A stretch of DNA of 61,642 nucleotides from Chiloscyllium plagiosum (GCF_004010195.1 NC_057729.1:4699452-4761093), one strand, 5' to 3'. Positions 1-61,642 are shown, counted from the stretch's first letter. Notes: generated by a model not told the origin, from the sequence alone. Translations and numbers: made by a program.

Positions 1-627
1 AGATGGACTGTTCCACATATCCAACGAAGAGGCAGGCATAGCTGGGGCCCATGCGGGTGCCCATGGTTACTCCTTTGGTTTGGAGGAAGTGGGAGGATTG
101 GAAAGAGAAGTTGTTCAGAGTGAGGACCAGTTCAGTCAGTCGAAGGAGGGTGTCAGTGGAAGGGGACTGGTTGGTTCAGCAGGAAAGGAAGCAGCGGAGG
201 GCTTTGAGGCCTTCGTGATGGGGAATGGAGGTGTATAGGGACTGGTGTCCATGGTGAAGATAAGGCATTGGGGGCCTGGGAAGCGAAAATCATGGAGGAG
301 GTGGAGGGCGTGGGTGGGTGTCCCAAACGTAGGTGGGGAGTTCTTGGACTAATGGGGACAGGACCATGTCGAGGTATGCAGAGATGAGTTTGGTGGGGCA
401 GGAGCAGGCTGAGACAATGGGTCAGCCGGGGCAGTCAGGTTTGTGGATTTTGGGGAGGAGGTAGAAACGGGCGGTGCGGGGTTGTGGGACTATGAGGTTG
501 GAGGCGGTGGATGGGAGATCCCCTGAGGTGATGAGGTTATGGATGGTCTGGGAGATGATGGTTTGGTGGTGGGAGGTGGGGTCATGGTCAAGGGGGCAGT
601 AGGAAGAGGTGTCCGCGAGCTGGCGTT
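1..627 (-). mobile_element. Penelope-like retroelement fragment (reverse transcriptase region), cut by window start
   Basis: Minus strand translates to LRLTELVLTLNNFSFQSSHFLQTKGVTMGTRMGPSYACLFVGYVEQSI, a GxxMGxxxxP RT motif typical of Penelope-like elements; related sequence near 48900-49110. Confidence 0.8.
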
Positions 628-3079
628 AAGCTCCAGCAATATAAAGATTGAAACTCATTTTGACATAGACCTCTCAACATCAATAGACAGGACATTTATT
701 TGGACTCGAATGCAGATTATCAAGCTGAAAACAAATATAAACCTGCTGTGCAATCCAGCTGACTAATTGGCATCACTTTATAGGATCAGAAATAACATAA
801 TTGCACTACCTAGGATTTAAGAAAAATGTTTTCATATCAAGCAGTTCAGTATTCTTGCCATTTGTAAGGCTGTAAAATGTCCACAGGCTTGACAGCCAAA
901 CGCTGTTGATCCTTGGTCACCATCAGCTATTTTTCATTTTTCTAGACAACAACTTGTAGGGGTGGTTGCAGCTGTTCATTATCTCACTGTCTCTCATTTC
1001 AACTGTTCTTAAGAAAGATGAAAGCACCTGGGTTAGAAGCATATTGGTATTCAAGACATATTTAAGAGCAACCTTCCCTGAGGAATGAAATAAGTACACA
1101 CCCCAGGTTCCTAAACACTGTGCAAGGAAAATAATTTCTTCCACAATACACCTGTCAGTTTAGTAGCACAGGAAAACGTAAACCTATTAGAGCACAGTTC
1201 TTCAGTTCAGGGAATTTTACCCTAAGGACTCATTCAAATATCATGGCTTTTTCAAAAAAAAATTAGCATTGTGTTTACAAAGGAACTAAATGTTAATAAA
1301 CAATCACATCCTTCTAATGCTCTTCCTCGGATCAAAACTATAAACTTCGGAAAGGTTGTGATTGTCAAAAAGTCTCACAATCGCACAAACTATATACAGC
1401 AGACACTACAGGATCCCACGACCCCATTCTGAACATTCTTTCCAGAAATAAAACTACATAACAGTATGCAGAATTAAAGATACTTGGAACAGATACAGTA
1501 CTTTATTGTTCAGTAGACTGTATACTGTATATACACTGAGGTATCTGACATTACACCATCTTACATGCACATCTTGATAACAATGTTTTGATTATCCTAC
1601 AAAGTATATATAGAAGTTGGAGTATGCAAGCTTTGTTACTTTGCAGATTTTGTTTTTAACTGAACACAGCAAATCATCTGCAGTGTCAACACCTTCTTTG
1701 CTGCAGATGATACTTGACTGGCTAATTATCAAACAACAGTGTGAAAACAGAAAAATCACTTTTTAAGTTGCATATAAAGAGTACAAATGAGACATAAAGG
1801 AAAAACCTGAAGCACATATATCCCTGTGAATGTGGGTTTGTTCTAGATCTATACAGCACATGCAGCTGGAACCATATGACATAATACCAATCAGCCCATA
1901 TTCCTACACAGTCCAATTCTTTACTTGCAGGCATCTAACATGACCCATGAACGTTTGGAGCATTGAAGGGTTGTCTCATTCTCACCATACAAAACTGGCA
2001 CCTACACTGGCATTTTCCACTTTTTATTACAACTATATGCAAATTGAACACTGATTACTGAGCAGCATCATTTGTGAATATACAGAATGTTACATTCATG
2101 TACAACCCAGCCCACTAGTACATATTGTACCTCATGGATAAGGAAATGTCACTATACAAGCTGCATTCCGCTCAGAGGAGGGGCACACCCCATATCGGCC
2201 CAGGTGAAAACCTTCCTGCACCTCTCAGGCCTACACTAGCATATCAAAAGGCCTCCTCTATGACCCAGAGATGGATGTGCCAAAAGCCCACCTTTCCTGG
2301 CCAGTTCAGGGTCCCACCACCAACAACATGCCTCACGCCGCTGATAACGTAGTGCCCCATCTACACATGTCACACCCTTTTTCCTCAATTCCGGAGAAGG
2401 CCCCTGAAGCCACCTTCCAACACACCTGACCACACTTTCTTCCCCCCCCCCCCCCCCGACACCTTCTCCTCCCCCAAACCATCTCTGCTGGCTCGTGTGA
2501 CAGCTCCTAACCACAGGTGACTGCCATCTCATCCACATCCCATTCTCCTTCACTGTACAGAGATGTTGGTCCTCCTTCAATCCCTGCTCCTCCTCCTCCT
2601 CCCACCAGGTACAGAGTGTCTTCGCACTTCTGCAATTAGGGGTCTGCACATAGCCCCTCCTAGGTGAAGGCTCTCTCCTCCTCCTGTCATCACCCCCAGG
2701 AGGACCTTGCCCTCCCTTATCCCCTTCATTCCTCCTCCTAGCTCCCTCCACTGCTCCCATCCCTCACCCTCTCCTCACTTTCATTCTCCTCACCCTCTCC
2801 ACTCCCTCCTATTCCCCTATTCTCATCCCCCACTATCGTTAGTGCCTCCCCCGCTCCCCTTTCCAAGGGGAAGGGAGACCCCCTGCAACTGAGGTCTGCC
2901 TGTGCACCTGTCACTGAGGGAGGGGGAGAGGTCAGCTTTCATCCTCGCTCCGTCCCCAAACACAATCGGAACCAGTTTTCGGCACGCCCTTTGCCCCCAG
3001 ACTGCGCTCGGGCCGCACGCTAAGGAATTAACAGACGGACGGCCGCCGCCTGGAACTGCTGTCAGCCTCCGGTACTCAC

Positions 3080-3145
3080 CATCACCCAAAGCGCGAACCG
3101 ACAACAGTCTCCCCGCTATCCCCGCTAGCCGAAAGATGGCGGCCG
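3080..3145 (-). other. First exon of a minus-strand gene transcribed divergently from CD40-like A (5' end approximate)
   Basis: CpG-rich; minus strand reads ...GGTGATG|GTGAGTAC, a strong donor with intron starting at 3079 and an ATG at the exon end (3080-3082). Human NCOA5 lies head-to-head with CD40, but no NCOA5 coding sequence was recognised here. Confidence 0.6.
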
Positions 3146-3315
3146 TTTCAGGTTAGTATGGGCCCAATACGCATGCGCAGCTTCTCGCCGCGCCTCCCGG
3201 GAATTGTAGTCCTCCATCTTTCGGCACCGCGTGAGACTACAAATTCCAGCAGCACATAATGCGCAGGCGCTCTCCTCACGGGTGAAGCACAGTGCACTAT
3301 GGGAGTTGTGGTTCA
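3130..3315. promoter_or_regulatory. CpG-island housekeeping-type promoter: YY1, 2x NRF1, 3x ZNF143/SBS motifs
   Basis: AAGATGGCGGC 3133-3143 (YY1); CGCATGCGCA 3170-3179 and TGCGCAGGCGC 3260-3270 (NRF1); GGGAATTGTAGT 3199-3210, ACTACAAATTCCAGCAGCAC 3236-3255 and GTGCACTATGGGAGTTGTGGT 3292-3312 (ACTACAnnTCCCA-type SBS). Confidence 0.8.
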
Positions 3316-3888
3316 ACTCGCAATCCCAGTTGATAGCAGGAGTCATTGCTCAATATTTCCACCTGGAGTATGTGCGTAAGGGATTTTCCAGCGATCCGTT
3401 AAAACAAAACCCTTGGAATCAACGCGGATTATATGTACTCCCGTAAATTGCAGCGGATAAAGGAAGAAGTGGAATTTTTGACAGCCTAATTGGGAAACGT
3501 TTCCCCACGTCATTGTTTGTGAATTGGACTGGGTTGTGACAATTTGGGGTCTGTACATCCGATTTAACTTTCAAAATACAATCTCACAATCGAAAATACC
3601 TGACTCAACAATGTTTTACTGAACTGTGCTTGATGCAGAGTCACGATCTGAAATGTTAACTCTGTTTCTCTTTCCACCGATGCTACCAGATTTGCTGAGG
3701 TTTTCCAGTCTTCTCAGTACAATATTACAATTTTGCCTGATATTTTATGTATATATTTAATGAACTCAGACCTTAAGCTGTTACTTTAAACCCATCACAA
3801 TTCTTTCTATTAACATCTTATCCATTGTTCTATTTCTGGTTAAAGTTGAGCCACAAGTATAAAACAGAATAGCTGTTAGTATAGAAAC

Positions 3889-4301
3889 ACTTCAACCCCA
3901 GGGCTTCCGCCTCGGAACACTTCAACCCCAGGGCATCAATGTGGACTTCAACAGCTTCCTCATTTCCCCTTCCCCCACCTCATCCTAGTTTCAAACTTCC
4001 AGCTCCGCACTGTCCCCTTGACTTGTCCGACCTGCCTAGCTCCTTTTCCACCTATCCACTCCACCCTCTCCTCCCTGACCTATCACCTTCATCTCCTCCC
4101 CCACTCACCTGTTGTACTCTATGCTACTTTCTCCCCATCCCCACCCTTCTCTAGTTTATCTCTCCACGCTTCAGGCTCTCTGCCTTTATGCCCGAAACGT
4201 CGATTTTGCTGCTCGTCGGATGCTGCCTGCATTGCTGTGCTCTTCCAGCACCACTGATCCAGAATCTGGTTTCCAGCATTTGCAGTCATTGTTTTTACCC
4301 C
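3889..4301 (+). mobile_element. Penelope-like element 3' end (GIY-YIG tail plus pLTR) with TSD
   Basis: Encodes FRLGTLQPQGINVDFNSF; pLTR with GCCCGAAACGTCG; flanked by AGTATAGAAAC at 3878-3888 and 4302-4312. Confidence 0.75.
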
Positions 4302-4704
4302 AGTATAGAAACTGACAATCCAAAATAAACAGGAACTGAAGTAGGCCAATGTGCTTGACAAATGTTCACACAAAAGTATGACCAAATGTCACAAGGTGAA
4401 GTGTGTTTGTAGACCCATGATATGTACCACATGCAAGTATTTGTTGAAATCTTGATGTTTGTGAGCATTATGCCATGTTAAAATTGATTGTTATATAAGT
4501 CATAGTCTGGATATTCAGTATTCTCACTGACACCAGACTCCAGAAGCAACTGGTCTGCTTGAATAAAAACTGGAAGAACTGCGGATGCTTTAAATCAGAA
4601 ACAAATACAGAGGTTGCTGGAAAAGCACAGCAATCTGGCAGCGTCTGTGAAGAGGTATCAAAGTTAATGTTTCAGGTCTGGTGATCCTCCCTTAGAGCTT
4701 CCTT

Positions 4705-5050
4705 AGTCAAGATGATGAGAGGCATAGATAGAGTGGATAGCCAGGGACATTTTCCCATGGCGGGCATGTCTATCATGAGTGGGCATAATTTTAAGGTGAT
4801 TGGGTAAAGGTTTAGGGGAGATGTGAGAGGTAGGTTGTTTACACAGAGAGTGGTGGGTGCGTGAAATGCAATGCCCGCAGTGGTAGTAGAGTCAGAGACA
4901 TTAGGGACATTTAAGCAACTCTTGGATAGGCATGTGGAAGATAGTACAATGAAGGGTATGTAGGTTAGTCTGATCTTAGAGTAGGATAAAAGGTCGGCAC
5001 AACATCGAGAGCCAAGGGCCTGTACTATGCTGTACTGTTCTATGTTCTAT
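4705..5050 (+). mobile_element. CR1-type LINE 3' end
   Basis: Typical ORF2 C-terminus (RG.DRVD...F.QRVV.AW) followed by a TTCTATG-type repeat tail. Confidence 0.75.
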
Positions 5051-5534
5051 TAGTAAAAAATTGTGAGGTAAAATTTATAGAAACCAAAGCTGATTTGCAG
5101 CCAGTGGTAAAATGGAGCAGAAATCAGTTCAGCTTACATGAATTTATAAACTATAATTTTACATCCATTTATCATCAATTTAAATGCCAAGATCTTTTTA
5201 ATGGAAATCATTTGTAGATGTTATTGTATTATGACATTGTAAATTTGTTTGTGAAAAATGTACATTGGGTGCGTTAGAAAGCCCTGTGGCCAGAAACAGG
5301 ATTTTCCTTATTATCCTACAAGGTATTTACCCAGACCAAAAAGTTTCTTCACTTGGTGTAAAACATTAGTACAGAGACAAATAACAGCATTACACCTCCA
5401 GGAAACAGAATGTTTAGGTACCAGACTCTAGGCCACTGGTAATCCAAGTGCTTAAGAAAAGATACAAAAATGACAGGTGACATTTCACTGTTTTGTGAAG
5501 TAGCAACAGCTAAATGAGATTGACGCATAGATGA

Positions 5535-6405
5535 GACTTAAAGTCTGCAGAAGGATATAGATAGGTTAAGTGAGTGGGCAATGGTCTGGCAGATGGAGTA
5601 CAATGTTGCTAAATGTAAGGTCATCCATTTTGGTAGAAATAACAGCAAAATACACTTATTTAAATGGTGAAAAATCACAGCATACTGCTGTACAAAGGCA
5701 CATGGGTGTTCTTGTGCATGAATCAAAAAAAGTTGATTTGCAGGTATAGCAAGTAATTAAGAAGGCAAATTGTATATTGTCCTTCATTGCTAGACGGATG
5801 GAGTTTAAAATTAAGGAGGTTATTCTCCAACAATATATGGTGCTGGTGAGGCCAATTCTGGAGTACTGTGTTCAGGTTTGGTCTCCTTACTTGAGAAAAG
5901 ATGTACTGGCACTTGAAAGGGCTACAGAGGAGGTTCATTCGATTAATCCCAGAATTGAAAGGGTTGGCTTATGAGGAGAAATTGAGTAGACTGGAATTGG
6001 AATTTAGAAGAATGTGAGGCGATTTTATAGAGCCATATAAAATTATGAAGGAATAGACAAGATAGAAGCAGGGAGGTTATTTCCATTGGCCGGTGAAACT
6101 AGAACTAGGGGCATAGCCTCAAAATAACAGGGAGCAGGTTTAGGATTGAGTTGAGGAGGAACTTGTTCACCCAAATGGTTGTTAATCTGTGAAATTCCCT
6201 GCTCAGTGAAGCAGTTGAGGCTACCTCGTTGAATGTTTTTAAGGCAAAGATACATTTTCGAATAGTAAAGGAATGAAGGATGATGATGAGGGGTGTGTTG
6301 TTGGAACTGAGTCCACAAAAAGGTCAACCATGATCTTGTTGAATGACGGAGCAGGCTGGAGAGGTGAGGTGACCTATTCCTGCTCCTATTTCTTATGATC
6401 TTATG
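5535..6405 (+). mobile_element. CR1-type LINE 3' portion, degenerate
   Basis: LQKDIDRLSEWAMVWQMEYNVAKCKVIHFG and LVRPILEYCVQVWSPYLRKD motifs; TTCTTATG tail. Confidence 0.85.
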
Positions 6406-7169
6406 TGATGTGGGGTTGGGAAATCGTTTGGATTACTGGTAAAAGTGGAGCAAAACTCGAACCTCCATCACACAGAATTCCCTCATCTGCTATGCCCAAT
6501 CTCAGGACGCTCCAGTTTCACCTCAAACCTCAGTCTGAGATCATGGGGATTTCTTTTGTGGTAAGGCATTGAGGTCACTGCCGCTAAATCTGTTGGCTTT
6601 ATTATTTTTAGTTTTATGTTATTGTGTATGTGTGTATATGTATGTGGGGGGGGGGGGCAAGGGAGAAATTCGACCTTTCCAAGGACCACCCACGGTTGTC
6701 TTGACCCTTAACCCGGACGCTTTGGACTCTGGCTGGAACTTTCTTTATGCTGAGCAATTCAAGTGTGAAATCACCAGGAGCTGGGTCAGCTCTCCTTAAC
6801 GCTTCTGTCTAACAGGAAGGATTCAGTTTAAGAGGAGACAGACCCAGCACACAATCTGAGATATTGAACAGGGGAGGGGAGAAAAAAAACACTTTCGAAC
6901 CACTCTGTGCAAAATTTCCATTCCTTTAAACCGTCAGGACAATAACTTGGGAACGACATTATTTTGTTAGAAGGAAATGAACAGGAGGAAATCCGACGCT
7001 GTTGGTTTCACGATTGCAAACAATGAATGATTTGATATTATCTGAATTTAGCGGCAGATACTGAAGCAGAGCTGATGTAATGAGATGGGAATAACGGTAT
7101 TGTCAGCAGCGCCACACAAACCCAAAAGCAAAACAAAAGTAACGCAAGGTTTAGGTGAAAGAGACTGCG

Positions 7170-7240
7170 GTTGGAAAGCCCCTCGGAAAATACCGCCTAA
7201 AGGCGGGTGGGGGAAGGAGCCAGTGCTCTGTATAAATCGC
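7170..7240 (+). promoter_or_regulatory. Proximal promoter of CD40-like A: NF-kB site, GC-rich box, TATA
   Basis: GGAAAGCCCC 7173-7182 (reverse complement GGGGCTTTCC, kB consensus); AGGCGGGTGG at 7201; TATAAAT 7231-7237, about 160 bp upstream of the ATG. Confidence 0.55.
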
Positions 7241-7396
7241 TCCTGCGCCTGATCGCTAACGTATTTGCAACAAGCAAAGAAAAAGCCACCGTTTCGGGCA
7301 GGAACCTACTGTTAACTCAAAGAAAATCAAACATCCCTTCCAGATCACTTTTTCACACAAAATTGAAAAAAAAAAGGAGGAAGTGTTTAGGACAAA

Positions 7397-7444
7397 ATGC
7401 TCAGACCAAGTATCCTGGCTTGCTGTGTTTTATGTCTGTTTCAG
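7397..7444 (+). CDS. CD40: CD40-like A exon 1 (signal peptide MLRPSILACCVLCLFQ)
   Basis: AAAATG start, hydrophobic 16 codons, CAG|GTAAGT phase-0 donor matching the phase-0 start of exon 2; resembles human CD40 exon 1 (MVRLPLQCVLWGCLLTA). Confidence 0.8.
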
Positions 7445-8516
7445 GTAAGTTTCAATGTGTTCAAAATTACTGCGATGGAGTTAGCTTGCTCCCTGTTGAA
7501 AACCTTTTTTTAAAGAAATGGGACAGGAATTTCTTTCTGCATTTGGCGAGTGAATGCGAGAGAATAACCACTGGGAAATAGACCGCGGGGGAATTGTTCA
7601 GTGACTAATGACTTGGAGGTGGACAAAGTTAAAAATCAGACAACGCCAGGTTAATAGTCCAACAGGTTTATTTGGCAGCAACACTTGAATGTTGGGGGTC
7701 TGATCAATAGGATAAGTGGGCTGAGGGCACAGAGACACTTTCAAATATAACATCACAGTTACCACTGAAACGTGGCTTAGAAGAGGGCAGGAAGAGCAAG
7801 TGGACATTTCTGGTGTACAGGGTTTTCAGAAGGGGATTGGCAGCTGAAAAATAGTTGCGGATGGGAGTGGGAGTGCTTAGGAGAGACAATCAATCAGGAC
7901 GGACGATGTCCTCAATATTGAGTAAGAACGGAACGCACCTACGGCTGGGAATATACCGTACATCCCCGGTCAGAGGGAGATAGAAAAGCAAACGTGTAAT
8001 CGAAGCAAAAACAGTAGTTGCTGGAAAAACTCAGCAGGCCTGGCAGCATCTGTGCAGAGAAATCAGAGTTAAGTTTTCAGATCCTCAGAACTGAAATGTG
8101 TCATGGGCTGAATGTTGCCGAGTGCAGAAACGATGAAGCGCTAATTGCAGGTTTCAGTCAGTTAGAGTTAGTGTGAAAGGTTATCGAGGGCACAGAATTC
8201 TTAAAAGACATTGGCGGATGGTGTTGTTTCCAACACAGCTCAACAATGGGAGGGGAATATTTTCCTCAATTTTGCGAAATGAAGACGGCATATGGCAGAA
8301 GTACCAGCACTTGCATGGTCATGATCACAATTTTGTTAGATGTAGACGTAACTGCGGGAGAGGGGCAAAGGTTAACCTAAACAAATAATAGGTGGCAATG
8401 CAAACACTGTGGATGCGGAGGCTGAGTGAGAACGATTGTTTACGTGATAAACTTAGAAAACAAATAACAAATGGTTCACCATGTTTGACCATTACCAGGC
8501 TAGGCTACTGAGAGCA

Positions 8517-9677
8517 AGTGAGGACTGCAAGGGCTGGAGCTCAGGAATGGGGGACGGGGAAGGGCCTGAGAGATAAATCGGCCAAGGTGGAAAATGAGGT
8601 GTTCTTCCTTCAGTCCTCAAATGGCTTGGATTTGGTGGTGGAGAAGGCTCAGGACTTGCGTGTCCTTGGCAGAGTGGGAGGGGGAGTTGAAGTGGTCGGC
8701 CACAGGGCGGTGGGGTTGTTTAGTGCGTGTGTCCCAGAGCTGTTTCCTGAAACACTCTGCGAGTTGCCATCCTGTCTCCCCAATGTAGAGGAGACCACAT
8801 CGGGAGCAATGGACACAGTAGAGAAGTGTTTGGATACTCAAGAAAATTTCTACTGGATGTGGAAGGATCTTTGGAACTTTGGATGGAAGTGAGGGAGGAG
8901 GTGTGAGCACATATTTTACACCTCTTGCAGTGCCAAGGGAAGGTGCCAGCAGTGGATGGTGGGGGGCATGGATCTAACAAGGGAGTCGCAAAGGGAATAG
9001 TCTCTGCTCAATACTGATGGTTGTGGGGAGGGAAATATATCCCTAGCGGTGGGGTCTGACTGTAGGTGGCGGAAATGGCAGAGGATAATGTGCTGTATCC
9101 GGAGATTGGTGGGTGGAAGGTGAGGACCCGGGGTTTCTAGTTTGTTGCGGGTGGAGGGATGGGGTTTGAGGGCAGAGGTGTGGCAAGTGGAGGAGATGTA
9201 CTGGAGGGCATCGTTGATCATGTAGGAGGGGAAATTGAGGTCTTTGAAATAGGAGGCCATTTGGGATGTGCTGAAGTGGAATTGCTCTTCCTGGGAGCAG
9301 ATATGGCGGAGGAGGAGGAAGTGGGAGTAAAGGATAGTGTTTTTACAGAGGGTTGGGGTGGGAGGACGTGTAATCCAGATAGCTGTGGGAGTCGGTGGGT
9401 TTAAAGTAAATGTCCTTGTTGAGTCGGTTACCAGAGATGGAGATGGGTCCAGGAAGGGGAGGGAGGTGTCTGAGATGGTCCAGGTGAACTTGAAGTCAGG
9501 GTGGAAAGTATTAGTGAAGTTGATGAATTGTTCAACTTCCTCATGGGAGCACGAGGTGATGCCAGTACAGTCATCAATGTAGTAGAGGAAAAGGTGGGGT
9601 ACGGTGCCAGAAACATTGACTTTCCTTATCCTTACATGCTGCCTGACTGGCTTTTCAAGCAACACACTTTTCAACAC
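8517..9677 (-). mobile_element. Penelope-like element (RT C-terminus plus GIY-YIG), frameshifted, with inverted pLTR piece and TSD
   Basis: YYIDDC..., FINFTNTFHPDFKFT, LPFLD, and YCVHCSRCGLLYIGET (GIY-YIG); TSD AGGCTAC(T/C)GAGAGCA at 8502-8516 and 9678-9692. Confidence 0.9.
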
Positions 9678-9809
9678 AGGCTACCGAGAGCACCAAGTGA
9701 ACCTAAAGCAGCTGCTTGCTATCCTCACTGGCTAAAGGTGAGGTGCCAGAGGACTGCAGGACTAGTCACTTTGTACTGTTGTTTAAAATGGAGAAAGGGA
9801 TCAGCCAAG

Positions 9810-10415
9810 TAATTTGGAGACCCTGCAGCCTTCTGGACTCAATATCAAGTTCAATAAATTTAGGGCTTGAACTCTCCCATGTCCTTAGCCCAACCCCCAT
9901 ACACCAGGCCTTGTTGTCACAGGGTCTGCCATTACACTCCCATTGTTAGCCACTAATATCCCCATTGATAATTATTAGATTAGATTCCCTACAGTGCGGA
10001 AACAGGCCCTTCGGCCCAACAAGTCCACACCGACCCTCCGAAGAGCAACTCACCCAGACCCATTCCCCTGCATTCACCCCTGACTAATGCACCTAACACT
10101 ATGGGCAATTTAAGCATGGGCCAATTCACCTGGCCTGCACATCTTTGGACTGTGGGAGGAAACCGGAGCACCTGGAGGAAACCCAGAGGAATCTGTTCCC
10201 ACTTATGGTTTACTCCTTACCCCTCCCCACCCCCCCTATCTTCTGCAAAAAAATGACATTTTTCTAGCTAACATCAGTTTTGAGGAAGGGTCACTCAACC
10301 CAAAACCTTAACTCTGATTTCTCTGCACAGATGCTGCCAGATCTGCTGAGCTTTTCCTCAAATTTGTGTTTTTGTTTCTGATTTACAGCATCTGCAGTTC
10401 TTTCAGTTTTTAACT
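9810..10415 (+). mobile_element. Penelope-like 3' end/pLTR interrupted by a SINE
   Basis: TLQPSGLNIKFNKF-like tail; degenerate hammerhead near 10276-10314; pLTR tail GATGCTGCCAGATCTGCTGAG. Confidence 0.65.
9975..10185 (-). mobile_element. HE1-type V-SINE, partial
   Basis: Reverse complement of the V-domain (GGTTTCCTCC.GGTGCTCCGGTTTCCTCCCACAGTCCAAAG) with (TAATC)n tail. Confidence 0.8.
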
Positions 10416-10454
10416 ACAACTCAATTGGTTAACCTTGTTGGTAGACACATTTAA

Positions 10455-11225
10455 TTGGAAAGAAATCTTGAGGCACAGTATAAGTTATCCTCAGAAAAAT
10501 GTGGATTTATCAAACACAGTTAACATGGATTTGTTAACAAAACATAATATTTGACTACTGCGTTTAGTTGTTTTTTGAGGAGGTGGTTCATTTGATATAG
10601 CTACCTAGATATTTATAAGGCTTTGATGACATCAGAAATGTAAAATCTCAAAGGATCAAGTTTAAGTTGGATCCAAAATTAGCTCAGTGGCTGGAGTGAA
10701 GGAGTCAATAGGTGTATTTGTGACGGGAAAGATGCTTCCAATGAAGATTAGCGCAAGATCCCTTGCTTTATTTGGTGACCAGTAATTTACATTGAATTGC
10801 AGGGGACCTTTTTAAAGATGATATAAAAAGTTGGCCTCGTATTTGATAATAAAAATGAAAGTTGTTGAGTGCAGGAAGATAGCAAGGGGCTGATCAGATG
10901 GATAAAAATGTGTCAAATATAATTCAGGCCAGAGAGGTGTGGCTACACGTTTGGGGAAAGCTAACAGGACCAAGGATATGCAGCAAATGACAGGATGCCA
11001 TAGATTGTCAGGTAACAGAGGGGCTTGGATTGCATAGTCACAAGCAGCAGGATAGATCGTTTGGGGCATACATATGGAATATATTATTCATTAATCAGGG
11101 CACTGAATATAAAGTCAGGAAGGTTGTACTAGAATTAGACATTAGAGAGAAAACCTGCTAGGCCATAGTGAAAGTATTGGAAACAATTCTGGTTACTGCT
11201 TTGCAGGAAGAATATGATTCCACTA
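10455..11225 (+). mobile_element. Old degenerate CR1 LINE fragment
   Basis: Remnants of HGFV, YLD..KAFD and DDxK motifs with many stops and frameshifts. Confidence 0.55.
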
Positions 11226-13779
11226 TGGAGCTATGGGAGCTTTCCTATTCATTTGTAAGATGTGGGTGTCACTAGCTGGGCCAGCATTTATTGTCCATCA
11301 GTAATTGTCACTAAGAAAGTGATGGTGAAGCTACCTTCTTGATGCATTGCAGTCCTTGAGGTGTAGGGATATCCCTATGTATCAGCCTTCCCATGTTAAA
11401 GACTCCACCCACAGGTTCTTTCCACATACAGTACTTCATGGTAAGCATCCTTTTCACTTTGAAGGACTGACAGAGAGAGAAAGAGGGTGGGGTGGGGGGA
11501 AGTGAGGGGAAATCTTTCATCCTCATCAGATGTTTGCTGAAGTCCAGATCTCCAGTGAAGTGCCTACAAGACTACTCTGATTTGTCTCAGTGTCCTGGAC
11601 TAATGAATGGAGAGCGAAAGCCAGGGTTCCTGTCTCTGATCACTATCTAATGGATCAATTGTTGGGAAGTGCATGTGAGGGTCAAACATGATCTGTTGCT
11701 TGGTAGAATGGTTTTGCCTGCAGTCACTCTGTAGTTTCAAGCACGAGGGATGAACCTGAGGCAAAACCTGTGATAGTTGCTGGGAACAAGAAATTACTGA
11801 GTGGGAAGTATCATTTCCTTTGTGTCTGGCCACCCTTTAATTGCAATATTTCACTTGTACCTTTTGGATTTCAAAGGGACCAGAACATTATGAACATGAT
11901 TCACTGATGACTATTGGTTACTTTTGCCAGTTGTCAGATAGTAGCGAAACGATTTTGAAAGACTAACCTGCCTTTAAGCCAGCATGGTTTAATGTAGTGA
12001 GAGCATACAACTAGAGCATGGTACTAGAGATGCCACATGGGAAGACTGAGGGGAAGTGTGACAGGTACATGAAAAGCAAGTTAGTAGACGTTTCTGCTGA
12101 TAAGAAGACTTGAGGTAAATCGAGCGGGAGGAAGCTCATGCAGAGCACAAACATTTGTGTAGACTGATTGTGCTGAATGTCCTGCTTCTACACTGGAAGC
12201 ATTTTATCACTGCCATCTCAAGGTAGAAAAGCTAAAGTCCAATTTCTCACAACTCCTGGTATTAGGAATCAGCTTTGTGGCTCTCCTTGCAACCTGTGCA
12301 TTAAGATTTCCACAGTTCCTTTGATAATTAGAGATGAACAATATGTAGTTTTCCAGGTGCAAACTGACTTAGGTAATAAAAGGTTTGATTGTTAAATCCT
12401 CCACTTTATATTTTAATGTTTGCGGTTATATAGTTCAACAAGCTATTTTGATACTTAGTGTCAAATACACAAAGACTCCCAGGTCTTACAATGGTAATGG
12501 TATCTTTGTAAGATCATCCAAATCTTTGGCAAGCAATTGGCCCAAAAATGTGCAGCGTCCTGTCCCAGCATTAAGGCATTAATTACTTCAGAGCAGTTCC
12601 AGCGGGTGAGACATTAAGTTCATATGCCTGAGACCAGACTGCAGAAATAACTCAGTCTCAGCAGGACACTCTTCGGAGGACAGAGTAACAATGTCCCCAC
12701 AACATCCCTGAAGAAATTCAATTATTTCTGCCAAATAACTGTAGTCTCTGGCCTGTGACAGATGAAAATGGGGACTCACAACAAGCAGTAAGAGGTGAAG
12801 ACAAGGTGTTGGTGAGATTGTAGAAACCTCTAAACAATTCAGTTGTCTGACCCTTCAACCATCACCTTCATGGTACATGGCAGAATCTGCAGATTACACA
12901 TTGAACTTACCAACCACTTTAAGACCCAACAAAATGGAGAGGAAACCAGTCATCCTCGATCCAAAGAGACTGATTAAGAAGGAGAACAATGGAGAATTCC
13001 CTCCCTCACGGCAGCATGGGTCTGTCTACAGCACATGAACTGCGTGGTTCAAGAAGGCAGCTGACCACCACCTCCTGAAGGGTGGCCAGGCAACGTCGCT
13101 TATGTCCCACAAGTTAATAGGAAAAAAAAGTAACACAATATCGTTGCAGTTTTGTATTTCTCATTTATCAGCTTGAACCATCCAACACTGTCTCTCCACT
13201 TCTTACATTTCTGTAAGTTATCGTGCTGCCATACAATGTCAGAAACAAAATTGATAAACATTTGCATAAAAGTATGATATTTAAACTGGGACTGAATATC
13301 TTTTATAAAGCATCTATATCTTACTAAAAAAAAATCTTGCACCTGATCTATTATTCCCCACAGTCTTGGCCCACGTCATCTAAAACTTCAAAGAGTCATT
13401 ACAGGAGTAATTGGCATTATGCTTAGGTCATTGAACTGATGAACTAAAACCCCAGGCTAATGTTTGCGGACATGGGTTCAAATCCAATCATTGATTGTTC
13501 TAAAAACTCATTTGGAGACAGGTATCTGTTGTCTGTAAGCACTTAATTAGGCCTACAAGCAACTCTATTCTCACATTAATGTGTTTTGCTCTTCCTGTTC
13601 TCTGGAATGCCTGAACAAACCCAATTATGGAAGGGCGACAAATACTTACCAGTGTCACCCAATTCCCAAACAAGAATAAAAAAGAATTATGGCTCAGAAG
13701 AAGGCCATTCAGCTAACCAAATCCATGCTAGCTCTCTGTAAAGCAACACATCTTGTGTGTGAGCATAGGAATTGATCAA

Positions 13780-14270
13780 GGAATGTTTAAATATGATGTC
13801 AGAGCAGAAGTAGATCATTCAGCCCATTAGTTGAGAGTGGAGTACTGGAAACGCACAGCAGGTCAGGCAGCATCCGAGCAGCCAGAGAATCGACGTTTCG
13901 GGCAAGCGCTCTTCATTCAGCCCATTGAGTTCTCTCTACAATTCAATGAAATCGTGCCTCATTTCATAATCCGTAACTCCAGTTACCTGACATTTTCCTC
14001 TAACTCTTGTTTCTCTTACTGATTAAACATATGTTTATCACAGCCATGAATATTCTTAATGACCCAGCCTGTATGGTAAAGAATTCCACAAGTTCACTAC
14101 ATCAGAGAGGAGAGATCTCTCCTCAACTCTTGCCTAGTTAGGCTGAGATTATGCCATCTGCACCCAGAGTTTCCTACAGGGGGAGACAAACTTTCCATAT
14201 CTACCTTCACTAGTCCCGTAGGCATCTTATATTTTTCAATAAGGTCACATTTTATTCTTCTAAACTTCAA
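13780..14270 (-). mobile_element. CR1 3' end carrying a nested Penelope pLTR fragment (13829-13912)
   Basis: CR1 terminus (DLIE.YK..TGL.KVD); nested piece flanked by TCATTCAGCCCATT at 13815-13828 and 13913-13926. Confidence 0.7.
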
Positions 14271-14534
14271 TGAGTTTGCATTTGTTGGCACTGCTTACAT
14301 GTTGGTTGTGGGACTGTTCTTGGAATGTAACTGACAGGTATATGGCTGTGGACAGAACTGATGTCTGCTGAATGATATTTGCTAGAGAGAAGGCAGGGTA
14401 TGTGATATATACAGAGTCCATTCCAAAGGACATATCTTAAAAACAAAGCTGGTAATGTTTCTTTTTAGGGATACACATCAAGAAAGGTAAGAATACTGTC
14501 AGCTCCACAAGTGGAATGTTCATTTGTATACCTA

Positions 14535-14852
14535 CAGAAAATAGGTTCAAGTGTAGACCATGTTCGTCTAAAAACTTGCATTGCCCTATTGCAATGGAGA
14601 AGTATGGACTTCTTTTGTGCAATAATCCTATTTCTGTTTTAATTGTTGATCTGAATTAAAAATTGAGGTGCCAATTAATTTTAGGAATTTCTAAGATACC
14701 AGGTTTAAGAGGAGACCATATCAATCTAAAATCTTGCAATGCCCTACCATAATGGAGAAAAATATACTCCTTCTGCGCAATAATCCGATTGCCATTTTAA
14801 TTGTTGATCTGAATTAAAAGGGAGGTGCCAAACCATTTTAGGAATTTCTAAG
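14535..14852 (+). repeat. Two diverged tandem copies of an unclassified ~155 bp repeat
   Basis: 14535-14695 and 14701-14852 share blocks such as TTTTAATTGTTGATCTGAATTAAAA and TTTTAGGAATTTCTAAG. Confidence 0.85.
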
Positions 14853-15331
14853 CCACCACTTGCAATAAATCCAGTCTTTGCTTCAAACAAATAGTGTATA
14901 TCCATTTGCAGTCTTTCAGAAAGAAAGTCTTGAATTCATACCACACCTTTCATGACCACAGAACAACACAAAACACTTCGCAGCCACATTTTGAAGTGTT
15001 GTCACTATGATAATAAGGCAAAAGTGACACAAACACCTCCCTCAAATAGAAAGGCGATGATGTCCAGCTAATCTGTTTCGATAATGTTGACTGAGGGATC
15101 AATATTAGCCAGGACATTGGGAATTCCATTGCTCTACTTCAAAATAGGATCTTTTACATGCACCTGACAGGGTGTGAGATTATCCAAAATACTGCACCTT
15201 CAATAATGCCCCACCACCCCACTCTCAGCACCACACTAGAGCCTCAGGCTTGGGTTCTGTGCTTACACATTCAGCATGAAACTTGAAACCACATCATTCT
15301 GACTCAGAGGCCAGAATGCTAACAACTGAGG

Positions 15332-15439
15332 CATGACTGATGAAGGGCTTTTGCCCGAAATGTCGATTTTACTGCCCCTCGGATGCTGCCTGAACTGCTG
15401 TGCTTTTCCAGCACCACTCTAATCTAGACCATGACTGAT
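15332..15439 (+). mobile_element. Penelope pLTR mini-insertion starting at the hammerhead core, with TSD
   Basis: CTGATGA-A-GGGC-TTTT-GCCC-GAAA 15337-15360; TSD CATGACTGAT at 15332-15341 and 15430-15439. Confidence 0.8.
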
Positions 15440-15710
15440 ACACAAGTATCTGGTGGCTGATGATCTATCCTCCAAAAAGGGATTTACCATGTGACTGCAC
15501 TTCACAATTCACCCAAATTACTTGCTGACCACCTTCCTTTGATATTTATAAATTGGAAATCACCCAGACACTCACATCACTTTCACTGAACAGGTCTGAA
15601 ATACGTTCTTGCAGCTTGACTTACTTCTCTATTTAAGCATTCACACCATCACCTCAGTCTACCCCTTCCCCCTATGCTGGTAAGTATGGCCTCAACTAGT
15701 GAGCACATAT

Positions 15711-15939
15711 AGAATAGAATAGAATTCCTACAGTGTGGTAACAGGGCCCTTGGCCCCACAAGTCCACACCGACCTTCCGAAGAGTAACCCACCCAATCCA
15801 TTTCCCTACCCTTTTACCCTATATTTACCCCAGACCAATGCATCTAAACTACACATCCCTGAACACTATGGGCAATTTTCCATGGCCAATTCACCTAACT
15901 TGCACATCTTTGGATTGTGGGAGGAAACTGGAGCACCCA
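15711..15939 (-). mobile_element. HE1-type V-SINE, partial
   Basis: Same family as 23376-23686 and 50332-50649. Confidence 0.8.
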
Positions 15940-16846
15940 GAGTCCCCTCACCTGCTCCTGGTCGATCAATGCTTGTTTTTACATCTCTCCATGGGTCTAC
16001 TTTCCCCAGCTCCTCCAGCTTTATAACTGCCTGTCAATACGGTATTTTGAGTACCCTCTATTTTAATCTCTCCACTGCTGGCGAACATCAGCATCCAGGG
16101 TCAGGGCTCTGAAATTTCTCACCTCAACCCCTCTATACTTAGTTTTTTCCTTTTAGTCAACCTGTTCAGGGATATTATTACGCACCTCAGGAGCAGGTGG
16201 GACTTGAACCAGGCCTCCCGGTCCATGGGGAGGGATACCACCAGTGCCCCACCTCTTTCCTCCTGCAATCCACTCTATAAACCCAACTCTCTGGAAAAGC
16301 TATGACCAACTGCCATGTCTTCCTTGGCTCACTGTCTTTTTTTTCTTGTCTGATTTTGCTCCTGTGAAGCACCTTAGAGCATTTCATTACATCAAAGGTG
16401 CCATATAAATGCAAGTTGTCCTTTCACTTTTTAAAAAAGTCCTCAAGTAACGGTATCTCTTTAGTTCATCATTTAATTTTATAATACTTGGCCAATTAAT
16501 ATAAGGAAGCAACAAAGTCATTTCAAAGCAGTACATTTTTACAAATGCTTCATCTGATACAACCTGTATAATTCTGTTAAACCCAAGGAAGTCTGTTAAA
16601 CTCCACTTTTGTGGGTGAGGCACAGTGGTTTACTTTCAAAAGTCCCTTTGTCAGAGACAAACAAAATATCTTTCTTCCAGCAGACTGGCAGAGCTACAGT
16701 AGATAATACTGCAACTGCAGCTCTGAAGGGAATTACCTAAAAGGCCCATTACACAGCCTGCTATGCTTCAGCTTGGTTGAACTGATGCTTGTCCAGATTT
16801 CAGTATGCAGTAAAAAAGATTTCATGAAGGAAGAAGTCATAACTTT

Positions 16847-17132
16847 GGGTGGCATGGTGGCACAGTGGTTAGCACTGCTGCCTCACAGCGCCAGAGACCC
16901 GGGTTCAATTCCTGCCTCAGGCACATTCTCCCCGTGTCTGCGTGAGTTTCCTCCAGGTGCTCCGGTTTCCTCCCACAGTTCAAAGATGTGCAGGTCAGGT
17001 GCTAAATTGCCTGTGGTGTTAGGTCAAGGGGTAAATGTAGGGGAATCGGTCTGGGTGGGTTGTGCTTCGGTGCGTCAGTGTGGAATTGTTGGGCCGAAGG
17101 ACCTGTTTCCACACTGTAAGTAATCTAATCTA
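16847..17132 (+). mobile_element. HE1-type V-SINE
   Basis: tRNA-derived head (TGGCACAGTGG A box, GGTTCAATTCC B box), V-domain, TAATCTAATCTA tail. Confidence 0.85.
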
Positions 17133-17226
17133 AAAACGTTTCTAATCTCCAATCTTGCCAAAAAGCCAGCCACCTTCAAGCAAATATGAAAGTTTAACCA
17201 CATTTGATTATGATCATCGCAAGTTG

Positions 17227-17265
17227 AGCTCTGATGAAGAGTCACCTAGACTCGAAACATTGGCT
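17227..17265 (+). ncRNA. Minimal hammerhead ribozyme within a Penelope pLTR remnant (~17225-17360)
   Basis: AGCT-CTGATGA-A-GAGTC-ACCTA-GACTC-GAAA-CATT-GGCT: stem I, core, stem II and cleavage triplet region. Confidence 0.7.
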
Positions 17266-17618
17266 TGCTCTCTCTCCAGGGATGCTGCTTCATCCAATGT
17301 GACCTCGAGCATTTGTTATTTTCAGTGCAGATTCCAGCACTTGCAGTAATTTGCTCCTATTACCAATTATGTGGCAAATATGGCAGACTGTTGCTCTTAT
17401 CTTTGAGTAAGAAGGTCATGGGTTTAACCCTGACATGATCCAGGCTGACAGCTCAACGTAGTTCTGAGAGACTGCAACATTGTCAGAGGCATTATTGTTG
17501 AAATGACCTGTTATAACACGTCTGCTCTCTTGGGTGACATAAAAGATCCCATGGCACTGGCTAAAGTGATAAGGATTTTCCCCAGTTTATTCATCCCTTA
17601 GTATTTAGGCACTGAGGT

Positions 17619-17766
17619 CTAAAATGGTTTGGCACCTCCCTTTTAATTCAGATCAACAATTAAAACGGCAATAGGATTATTGCACAGAGGAATCCACTTT
17701 TCTCCATTGCAGTAGGACAATGCAAGTTTTTAGACTGACATGGTCTACTCTTAAACCTATTTTCTG
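17619..17766 (-). repeat. Inverted third copy of the ~155 bp repeat at 14535-14852
   Basis: CTAAAATGGTTTGGCACCTCCCTTTTAATTCAGATCAACAATTAAAA is the reverse complement of the end of the second tandem unit. Confidence 0.85.
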
Positions 17767-19470
17767 GCCCATTTCTTATCTAAATGTCGGCAAAGTTCTT
17801 GAACAAAATAACTTGTTACTGACCCTTTTGAGCAGTTCCCTGATTTTTGGGTACCTTTACTGTCATTGTTTACCATTGTAATTTGCAATATCAACATTTG
17901 CCCTTCAATCCTGCTATGTGATTGTAGGCTCTATCTCTGGGAGTTCAGCAGTTCAAACAGAATGGCCACCAGCAGCTATTCAGAACATCCAGTGTCAGAC
18001 AGTAGAAGTGGCTAAGTCAGTGTCACTCAAGTCCCAGGAGCAAAGTTTTTAAAAAACCTGTGACCATCAGTTGGTGCAGTGGAGAGAATTTCTTCAGTAC
18101 TTCTCTCAACTCAAAATAGAAAGTTACCGTTTTGAATATAAAACATATATTCATAATCTGGCCATAGAAACTCACACAAGTAATTTACTGGTATGCTGTT
18201 ATATGATCAGTTTCAGAGAAACTTTGGCAGGTACATACTGTCGACAGTTCACACCGCTGCAATGATACATAATGATGGAGAGGGTGATGGATAGATCGCA
18301 GGTCATAATCTGTCAAGACCTTTCATCATTTTGAAAAATCCTTGGGACATTAGAATCTCTGGCAGTGGGATTTTTTTTGAGCCATTCCCATAACCCTATT
18401 CTTTCATTTCCAACAACAAACCAATGAATTTTCACTTCCCCTTTTCATGACTGGAATGTACCTCCTATAACAAGATGCCAAGTTCTACAGATGTATTACA
18501 ACTGAAATTATTTTTCTAACACCAGAAAAGATCTATGAGTCCACACTCTTCGTTCTCTGTTCCTTGAAGAATCTTATTATTAGAATGCACAGCCTTTCAT
18601 TGTGCTTTTTCTTCAAGCAGACCACAAAACAAGTTTTTGTACTGAGCTGTCTTTGCTACCTCCTCGGTCTCTCCTCTAAACTCTTTACAACCTTTTGCAA
18701 TGTTCTGCATTCTCCCTTGCTGTTCAATGATCGACAAACTTCCACCTTGTAAATAAGTGGAAAACTGAAGATGTTCTATCATGGATCCTACCATTTACAC
18801 CAAAGAAAACAATTCCTTATGTTATGACCCTCAGCCATTTCACTCCCAAATTTGATTTCTTTCTGTTAGTTGGAGACAAAAATACACAATAATTGGCCTC
18901 AGTACCTTTAGAGTAGGGACGAGGTCAGTTTGCCTCTGATTGCTAACCTGCAACCACGTCTTGTGCATTGCATGCATGTGTTAGAGTTGGGTGAGGATAG
19001 AATTGGGTTGAGCTTTGAATGCTCTGATTTGAACAAATTTAGTAAGTAGGCAAATACATGGCAGATGAAGTATAATGTGCTTAAATGTGAGTTTATCTAC
19101 TTTAACAGCAAATAACAGATTATTATCTGAATGGAAATTGCTTGAGAAAGGGGAAGGTGCAGTGAGACCTGGGTGTCCTTATACACCAGTTGCTCAAAGT
19201 AATCATGCAGGTGCAGCAGGCAGTGAAGAAGGTAGATAGTATGTTGGTCTTCATAGAGAGAGGATTTGCATACAGAGGCAGGAACATCTTGCTGCAATTG
19301 TACAGGACCGTGGTGAGACCACATCTGGAATACTGTGTGCAGTTTTGATCTCCATGTCTGAGGAAGGATGTTCTGGCTGTGGAGGAAGTGCAATAAAAGT
19401 TCACCAGAAGGATCCCTACAATGGCAGACCGATGAATGAAAAGAGACTGGATCATTTAGGACTTTATTAA

Positions 19471-20110
19471 CTGGCTGTTGTGGTTCTGTTCGCCGAGCTG
19501 GAAATTTTTGTTGCAAACGTTTCGTCCCCTGTCTAGGTGACATCCTCAGTGCTTTGGAGCCTCCTGTGAAGCTCTTCTGTGGTGTTTCCTCCGGCATTTA
19601 TAGTGGCCTGTCCCTGCCGCTTCCGGTTGTCAGTTTCAGCTGTCCGCTGTAGTGGCCGGTATATTGGGTCCAGGTCGATGTGTTTGTTGATGCCTAAGAA
19701 AAAGACAACGGAACGAGGACATGCCACAACCCAAAGGACTAGCCACACTACCATACATCAGGAGCATTTCTGAACTGACAGCCAGACTACTGCGACCACT
19801 AGGACTTATAACAGCACACAAACCAACAGCCACAATCAGACAACAACTCACCAGAACAACTCCATCAACAAACACATCGACCTGGACCCAATATACCGGC
19901 CACTACAGCGGACAGCTGAAACTGACAACCGGAAGCGGCAGGGACAGGCCACTATAAATGCCGGAGGAAACACCACGGAAGCGCTTCACAGGAGGCTCCC
20001 AAGCACTGAGGATGTCACCTAGACAGGGGACGAAACGTTTGCAACAAAAATTTCCAGCTCGGCGAACAGAACCACAACAACGAGCACCCGAGCTACAAAT
20101 CTTCACCCAA
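19471..20110. mobile_element. Palindromic Penelope-derived insertion (217 bp inverted arms, 170 bp spacer)
   Basis: Arms 19476-19692 and 19863-20079; spacer encodes ATLPYIRSISELTARLLRPLGLITAHKP (PLE RT-to-endonuclease linker); TSD ACTTTATTAA at 19461-19470 and 20111-20120. Confidence 0.9.
20003..20042 (+). ncRNA. Minimal hammerhead ribozyme (mirror copy on - strand at 19513-19552)
   Basis: GCA-CTGAGGA-T-GTCACCT-AGAC-AGGGGAC-GAAA-CGTT-TGC. Confidence 0.75.
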
Positions 20111-20959
20111 ACTTTATTAAGTGGGGTTTAGAAGAATGAGGGGCGGATCTCATAGAAACCTATAAAGTTCTAACAGGACCAGACAGGAGTTATGTTCCTG
20201 ATGACCAGGGAGACCAGAACCAGGGGTTAGTCTAAGGATATAGAATAGACCATTTATGCCTGAGATGAGGGTCAAGGAAAATAACAGCACAGGACACAAT
20301 TCCTCCGTTACTTTGCATACACTGACTGTTAGGGCTATATTAAGACTGTATGATTGTAAGAATAACAGAACAAAATTTGATGGGTGTGTTCTGATGGTTT
20401 ACTCACGGAGGCTGCAGGGCTGGGGTGAGAACCAGATGTCAGTTAATTGTAAAACCACAGGAAGGCAGGGGAGTTTTCACAAGAAAACCCCTAGCCAAAA
20501 AGATACAGTACAAAATAAAGGCACAGTCACATCACCCTCTGCTTCATTGTAACAATGTTTTGTGCTTTGTTTTTGTTTACCAACCAAAACTCTTGTGTTT
20601 AGGATAAAAGAGATGAGGGAGTTTGCATCTGAGGGAAGTAGGTGGACAGACAGTTTACAAATTGTTGTCGATCAGCACATCTGAAGAAAGCTGGTTGAAT
20701 ATTTTTCCAGGTTGATAGCAGCAGAAATAAAAATCTCCAATTGAACAGTATAGAGGGCATTCATGTTTCTGCCACATTAGAATGTCGTTATTATCTCGTC
20801 AGCAGTAGTTCAAAGGGTGCAGTGTACTTTAAGATTTTAGTGGCCAGAGCAGAGACCAGGTGCACAGGGGGAGAAGGAGAGAGAGCTTCATACAGTGTAA
20901 TTTAGTAGCAACCTTGTAGAGGCCTTGGAGATCACCATATATTGTCCATTAGATGGGTC

Positions 20960-21620
20960 AGAATCACTGAATTGTGACAGTGCAGAAGGAAGCTATGTCT
21001 ACACCAGTTCAATTACCCTGATCTCAATCTCCTGCCTTTTCTCCATACTCCTGCACACCATTTCCGTCCAAATCATCATCTGATGCCCCCTTGAATGTCT
21101 CAATTTAATCTACCGCCACCACATTCCCAGGCAGTGTATTCCATACCTTAACTACTCACTGTGTGAAAAAGTTCATTCTTACGTCACCCTTCCCCTGTTT
21201 GCATCTCACTTTAAATCTATGCTCTCTCATTCTAGTTCCAGTTTAGCAGTGGGAACAGTTTCTCCCTATTTACTCTATCCAGTCTGCTTATGATTTTGAA
21301 AACCTCCTCTGTCTTCTTCTTTCCAAGGAGAACAGTCCCAACTTCTTCAATTTATCCTTATAACTGAAATTTCTCATTCCTGGAACCATTCTTATAAATC
21401 ATTTCTGCACTGGCTCCGATCTATTCACATCTTTCCTACATTGTTATACTAAGACTGTACACATTACTCCAGCTGAGGTCTAAGCATTTTGTACAAATTC
21501 AACATCACCGCCTTGCTCCTGTATTCTATTATCTATCACTGCATACCTTATTAATTGCTCTGTCCACCCTTTCTGTCACTTTCAATGATCTGTGCACATC
21601 TATACCCAGGTCCCTCTTTT
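20960..21620 (-). mobile_element. CR1 LINE 3' portion, degenerate
   Basis: Reverse complement of CR1 ORF2 end (LE.CVQ..., FSL..RR, FFTQ.VV..WN.LP). Confidence 0.7.
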
Positions 21621-23375
21621 AGAGAGAGAACCAGAATGGTTTGAGCTTAACTTCACCTCACTCTAAATGAGGTTCCCCTCCATCTGCTGCCTGCAGGGAT
21701 CTGATGTGAATAAGTTAGAATAGTCTTGATGAAGCCTCCAGCAAGAGCAAAACAACATGGTACAGCAATTTCATTCAAAGCATTCAGAGGCAGGAAATGG
21801 AAATATTACATTTGGGGATGTGTTGGATGCTGGGACAAGGACCTGAGGGTGTTATTGAGCAGAATGGAAGGAGCTTGACTCTGTTAGACCCTGATTTGGG
21901 TGCTTTTGAAGTTGGGACTGGGTGGCTGAGCTAGTTCTATTCCTCTGTACAAACATCCCTTGCCTCAAGGAATATGGATGTTAAAACTGAATTGTCCTGT
22001 GTTTGAACTGGAATGTTATGGTTCTCCTTTTCTCTGCTAATCTACCCAGCCAATGGTTTAATTTTACACCGTGTTGTAGGGGGTGCAAAATACTTTACCA
22101 GGAATTCAGAAGTGCAGTCTTGGTCTTGAGCATTTCCTCATCAGTTCACCCAGACATTTGTTATCAAGTTATGTAAACCTGGCTCAGAGATTTATGAATT
22201 TAAGTTCCCTTTATCACTAGTTTAAATTTCTTATTTAAGAGGTATATTGCATTTATTGAGGAGATCTTAAACCTCAAGGTCCTGATTCAGGTTAAGCATC
22301 CCCCAGCACTATTGGAAGGAGAGCATTGTGCTCTCGCAATCCGCCTGACATCACCAAAAAACATCAATCAACTAGTTGTTGTAATGCTGTTTTGTGGGAT
22401 GTTACTTTCTACAAAATCTAAATTCATTCATTGCATCCTTAGCTCTGAAGGTCACTCCCACATTTGAACTTGTCCCACTTCAAAATATGAATGTACTCTG
22501 AGCGAGTGTGTGTGTTTTAGTGGGGATTTCAGGCTGAGGGGCTGGTCAACACCCTCAGGCACTGTTCAGATTAGAGCAGATGAGTCCTCCTGATGTCCTG
22601 AACAATACTGAATCTTCAATTGACATCAGGTTCACTCAGATACCTGTATCAGGTTATGTAAATTTATGTCAAAGGTAGTTAAGTAGCATTTATCATAAAT
22701 ACTCAATGCATTAAAACAAAATTCCCCCTCTTTTTGCTAATCACCTGATCTGATTTTTGACTGGCCTGCATGTGGCAACAATTTCTCCCTATTTACTCTT
22801 TGGGAACACTCCCATCAATGTGAAAGCAGGGGTGAAAATACTCACAAGCTGCAGAATTACAGAATCATTGTTGTGTTATGTTGCAAAAGCAAGTTTTATA
22901 ATTTTAATCCTGACTACAATAACTGAAGACAAACCAAGCCCCCTTTAAGAAAATCATTATCACATAAAGAGCAGAATTCTGTGAGAATTTTTTTTCTTGA
23001 CAAAAAGATTGCCTGATTTGAAAGTGCTTGGATCTATAACATTACCGTGGCACACACAGTAGATATTCTGACAGGACAGATGTTATTTATTTGTCAGCTG
23101 TAGGAATTTTTCTGTTTTCCCAGTCCATTTTTCTTGAGAAAGTGAGTTGTTGGCTGGCAAATTATTAAGAGACTTCCAGCAATGTATCAGCAGAACCATC
23201 TGTACCGTTTAGTGCCAAATAGTTTGAAGTTCGGGTTGATTTCTATGCTAGACAGAAAAACAAAGAATACCAGATGCTGGAAATCAGATTTCTGTGCTGT
23301 TGGCTCCTTGACATAGACTGAAGTTTAGGAAATACTTTTATTCTTTCAAATGAACATACCAGTCCTTGGATTGGA

Positions 23376-23686
23376 TAGATTAGATGAGATTACTAACAGT
23401 GTGGAAACAGCCCTTCGGCCCAACAAGTCCACACCAACCCTCCGAAGACCAACCCACCCAGACCCATTCCCCTACATTTACCCCTTCACTTAACACTATG
23501 GGCAATTTAGCATGGCCAATTCACCTAACCTGCACATCTTTAGACTGAGGGAGGAAACCAGAGCACCCGGAGGAAACCCACACAGACACGGGGAGAATGT
23601 GCAAACTCCACACTGACAGTTGCCTGAGGCGGGATTTAAACCTGGGTCTCTGGCGCTGTGAGGCAGTGCTAACCACTGTGCCACCC
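23376..23686 (-). mobile_element. HE1-type V-SINE, near full length
   Basis: tRNA head, V-domain and tail on the minus strand. Confidence 0.9.
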
Positions 23687-25877
23687 TTTTTTTTTCAAAA
23701 GGACACAGTGACCCTTCAACATTTTTTAGATTGGAGAGTGTACTATGTTTGTATCTAATAGATTCTGTTGAATGCTGTCAAATGCCTAGCAGTTGAAGGA
23801 AACAAGGTAAATGGATATTTGGGTTTAACTAGTTAACTATACTAAGGTGTAAATATAAAGAAGAGCCAGGCAGTACAAGGGGGAATTGTTTAGAGATTGG
23901 TGGTGTAAGCTTTGTGGCAATCAATAAACAGACTCCACCAAAGTATTCTTGTCTTGAAAATACACTTGGAAATCCTGTAACACAAAATATTGTTGTTAGC
24001 CCTAATTCAGCCATATGAAACAAATTGCTCATTATGGCACATCAGAGACATAGAGTCCTAGAAATGTACAGCACAGAAGCAAACCCTTCAGTCCAACTCG
24101 TCCATACTGACCAGATATCCTAACCAACTCTCGTCCCATTTGCAGGAGTGACTTTGCTATATTCTGTATTCAGTTAAATACAGTTGTGTAGCTGACAGAT
24201 TCTCACTTTGACCTATATGTTAAAGACAGTGAAAATTACTCTTAACGTTAAGGCTCAAATATAAAAAGCATACTTCCATTCCTCTAGTTATAACCCACTT
24301 GAGAGGTGTCTCCCTGGAACACAGTGCAGCATCACTATTCATTGTATAAACTAGAGCAATATTTTTGCAGTAGATTACACCTTCTACAGAATACAATGAC
24401 TGCAGTGTTTTCAGTAGGAGGTAATCCTGAGAAAAATGTTGACTAACAGCAAAAATTGTAACAGATACATTTGAGCAGTGGATGATCAGATTGGGTTTAT
24501 TTTAAAGCTTCTCTGATAAAATAAACCACACATAAAGAGCAGAATTCTGTGAGAAACCCCTTTTTATCACTATTTGAAATACTTAGGAAGCTGCTCACAG
24601 TTTACTTTTTCTATAATATCACAAAAGCTTGTGTTTGCTCTCACTTTCGTCCCTCTTTTCCTGTTGGTGTCAGCATCGACTGCCACTGGAAGGTTTCAGG
24701 GCTTCAGCAGCCATCAGATGGTGGTTGTGGTTCACAGTTAGCACTCTCCTCAGGGTCGGAAGTTTGTGCATTCATCGTCTCAGACCAAAAACTTTAGAAT
24801 AAGATCCAGGCTGTGTCATACCATAAAGTGGCCACATGGTATGAAGAAAATAATGCTAAGCATTTTGATGAGTGTCAATGTGTTTCACTATCAGGAGCCC
24901 AAAACAAATGAAAAAGACTATTTTTTTGTTCTCCCTTATTTAATTGTGGCTCTTACTGAAGTCACCTCATTCTGTACTGGCAGGCATTAAAGCCATTTTT
25001 GGCCAATGTTCTCTTGGCAGAATGCACTTGGAATGGGCATTGGTTACCAATAATCACCTAGGGGAAACATATTTTCTTATTGCTGGAAACCTAGAAGTCA
25101 AATTCCCAAATAACTGAAAAGGAAAGGTTTGCAGGACATTGAGGAAAGAACAGGGAAGTTTGACTTTGAGATCTCAGTTTGGGATGCATTCATCATGGAA
25201 TCATAGAATTTCTATAGTGCAGAAGTCGTGTGATTCCAGAATTTTAACCAGTCATTGACTGTTGAACCTGGAAGTATATCACCATTCCTTCAGTGTTGCT
25301 GAGTCAAAATCGTGGAGTTCTCTCCCTAACAGCATTGTGGGTCCATTACAGTTATAGGCTGCAGCAGTTCGAGAAGGCAGGTCACCACCATCTTCTCAAG
25401 GCAGCTAGGGATGAGGAATAAATACTGGTGAAGTCAGTGATGCCCAAGCGCCCGTGAATGAATTTAAAAAAAGACTGTGGTCAGGTATTAACAATAATAG
25501 ATCTGAGCCCTATAGACTGGATGTTCCTTTGTAAATGGTCTGGTCTTGCTGGTTTTCGTGAGGGGTTACAGTTGATTTCCATGCAATGTGGCCACGGAGG
25601 GCTAAACCAGTCAAGGGTTCTGCCTGCCTGCTATCCAATGAGAGCTGATGGAAAGTGCATGTGTATAAACATTATTGGGGCCAGGTTTTTGGATAAACTC
25701 TGGCCCATACCCATTTGAAAACTCAATGTGCTTTTGCATCCAAACCACAATCACTTGAGCATAATACAGAAGGACTGTAAATCAAGTAAGATTATTCCCT
25801 AGAAAGAGTCCAGACATTGAGGAGAGAAAGGAGAATGTTAGTGAGAACGTGACCATGGGAATAACCCAACTCTCAGG

Positions 25878-26038
25878 CTGAGAGTCGAGAGTGTGGTGCT
25901 GGAAAAGCATCATGATGAAGGGCTTATGCCCAAAACAACGATTCTCTTGCTCCTCGGAATGCTGCCTGACCTGCTGTGCTTTTCCAGCATCACACTCTCA
26001 ACTCTGATCTCCAGCATTTGTGGTCTTCATTTTCTCTG
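25878..26038 (+). mobile_element. Penelope pLTR mini-insertion with short inverted 5' arm
   Basis: AGAGTCGAGAGTGTGGTGCTGGAAAAGCA is inverted relative to TGCTTTTCCAGCATCACACTCTCAACTCT; hammerhead remnant TGATGAAGGGCTTATGCCC; TSD core ACTCTCAGG at 25869-25877 and 26039-26047. Confidence 0.75.
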
Positions 26039-27586
26039 ACTCTCAGGTTTAGTTTGATGTGAAATCACCTGGGTGGCATAAACATCAGGGGATGTGAGGA
26101 CAGGTTCAGAGTCAGGGAATTGGAAAAGGGCCGGAACAGATCAGCTGACCATTAGGTTTATTCCATCAAGATGTATCTTATGGTCGAATGGAGATAAACC
26201 ATGAGCCCCTCCTTCCCTTCTCACACAAACCCCAAGTCAGGGTGAAAAAGAAACAGAAAACAGACAACTTGGGGCCAACTTAAGGAAATGGGAAGGTCAG
26301 GGAAATTCCACTCTCATTTCTGAAGGCAATCAAGCAAAGACCCGAAAGCTGTGGTGACTGATCTCTGTAGCCTGAATTAACCTAACTAGCAGTTGTGATT
26401 TCAAGTGTCAGCTCTGAAACACATTTGGGATTTTTCAGTTACAAGGAAATCATTGTTTCCCTGTCAGTTGTCTGAAGTTTGGAAATTTTTTGGATTTCTG
26501 GAGTTAGATGTTTTCTCACGAATGTGATTCCTGTTTTTTCTGAAACTTGCCTTGACAGGGAAAACCCAATGATTCATGGTAATGTGATCAGTCTTTAGAA
26601 AACATGCTGTACTTCTTGTAGTTTTCAAGAAAAGGATCCAGCTTTGTTTTTGGTTGTTGTGACCCACGTTGTTTTGAGCTTAGTTTGCTGATTTCAATTA
26701 ATTTCACTATTGGGGGTGTTGACCTAAGCAGGGTTTTTTGGGAGGGGGGGTTTGGAATGGGCGGGGTCTTTCTGTTACACCTGCTGGAAGGTGACCCACT
26801 GCCAACCTTGTGACAGGCCAGACCCACATTCAACTGTGTTGCCACCTTGACCAGGAGATCTCCATTAACAACCAGGTCTCACTAGGGAGAGGGAAGGGAG
26901 GGAAGTTTGTGTGAATTAAGAAGAATGGTTACAGGCAAAAGTACAGATTATCAGGGCAGGAGGAGGAGAAGCTGCAGTTGGGAATGTTCTGGAAAGAACG
27001 GGAACATGATAGCCTGCAAAGATTTCATTCCAACTCATGTCAATCGTAGTTGGCACCTTTAGAGTTAGAGTGTTGTGCTGCATGGAAACAACTTGCCCAT
27101 GCTGACCAGACGTTCTAGATAAATCTAATCCATTTGCCAGCATTTGGCCCAGGAGCCTCTAAACTCTTTCTACTCATGTCCCCGTCTGGTTTCGTTTAAA
27201 ATATTGTAATTGTACCAACCTCCACCACCTCCTCTAAAACATCACGCACTGTAATTAGATACAATTTGGCACCAAGCCAATGAAAGAGTCATTAGGATAG
27301 AGTTTCTAGGGGAATTTTAAAGCAGGAGAGAGAGGTTGAGAAATGTTTTGGGAGATTAGAGAGACATGTGGTTTCCATTCCCATAAATTGTACCCAGGCG
27401 ATCTGCTGAATTCATGAGTGTGTCTTTCTTTTCCTGCCAATTTAAGATATTTCAGAATTGAAATGTGGCAAGGCATTGAGTTTGCCCACGGGAAAATAGC
27501 CTGGGTTTCTGAGCGTTTGACTGATCAGTGGATTGGAAGGAAATGCAGGTTCTGGTTTTCATTCTGTGACTGTGCTTCTTTCTCAG

Positions 27587-27671
27587 GGTTGTCAGCTCGT
27601 GTCAGGCGACATCTGCAACACCAGGTCCCAGTATTGGAAGTTGGACAAGTGTTGCTCAAAGTGTCCACCTG
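27587..27671 (+). CDS. CD40: CD40-like A exon 2 (GCQLVSGDICNTRSQYWKLDKCCSKCPPG, CRD1 start)
   Basis: Pyrimidine tract...CTCAG acceptor; G|GTGAGT donor; 85 nt; TNFR CCxxCxPG motif. Confidence 0.95.
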
Positions 27672-27719
27672 GTGAGTAACTACATTATAACAGCAATGTT
27701 CTCAGCTATCGCAATGTGA

Positions 27720-28140
27720 AAACACATGGAGGCCATTAGTCCCTCGAACATAACACGTCATTCAATTAGATCATAGCTTAGCCGCTCTGCACCTAAACAT
27801 CATCTACATGCTCTGGTTCCATCGACCTTTCCAGCCTTGCCTATCAAAGTTCTATCTGTTGAAATTTTCAATGGATTTCCAGCCTCAACACTCTTGTGTG
27901 CAAGTGAATTCCAGATATCCATTAAGCTTTGGGTAAAGGTGTGCCTCCTGATATCACTCCTAAATGGCCTTGTTTCAATCTTGGGGTTTGCCCCCATGTT
28001 CTGGACTTCCCTCCAACATAGTTCCTTTCCATTTACTCTATCAAATAGTTCAATAATCTCAAACATTAATATTAGCTCATCCCTTTCTCTTCGATATTCA
28101 AAGGAGAAAGAAGTATAAGATTCATCTGTACAACTTGTAC
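27720..28140 (-). mobile_element. CR1 3' end, degenerate
   Basis: ORF 27800-28066 contains FRSDIRRHTFTQSLMDIWNSL. Confidence 0.65.
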
Positions 28141-30183
28141 TCAGAGTTTCTGCTGTTTAGTCCTGGTTTCATGGTGTTGACTCAGCACTGCTCCCTCTCC
28201 AGCATATCCTGCCTGAATACAGTTTCCAATTGTGGGATGGGAGGAATGGCATTCTGGAAGAGTCCAAATCAGAACAGTGCTGCGGTTTAGACTGTGACTT
28301 TTCACATCTTGCCCATGTTGAAGAGACACAACTCTTTTATCTGTTGGCCTATGAGAGTCTGAGCAAAAATATAATACACGCAGGAGCACAGAATTCTGCA
28401 CCAGTAACCTGGACCCCAGGACATTTCAGTCACTCCACCTGGGCAGTAGACTGATTTGGAGAGGCTGCAAATGGTTTGCTGGGTGGGAAGTGAATAAGGG
28501 GCATTGTGCTGAGGTTGGGGAAGTGTAGAGGAAGCTTTAGTCAATACTTATCTGAAGTAGGCATTTCTCAATAATCTTCTGGATGCCTTAATCATCTCTC
28601 ATTTTATTCCAAGCAGTGACAAGTCTCAATGTGGTGAATGTATGCCACTGTTGACTCATCAGTGACAACATTGTCACCTCTGAGTGAGAAGGTTGTGGGT
28701 TCAAGGCCAACTGCAGAAAGTCAAGAATAAAATCTGGGCTGACACTCACTGCATTACTGAGGGAGTCCTGTATTGACAGGCCAGCTTCCAAAGGGCAGAG
28801 GTCTTGTCAAAGCCAATTGGTCTCTCAGCTGAATGTAAAAGATACTGTGCCACTATTTTGCAGCAATAGTGTCTTGGCCAACATTTATTCTTCAAATAAA
28901 ATGGCCAAAGGAAGAGACAACCTGGTCGTTATCTCAGTGCAGTTTGAAGGACACCACGGTGTATAAACAACCTACTGTTTTTCCTAAATTAAAGTACTTC
29001 AACAACATTTCATCAGCTGAAGACTGCTCTGGGTTGATCCCAGGTCATGATTGGTTCTTGTTCCTCCTCCTTCAAATACAACATTTACATAAAATGAACA
29101 TAACACACTATAAATTTTTAAATTTGAGAAGTGAATGGTGCTGAGAATAAACTGAAATATGACCGTATCTCTGCTCTTTCCTGAAGGCATTGCTTTGACT
29201 GTTTTCATGGTTTGTGATTCATTTTTGTCAGTTATTCTATTATATTTAGTTATTTAGACTTTCCTTCTGCAGTCCCTTCACTTTGGTTCGATATGAAACA
29301 CCCATGATTAAATAAGCCCCAATTTCCTCCAGCCCAACAGCCATTCTGCAACGCAACGGCATGAGTTACCCAATGAGGACAGATACATTCCAACCCTTGG
29401 TGCAGTTGACAAGCACAATGGGACTCCCTCAGGGGCTTCATGTCATCAGTCTTAGCTGGGGCTTCTGGAAAAGGAGAAACACTGATAGAGTTAACAGCTG
29501 GGGAGACTGAGAAGAGGAGGGAATGTTGGCATTTGAAGAATTTCCTCCTCGGTGATGGCTGACCAAGGAGCATGAATGGAAGTTGCCATTCTGTCCAGCC
29601 TAACTTCATCTTACTACATCACCCTTACTGCTTCACATCAATAGCCACGTTTCAGCTGCATGCCTGTGCAATGGGTGTTCATGGGTAAATTCTGTCCCCA
29701 GCTTTCACTCTCCAGTATTGGTAAATCTACCTTCACCTGGGGTTCACCAAGACCAGACAGAACATCTGCTCACAGACGTCAGGTGACAGACTGTCAGCTG
29801 AACGGTGGGGAGATTTAATCATGTTTATGTAGATAAGGAGTATGCACTGTGGTACAATTACCCACAGAGCTAGCGGGGGAGTCCATAGGATTGATAATAT
29901 GGCTAGACCTTTCAGAGGTCTGAACCTAGCAGCCACCTGTTCATGGGGTGACACGAAACAAAATATGGCAGATGTCAGAAATCTGAAATAAAATAGAAAG
30001 GGATAGAAAGTTTCAGGAAACCCAGTAGCATCTGTGGAGAGAGAAAGAGTTAATATTTCGGGATTATGCCTTTAATCTGCATTGTTTGTCCAGTGACTAA
30101 TTCAAAGACTGAAAATGAAAGATTTCTTTGTAAAGCTGAGTGTATTTGCTCTGTTAAGTGTGCAGAATGTTTGTTCTTTGCAG

Positions 30184-30309
30184 GCACTTACATGAGCAGT
30201 GAATGTACAGAGGCTAAGGACTCAGAATGCCAACATTGTGGCTCCGGCCGTTATCAATCAGCGTGGAATACACTGGATCATTGCCAACTGCACAAAAGCT
30301 GTAACCCAA
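30184..30309 (+). CDS. CD40: CD40-like A exon 3 (TYMSSECTEAKDSECQHCGSGRYQSAWNTLDHCQLHKSCNP)
   Basis: TTTGCAG acceptor, GTAAGT donor, 126 nt, phase 1-1; aligns to human WNRETHCHQHKYCDPN. Confidence 0.97.
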
Positions 30310-30714
30310 GTAAGTATTAATTATTACCTGGTGTCGCACTGATTAAGATCCAGATCCAGATCCAGATTCAGAAGAACATGAGCTGCACCACTTCTGACTT
30401 ATTGATCTAATACTGCTGCAAATTTACACTCTCACTTCCCCCCCCCCCCTGCCGAATGTCTCTAAGAGCATCCATCATTAATCACCTGCCGGGGCTTTAA
30501 TATCCTATGCTAGTGCCCAGTCTTCAGGTGTGGACCTGGCATCTGAGTGTCACCAAGCCATTTGACCACCAGGGCATTATAACCAAGTTGGCACCACCTA
30601 TATTTGAAAAGTACTTGGCCAGTCATTTCAGAGAGAAGGTTATTTTTACCATTTTTGTGGTGTGGTTTGAAACTTTTATTCTGGTTTGATTTATTATTGT
30701 CACATGTACCTAGG

Positions 30715-31050
30715 TCACAGAGTCATCATCATGCCGACCAGATATCCCAACGCAATTCTACTCCCACCTGCCAGCACCCGGCCCTTATCCCTCCAAATCC
30801 TTGCTATTCATATACCCATCCAGATGCCTTTTAAATGTTGCAATTGTACTTGCTTCCACCACTTCCTCTGGCAGCTCATTCCATGCATGTACTACCCTCT
30901 GTGTGAAAAGGTTGCCCCTTAGGTCCCTTTTATATCTTTCCCCTGTCACCCTAAACCTATGCCCTCTAGTTCTGGTCTCACCCACCCCAGGGAAAAGACC
31001 TTGTCTGTTTACCCTAACCATGCCCCTCAGGATTTTATAAACCTCTATAA
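30715..31050 (-). mobile_element. CR1 (HER1-like) 3' end
   Basis: RTRGHRFRV..ERYKRDLRGNLFTQRVVHAWNELPEEVV. Confidence 0.85.
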
Positions 31051-31319
31051 GTACAGTGAAAAGTTCTGTTTTGCATGGGAAACGGGTAGATCATACCATA
31101 CAAAGTGCATAAGGGTAATAGAACAGAGCGAGGAATACAACGTTACAGTGCACAAAGAGCAAGACCAACTGAAAACACATCTGCGAACATTTCACCAAAA
31201 TGGTGGCCCTTTAGTAACCTATTAATAAATGAACTAGTCTCAATGCTCCTCCACAATCACATAATTTGGTTATATTATTATTTGAGTGGTGATGGCTGTG
31301 TTGTGGTATTTATATCACT

Positions 31320-31710
31320 GTAGTGTCAGTTTAAGGTAGATTAAAATTTATATTAAATTTAAACTAAATTTGGAATTGAAAGTAGTCTTAGTAATGATGA
31401 CCATGAACCTATCATTGCCTGTTGTAAAAAGGCATTTTGTTCACTCAATTCCTTTCGAGAAGGAAATCTGCCATCCTTACTTGGTCTCCAGTGTGGTTGA
31501 CACTTAACTGCTGTTGGGGCAGGAGAAAGTGAGGACTGCAGATGCTGGAGATCAGAGTCGAGAGTGTGGTGCTGGAAAAGCACAGCAGGTCAGGCAGCAT
31601 CCGAAGAGCAGGAAATTTGACATTTCGGGCATAAGCCCTTCTCAGGGCAATTAGGAATTGGCAACAAATGTTGCCTCTGCCCGCAATGCCCATATCTCAT
31701 GATTTTTTAA
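31320..31710 (+). mobile_element. SINE with nested minus-strand Penelope pLTR (~31521-31645)
   Basis: Host resembles 50795-51080 in reverse; nested piece contains TTTCGGGCATAAGCCCTT (hammerhead stem II, reversed). Confidence 0.6.
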
Positions 31711-31810
31711 AAATATGGTGTTTTATGAAGACATGTTCATCATCTGAATGTAATGCATTGCCATTGCTGCTCCTTTAATTCTCTCTCTCTCTCTCTCTCT
31801 CCTGGTTTAG

Positions 31811-31960
31811 ATGGAGGATTTGTGGTGGAAAAGCCTGGTACCACTACCTCAGACACCATCTGTCAGTGCCAGTTAGGAATGTACTGCATCAATACGGATT
31901 GTGAGATTTGTGAAGAAAACAAGGTGTGTGGACCTGGATATGGAGTCATTTACAAAGAAG
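31811..31960 (+). CDS. CD40: CD40-like A exon 4 (GGFVVEKPGTTTSDTICQCQLGMYCINTDCEICEENKVCGPGYGVIYKE)
   Basis: (CT)n...TTTAG acceptor, G|GTAAAC donor, 150 nt; cysteine spacing as in human CD40 CRD2-3. Confidence 0.97.
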
Positions 31961-32687
31961 GTAAACCTACAGCATTTCTGGGTCATGGCAGAAAGAAAAA
32001 TCAGGAATAGTGGGAACTTGCTCAGAATTACTGAAGTAACTAACTCTTGTGTTGTGATTTTGTGAACATAGAGACATTAACCATGGGAAGAGGCCATTAG
32101 CCCAGTTTATTTTATGTAAACTTTAGCTCATCCAACTCGCTGCTTGCTATCTGTATCCTAACTCACACAAAGTCCCATTCACTTGTTGTCACTGTGGTCA
32201 CTGACTTGCATGGACTTTTGATCCACTAATTCACTAAATTCTGATTCTTGTGTTCAAATCCCTCTGTGATTTCAGCCCTGTTTACCTCTGTAATATCCTG
32301 CAGCTCCACAACACTATGAGAGTGCTGCTGCATCCCCCCAACTTGGGCTTTGTATGCATACCCTGCTCTTTACACCCAACCATAGGTACCTAGGCCTCAA
32401 GTTCTGGAACATCCATTTTTAACCTATCCACCATGTTAAACCACTCCTCGAATTTAATATTTTTATTTTAGTTCCTCCTTCATGGGCTCAGTGTCAATCT
32501 TTTTTCATATTAAATTTTGGGTGGTTTTTACTACATTAAGATAGCATATTCAATGCTAATTGATGAAACACAGAGGGAGCTGAAGTGGTGACACAATTGG
32601 ATGGTATATAAAAAAATTGCAAGGAAAAGGTTCCAGCCAAATTATATAATTTTAAATAATGCTGTACTTTTGTTTTTTTGTTATCAG

Positions 32688-32781
32688 ATCGGGGACTTTC
32701 AAGGCCAGTGTGTGAAAGATGTGAGCCTGGATATTTTTCAAATGTGTCCTCTAATATGGAGCCTTGCAGAAAATGGAGCGA
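32688..32781 (+). CDS. CD40: CD40-like A exon 5 (DRGLSRPVCERCEPGYFSNVSSNMEPCRKWS)
   Basis: T-rich...ATCAG acceptor, GTAAGT donor, 94 nt; FSNVSS motif as in human CD40. Not present in the ORF track. Confidence 0.97.
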
Positions 32782-32860
32782 GTAAGTTGGGATACAATCT
32801 CCCATCAAATTATAAAGATAGCTATTGGAATAGATGTTGCTAGGTCTAGTGACACTGAGA

Positions 32861-32997
32861 TTCTGGATTAGTGGTGCTGGAAGAGCACAGCAGTTCAGGC
32901 AGCATCTGCTCCTCGAATGCTGCCTGAACTGTTGTGCTTTTCCAGCACCGCTCTACTCCAGAATCTGGTTTCCAGCATCTGCAGTCATTGTTTTTAC
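32861..32997. mobile_element. Short palindromic Penelope pLTR insertion with 15 bp TSD
   Basis: Inverted arms ~32858-32905 and ~32918-32966; TSD CTAGTGACACTGAGA at 32846-32860 and 32998-33012. Confidence 0.85.
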
Positions 32998-33513
32998 CTA
33001 GTGACACTGAGAACAAAATCTCCTGGTCCATGCTGTGTTTACAATCTTAGCCTTCATATGAGTTGGGAGAACATTGATTCCATTTAGGACCACTGATCAA
33101 AAGCAATGATTTAAAAATCTCAAATAATTTTGCTGTGATGAGGGAGTTAAAAAGAGCAGACAGATCAAATTTGATGAGTGAGAGCATACGTTTTCAAGAA
33201 ATAGGTGTTAGTGGAGAAGTAAGTACTAGAGGAATCGGTTTTGGTAGAATGGGGAGATGCAAGGGGTGATTTTAGTGGGAGAATTAGGCATGAGGGTTTA
33301 AATTGAAGAGAAGAGGTATTGGAAAGGTAGGTTTCACTGGGAGATTGTCAATTGGGGAGCAAGATTTAGTGGGTGAGTTTAGGTTACTAGAGAGTTTAGA
33401 TACGATTTCTCCATGGGAGAGTTTGTGTATAGGAAGGGCTGGTTTCATTGGGTTATACTTCCCTATCCATTCTTGAGTGTTCTATTTCCCATCCTGCTGT
33501 CTACATTATCCTG

Positions 33514-33690
33514 GAAGCATTAGCTTTCTGAGTGCTGCTCCTTCATCAGGTGGTTGAGGAGCATAAGACCTGATGAAGGAGTAGCGCTTTGAGAGCTAGT
33601 GATTCCAAATAAACCTGTTGGACTATTACCCTGGTGTTGTGTGATTTTTAACTTTGTCCACCCCAGTCCAACACCAGCACCGCCACATCA
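33514..33690. mobile_element. Short palindromic Penelope pLTR insertion (second family) with 12 bp TSD
   Basis: CTCCTTCATCAGG / CCTGATGAAGGAG inverted arms; TSD TACATTATCCTG at 33502-33513 and 33691-33702. Confidence 0.8.
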
Positions 33691-33893
33691 TACATTATCC
33701 TGCAGCAACAGCACCACCTGATGGTCAAATGTGGCAATGCACTCCCTGCAATGAGGAGCTGCCTTAATATATTGATTGGCCCAACTGATGTTCTCTGCCC
33801 AGTTGTGCAAAGTTAGGAGTTTTCTCTGTGGAGTGCAACTGTAGTGGGAAGAAAAATAATAACTATGTTTTCTATTTTTCTCCTTTGTTTTAG

Positions 33894-33949
33894 TTGTGGG
33901 TCACTCCAAATGCTGGAAAATGGAACTGCAACAAAGGACATGAAATGTG
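33894..33949 (+). CDS. CD40: CD40-like A exon 6 (CGSLQMLENGTATKDMKC)
   Basis: TTTTAG acceptor, G|GTGAGT donor, 56 nt, phase 2-1; GTxxxDxxC motif ending CRD4. Confidence 0.95.
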
Positions 33950-34244
33950 GTGAGTCTACTGAAGACAGATTATTTCCTAAATCTTCTTGGAAAGCAAGCA
34001 ATGATTACAAATGATCAAGACACATTATGTGTAACTTTAACTTTGGAGCAGTGGAAATTGCCTGAAGAAAGTCAATGAAAATAAAAATTAGGAGAGATAT
34101 ATCATGGACAGCTGATCAAGAGTCCCTTTTCTCCCCCTCTTGCCAAAGTTACAATTACTCATATTCTCACAGTCTACAACATTCTTTGTGAGAAATCAAA
34201 CACGTTAATCTCCTTATTTAAGAACATCCCTTGCATTTTACCTA

Positions 34245-34530
34245 GAGATACATAGAGTCATATTGCATGGAAATAGACCTTTTGGTCCAACTCCTCCATA
34301 TCAACCAACACTAAATTAGGCCCACTTACCTGCATTTGGCCCATATTCCTCTAAGCCCTTCCTATTGTGTTCCTGTCCAAATGTCTTTTAAATGTTGTAA
34401 CTGCACCTACATTTACAAAACCTCTCAGGCAGTTCATTCCCTATAAGAACCAATGTTTGTATAAAAAGCTGCCCCCCAAGTCCCTTTTAAATCTGTCTCC
34501 TTTCACCTTAAAAGTATGCCCCCTAGTTTT
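34245..34530 (-). mobile_element. CR1 3' end
   Basis: Same family as 30715-31050 and 61111-61642. Confidence 0.7.
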
Positions 34531-35723
34531 ATAAACCAAAAGCCTGGCTTGTTGCAGTCTAACTACTGCCCCTTTATTTGCCATGTTTTCTAGTGAACGT
34601 TTTGCCATCTGAGGTACTTGGGGTGGGTGAGGTGAACATTAATTAAACAAGGCTTGATCTTGAAAGTGTTGGTCATAATGTTCTCACCTTGTTACACTGA
34701 GGAGTTAGGGATGTGACATGGGAGCCTCTATCGCACCCTGTCTGATCATCCTGTACCATCCCCCCACCACTGCTAAACTCCCATGAATGGTCTCTGTTTC
34801 ATGCTGCTGAGGAATGTTACGTGCTGTTTCTGTGGTTTCCTGTGTTCTTTCAAAACTTTCTGCACTTTAGATCTTACTAAAATTCAAAACTAGTTATCTT
34901 CTTACTACCTTTCATAAATGCAGAATGTTGGAACCCTAGAACAGAGTGGCGAAGAAACAAAAAGGGAACGTATTTGACTTTTTTTGTCTTGTTCCTCAGT
35001 CCTCACCATCTTCCTGCTGTAACATTAATTGGGAGCATATTGAGCCCCACATTTGTGAATTTGATTGATGCAAAAATCTGTCTCTGAACAGATTCTGAAA
35101 ACAGGGGCACTCTGTCCTTCTGCTGCGAGGTTTAATGGACTTAGGTTAGATCTGGACCCAATTGAAATCTGATCAAACCTCAGACATCACACGCTAAATT
35201 ACTGGGTAGGTGTTCATTAAGTGGTGTCAGTTGGTGACACTAGCTAAGAACATTGGAGGCACCTGATACAAACTGATGTCTTGGTCAGTGAGTGAACTTT
35301 TCACCTGTTATTCCCCTCCTAATGAATCTAGTGATCTTGTACCAGGGTACATTTTTTCTTTAGTTGCTAGGTTCAGCTGTGTGAGTCAACGGCACAATAC
35401 GATCAACCATGAGTGGGCTGAAAGAGCTGAATGAACTACCCAAGTCCTGTATTCCGATATCCATCTCCTCTGTATGAGTCAGAATTGTTCTTCTCTTAAG
35501 GCTGAATTGCAGTCATTACATAGTGAGCAGCCTTGCCTGATTCCAAACAAGCTGCTCATCCATAATGAGAGAGAGGGAGTGGAGTAAAACAAAGATGCAG
35601 CATTCTCACTCACATGACTCTGTTACAATGATGTTAGGAAGAATTTGGTTTCTCCTGCAAGAAATAAAGACTGGCAGTGGGGTGGTAGATCTTGTTAACT
35701 TCTGTCTTTCTGGTACTTTTCAG

Positions 35724-35834
35724 GTATTTTAGAACCTCCATCAAAAGTGGGATTAATCACGGTGATCGTCTTCCTAAGTGTACTCCTCGCTATTATCATC
35801 TTGCTTTCCTTTATATGCATTGGAAGTAATAAGG
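35724..35834 (+). CDS. CD40: CD40-like A exon 7, transmembrane (ILEPPSKVGLITVIVFLSVLLAIIILLSFICIGSNK)
   Basis: TTTTCAG acceptor, G|GTAAGT donor, 111 nt, phase 1-1; about 25 hydrophobic residues. Confidence 0.93.
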
Positions 35835-36677
35835 GTAAGTAGTTTAAACATTTCATTTTGTGCATTTTCACACTTCTTAAAATTAATTTTGTGCTTGCCA
35901 GAGTGAGAGATGTTTGTATTGAGAAAAGAGACATTCAATGTTTAATACCAAACAGTCCCAGAGTTCAAGTGCAGGACAGATACAGAGAAAAGTTCCCTTC
36001 ACACCGTCCCCTTTCAGGGCAGGTACAGAATGGGGTTAGATGCAGAGTAAAGTTCTCTTTTCATCTCTGGCAAGCAATCTGGGGCAGATTCTATTAGTTA
36101 AGGGTCAAACCTCTATCTATGTTTATCCAATAGTGCCTTGATCCAACCTTAGAAAACCATCTGCTATCACCTGAGTGGGACAATGTTTAGTTTCTATACA
36201 GTACTCACCATCCTATAGTTTTTCCAGGCATTAATATAGTTATTATTAGTACTGAGGAATCCTGTTTTTGAATGAAGCTTTAAGTCAGAGCTCCATCTAA
36301 CTCATTAGCTGAACATGAGCCATTCCATTGGTGTTGTATGAAGGGTAGAATGGAATGCTATTCAGGTCTTGACCTATATTTCTCTTTCAGGTAAGACCAA
36401 CTTCATACATATTAGTCAGTTATTATTCCTGGGATTGTGCTGTGTTCTCTGAAGTGCAATGGGATGTCCTAAGGACAGGGTAAGGGGTTATACAATGGCA
36501 GATGTCATTCTTATGCACTGTAGATGATGTCAGCTAGGAGTTGTGTGAGGACAGTACAAGGTCATTGCACCATTTTAAACAGCATCATTTGATACAGACC
36601 TCCTCTCAGTTTGGACTGGGTGCCAGGTGCTGGGTACAGTCCCATAGGTGATCACATTCTGTTTTTCTCTCTTTCAG

Positions 36678-36715
36678 AACATCGGACTAAAATAAGGGAC
36701 ATCATTAACAGGCTG
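36678..36715 (+). CDS. CD40: CD40-like A exon 8 (EHRTKIRDIINRL, juxtamembrane)
   Basis: Pyrimidine tract...TTTCAG, CTG|GTAAGT, 38 nt, phase 1-0 links exons 7 and 9 in frame. Confidence 0.85.
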
Positions 36716-36753
36716 GTAAGTTTGGTTTTGTACACAATGTTAGTTGCTGTAGT

Positions 36754-37333
36754 CGTCATGACTTGGAGATGCCGGTGTTGGACTGGGGTGTACAAAGTTA
36801 AAAATCAAAACACCAGGTTATAGACCGACAGGTTTAATTGGAAGCACACTAGCTTTCGGAGCATCGCTCCTTCGTCAGGTGATAGTGGAGGGCTCAATCC
36901 TAACACAGAATTTATAGCAAAAGTTTACAGTGTGATGTAACTGAAATTATACATTGAAAAATTGATTGTTAAGTCTTTCATCTGTTTGAATAGCATGATA
37001 GTTTCACTTATTTCATGTGTAAATAACAAAACCTTTTTTTAAAAGTTGCATTCTCAGGTTAGCTGTTAACAATGGATGATAGCTAGACAATATGTTGAAG
37101 GTGTTAGCCCCCTGTGTTCTCTGTCTATGCCATGATGTTTAGATTGATTCTAATCTAAAAAGTGAGATAACAGTTTTACATGAATGCATGCAGTTTTTGA
37201 GCACTGTAAATTTTTGCTATAAATTCTATGTGTTAGGATCCACTATCACCTGATGAAGGAGCGACGCTCCGAAAGCTAGTGTGCTTCCAATTAAAGCTGT
37301 TGGACTATAACCTGGTGTTGTGTGATTTTTAAC
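36754..37333. mobile_element. Palindromic Penelope pLTR insertion with 14 bp TSD
   Basis: Inverted arms ~36797-36932 and ~37202-37335; TSD TTAGTTGCTGTAGT at 36740-36753 and 37334-37347. Confidence 0.9.
37247..37281 (+). ncRNA. Minimal hammerhead ribozyme (mirror copy on - strand at 36847-36881)
   Basis: CAC-CTGATGA-A-GGAGC-GAC-GCTCC-GAAA-GCTA-GTG, with intact core and stems. Confidence 0.8.
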
Positions 37334-37795
37334 TTAGTTGCTGTAGTTTGTTTACCTAGTGCCATATTCCAAACAAGGCTATATTGGAATTGGGGTAGGG
37401 ATCACCGAGTGATCGGGTGAGCATCACTGAGAATGATCATCTGAGGAGCCACAGAGCATGATTGGCTGAGGGATCACCAAGATTAATTAGCTAAAGGATT
37501 GCTAAATGGGATTGGGTGGAAGGACTCATTGAGAGTGATTATGTGAGGGATCACCAAGCTTGACCAGAAGTCGGATCACTGAGATTGATAATTGGTGGCC
37601 TGAATCTCCCTCTGTGTGCTGATTGCTTGTCGGGTGGAGAGCAGGTAACTCCAGACCAAGTTTCGAATCTTGGACCTTCCTTTTGCCAATGTTACAAAGT
37701 GACAATTATTCTTTCTAAAATAATATAATTGGGTTTTGTGTTTTTCTTTTCATTGAAAGATAACCTGTTTTTGTGTTGTTTTTTTTTAACTGAAG

Positions 37796-37918
37796 TGCCC
37801 TGGCAATATGAGGAAGCCAGTCCAGGAACATGTGAAGACTGAGAATGGAAGGATATTAGCCACAGCAGGAGATGAGGACAACAGCCCTGAGGATGGGACT
37901 GAGCTGCTCCCTGTGTAA
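37796..37918 (+). CDS. CD40: CD40-like A exon 9 coding part (CPGNMRKPVQEHVKTENGRILATAGDEDNSPEDGTELLPV*)
   Basis: Poly-T...AAG acceptor; PVQE TRAF2/3-type motif; EDGxE like human QEDGKE; TAA at 37916-37918; total CDS 831 nt = 276 aa. Confidence 0.9.
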   Translation, partial: CPGNMRKPVQEHVKTENGRILATAGDEDNSPEDGTELLPV

Positions 37919-38647
37919 AGTGCTGCTATAAGGACTGTTCAAACAAGCACCAATGTAAGGAGGCAGTGGACATTGTGATGATGCTGATGGCTTTGTGTTT
38001 TTTGTGGGGTTTCTTCGAGTTCAGCATCACTCTTGGCATGGTCAAAGACCAGAATGGGCATCCAGCTATGGACCTACTAATCCCAGCATCAAAGATTTCT
38101 GCATGGAACAACTGACACAGGCAAGATGCCTCAAAACCCTCTTCGGTGCAGTATCCTACGACAATATATTATAATCCGCCAACTCAGTGACAGAGCATGG
38201 ACAGAGCAGCTTCAGCTAAAGTACCTTTTCTGATTTGATATAAAGATGAAATGTTTTCTGATCCAGAGCTCTTATAGTCAGATTGCTGCTTCCTTCTCAG
38301 AGCAGCAAAGTTGCATTCTGTTCCATCCCTCCCGTTAATCTCCAATCATGGGTCTCTGTCCTGAACTGTCTGAAAGCCGATCATTTTTCCTACACATCAG
38401 TGCCTGTAAATGCTAAATTCCCAACACTGTGCTTAGTCTGTAAATTTTCTTTGTAATTTGTTTGGAATTATGGACAGTTTCCGACCCTTACAGTTTTTTC
38501 TACACTAGAGGCCCCATACTAAGGCCATTGTCCCTTGTGTATAACTCCAATGATGCCCTTGTATCTCTCCCTGATGGTTCTTATGAAACAATGTATATTT
38601 TTATAAATGTACAGGTGTGATTTAAGCATGATGACTTTGTAAAAATG

Positions 38648-38653
38648 AATAAA
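38648..38653 (+). terminator. Candidate polyadenylation signal of CD40-like A
   Basis: AATAAA about 730 nt after the stop, in an AT-rich 3' UTR context. Confidence 0.5.
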
Positions 38654-39803
38654 ATGAATAACTGACTGTCATTTAATGAAGTCAAGTTATTTCCTTGAAT
38701 GCAAGCCAGTGTTTGTAATGAGGGAGGGTCACTGACAGCAATTGATCCAACTGATTGCAATATTGAGGGCCGAAGGACCTGTACTGAGCAGTTATGTTCT
38801 GTGAGTGTCTTCACTATTCATCTGTTCTAAGCTTTAGTGATTGTTTTTATAACCTTAGCTCTTCTCGTCTTTCTGTCTTGCCCCTGAGTTTTGTTAATAT
38901 TCAGTTCCATAAAATAACATATCTTTACATTTAATTAGTACCTTTCACAAGCTTAGGATGTTCCAAAGTGCTTTCCATGTACTTTCAAAGCCCAATCACC
39001 ATTGTAAATGCAGAAGCCAACTCTGCACTGCAAGATTCCACAAAGGATAATAAGATACGTTCAAAAGAAAGAATTTCATTTATATTGTACCACTTGTGAC
39101 CACCAGCCTTCTCAAAGCACTTTACAGTCAATGGAGTGCTTTTGAAGTATAACTATTGTAATCTAGAAAAAATGGCAATCAATTTGTGCACAGCAAGCTC
39201 CCACAATCAGCAATTTGATAATGGCCAAAGTGATCAGATTTTGTGATGTTAATTGAGGAACAAATATTGGCCAGGGAAACAGGAAATAATTCCATCTGAT
39301 CCTTTTTTGAGATTTCTCTATACCAACCTAGAAGGACAGGGATGACTCAGTTTAATATTTCTTCTAGAAGATGGGTCATCATTTAATTTCCAATGCACTA
39401 TTAAAAAAAAGATTTAATGACATTAACACTGCGATGTAGTGACTGCTATTTTTAAAATCTGTGCCATAAACATGACTTAAGAAACCAGGGGAATGGGTAT
39501 TGGTGGGAAGCAACACTTTTAACACTGGTGACAATCAGAAGGATGGGGTTAGTCACAAACCTATTTAGACAAATGCAGCTCAATTTATTTTTAGGAGTCT
39601 ATTCCCATATTAAAGTGTTTAAACTAAATGGAATGCATGTTGTTTCTGGCAAGTACAGTTTGGCAAATTTGTGCAGCACCTCTGTATTCATTTGTTTCTC
39701 CAGGACACAAACTTAGAGTCTTTGTTACCTCAATCAGACCCATTCCATTTTGAAGGCAACAATCACAGTGTAATTGCAGGCTCCAGCCACTAGCTGGCTC
39801 TGT

Positions 39804-40327
39804 GGAGTGGGTCTTTTTGTTTTTTCTTTCTTTTTTTTCTTTTTTTATTATTTTAACCCCCACACTACCACCTAACTGCGGTAGTGCTTAACGCTTCTGT
39901 TTATTTTTTTTTACCCATGTGTGTGCAGGTGTGAGACACAGTGAAAGACACAAAGTGCACGAATCTTTATTCAAATTCCACCACCAGGAAGATAGGAAAA
40001 CACCCGGGTGGCCAGTGACAAACACTGCCCTTCACATCAAAGGGCAGTGCTGTGTGATCAAAACAGTGAAGGGGAGGGGTGGAGTGGGTCTTTTTTTTTT
40101 CCTATCTTTTTTTTCTTTTCTTTTCCCCCCACACTACCACCTAAGAGCGGTAGTGCTTATTTTTTTTCCCCAGCACCCATGGTGTGTGTGTGCAGGTGTG
40201 ATACACAGTGAAAGACACAAAGTGCATGAATCTTTATTCAAATTCCACCACCAGGAAGACAGGAAAACACCCGGGTGGCCAGTGCTGTGTGATCAAAACA
40301 GTGAAGGGGAGGGGTGGAGTGGGTCTT
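39804..40327 (-). repeat. Two tandem copies of an unclassified retroposon-like 3' end (~250-275 bp), bounded by GGAGTGGGTCTT x3
   Basis: Units start at 39804 and 40081, third boundary motif at 40316; minus strand has AATAAA and an A-rich tail; related fragments at ~40441-40465 (inverted) and ~41320-41421. Confidence 0.8.
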
Positions 40328-40493
40328 AATGTAAAAGAGTCCCTTCTCATTGGCTGACCATTAGGCAGTGACACAGTGTTTTAGGAGGACCATTTTAAAA
40401 CTCAGTCTCAATAAGACACACAGAGTAGACAGTCCCAGGTACACCTGCACACACGCAACATGGGTAAAGAAAGGAAAAAAAATTAAACAGGAA

Positions 40494-40608
40494 TGTCAAG
40501 GGTTCTTTCATTCTGAGAGCTGGCTCTGAGGGAGCTGGATCAGTGTCAAGGACATGTAAATAAAGGGTGACTTGGTGATGGGATACCGGTCTCTGTGGAG
40601 TTATTTCA
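40494..40608 (+). mobile_element. LTR-like fragment
   Basis: TG...AATAAAGGGTGACTTGGTGATGGGATACCGG...TTATTTCA followed by GTGGC (PBS-like start). Confidence 0.4.
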
Positions 40609-42059
40609 GTGGCAGAGAGAGAAAAAAAGACAGTCACAGGTAATAGTCGTTTGTCTGTATTCAGTTACCCAGTTTCATCCTGTCAATAAGTATTAGCGAC
40701 TGACCTCAGTGCATCTGATGAAGAGAAGGAATGGGATATTCCCAGTGGAAGATTGAACCGGGCAATAATTGATGCTCTTGATTGCTCATTTATGGAAAAG
40801 ATTTCATGCATGGAAATTGGGTGAAGGCAGGACAGGGTTCAATGCTAACAGCCTTCTTGAGGGATTACAGTCCACTGAGCCAATCCTGGGTGGTTGACTC
40901 AAAATAGCTCTTGTCTACTTCCTAAAGGACAGGCATTGGTTAAGCTGTAAATTCCTTATAAGTTAAAACGTTTGAATTTCTGTTGCAATTATCAAAGTCC
41001 TGTGGCATCCCAAAGCACTTTACCACCAATGAGGTTCTCTAGAACTGCTATCATTGAGGGAATGAAATGCAGCAAGATCCCACAGAGAGCCAAGTGGATA
41101 CTGACCTGCTTTAGTAGTGTTAAGTAATAAATATTGTCTGGGACACTAAGAACTCCCCTCTTTTACTCTGGAATGATGCTTATTCACCTGACAGGGCCTG
41201 ATGAAACCAAAGTCAGAAAGACACCTCTGGGGTTATAGTGCCTGACTGCCTTTCACTGTTGCACGTCAGTGTCCATTGAGAAGTAGCACGTGGTGCCCTC
41301 CAGCATCTTTTTTTTTCATAGTGCTGTGTGATCAAAACAGTGAAGGGGAGGGGAAATCTCCTGTTTATTTTTCTTTTTTTTTCCTTTTATTTTAGACACA
41401 AAGTGCACGAATCTTTATTCACAGCATCTCTTCACAGAGACCGGCTCACAGGGACTGGCTGCATCATTACCAATACTAAACTTGATATTTTAACAATGTT
41501 TTAATATTATTCTCATAAGTTTCCATTGTAGTTTTGTGAATTTCTATTGATCGTTTGATTTTACTTTTGTTGCAATCCCCCATCAGGGCCATTCAACTTG
41601 ATTAGCGTACGCTTAAAGGAGTAGAAAGGCACCTCTGACAGTACAGCACTCCTTCAGGACTGTAAATGCTTCCCTGGATTTTACACGTGAATCTAGGGGG
41701 TCCGCAACACACGAAGTTGCGAGAATTAGCACATTCCCAGCGGAGAATCACATATTTACCGGAGTGACTGAAGCAAAATGCACTGTCTGTTGCAAATCTT
41801 TTAATAAATGGAAGATGTAGGTTTTATTCAATGGGTCAAGCAGCGTCAGTGGAAAAGTAGAGATAAAAACAACCTTTTAAGATTAACCAGAATTGAATGA
41901 TCCATCCTGATTCTCTATGCAGTTGTAAACCTCTTTCAACCTCGAATTTCCCAGTTTGGAATGAAATGTTAATGAAGTGTAAACCCTGGCTGAGGAGGAT
42001 GGGTTGGGAGTGTGTGTGAGAGAGAGTGAGAGAGACTGTAAACTCGACTGAGTGGTGTC

Positions 42060-42290
42060 AGGAATGGGACGCCTCCACGGCCTCTCTGATTCCGCCTTCC
42101 GCTCGATAAGCCAGTCCTTCCCGGATCGTGATTGGGAATATCTCGGAGCCGCAGTCCAGGCCTCCCTCTCATCCCCAAAGCCAAACCAAATCCTTACTGG
42201 GAGTGAGCTTGGGGCGAACGCCAGCGACTGAGATGCGACCCGCACAAAGTCAGGGATCAGACCATTCCGGCTGGGAACTCGGATGCCATG
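42060..42290 (+). promoter_or_regulatory. CpG-enriched promoter/5' UTR of CD40-like B
   Basis: Local CpG rise; GAS/ETS-like TTCCCGGAT 42118-42126; ATTGG 42131-42135; imperfect kB-like GGGAATATCT 42134-42143. Confidence 0.45.
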
Positions 42291-42294
42291 CAGA

Positions 42295-42339
42295 ATGAAA
42301 GTGCGGCGCTACCTCTGGCTGGTGGTTCAGGCGATTCAG
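42295..42339 (+). CDS. CD40: CD40-like B probable exon 1 (MKVRRYLWLVVQAIQ; in-frame upstream ATG at 42283)
   Basis: Basic then hydrophobic signal-like N-terminus ending CAG at phase 0 like copy A; donor CAG|GTTATT is weak. Confidence 0.55.
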
Positions 42340-42754
42340 GTTATTTCTGTGTCTGTGTCTCTGTGTGTTTGCAGGAGAGTGCTGAAATCACAGGCTGTTG
42401 TTCTGTGTTTACAAAGGTTTAAGATTAACGAGAACTGCTGGATTGAGAAGGGGAGCAGGATTGTGTCGGGGTTATGTATCTCTCTGAGGTGTCTGAGTAA
42501 CATTCTCTGTATACACAGAAACCGGGGAGTGCTGTGATATCTCACTGCAAGCAGCGAGGCTTCACTCACTGTATGGGGCTCGGAGCACGGAGAGCAGGAT
42601 TACTCTCTGTCCTTGGCTGCAGGCCTTTTCCGAATGGCTCGGCCCAGCCGCAGGGGTGACCCCTACACCAACACTGCAAATGGTCAGGGCTCAATTTCAG
42701 TGACAGCAGAAAGTGTAATCATTGGGCACTCAACTCTGCAGTGATATGTACGTC

Positions 42755-43229
42755 TAAAAAGGTGGACTCACTGGGCAGTGATACATAACATCTGAAAATG
42801 TGGACTCACTGGGCGGTGATATATAACATCTGAGAAATTGGACTCTCTGGGTGATGATATATAACATCTGAAAAGGTAGAATAACTGGGTGGTGATATAT
42901 AACATCTGAAAAGGTAGAATAACTGGGTGGTGATATATAAGAACTGAGAAAGTAGAATAACTGGGTGGTGATATATAACATCTGAGAAGGTAGAATAACT
43001 GGGTGGTGATATATAAGAACTGAGAAGGTGGACTCTCTGGGTGGTGATATATAACATCTGAGAAGGTGGACTCTCTGGGTGGTGATATATAACATCTGAG
43101 AAGGTGGACTCTCTGGGTGATGATATATAACATCTGAGAAGGTGGACTCTCTGGGTGGTGATATATAACAACTGAGAAGGTGGACTCTCTGGGTGGTGAT
43201 ATATAACAACTGAGAAGGTGGACTCACTG
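42755..43229. repeat. 38 bp minisatellite, about 12.5 copies
   Basis: Unit GGTGGACTCTCTGGGTGGTGATATATAACATCTGAGAA with a central block of the GGTAGAATAACT variant. Confidence 0.95.
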
Positions 43230-44591
43230 TGCAATATTGTAAAATTGTTAATTGTTGACCTGCGTTACTTTCAATGTTCCCTTTCCTTTGATGTAGCTGT
43301 CTGCCAATGTAATCTCTAAACCTATTTAACAAATCCTGATTCAGATTAATCTCTGAGACGGAGACTGGAAGTATATTTAAAATATAAGGAGAAAAGGGAG
43401 TGTTGGTTTCAGTCATGTTGGCACTAAGGCGGCCATGAGATAGGAAAGATTTTTTTTAGTGTCTTTCACAATTGCAGAGTGTCCCAAAACACTTTACTGG
43501 CAATTAAAAGCACTTTTGTAATGACTGGTCTAACTTAGGAAGTGCACACTTCTGTTTGGACACATTAGACTCAAATACTAACGTGACCACATACATCTGC
43601 GTTGGATTAATGATGAATTTTGGCTGCAACCCTGGAAGAATGCTGGTAAAGCAGAAACTTGGTTTACTTTAAAAGAAAAAGCAAATATATTTTGAGTGAA
43701 TCGCTTTGAATTCAAAGGGGTAAATGAGGAATGCATTCAGAGGAAAAAATAGATGGTTGTTTGGATACTTGGGACAGGCGGAACAGGTTAGCAACAAGTA
43801 CATGGGACTTGAATGTAGGTTCCACTCATGATTATCAGCACATTACCCAGGGTGATGGTGAATAACTTCTCTCTATGGACAGGAGAAATACTTAAATAAC
43901 AAGTTTGGCTGTGCAGCCTATTGGCCAGATTATAGTGGGAGAGTTGACATAGCAGTTTATAATGGTTACTTGATAGACACATTTGACCAAAAACGAATTG
44001 GCAATAGTAATTGCTTATGGACAGGAATCAGCTGTTCTACGTAAGATTTTTAAATTTTATATGTATTATACATTATATAATGCTTATCGTATATACACAA
44101 GCTTATTCTTTTCCTTATCATAATCACTCATTAAGCTTCTGTACGCAATTATATTGAATAGAGTTTTCAGGATATTGTGAAAAAGCCAATGGAGCTTTGG
44201 ATGCAATGTCATCTTCATGTTTCATGTTATTTTTTCAACCTTCAGTTTCTGCCACAACCCTTCTCCTTATGTTACAATCTTTGCCATTGTCTTGGGCTGT
44301 ATTCGTCCCTTTGCATACCTGCCATTCTGTTCAATCCCAGTCTGAATTTTCAACCCCCTCCGCTTCCCATTGTTAAGTGGAAACACTGTCTGTTTCCGTC
44401 TCAGCAACATTGTTCATTTGTCCCCAGTTCAGTGTGTCTTGTGTCGAAACCCTCATACATATTTTTTGGCATTTCCAAAGTCTGTACGAGTAAGTTTGAA
44501 TTTGTGTGATTGTGTAAAACTGGAGATAAGGGATCAACCAAGTGTTCCAGTTTTCAGTTGTGAAAATTAGGTCAGGAGAGAATTAAGGCTG

Positions 44592-44807
44592 AAAATGTGT
44601 TGCTGGAAAAGCGCAGCAGGTCAGGCAGCATCCAAGGAGCAGGAGAATGGATGTTTCGGGCATGAGCCCTTCTTCAGGATTCCTGAAGAAGGGCTCATGC
44701 CCGAAACATCGATTCTCCTGCTCCTTGGATGCTGCCTGACCTGCTGCGCTTTTCCAGAACACATTTTCAGCTCTGATCTCCAGCATCTGCAGTCCTCACT
44801 TTCTCCT
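44592..44807. mobile_element. Near-perfect palindromic Penelope pLTR insertion with 18 bp TSD and back-to-back hammerheads
   Basis: Arms 44588-44679 and 44681-44771 (1 nt centre); CTGAAGA-A-GGGC-TCAT-GCCC-GAAA 44683-44706; TSD AGGAGAGAATTAAGGCTG at 44574-44591 and 44808-44825. Confidence 0.92.
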
Positions 44808-45050
44808 AGGAGAGAATTAAGGCTGCTGATCATTATCACCTGTTTTATGATATCATCCAAAATTTAAATTGCCCACTGCTCTTTCACACTTCCAAACTTT
44901 TTAAAAAAAGCGAGTCCACATTGTGTTCCCTCCCTTGCCCATTATTATAATTTCGGATGCCCATGCCATAATGGTGTGGCTGAGCAGTCTTCGACAGATG
45001 CACTGCTAACAATCCTCCTCCTTGGTATCAAAGCTACATTCCTGATACCA

Positions 45051-45460
45051 TGTGGAGAAGGATACTTGCACAGTAGGAGATAGGCTCAATCTTGATCAAC
45101 AGCAAAAGTTTATTACATATTTATAATTAGCACATTACATTGATGACCTCTTAGAAGACATCAGGCTCAGTTTAAGAGTACACAATATTGCTAGCTAGGT
45201 GGACTATGCACCCTAACAATTACAACATGACATATTGTAATGAGTTAGAGCACATGAACACACCGGTTTGCTCCTCCTGGGAACAATTTTTTATCTCTTG
45301 ATAAGCAAAGCTTATCTCATTAATGTTGGTTAACTGCTTTGGATACTAACTACCTTACAGAATACCCATCATCTCTCCAGTTCTTGCTGACCTTAAGTGG
45401 CTCTCCTGACCCTCTATGCAATGCAATGAGAGTTTTCACTCTATATCCCTAACCCCAACA
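45051..45460 (-). mobile_element. Possible solo LTR
   Basis: TG...CA ends (TGTTGGGG...CTCCACA on minus), AATAAA about 60 nt from the 3' end; flanks TACCA/CGCCA could be a CpG-decayed 5 bp TSD. Confidence 0.35.
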
Positions 45461-46424
45461 CGCCAATCCTCTGATGTAAGCCCCTTCGATGTTTCTATTC
45501 CCTTCATCTTATATGCAAGTGACAGGGCCTTCTCCTTCAATGTTCTACACCTGGAATTCTAACTCTAAATGGTTATGTTCTCATTTGAGAAGCTCTCCAA
45601 AACCTGTTCCTTTAACCAAGTTTGTGCCCAATGCATTTTGTTCTGCTTTCCTGGCTCATTGCCTTTTTGTCCAGAAGCTTATTCCATCAGTTAGCACAGC
45701 TGCCTCACAATGCCAGGGACCCTGGTTCGCGTCGATGCATGGGTGACTGCATGCCCACATTGTACGTGCCATGCTTTTTTTAATATTACAGGTGTTATAT
45801 AAAATGGCTGCTATTGTTGTTAAGCAAAGCAAACAGATGCAGATGTTCCCAAGAGTGGGCCATAGTGCACCATCTTCTGAGGCACTAAATGCATTATTCT
45901 CTTGGCTCTCAAAAGTGTCAACCGATCCTTGGAACTCAGTACACGTGATCCGAATCCCGACCAGAGATGGATGTTGGGACAGTGATGCAGCGTCAATCCA
46001 TAGCTCCTGCTCAGTACTGGGAGGGGAATGATTAATAGCAGCACTTATTCAGTGCAAGTTGCATCTCCACTTCCATAATGCTAAGAGTTAGGACGGTCAA
46101 ATAAAATGTAGCAAATGAAATGTGTTAATCAGTATGTGCCCACAGACACCTTTAAAGATGAAACCTTACATTTCCCATGCTCCTTCAGAATTTTATAATT
46201 TTGGGAATGCAAAACGCAAGCTTTTGTGTTTATTAGTCTTGTCCTGGTGTACCAGTAATGGAATGACAGAGGAAGGGGTAGACATCAATAGCTCAAGTAT
46301 TGCAAGCTCACATCCACTGCAATCTCAATGTAACTGCTTATTTTAGGTGAGCCAAATTTCAGCTTCCACATTGAATTGTAGACTATACCCTAACTCACTT
46401 GTGAAAATCATGGTGTTCCATGTG

Positions 46425-46950
46425 TTTGAGGAAAGACATTCTGGCTATTGAGGGAGTGTAGCGTAAGTTCATGAGGTCAATTCCTGGAATGGCGGGATTA
46501 CCTTACACTGAAAGACTGGAGCGACTGGGCTTGTATACCCTTGAGTTTAGAAGACTGAGAGAGGATCTGATTGAGACATATAAGATTATTAAAGGATTGG
46601 ACACTCTGGAGGCAGGAAACATGTTTCCGCTGATGGGTGAGTGCCGAACCAGAGGACACAGCTTAAAAATACAGGTTAGACCATTTAGGACAGAGATGAG
46701 GAGAAACATCTTCACCCAGAGAGTGGTGGCTGTGTGGAATGCTCTGCCCCAGAGGGCAGTGGCGGCCCAGTCTCTGGATTCATTTAAGAAAGAGTTGGCT
46801 GGAGCTCTCAAGGATAGTGGAATCAAGGGTTATGGAGATAAGGCAGGAACAGGATACTGATTAAGGATGATCAGCCATGATCATACTGAATGGTGGTGCA
46901 GGCTCGAAGGGCAGAATGGCCTACTCCTGCACCTATTGTCTATTGTCTAA
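46425..46950 (+). mobile_element. CR1 LINE 3' end, relatively young (open ORF 46471-46860)
   Basis: YTERLERLGLYTLEFRRLREDLIETYKIIKGLD...FTQRVVAVWNALP; CTATTGT repeat tail. Confidence 0.9.
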
Positions 46951-47904
46951 AAATGTAACGTCATTGTAAAACAGAGGCACCTACTAGAGATATGTCTTGT
47001 GAGCTGCATTCTAGTTGGTTTATTTTTTTAAAGCTTTTCTGGCATTGTGTCAACTTCCATGAAGTCAGCTGTTGCCAATTTTCTAATTGCCTGCATTCCT
47101 CTTGTTCATATCTTGAGACCAGCCTGCTCCCCCATGTCCCTGTGTCCACTATTGCTTCCAGCTTCCACCCTCAGTGGCAAACGGTCACTTGTTGCAAATA
47201 TCCTGGTTCTGCACCCATCCATCACATAGAATTCAATCATCATTTCATATTGCACATCAGTTATTATCATCCCCATTGATGTAGTAGTTTTGGCTAGGGT
47301 GAAGATGAGTCAGAAATTTGTGGGCTCAGATCACACACATGAGGCTGATAAATCACTGTAGTGATGAGGGAGCTGGGCATTGTCAGAGGCACTGCCTTTG
47401 GGATGATTCATTTAACTGAGATCCAAGTTCCTCTTTCAGGTGTTTGTGAAAGATTCCATGGCACTATTCTGAGGAAGAACATGGTCCTCACTGACATCTG
47501 CAACTCATCCAGCATTATTACTAAAACAGATTAGCTGATCATCCAGTTTATTGCTTTTTGTCATTGTCCACAACTTGACTGCAGTGTCTTCTACATTTCT
47601 ATAGCAGTTGCATTTTAGATGTGTGTGAGGTGAGTTGAGACATTCTGAAAGCTGCTGTATAAACGCAAGTTCAATCATGCCAGCTATGTTAATTTGTGAA
47701 CTATGACTTAATGTTTATTAATCTATTGTGCAACAGGGTGTGGTAACCATGCTGTTTAATAAAGGTGTGATGAGGGAGAAGAATCATTTCTGTTCTTGGC
47801 CCACAGAGAATCCCACCCCCATAAAGGGTTATCCCCTGAGTAGCACCAATCTCTGGGCTGGTGTAAAGGACACAGCAGAAAGTGCTGAGGCCTTAAATGT
47901 GTCG

Positions 47905-49110
47905 AACATGCTATTGAGCCCTGAAGGCTGCAGGATCCCCAAATGGAAGTTGAGATGCTGTTGATCCAACTTGCGCTGAGCTTCATTGGAGCACTGCAGC
48001 AAGCTTGAGAAAGAGACGTTGGCCAGGGAATAGGGGGGATACGTTGAAGTGGCAGGCAACTGGAAGCTCAGGTCATTTTTGTGGATAGAACGAAGATGTT
48101 CTGCAAAATGGTTGTCCAATCCACGCTTCATTTTCCCAGTGTACAGGAGACCACATTGTGAGCAGTGAATATAGTAGACTAGATTGACTGAAATGCAGAA
48201 AAAGCGCTGCTTCATCGGGAAGGTGTGTCTGGGGCGTTTTGTTGGTGAGGACGGAGGAAATAAACAGGCAGGTATTACAACTTCTATGATGGCAAGGGAA
48301 GGTGATGATGTGGAGAGGTGTTGGGAGGGGAGAAGGAGTGGACTAGAGTGTTGTGGAGACATTAGTCCCCGTGGAAGGCTACTGGAGGAGGGGAGGGGAA
48401 TATGTGTCTGGTCACAGCATTTTAATACACTTGGATAAATGGTGGCTTATAATCCTTTGGCAACAGTGGCTGGTAGGTTGGGAAGTGAAGACAGGGGAAC
48501 CCTATTGCTGTTGATGGAGGGAAGAGATGGGGTGGGGGCAAAGTGTGCGAGTTGGGTCGGACATGATGAAAAGCACTGTTGATCATGGTGGTTGGGATTC
48601 CTCAGCTGAGGAAAAATTTATGAGGCCTCCCCCACCGGAAGGTGGCATCATTAGAGATACCATGGAGGTGGAGAAACTGGGAGAAATGGGATGGAGACCT
48701 TACACAAAGCAAGATTTAGGGATGTATATTCCAGGGAACTTGGAATCAATGGGTTTGTGATGGATGTCAATGACAAGCTATGCCCAGAAATGGAAACAAG
48801 AGATATCAAGGAAGGGAAGGGAGGAGTCCGGAGGTGGACCAAGTGAATGTGAGAGCAGGGTGAAAATTGGAAGCAAAGTTGATTAACTTCTCCAGTTCAG
48901 AATGAGAGAGGGAAGGAGCACCGATGATGTCATTGCTGTGCTGGAGTAACAGTTGTGGGTGTATGCCTGGGATTAGGACTGGAACAAGGAATGTTCCATG
49001 TATCCCACACAGAGACAGACATAACTGGGGCCATGCAGGTACCCATGGCCACCCCTCTGACCTGAAGAAAGTGAGAGGAGTTAAAGCAGAAGTTGTTCAA
49101 AGTGAGGATG
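47905..49110 (-). mobile_element. Penelope-like element, old and degenerate (RT part plus GIY-YIG)
   Basis: NLVYYIHCSQCGLLYTGKMKR.L..HF.EH and HLNFHLGILQPSGLN in ORF 47829-48362. Confidence 0.85.
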
Positions 49111-50046
49111 AGCTTGATAAAAGTTCTCTCTCTTCAGGTACTGTCCCTTTAATTTTTCAAAACCACCATCATCCTCGCCTTCTCTGAAATCCTTGACACA
49201 GTTAACCTATGGTTCTCCTTCAAGATAACCCCTTCACTGCCTAACTCACTGACACTGCTCTTGCTTCATTATATCAGTTTGTTGCAATGATTTCTCAACT
49301 CTGCAGTGTCTCTCTGGAGAACTCCAAGATTCCCGTGATTTTATGAGGTTTCCCAGTATCCCATACATGTGGGGTCAGCATTCTTGCCTATCAGACCTAA
49401 CTCTGCCTCTCTATGTCACCTATCTCGATGTATCTGTTGTCTCCATGCTGCCAGAATGCTTGCCAACACGCCGCCTTGGAAAATTGGTCACTATGTCCGG
49501 TTAAAAGACAAGAGAAGCCAAAACCACTGTCTTTCTTACTTGTCACCAACCCAGGATCTTCTCTGATGAAGCAACCCTCTTGCACACTGTGATAGTAGGT
49601 GATGTATACAATATGTATAGAACACTCAGATCCTGTGCAGGAGCATTAGCAGTTCTGAAAGCCTCTCACTTCCTTCTGATATGAGTGTGTAACCACTGCA
49701 AGATCAGGCTGTGAGATAAGTGATCACTTGCAAACTCCACTTCTCCCACTGATATAATCACCAAGAGGGAAGCAAACACAGCAGTTAACATCACTAAATT
49801 ATTTGAAATGTTTGAGTTTGGAGATCAGCTTCAGGAGACATTGGAACACATTGGTATGTTCAGTAACAAGAAATTACATAAAGCAGCACAGAAACATCCC
49901 CATTAGTTTTCTTGTGGGAAGCTGGGGTTAGCTGTGGTGATCAGCCACATGCCTGTGGGTCCACCGTTGTAGAAACAATATATACAAGAACTATTTCCTC
50001 TTCCTCAACCTTTGCAAATGTTAATATGTATCAAATATTAAATGGC

Positions 50047-50272
50047 AGAGAGGGTAGCATTGATGCCTCACAGTGTCAGGGACCTGGGTTCGATTCCAGT
50101 CTCTGTGCACACTCGACACAGACAATCACCATTCTCCCCGTGTCTGCGTGGGTTTCCACCTGGTGCTCCGATTTCCTCCCACAATCCAAAGTTGTGCAGA
50201 TTAGGGTGAATTGGCTGTGCTAAATTGTCCATACTGTCTAGAGATGTGCAGGCTAGGTGGATTAGCCATGAT
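50047..50272 (+). mobile_element. V-SINE, older copy
   Basis: GGTTCGATTCC B box and V-domain. Confidence 0.7.
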
Positions 50273-50331
50273 AAATGGAGGGTGACAAGGATAGACAGGA
50301 ATATACAGTGATAAGATCAGCAATGATGTCA

Positions 50332-50649
50332 TTTAGATTACTTACAGTGTGGAAACAGGCCCTTCGGCCCAACAAGTCCACACCGACCCGCCGAAGCGCA
50401 ACCCACCCAGACCCATTCCCCTTTATTTTCACCCCTTCACCTAACACTACGGGTAATTTAGCATGGCCAATTCACCTAACCTGCACATTTTTGGACTGTA
50501 GGAGGAAACCGGAGCACCCGGAAGAAACCTGCACAGACATAGGGAGAATGTGCACACTTGACACAGACAGTCACCAGAGACTGGAATTGAACCCGGGTCT
50601 CTGGCGCTGTGAGGCAAGTACTAACCACTGTGCCACCGTGCCGCCCACG
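50332..50649 (-). mobile_element. HE1-type V-SINE, full length
   Basis: Minus strand starts GTGGGCGGCACGGTGGCACAGTGGTTAG; V-domain and tail present. Confidence 0.9.
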
Positions 50650-50794
50650 AATGGTGGAATTGGCTTGAGGGGCTGAATGGCCCTATCTATGCTCCTAATT
50701 CATGTGTTTATGAATAACCAGCGCAATCTTTTAGCAAGAATTAATTGGCATAATCATTTAAAAAAGGAATAATGGGGTCTAAATTTAACATTTT

Positions 50795-51080
50795 TTTTAA
50801 TTCATTCATAAAATGTGGATATTGCTGGCCAGACCAGCATTTATTACCCATCCCTAATTGCCCAGAGAGCAATTAAGCATCAGTCACATTGGTGTGGATC
50901 TGGAATCACATGTAGGTAGGTTGCCTATCCTAAAGAACGGTCATCATTAGACTCTTAATTCCAGACTTTTGCAGAATTCAAATTCTGCCATGGTTGGATT
51001 TGAACCCGCGTCCCCAGAACATTACCTGGGTCTCTGGATTAAGAATCCAGTGATAATACCACTAGGTCATCGCCTCTCCT
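50795..51080 (-). mobile_element. SINE of a second family
   Basis: Minus-strand tRNA-like head (GGTTCAAATCC) and tail shared with ~11250-11370, ~13415-13690, ~25280-25470 and 31320-31710. Confidence 0.55.
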
Positions 51081-52114
51081 GTACCTATTTGTGGTGTCTG
51101 TTTTATGGATGCAAATTGAATGTGGTGCTAAACACTTGAGGATGGCAGAGGTCTGATCTGCATTGTCTGCTCGCTGGAAAATTCATTGGTGCTTTGCTTC
51201 ATTTTCAAGACAGTTCTTGTGTCATTCCAGAAGTGGATTGTTAAACTTGTTTAAAAGCAAAGTCCCACAGATGGAAATCTGAAACAAATACAGGGAATGC
51301 TGGAGAAACTCAGCAGGTCTGTGGCGAGAGAAAGAGAGCAGCCTAACTGCAGTCTGTAAAGGGTAATGATAGGCTGCTTAAACAAGGCCCCAACCTTTTC
51401 ATTGTCAGAAGCTTCCTTTAACACTCTTTCATCTCCAATGTCTCTCAGTTTCCAGTATGACTTCGTACGGGATAGAATCGTAAAAGGACTCGAGTGGGAG
51501 ACCTGTTTGCCCCCACAATTAGTTATTCTGTTGTGGCCTATGATAGGCTTAGTTCAAACCCATCATTTTCTGTGCAATTCTCACACCACAGGGGAATACA
51601 GCAAGTTTGGACATCCAAGAAAAATTTAAATAAGTCATTGTAGGGAAAAAACTTTTTTTTAGGATTGTTGTGTCTTCGAAGCCATTTAAAAGCATAAAAA
51701 CAGGAGAAGATCATTCCTTCAGCCTGCTGTGAAATTTACTAAGATCGTGGCTGGTCTGATTGTAACTTTTAGTCTACATTCTCACCTGCACCTTTTGCCC
51801 ACTTGCTCAATAAGTTATCTATCTGTCTCTGCCTCGGAGATATTCAAGGACTGTCTTTCCACCACCTTTTCAAAAGACAGTCCCAAAGATTTAAGACCCG
51901 CAGAGAAAGAATCTCTGTTTGAACTGGGTGATGCCGGATTTCTAAACCCCTTGTTCTAGATTCTTCCTTTAGAGGGAACACCCTGTCCAAATCTATGCTG
52001 TCAAGACCCCTCAGTGAAATAATTAAGCCTTTAATGACTTTAAAATCCTCTGCCTTTTTCATTGGATTTCTGTTGGGTTTACTTGCTTTGAGAAAATAGA
52101 ATGTATTTTAGGGC

Positions 52115-53085
52115 CTTGGCAGTGTTGTAGAACAGAGAGACCTAGGGATTCAGGTGCAAAACTCTTTGAAGTTTGCGTCACGTGTAGACAGGGTGGTTAA
52201 GAAGGCAAAAACCGAAAAAAACTGCCTCAGTTTGAGGAAGGGTCACTTGACCTGAAACGTTAAGTCTGATTTCCCTCCACAGATGCTGCCAGACCTGCTG
52301 AGCTGGTTAAGAAAGTGTTTAGCACGCTTGCCTTTATTGCTCAGACCTTTGGGTATAGGAATTGGGACTTCATATTGAGGTTGTACAGGGTATGGCAGTG
52401 CTGGTGTTGGACTGGGGTGGACAAGATTAAATGTCACACGACACCAAATTATAGTCCAACAGGTTCATTTGAAATCACAATATTTCCGAGCACTGCTCCT
52501 TCGTCAGTTTGAGGATGTACAGGACATCGGTGAGGCCTCTTCTGGAGTACTGTGTGCAGTTCTGGTCGCCCTGTTATAGGAAGGATATTATTAAACTGGA
52601 GTGGCTTCAGAAAAGATTTACCAGGACGTTACCAGGACTGGAGGGTTTGAGTTATAAGGAGAGGCTGGATAGGCTTGGACTTTTTTCACTAGAGCATAGG
52701 AGGTTGAGGGGTGATCTTATAGAGGTTTATAAAATCAGGTGGGGCACAGATAAAGTGAATGGCAAGTGTCTTTTCCCTTGGGTGGGGGAGTTCAAAACCA
52801 GAGGGCATATTTTTAAAGTTGAGAGGATAAAGATTTAACAAAGATACAAGGGGCAACCTTTTACACAGAGAGTAATTTGTGTGTGGGGTGAACCTCCAGA
52901 GGAAGTGTTGGATGCGGGTACAGTTAGAACATTTAAAAGGCATTTGGATAAATTCACAAATAGAAAGTGCTTTGAGGGATAAGTGTCAAGCCCAGGCAGG
53001 TGGGACAAGTTTAGTTTTGGATTAGGGTCGCCATGGACTAGTTGGACCGAAAGGTCTGTTTCTGTGCTGTGTGACTATGACTCTA
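52115..53085 (+). mobile_element. CR1 LINE 3' portion with two nested Penelope pLTR fragments
   Basis: ORF 52509-52838 (VRPLLEYCVQFWSPCYRKDI...); nested inserts with TSDs GGTTAAGAA (52195-52203/52305-52313) and TTGAGG(T/A)TGTACAGG (52375-52389/52509-52523). Confidence 0.9.
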
Positions 53086-53467
53086 TTGGGTGCTATGATG
53101 GCAATGAGAAAGCTATCACTCATCCACAATTGGCACTTTCCTGATACAACAGCGGTCTGACAGACCGAATGGTCTGCTGTGCACTGTATCTATTCTATGG
53201 TTCTATGACTTTGAGTTGATTGGAAAGTTTCTTTGACCATTGCTCATACAACCAATTTTGATCAATTTCTGATATATTTACAGCTAAAAAAATAAAAGTG
53301 CGCAAATAAAATTACGTCTGCACGCTTAATTTCTCCTATGGTTTTTTTTCTCCTGGATTTGCTCATCCCATTGTCCTGGAGATTAATCTTTCATTCCCGC
53401 AGAACACAGTGTAGAATGAGCGGAACGCTTTATAATTGTAATTCATTGTTTGCCTTTCTGTTTTCAG

Positions 53468-53552
53468 CTGTACCACTGTGAGTCTGCCGCCAAATGTAAC
53501 AATATCACACAGTACTCATTGTCTTCCCGCTGCTGTGCCAAGTGTCCACCGG
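53468..53552 (+). CDS. CD40: CD40-like B exon 2 (LYHCESAAKCNNITQYSLSSRCCAKCPPG)
   Basis: TTTTCAG acceptor, G|GTAAGT donor, 85 nt as in copy A; CCxKCPPG. Confidence 0.95.
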
Positions 53553-56056
53553 GTAAGTACAGGGTTAATGATGGAGAATACTGAGGGGCTGGAGAGAGAA
53601 CTGGAATATAAACTGGGCGACTGCTTGACATTTTGGAATGGAATCAGGAAGCATGTCTTCACACACAGTCCAATAAAAATCAAGAATACTGTCCACTGTA
53701 GGGCTGGGGCTTTCAAGATATGGATCAGAGCTTCCTGAAGTGGGATATAGGGACCCCACGTGGGGTCATGTGCTGAATCTATGGAGTTACAAACTCTGAG
53801 GTACGAGCACAGCTCTAACCAAGTGTATAACTCTCCTTCCTAACTCTGAAAGCTTACAATGAGAGGTTGTGACAATTTCCAAGCCTTGAAATGGAGTTAC
53901 AGAGTGGAAAAAGCTTGAGAAGTGCTGATTCTGATCAGTAGAGCTAGTTGTAGGTAGAGTGATGCTTAATAGAATGGCCAAGAGGCTGAATAGCCTCGTC
54001 CTCTTTCTTTAACTAAAAAGGTTGCTTGCATTGATATGAGATAACTTTCACAATTTGATTTTCACAATTATACCTTATTCTGTGAAAAAGTATGGATCAA
54101 TGGCATTGCATAGGATCCAAGTTATTGACTGGTTTACCCATTATGTATTGTCCATCGGGGAGTTCCAGGATGAGTAGTTTGTTGGTGTCTGAATAAGTAG
54201 AACTGATCTGAGTGTTCAGGTAACAAATTAAGAACTAAATTAGAAGAACATGACAAGGGATACTCAGCTCAGAAGAAACTTCGAGCAGGAGTGGGGTCAG
54301 ATTCAGGCTTGATGGTCAATCTCGAGCAGTGCATGGGAGATTAGTAAATCTACAGTTCAGGTGTGATAACCTTCATAGTGAGTTAACCTGTCGCCAGTCA
54401 TAGCCTCGACTCATGACTCCACTTTGAGTCTCAACCCTCGTTTTGGGAAGCTATGATCCATATCTTGAAAACCCCAGCCCTTTACTGGACAGTATTCTCG
54501 ATTTCTATTGGTCTGTGCATGAGGACATGCCTCCTGATTCCATTCCCAAATGGCCAGATGTACACGTGAAGAAGAGAGTTGCCTCAAGTACTTAAAAACT
54601 GATCGTACCTATCTAACCTTTAGCACCCTCAAGGCAAGAGACAGGAAGGGACAGAAATCTAAGAATAAATTGAAAGCAGATTAGGCTTTGCAGTTGAGTG
54701 AGTGAGCAACTGAGCTGAGGAGGTCAGGAATTTCCGAGATTGCATTTCTAAGTCAGTTGCTGACCTGCACTGACTTTACTTTGTCTCTGTTGAGGTTGTT
54801 ATGGTTTGCTAATAGTGATCTCTGGGTCAGGAAGTATCTGACTGGCCCTGGTTCCAGTGCTTGCTGGTTGGGCAGTATATGTCTTGTCAGGCTGATACTT
54901 TGTCCCCCTCCCTTTGGGTTTACTGTATTTTTCTACAGTCTCCACTTTCTTCCCTCCATATTGATAGGATCATTTCTTGCCGTAATGGTACTACTGTCTG
55001 GTCAATGTTCTCATCAGCTGCTCTCCCTTTTTACCATCTTCAGATATCTCAACACTCACCTTTAGTTTTATTGAAATATACAGTAGGTTCATCCCTACAA
55101 GTCTCTAGCTGTGGCTCAGTGGGTAGTATCTTTGCCTCTGAGTCAGATGGTTGTGACTTCATGACCCACTTAAGCACAGAACGATGCTGGCACCTTTGTA
55201 CAATACTCAGGGAGTAGAGTTATGTCAAAGGAGCATATTTCAGAAGTGACATTAAATTTTTCTGTAGGGACCTTCTCATGTAGATACAAAAGATTAGCCA
55301 ATTGTATCGTGAAGAAGAACTGAGCATGATTCTGGCCATTTTTTTGTCACTCAATAATCAAAATAAATTATCTTGTGTCTTATTGTAAAAGGGTGCCCTT
55401 TGTCACAGCTTTTTATCTTGAACTTATCAGGACAATTTGCAAAAAACATCCCAATTCAATAAGAAAATCAACATTTATATTTAAGAAAGGACAGTACTGC
55501 TTTGTTGGCAAGTGCAGTCTGATTGGTAGAGATGTTGCCATGGAGATTGCAGAGTCAATGATGTTTGACAGTTAACTGACAGGCTTTGTTTACATTTTAA
55601 TTCAGACAGGTTGACTTTGATTGGTCAGGGCATTGCTTTGAAAAATGGAACAGTGAAAGGCTATTTAGATGAGTTGAAACAGACGCAGTGTTTCTTACAA
55701 TACACTAATGTCTACTTTCTATACTCTTTCATTTGGACCACCTTGAGGAAGGTGTGACTATAAATGCAAGTTCTTTCTTCTCAGGCATAGCAGTTTAATC
55801 TTTTATCTCTTCCTATTACCTTTACATTCTTCTATAAGGCGGATTTTGAATGTTTTCTACATTGGTTCAAATTGCCCCAAAATTAGTGTGGAAAAACCTG
55901 CTAAGAGGTTTATTTCTATATAAATGACCAAAGATTTGTTTGCATCAGACACTATCAAAATCTATTCAGTTCTGTAGGAAAAGGTGGAGGATTTGAGCCA
56001 GATTTGAGAGTTGCATTCTTGTGCAATAAATTTGTATTGTGGTATTTATCTTGCAG

Positions 56057-56182
56057 GTACCTATTTGAGCAGTAAATGCACAATACTGAAAGACACTGAG
56101 TGCAAGCCCTGTGAAGAGGGACTGTATCAGTCAAAGTGGAACTTGGCTGATCACTGTCAGCGGCACACATACTGTGATCCAA
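56057..56182 (+). CDS. CD40: CD40-like B exon 3 (TYLSSKCTILKDTECKPCEEGLYQSKWNLADHCQRHTYCDP)
   Basis: TTGCAG acceptor, GTAGGT donor, 126 nt; 25/42 aa identical to copy A by manual count. Confidence 0.97.
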
Positions 56183-56814
56183 GTAGGTCCAAATTATTTT
56201 CCCTAGTTTTCTTTCTGCTTACATTTCTGGTAGGGTTTTACTGATGTATGCAATTGTGTAAGTTCGTGTGTGAATATGCATTTGTGTGTTTCTGTGCATA
56301 TGCACAAGTGTATGCATATGCTCCTGTGTCAGTGTGCACACCTGTGTAGGTGTGCTCCTATACTTGGGTGCCAGTGTGTGTGCAAGTGTGTGTGTGTATG
56401 TATGTATACACACGCATGCCTGTGCATTTTTATAATACAAGGCTAGCAAGTCAAACCAAATCAGTCTCATTAACACTGGATCTGCAAAAAAGTGCCCATT
56501 TGTTTTTAACCAGATTTTACAAATGACAGACTTTGGATATTAAGTTTATACAAAAATTAACAATTTATTATTAATAATGTAACTTGAGCAGAACACAGAT
56601 AAGTAACAAGTTAATCTAATTAATATCTATGATTTAAAGTATATTTTTCTTATCATAAATCCACTAACACACAGACGACAGATAGACATGGTTTGGGGAT
56701 GAATTAAAAAGAAAAGAAATGAATTTTAATTTGCCAAATAAGTAAACCGTTTCCAATAATGGATACTAGGCCTCCATGAAAACCTTAGACAATAGATTGT
56801 CCACAGGAACTGAA

Positions 56815-57345
56815 TAAGAACTAGGGGCAGAAGTAGGGAATTCATCCCCTTAAGCCTGTTCTGCCATTTAATACAACTATGGCTGATCTCATCTTGGCCC
56901 TAACTCCACTTTCCTGCCCTTCAGCCTCTTACTGTTTTAAAATCTGTCCATCTTCTTAAACTTATTCCATGTTCTGGCATCCTAAAGGGTAATGAGTTCC
57001 ACAATTCACAACTGTTTTAGATAAGTCATTTCTTCTCATTCCTATTCTAAATCCGCTACTCATTATCCTAAAACTATGACCCCTTGTTCCAGATAGCCCT
57101 ACCTGAAGAAACATCCTCACTTTGTTTACTTTGTCAATCCACTTTGGCATCTTGTAAACTGCGCTTAGATCTCCTGTCATTTATCTAAATTCCAGACAGT
57201 ATAGGTCTAAACTGCTCAGTCTCTCTTCATAACACAACCCCCTCATATCTGGAATCAATCTAGTGATTCTCTTCTGAACTGTCTCCAATGCAACCACGCT
57301 TCCCCCTTGAGTAAGCATACCATAATTGTACGCAGTACTCCAGCT
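56815..57345 (-). mobile_element. CR1 3' portion
   Basis: GDLSAVYKM..IDKV...TRGHSFRI in ORF 56962-57180. Confidence 0.7.
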
Positions 57346-57875
57346 TGAATTCAATGTCACCAGTTAATACAAACAGTTTCAGAAGACGTCTAGAAATATT
57401 TTAAAATTATTTCTTACAAACTGGGCCTTTCCTTAGAACATTCAACAATTTTATAACTGAATAGAAAACTGGAAAGAGCAAAACACAGCAATCATCTCTG
57501 AAAGTTTTCAAATAATCACTCTTCTACTAAAAACAAATCAGAACTGGTGGTTCTCTCTCCTTCCTTTCCTTTTAAGTCAGCATTCTTTATGGGTGAGTGG
57601 TTGGCACCTGTTCTCCCCGATTGACAAATTCAACATTGAACTGCTGCCGGCCTGGAACATAGAAATTGCTCAGTGCCAATTTGTTCACAGTGCCTTTGGC
57701 ACAGTAATTAAGTTGCATCGTCTTCCAGGCCAGTACCCAACTACAAACATCTGTCCTTGTTCTCTTCCTGTTTAAAACAAGCTGCTGTTCAAAGTTCAAC
57801 TCTTAATCTGACCTTACATTTCCAAACCAAAAATAAAGAGGAAATAAAAGAAAACCGGTGAGAGCCCCTAGAATA

Positions 57876-58175
57876 CATGTACATGTTCCTGTGCTTTTGT
57901 GACTATGTATGTGCATTTGTGCATGCATCTGGTCGTGTGTGTGTATGTGTGCGCGCGCTCATCTGGTTGTGTGTGTGTGTGTGTGTGTGGCACCAGTGTG
58001 TGTGCATGTATGTGCACCTGTGTATGTGCATGTGTGTTTGTGTCTGTTCATGTGTGCATGCAAGTGTTCCTGTGTGTCTGTGCACCAGTGTATGCGTATG
58101 TTTCTGTGTGCATACATTCATGTGTACCATGTTTTTGTGTGTATGTGCATGTGTTTGTTCGTGTGTGTGTGTGAG
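57876..58175. repeat. Degenerate (TG)n/(TGCA) microsatellite; similar tract at 56260-56430
   Basis: Alternating purine-pyrimidine tract; explains the C/V/M-rich ORFs. Confidence 0.9.
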
Positions 58176-58846
58176 AACCTATTGGCCAAGCCAGCTTTAT
58201 GGTTTGATGAAATTGTGCTGCACACAAAATGGAGAGTATTTCCTGTCAGTCACAATTGACTCTGAATAAATATAGAACTGTTCTTTGGGGGAAGGGAGGA
58301 GGGAAGTGAGATCGTGGCCAAATTAAATCCCCAACAGAATTTGGAGAGCTTTGTATTTGAAATGGATGTTGTATTATTAATGCAAATTCAGCATTCTGTT
58401 GGACCACTAAATAAGAGGGATATTTCTTCATCCACAGTGCAAGCAAAACAACAAATTTGCCAGAATTATTTTTATTTGCCATTTAAAATATGCCATCGCT
58501 TCCCAATGAGATACTACCTGAATAAAGAAAAATTATCATAGCCCTACAGGGGTCAAGATAAAACAATGGCCTGTGTTGATTAAGTCAGGTTTGGGCTATT
58601 TTATGACAGGGCCTGCAGTTTAACAGTTTCCCAAAGTGTATTCACTTCATACAAGAGTGCACTGCTTGACTTATAGGAAGTGTCGAAGTGAAACCGTAAG
58701 CCAGTTTCCAAACAGGACGGAAATCTTAAAAATACAGGCACACAATCCCTGTCTCTTTTGCGAGGTGCACAGTCTTATCACTGTAACCAAGAGGGAGATC
58801 TCTGCAATCACAAATATTCTTACACTCTGCCTTTTCCTATCTTCAG

Positions 58847-58993
58847 ATGGAGGATTTGTGACCGAGTCGCCTGGCGACACCTTGACCAATGCTGTGTGTT
58901 TGTGTGCGATAGGGAAGCACTGCATCAATGAGGACTGTGAAATGTGTGTGGAGGACAAGATTTGTGAGCCTGGTTCTGGAGTAACTAAACCAG
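58847..58993 (+). CDS. CD40: CD40-like B exon 4 (GGFVTESPGDTLTNAVCLCAIGKHCINEDCEMCVEDKICEPGSGVTKP)
   Basis: CTTCAG acceptor, CAG|GTAAAA donor, 147 nt. Confidence 0.97.
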
Positions 58994-59099
58994 GTAAAAA
59001 CATAAGCATCTGTAAATATCTCAGATTCATAATGTATAGTTTGTGGTATTATTACTGCCTTTGTCGTTTGCTGATGTGCTAATGTGGTTTGTTTGCCAG

Positions 59100-59196
59100 C
59101 GGATCGCAAACACAAGGACACAGAGTGTGAGGAATGTAAACATGGTTATTACTCAAATGTCTCTTCGGCTGTAGAGCTCTGTTCGAAATGGACAAA
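59100..59196 (+). CDS. CD40: CD40-like B exon 5 (ADRKHKDTECEECKHGYYSNVSSAVELCSKWT)
   Basis: TTTGCCAG acceptor after a 106 nt intron, GTAAGT donor, 97 nt; SNVSSAxExC as in human CD40. Confidence 0.95.
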
Positions 59197-59722
59197 GTAA
59201 GTAACCCAGGTTAACTGGGGGGAGTGGGAAACTTTAGGTTGAATGGGGTAGGTCAGTATCCATGGATTAAATGGGCAGGATTTCAAGCTGCCTCTGGCTT
59301 TACATCGACCCTGTATCTTTGCTGAACCACTGTTTGACTCTCTTGTTTGATTGCCTTGTCACAAGCAATGTCTTTACTCTTTTCCATGTTGATGGATCTT
59401 CCTAAGATGGCCCCAACTTTTGCTTTGTCAAATCTAAGGGGCTCAGATCTGGTACAAAGCTGATTTAATCATCCAACACTAGGTCTGGCTAGATCACATA
59501 TATACGTCACTCCCTCTGACAAAACTGCTCAAAAGCTCGAAATTACTCTGGAGAGAAATTAGTTCTCTGACCTTTTTTGTTCTCCTCTCCCAACAGTCTG
59601 TTTAACCATGCCCAGGCATTGTTGGCAAGATGTGTATTTACAGCACATCACTTGTTAGCCTTGAACCACTGCTGTTCTGATGGTGAAGGCATTCAACTGA
59701 TACTATGAGAGCGCGGTCAGAG

Positions 59723-59845
59723 GTCACACGACACCATGTTATAGTCCAACAGGTTTGTTTGAAATCACAAGCTTTTGGAGTGCCGTTCTTCATCAGGTGT
59801 CGTGTGACTTCTAGCCTTGTCCACTTCAGTGCAACGACATATCAC
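59723..59845. mobile_element. Small degenerate palindromic Penelope pLTR insertion
   Basis: GTCACACGACACC / GGTGTCGTGTGAC inverted pair; flanks CGGTCAGAG / CGGTTAGAG. Confidence 0.6.
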
Positions 59846-60276
59846 GGTTAGAGAGAAATTTCAGGACTTTGATAGTAACAATATGTGATATTTTGTGACC
59901 TGGAGGGAGTTCAGAAGTGGCGCTGTTTCCAAGTGGCTGTTGTCCTTCACCTACAAAGTGATTAGGTCGTGGGTATGCAATAATCTGATCAGGCCGACAT
60001 AAAAAGCATAAAACATAAGACTAGCCTGAGAGGACTTTTTGCCTCAAAAAAAGGGCAGTTAAACAGGAGATGAGCTTGGATGGGCTGCAACTAATTGGTG
60101 CCCATCTGATTAAATTGATACCTTGATATTCCACATGTGTTCCTTGGTGTAGGTTGGCATCAGTGAACAAAGTAAATGGGATATTTATTACCTGAAATTG
60201 GGAGCTCTGATTATACACAGTCTTTGGTACTTTCTGTGCTCTGATTCTCTGACTACCAACATCCCTTTGCTTTCAG

Positions 60277-60329
60277 TTGTGGGTCACGCGGAGAGCTGAA
60301 ACCAGGCAATGCAACAAGTGATGTGAAAT
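60277..60329 (+). CDS. CD40: CD40-like B exon 6 (CGSRGELKPGNATSDVK...); downstream exons not found in the window
   Basis: TTTCAG|TTGTGGGTCA start identical to copy A exon 6; best donor AAAT|GTAAGT gives 53 nt, phase 2-1. Confidence 0.88.
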
Positions 60330-60364
60330 GTAAGTACATCAAGCTTCTAGCAAAAGATCACCAT

Positions 60365-61642
60365 AGAGTCATAGGACATGGAAACACCCCCTTTGATCCA
60401 ACTCCTGCCAATCTGGTCTATTTGCCATTTGCCAGCACTTGTCCCGTATTCGCCTGAACCCTTCCTATTCATATACACCTCCAGATGCCTTTTAAATATT
60501 GTAATTGTACCAGCCTCCAACAGTTCATTTCATACATGTACTCCAATTTAGAACTCTAACTGTTTGATCAGTTCTTTACTTTTTCATAACTATTTTAAAA
60601 TTAACAGAATGATGACCACTTGCTCCAAAGTACTCTTTCATTGACACCTCAGTCACTTAGCCTACATGATTTCCAAGCACAAAGTCAGGTATTGCTCCTT
60701 CTCTAGTAGGTAAATCCAAATATTGAAGAAGAAAATTCTCCTGTACACACTTTAAAACATTCTGCCCCATCCAAACCCTTAACACTATGACGGTCCTAGT
60801 CTATGTTCGTAAAGTTAAAATCCCCAACCATTACAACCCTACCTTTCCTACAGGTATTTGAGATCTCCTTACATACTTGATTCTCAATTTCCTGCTGACT
60901 ATTGGTGGGCCTATAATACAATCTCAACAAGATGATCATTCCTTCCTTATTTTTAAGTTCCACCCAAATAACTTCACTGGACGATTTCCCAGGAATTGAG
61001 AGTGTGTTGCTGGAAAAGCACAGCAAGTCAGGCAGCATCCGAGGAGCAGGAGAATCGACATTTCGGGCATAAGCCTTTCATCAGGAATGTGGTCAATATC
61101 TCATTCCTGATAGAGTCATAGAGATATACAACATGGAAACAGACCCTTTGGTCCAACCCGTCCATGCCAACCAGATATCCCAACCCAATCTAGTCCCACC
61201 GGCCAGCACCTGACCCATATTGCTCCAAACCCTTCGTATTCATATACCCATCCAAATGCCTCATAAATGTTGCAATTGTACCAGCCTCCACCACTTCCTC
61301 TGGCAGCTCATTTCTTATCCGTACCACTCTCTGCGTGAAAAAGCTGCCCCTTAGGTCTGTTTTATATCTTTTCCCTCTCACCCTAAACCTATGCCCTCTA
61401 GTTCTGGACTCACTGACCCCAGGGAAAAGACTTTGCCTGTTTACCCTATCCATGCCCCTCATAATTTTGTAAACCTCTGCAAGGTCATCCCGCAGCCTCT
61501 GACGCTCCAGGGAAAACAGCCCCAGCCTGTTCAGCCTCTCCCTCTAGCTCAAATCCTCCAACCCTACAACATCCTTGTAAATCTTTTCTGAACCCTTTCA
61601 AGTTTCACAACATCTTTCCAATAGGAAGGAGACCAGAATTGC
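60365..61642 (-). mobile_element. Cluster of CR1 fragments (3' ends, endonuclease region) and a Penelope pLTR (~60997-61088)
   Basis: SEVIWVELKN...YYRPTN...VMVGDFNF (APE domain); RTRGHRFRVRG...FFTQRVV; reversed hammerhead CGACATTTCGGGCATAAGCCTTTCATCAG. Confidence 0.85.

Follow-up and report, generated by a model that had tools for sequence, protein, structure and literature searches.

A tandem trio of CD40-like receptor genes in sharks with divergent cytoplasmic tails

The signal at the core of T-cell help in antibody maturation is given by CD40 and its ligand CD40L. A window of 61,642 nt from Chiloscyllium plagiosum (GCF_004010195.1 NC_057729.1:4699452-4761093), the whole stretch of DNA analysed here, had been interpreted from its sequence alone as carrying an old tandem pair of CD40-like receptor genes. 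The locus raises the questions whether these genes are CD40, when they arose, and why more than one copy would have been kept. Should sharks possess three CD40 genes that diverged long ago, work on B-cell help in these fishes, and single-cell data mapped to a single 'CD40-like' label, would have to specify which copy is meant. Antibody maturation in sharks proceeds without germinal centres, and CD40L-positive Tfh-like cells are present (PMC10529500); the main text of that paper makes no mention of the receptor. No paper describing multiple CD40 genes or a CD40 cluster in sharks was found in the literature within reach, which did not extend to subscription journals and some supplements. Term look-up for CD40 gave no match in the main text of the bamboo shark genome paper (PMC7677710) or in the main text and one supplement of the elephant shark genome paper (PMC3964593). 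The genes are present in public annotation as 'TNFRSF5-like' entries; what they represent is the multiplication of a receptor already known and not a system of a new kind.

Structure and transcription of the gene cluster

Two genes, A and B, are located head to tail on the plus strand, with GT-AG introns and open frames free of stops and frameshifts, as had been claimed (Table 1). Gene A is complete, with nine exons encoding 276 aa including a transmembrane span in exon 7 and a 59-aa tail, and its spliced model is identical to RefSeq XP_043566089.1. Gene B runs past the end of the window, which leaves out its later exons; its 184 in-window residues match the full-length 308-aa protein XP_043566090.1, from which its membrane span and tail are known. 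The observation is beyond chance, since each spliced model agrees in every residue with a RefSeq protein obtained independently. A lack of downstream exons in B had been named as an argument against the pair; a full tail is present in 9/9 full-length B proteins examined. Exons 6-9 of A (33894-37918) and the probable exon 1 of B (42283/42295-42339) are additions to the earlier annotation.

Table 1. Features of genes A and B in the window
Feature	Position	Strand	Evidence
A exon 1, signal peptide, 48 nt coding	7397..7444	+	ATG and GT donor; RefSeq identity; outside read mapping
A exon 2, 85 nt, CRD1	27587..27671	+	junction to exon 3 in X6, X2 (a)
A exon 3, 126 nt	30184..30309	+	weak TNFR_c6 match below cut-off; junction from exon 2
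A exon 4, 150 nt	31811..31960	+	junction to exon 5 in X1, X6 (4 reads, 4 starts), X2
A exon 5, 94 nt	32688..32781	+	spliced model; run junctions
A exon 6, 56 nt, last CRD	33894..33949	+	run junctions; spliced model
A exon 7, transmembrane span, 111 nt	35724..35834	+	spliced model; run junctions
A exon 8, juxtamembrane, 38 nt	36678..36715	+	spliced model; run junctions
A exon 9, coding to stop	37796..37918	+	junction from exon 8 in X1, X2
A 3' UTR	37919..38668	+	AATAAA poly(A) signal at 38648; exact 3' end inferred
B exon 1 (probable), 5' UTR and signal peptide	42133..42339	+	ATG 42283 or 42295; CpG-rich patch; RefSeq model start
B exon 2, 85 nt	53468..53552	+	spliced model; RefSeq match
B exon 3, 126 nt, YCDPN as in primate CD40	56057..56182	+	spliced model; RefSeq match
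B exon 4, 147 nt	58847..58993	+	spliced model; RefSeq match
B exon 5, 97 nt	59100..59196	+	spliced model; RefSeq match
B exon 6, 53 nt	60277..60329	+	donor inside last cysteine codon

a Public sequencing runs: X6 is a recorded RNA run (single-cell) and the one source of recorded RNA evidence, X1 is guessed to be RNA, and the type of X2 is unrecorded.

A third paralog, C (XP_043566091.1), is found downstream of B, outside the window. The order A-B-C follows from the neighbouring locus tags chiPu_0010263/4/5, which lie on a common scaffold, and from a sawshark model in which B and C are fused. Thus, A and B are the first two genes of a tandem trio in sharks. In RefSeq, all three C. plagiosum models were automatically given the generic name 'TNFRSF5-like'; three orthology groups, their age and their tails are not told apart there.

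Splicing of gene A was detected in public runs for at least six of the seven mapped junctions (exons 2-9), and for at least five of the seven in X6; the exon 3-4 junction is absent among the matches listed. Over the 3' UTR, reads of X6 form a one-direction pile of depth 35 (38131-38641), and contig pieces of X1 reach 38664. For gene B, exon 1 was the sole good signal-peptide candidate of the scan, located in the CpG patch, and a 1690-nt X1 contig matches it without differences and ends at the donor. No recorded-RNA run was listed for 53400-60400 of gene B in the public-run search; the X1 word share in this interval, 0.09, was not counted as evidence. Pfam searches of single exons yielded only matches below the cut-off.

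Comparison of the two genes revealed the same exon sizes for exons 2 and 3 and the same sum of 244 nt for exons 4 and 5 (150+94 in A, 147+97 in B), as well as, in both, the complete set of 20 cysteines that the primate CD40 ectodomain contains. Exon 3, for which about 60% identity had been estimated, is identical at 79/126 nt (63%) and 24/41 aa. Overall, the proteins share about 54% of their residues. The reported lack of intron similarity was found for introns 2-5, where no single-copy similarity on the same strand was detected; three short hits of 44-81 bp in intron 1 look like interspersed repeats. The dN/dS ratio is about 0.26 with a bootstrap upper bound of 0.44, not near 1, a value that had been named as part of a possible refutation, and is a rough estimate because dS (1.44) is near saturation. 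The proposal that B is closer to human holds for the short motifs quoted in its favour, which are present in B, and was rejected at the whole-protein level: B and A show 41.7% and 40.5% identity to primate CD40, and 128 and 127 bits to CD40 in the PDB.

Family identity of the three paralogs

A and B belong to the TNF receptor superfamily, TRAF-binding (non-death-domain) type, with 20/20 cysteines in tandem cysteine-rich domains, one membrane span, and PDB hits that are all of the TNFRSF type. The sequence-only reading had identified CD40 by exon phases and the cysteine scaffold. Neither feature identifies CD40; the scaffold is not diagnostic, as 20/20 cysteines are likewise present in a protein of the RANK clade and in an LTBR.

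Phylogenetic trees place A, B, and C in one cartilaginous-fish clade (100/98 for the ectodomain, 97/92 for full-length proteins), and the grouping of one copy with another TNFRSF clade, which had been named as a possible refutation, was not observed. The best trees group the trio with CD40 with support of only 78/49 and 70/52, while grouping with RANK is not rejected by AU tests (p-AU 0.36 and 0.44), the ectodomain tree not separating CD40 from RANK; A by itself grouped with RANK is not rejected either (p-AU 0.096). Rejected were B alone (p-AU 0.002) and C alone (p-AU 0.030) as the CD40 ortholog. LTBR, or TNFRSF3, shares a QExGK motif near the C-terminus (5/5 LTBR), but lies outside the clade of CD40, RANK, and the trio (99/97), and its IYIY-type motif is found in 0/34 shark-type tails, by which an LTBR identity was rejected. 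A separate TNFRSF3-like protein of sawshark groups with LTBR.

In the PDB, the best match of A and B is CD40/TNFRSF5 (human ectodomain 3qd6, 7p3i) with E ~1e-36 and 127-128 bits, versus 109-112 bits for the second-best, RANK/TNFRSF11A (3me2, 4giq). C is a near tie, RANK leading by 1 bit (107 versus 106). An ectodomain profile of bony-vertebrate CD40 scored above that of RANK, by small margins, for 11/11 A, 9/9 B, and 11/12 C sequences; mean ectodomain identities to RANK and to CD40 are close to each other (0.376 and 0.370 for A). Primate position 86 is N in A and B as in CD40, and G in 7/8 RANK; a RANK-type gap at position 114 is absent. E117 is kept in all three. RANK of cartilaginous fishes was not found in the hit sets of this analysis.

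With bony-vertebrate CD40, including that of human and macaque, the shark proteins share the 20 cysteines, the type I receptor layout, a short tail and the lack of a death domain. Gene A has nine coding exons, as has human CD40. They differ in being three tandem genes instead of one, and in a two-residue deletion in the last CRD of A and B, by which exon 6 of A is shorter relative to C and most CD40s. RANK shares the CRD layout and is the sister group in the tree, but its tails comprise 329-446 aa, whereas those of the sharks comprise 56-104 aa without the RANK tail motif; a RANK-type tail of more than 300 aa with its motif block was thus rejected for A, B, and C. Short tails, the CD40 tail motif of B and C, the leading PDB matches of A and B, and a linkage with DcR3 favour CD40 as the likely identity of the trio.

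Age and distribution of the copies

Human CD40 and DcR3 are both located at 20q13. In the chimaera Callorhinchus, B-type and C-type proteins share a scaffold, recognised by its length of 15,161,263 bp, with its DcR3. Because B and C are together in the chimaera, their split likely predates ~420 Myr, and at least two of the three shark copies are probably more than 400 million years old. The earlier view, that the duplication is old and that neither copy was lost, is therefore supported, but its scale was underestimated: the event is older, three genes are involved, and two of them are also present in chimaera. As a whole, that interpretation stands for the old retained duplication and not for the way in which CD40 was identified.

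The order of duplications is A,(B,C) in both trees (96/86 and 94/86). The two-residue deletion common to A and B favours (A,B),C, which is not rejected (AU p 0.30 and 0.50), nor is A as an elasmobranch-only duplicate of B (AU p 0.10). Hit sets from a word-index search and a 50%-identity library yielded no B from rays and no A from chimaera; these absences are to be read with the facts that the word-index search also missed chimaera B and that the library can hide cluster members. In Pristis and Mobula, RefSeq numbering is unbroken from C to A, which is only suggestive of the absence of B.

Cytoplasmic tails and retention of the copies

Different ligands or cell types had been suggested as a possible outcome of the duplication; a clearer difference among A, B, and C was found in the cytoplasmic motifs predicted to dock TRAF adaptors. 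A total of 34 shark-type tails (14 A, 9 B, 11 C) was compared with those of bony CD40 (n=19), RANK (n=10), and LTBR (n=5). The membrane-proximal TRAF6 consensus is PxExx[aromatic/acidic]; it was found in 18/19 bony CD40 versus 0/34 shark-type tails, chance matches being possible in acidic tails. A tails (56-61 residues) contain an upstream site [PSAT]x[QE]E of the P[VI]QE type in 13/14 cases, never with the final T, and QExGK in 0/14; accordingly, exon 9 of A encodes PVQE and ENG without QExGK. B tails (86-95 residues) end in QExGKE[SY]HxPxQE, which is the module found at the C-terminus of CD40 in bony vertebrates; C tails have a QExG[KN]DS[HR] module and a longer extension. The pattern QExG[KN][ED][SYD][HR] is present in 9/9 B, 11/11 C, 13/19 bony CD40, and 0/10 RANK. 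The TRAF site of human CD40 is PVQET, according to PMC9655775. At this position B has P[IV]PE[ST], and a full PxQx[TSD] occurs in 0/14 A, 1/9 B, and 0/11 C tails (1/34 in total) versus 12/19 bony CD40. Unlike in bony CD40, the full set of PVQET and QEDGKES is, as a rule, not contained in any single shark copy. The RANK IIVVY-type motif was detected in 0/34 shark-type and, by the pattern used, 4/10 RANK tails. With a bony-CD40 tail profile, B tails scored 25-40 bits versus at most 3.2 with the RANK profile; A tails reached 2-12 bits, the RANK profile being higher for 5/14, and the chimaera B tail scored 26.5 with the LTBR versus 25.4 with the CD40 profile.

Each tail is strongly conserved within its own paralog group across sharks, rays or chimaera, and different between groups. 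These consistent differences suggest divided TRAF signalling. In the reading that we prefer, with a probability of about 0.62, the intact genes A and B head a tandem trio to which local duplication of one ancestral CD40 gene likely gave rise early in the history of cartilaginous fishes, and the copies were likely kept since the work of the ancestral CD40 was divided among them. Each paralog would be a type I membrane protein that a trimeric ligand of the TNF family clusters and that, lacking a death domain, signals via TRAF adaptors. A has the upstream P[VI]QE site only and may recruit mainly TRAF2-type adaptors, giving a weaker or narrower signal; B, with the CD40-type C-terminal module and the YCDPN loop, would be the likeliest working receptor for T-cell CD40L. 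The signalling tail, which in humans belongs to one gene, would be represented by another of its parts in each copy. The trio would offer a dissection of the CD40 tail made by nature, in which the upstream TRAF module and the C-terminal one belong to separate genes.

Loss of a motif need not mean divided function, since bony CD40 itself varies (12/19 for PxQx[TSD]). The copies could be receptors for CD40L that are mostly redundant and were kept for dosage or for different sites of expression, their tails differing by drift. The failure to find B in rays and A in chimaera suggests that single copies are dispensable, and the cysteine scaffold and E117 are kept throughout, but this reading fits poorly with tails conserved within groups and differing between them and with ectodomain identities of 63-73% within versus 43-48% between groups, and redundancy is considered quite unlikely. 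Descent from RANK, or from a gene preceding the CD40/RANK split, with CD40 likeness brought about only by a shortened tail, would agree with trees that do not separate CD40, RANK, and the trio, with AU tests that reject neither the trio nor A by itself as grouped with RANK, and with the nearly equal mean ectodomain identity to both. Tail length, the missing IIVVY-type motif, the CD40-type C-terminal motif of B and C, N86 in A and B, the lack of the gap at 114, and DcR3 on the same chimaera scaffold all speak against such an origin, which we regard as very unlikely. A pseudogene among the copies, or a pair produced by faulty assembly, can practically be dismissed and is already refuted at the sequence level: B is cut by the window end and read mapping covers only its first exon, but the frames are open, full-length orthologs of both exist in several independent shark assemblies, A is represented by spliced reads, and the amino-acid identity between the copies is about 54%.

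The copies may also be divided by ligand and not by tail, one paralog binding CD40L and the others the orphan ligands TNFSF-Fish3 and TNFSF-Fish4/TNFSF11B. The loop around primate residues 74-86, residues that contact CD40L, differs fixedly among A, B, and C, with Y82 in 8/9 B, 0/11 A, and 0/12 C. According to Marin 2020 (PMC7674686), Callorhinchus has one TNFSF5, one Fish3, and one Fish4, and synteny suggested Fish3 and Fish4 to be TNFSF5 duplicates. However, both are reported there from bony fish as well, whose CD40s form one clade in our tree, and so the ligand duplications are older than those of the receptors; in Marin 2025 (PMC11762692), Fish4 is most like RANKL. A division by ligand is possible, if unlikely, and the trio would supply candidate receptors for two orphan TNF ligands. 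Beyond the preferred division of work by tail, we can envisage, as a speculation to which little credence is given, a three-receptor CD40 system of at least 420 million years, in which the copies would differ in ligand (CD40L, TNFSF-Fish3, TNFSF11B/Fish4) and in TRAF output without the canonical TRAF6 site, would mark different B-cell or antigen-presenting lineages, e.g. IgM versus IgNAR cells, and of which rays would have lost one copy. As a lead, TNFRSF5 cluster names are given for B in a protein atlas.

Structure and transcripts of genes A and B

Two genes for CD40-like TNF receptors, A and B, are arranged head to tail on the plus strand of the window, and a third paralog, C, follows B outside it. 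The A-B-C cluster is real and ancient: a known immune receptor has expanded in one lineage, and its copies differ in conserved ways. The product of A consists of a signal peptide, four cysteine-rich domains, a membrane span encoded by exon 7 and a 59-residue tail, and is identical to RefSeq XP_043566089.1. The 184 residues of B encoded in the window are found unchanged within XP_043566090.1 (308 aa), which includes a membrane span and a tail. Both entries are called 'TNFRSF5-like' of Chiloscyllium plagiosum.

Features of the window
Feature	Position	Strand	Description
CpG island	2800-3400		YY1-like and NRF1-like words
Splice donor	near 3075-3080	-	strong
Gene A	7397-37918	+	nine coding exons, GT-AG at every intron, 276 aa
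Inverted repeat	19476-19692 with 19863-20079		A intron 1; 217 bp, 98.6%
A C-terminus	37901-37918		T[EQ]L[LM]x[VI]
Part of A 3' UTR	38434-38668		variant sites
AATAAA	38648		
Direct duplication	39802-40327		290 bp, between A and B
Gene B	42283/42295-60329	+	six exons within the window, continues past its end
Minisatellite	42741-43229		38 bp, shortly 3' of B exon 1
B exon 6	60277-60329		donor 3 nt before A's equivalent, within the last cysteine codon

A sequence-only reading had described a tandem pair of diverged receptors at 7397..60329. The exon sizes and stop-free frames claimed there were confirmed, exon 3 is 63% identical in nucleotides between A and B (about 60% had been stated), and comparison of introns 2-5 likewise revealed no single-copy similarity. 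Although no single-copy sequence aligns between them, introns 2 and 5 have near-equal lengths in A and B (2512/2504 and 1112/1080 nt), probably by coincidence. The CpG island, whose words we liken to YY1 and NRF1 motifs, and the nearby minus-strand donor probably mark, by their sequence, where an adjacent gene transcribed away from A has its promoter and first exon; in human, NCOA5 is located head to head with CD40.

Reads or contigs of four public sequencing runs were compared with 27400-42700. Three runs were informative, of which only X6 is recorded as RNA; the fourth, X7, gave no placements. This region contains seven A junctions, and among the matches listed at least six were found at the predicted GT-AG sites, at least five of them in raw X6 reads (1-4 reads apiece). 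X6 also shows a one-direction read pile over 38131-38641, shortly upstream of the AATAAA. For B, read placement covered exon 1 only; a 1690-nt contig from X1, a run guessed to be RNA, matches 42133-42339 with zero differences and ends at the donor. In the 3' UTR of A, about seven positions within 240 nt distinguish X6 reads from the window, two of them common to X1; the X6 differences are a divergent haplotype.

The third paralog and the history of the cluster

The first protein search revealed a fused sawshark model, B followed by another CD40-like unit, and a search with this second unit gave 18 hits, 15 from cartilaginous fish, including chiPu_0010265. Since chiPu_0010263 (A), chiPu_0010264 (B) and chiPu_0010265 are consecutive loci on one scaffold, the cluster order is A-B-C; C of C. 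plagiosum is XP_043566091.1. In protein searches all three paralogs were detected in sharks; rays also yielded A and C, and the chimaera C. A further B-type protein, XP_007910556.1 of Callorhinchus milii, came from an exhaustive profile search; it is on the same 15,161,263-bp scaffold as the C-type protein of this species. The Callorhinchus B-type entry of the comparison set (P0157) has 19 of 20 cysteines, one CRD3 cysteine and the adjoining PGxGV stretch being absent, either by real divergence or by model error. Neither B in rays nor A in chimaera was found by protein and profile searches, in which a 50%-identity library may hide cluster members and the word-index search had also missed chimaera B. 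The separation of chimaeras and elasmobranchs is dated to about 420 Myr ago (PMC6238376).

A maximum-likelihood tree was calculated from 75 ectodomains, hand-picked from about 310 retrieved proteins so that each species was represented once for each paralog, leaving out isoforms and partial models; some outgroup rows took their label from where they fell in the tree. The 11 A rows, the 9 B rows and the 12 C rows each formed a single clade. A phylogeny and dN/dS had been proposed as checks on the tandem pair: both genes fall into one A+B+C clade supported by 100/98, and A versus B gives a dN/dS of about 0.26, at a dS close to saturation. A full-length tree of 53 rows again gave this clade (97/92). 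B alone or C alone as CD40 ortholog was rejected (p-AU 0.002 and 0.030). Therefore, the duplications most likely occurred within cartilaginous fishes, later than their split from bony vertebrates. Both trees branch as A,(B,C), but a two-residue deletion present in 11/11 A and 8/8 B and in 0/10 C favours (A,B),C.

CD40 or RANK

CD40, RANK and the cluster group together (99/97), with LTBR, HVEM, TNFR2, CD30, OPG and DcR3 outside. The trees do not decide between CD40 and RANK as sister to the cluster: CD40 takes this place with support of 78/49 and 70/52, while AU tests reject neither the cluster with RANK (p-AU 0.36 and 0.44) nor A with RANK (0.096). CD40 is nevertheless the best name, because A and B reach 127-128 bits against PDB CD40 and 109-112 bits against RANK, the cluster tails (56-104 aa) are as short as those of bony vertebrate CD40 (54-107) and not of RANK length (329-446), a CD40 tail profile gives B tails 25-40 bits where a RANK tail profile gives no more than 3.2, and DcR3 is also present on the chimaera scaffold bearing B and C; human CD40 and DcR3 are both at 20q13. 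For C, CD40 and RANK tie in the PDB search. Shark RANK was not found among the protein-search hits, so the name CD40 does not rest on elimination of RANK.

Tails, ligands and possible functions

Receptors of this family are clustered by a trimeric ligand and recruit TRAF adaptors through short motifs in their tails. The 34 cluster tails differ consistently by paralog. P[VI]QE is present in 13/14 A tails and QExGK in none, and their ENG word also occurs in some ray-finned fish CD40s. B tails carry P[IV]PE[ST] at the place of PVQET, the TRAF site of human CD40 (PMC9655775). A C-terminal QExGKE[SY]HxPxQE module is found in all nine B tails; all 11 C tails have a similar one plus a longer extension. 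The TRAF6 consensus is matched by 18 of 19 bony vertebrate CD40 tails but by none of the 34. In the ectodomain, B retains the primate CD40 residues Y82 (8/9), D84 (8/9) and N86 (9/9), which we take to be CD40L contacts, whereas Y82 and D84 are lost in 11/11 A rows. These motifs suggest sub-functionalisation, in which B would most likely serve as the working CD40L receptor and A as a partner with narrower signalling.

Marin 2020 (PMC7674686) counts in Callorhinchus a single CD40L gene together with one TNFSF-Fish3 and one TNFSF-Fish4, which it proposes from synteny to be CD40L duplicates, and detected no CD40L in the whale shark assembly of that time; Fish4 was renamed TNFSF11B for its RANKL likeness (Marin 2025, PMC11762692). 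By these counts CD40L genes did not multiply alongside the receptors, but two orphan ligand relatives exist. Fish3 and Fish4 are also present in bony fish, which weakens one-to-one receptor-ligand co-evolution.

The cluster genes are already contained in public automatic annotation; no paper describing the shark cluster was found in the literature searched, whose coverage excludes many journals. In several annotated B isoforms (three species) and one C isoform (P0003, P0011, P0042, P0150) the membrane exon is skipped with the frame preserved, so that the products would be soluble receptors that retain the tail. The C-terminal motif of A is conserved in 14/14 orthologs shown and could be a putative PDZ-type or sorting signal.
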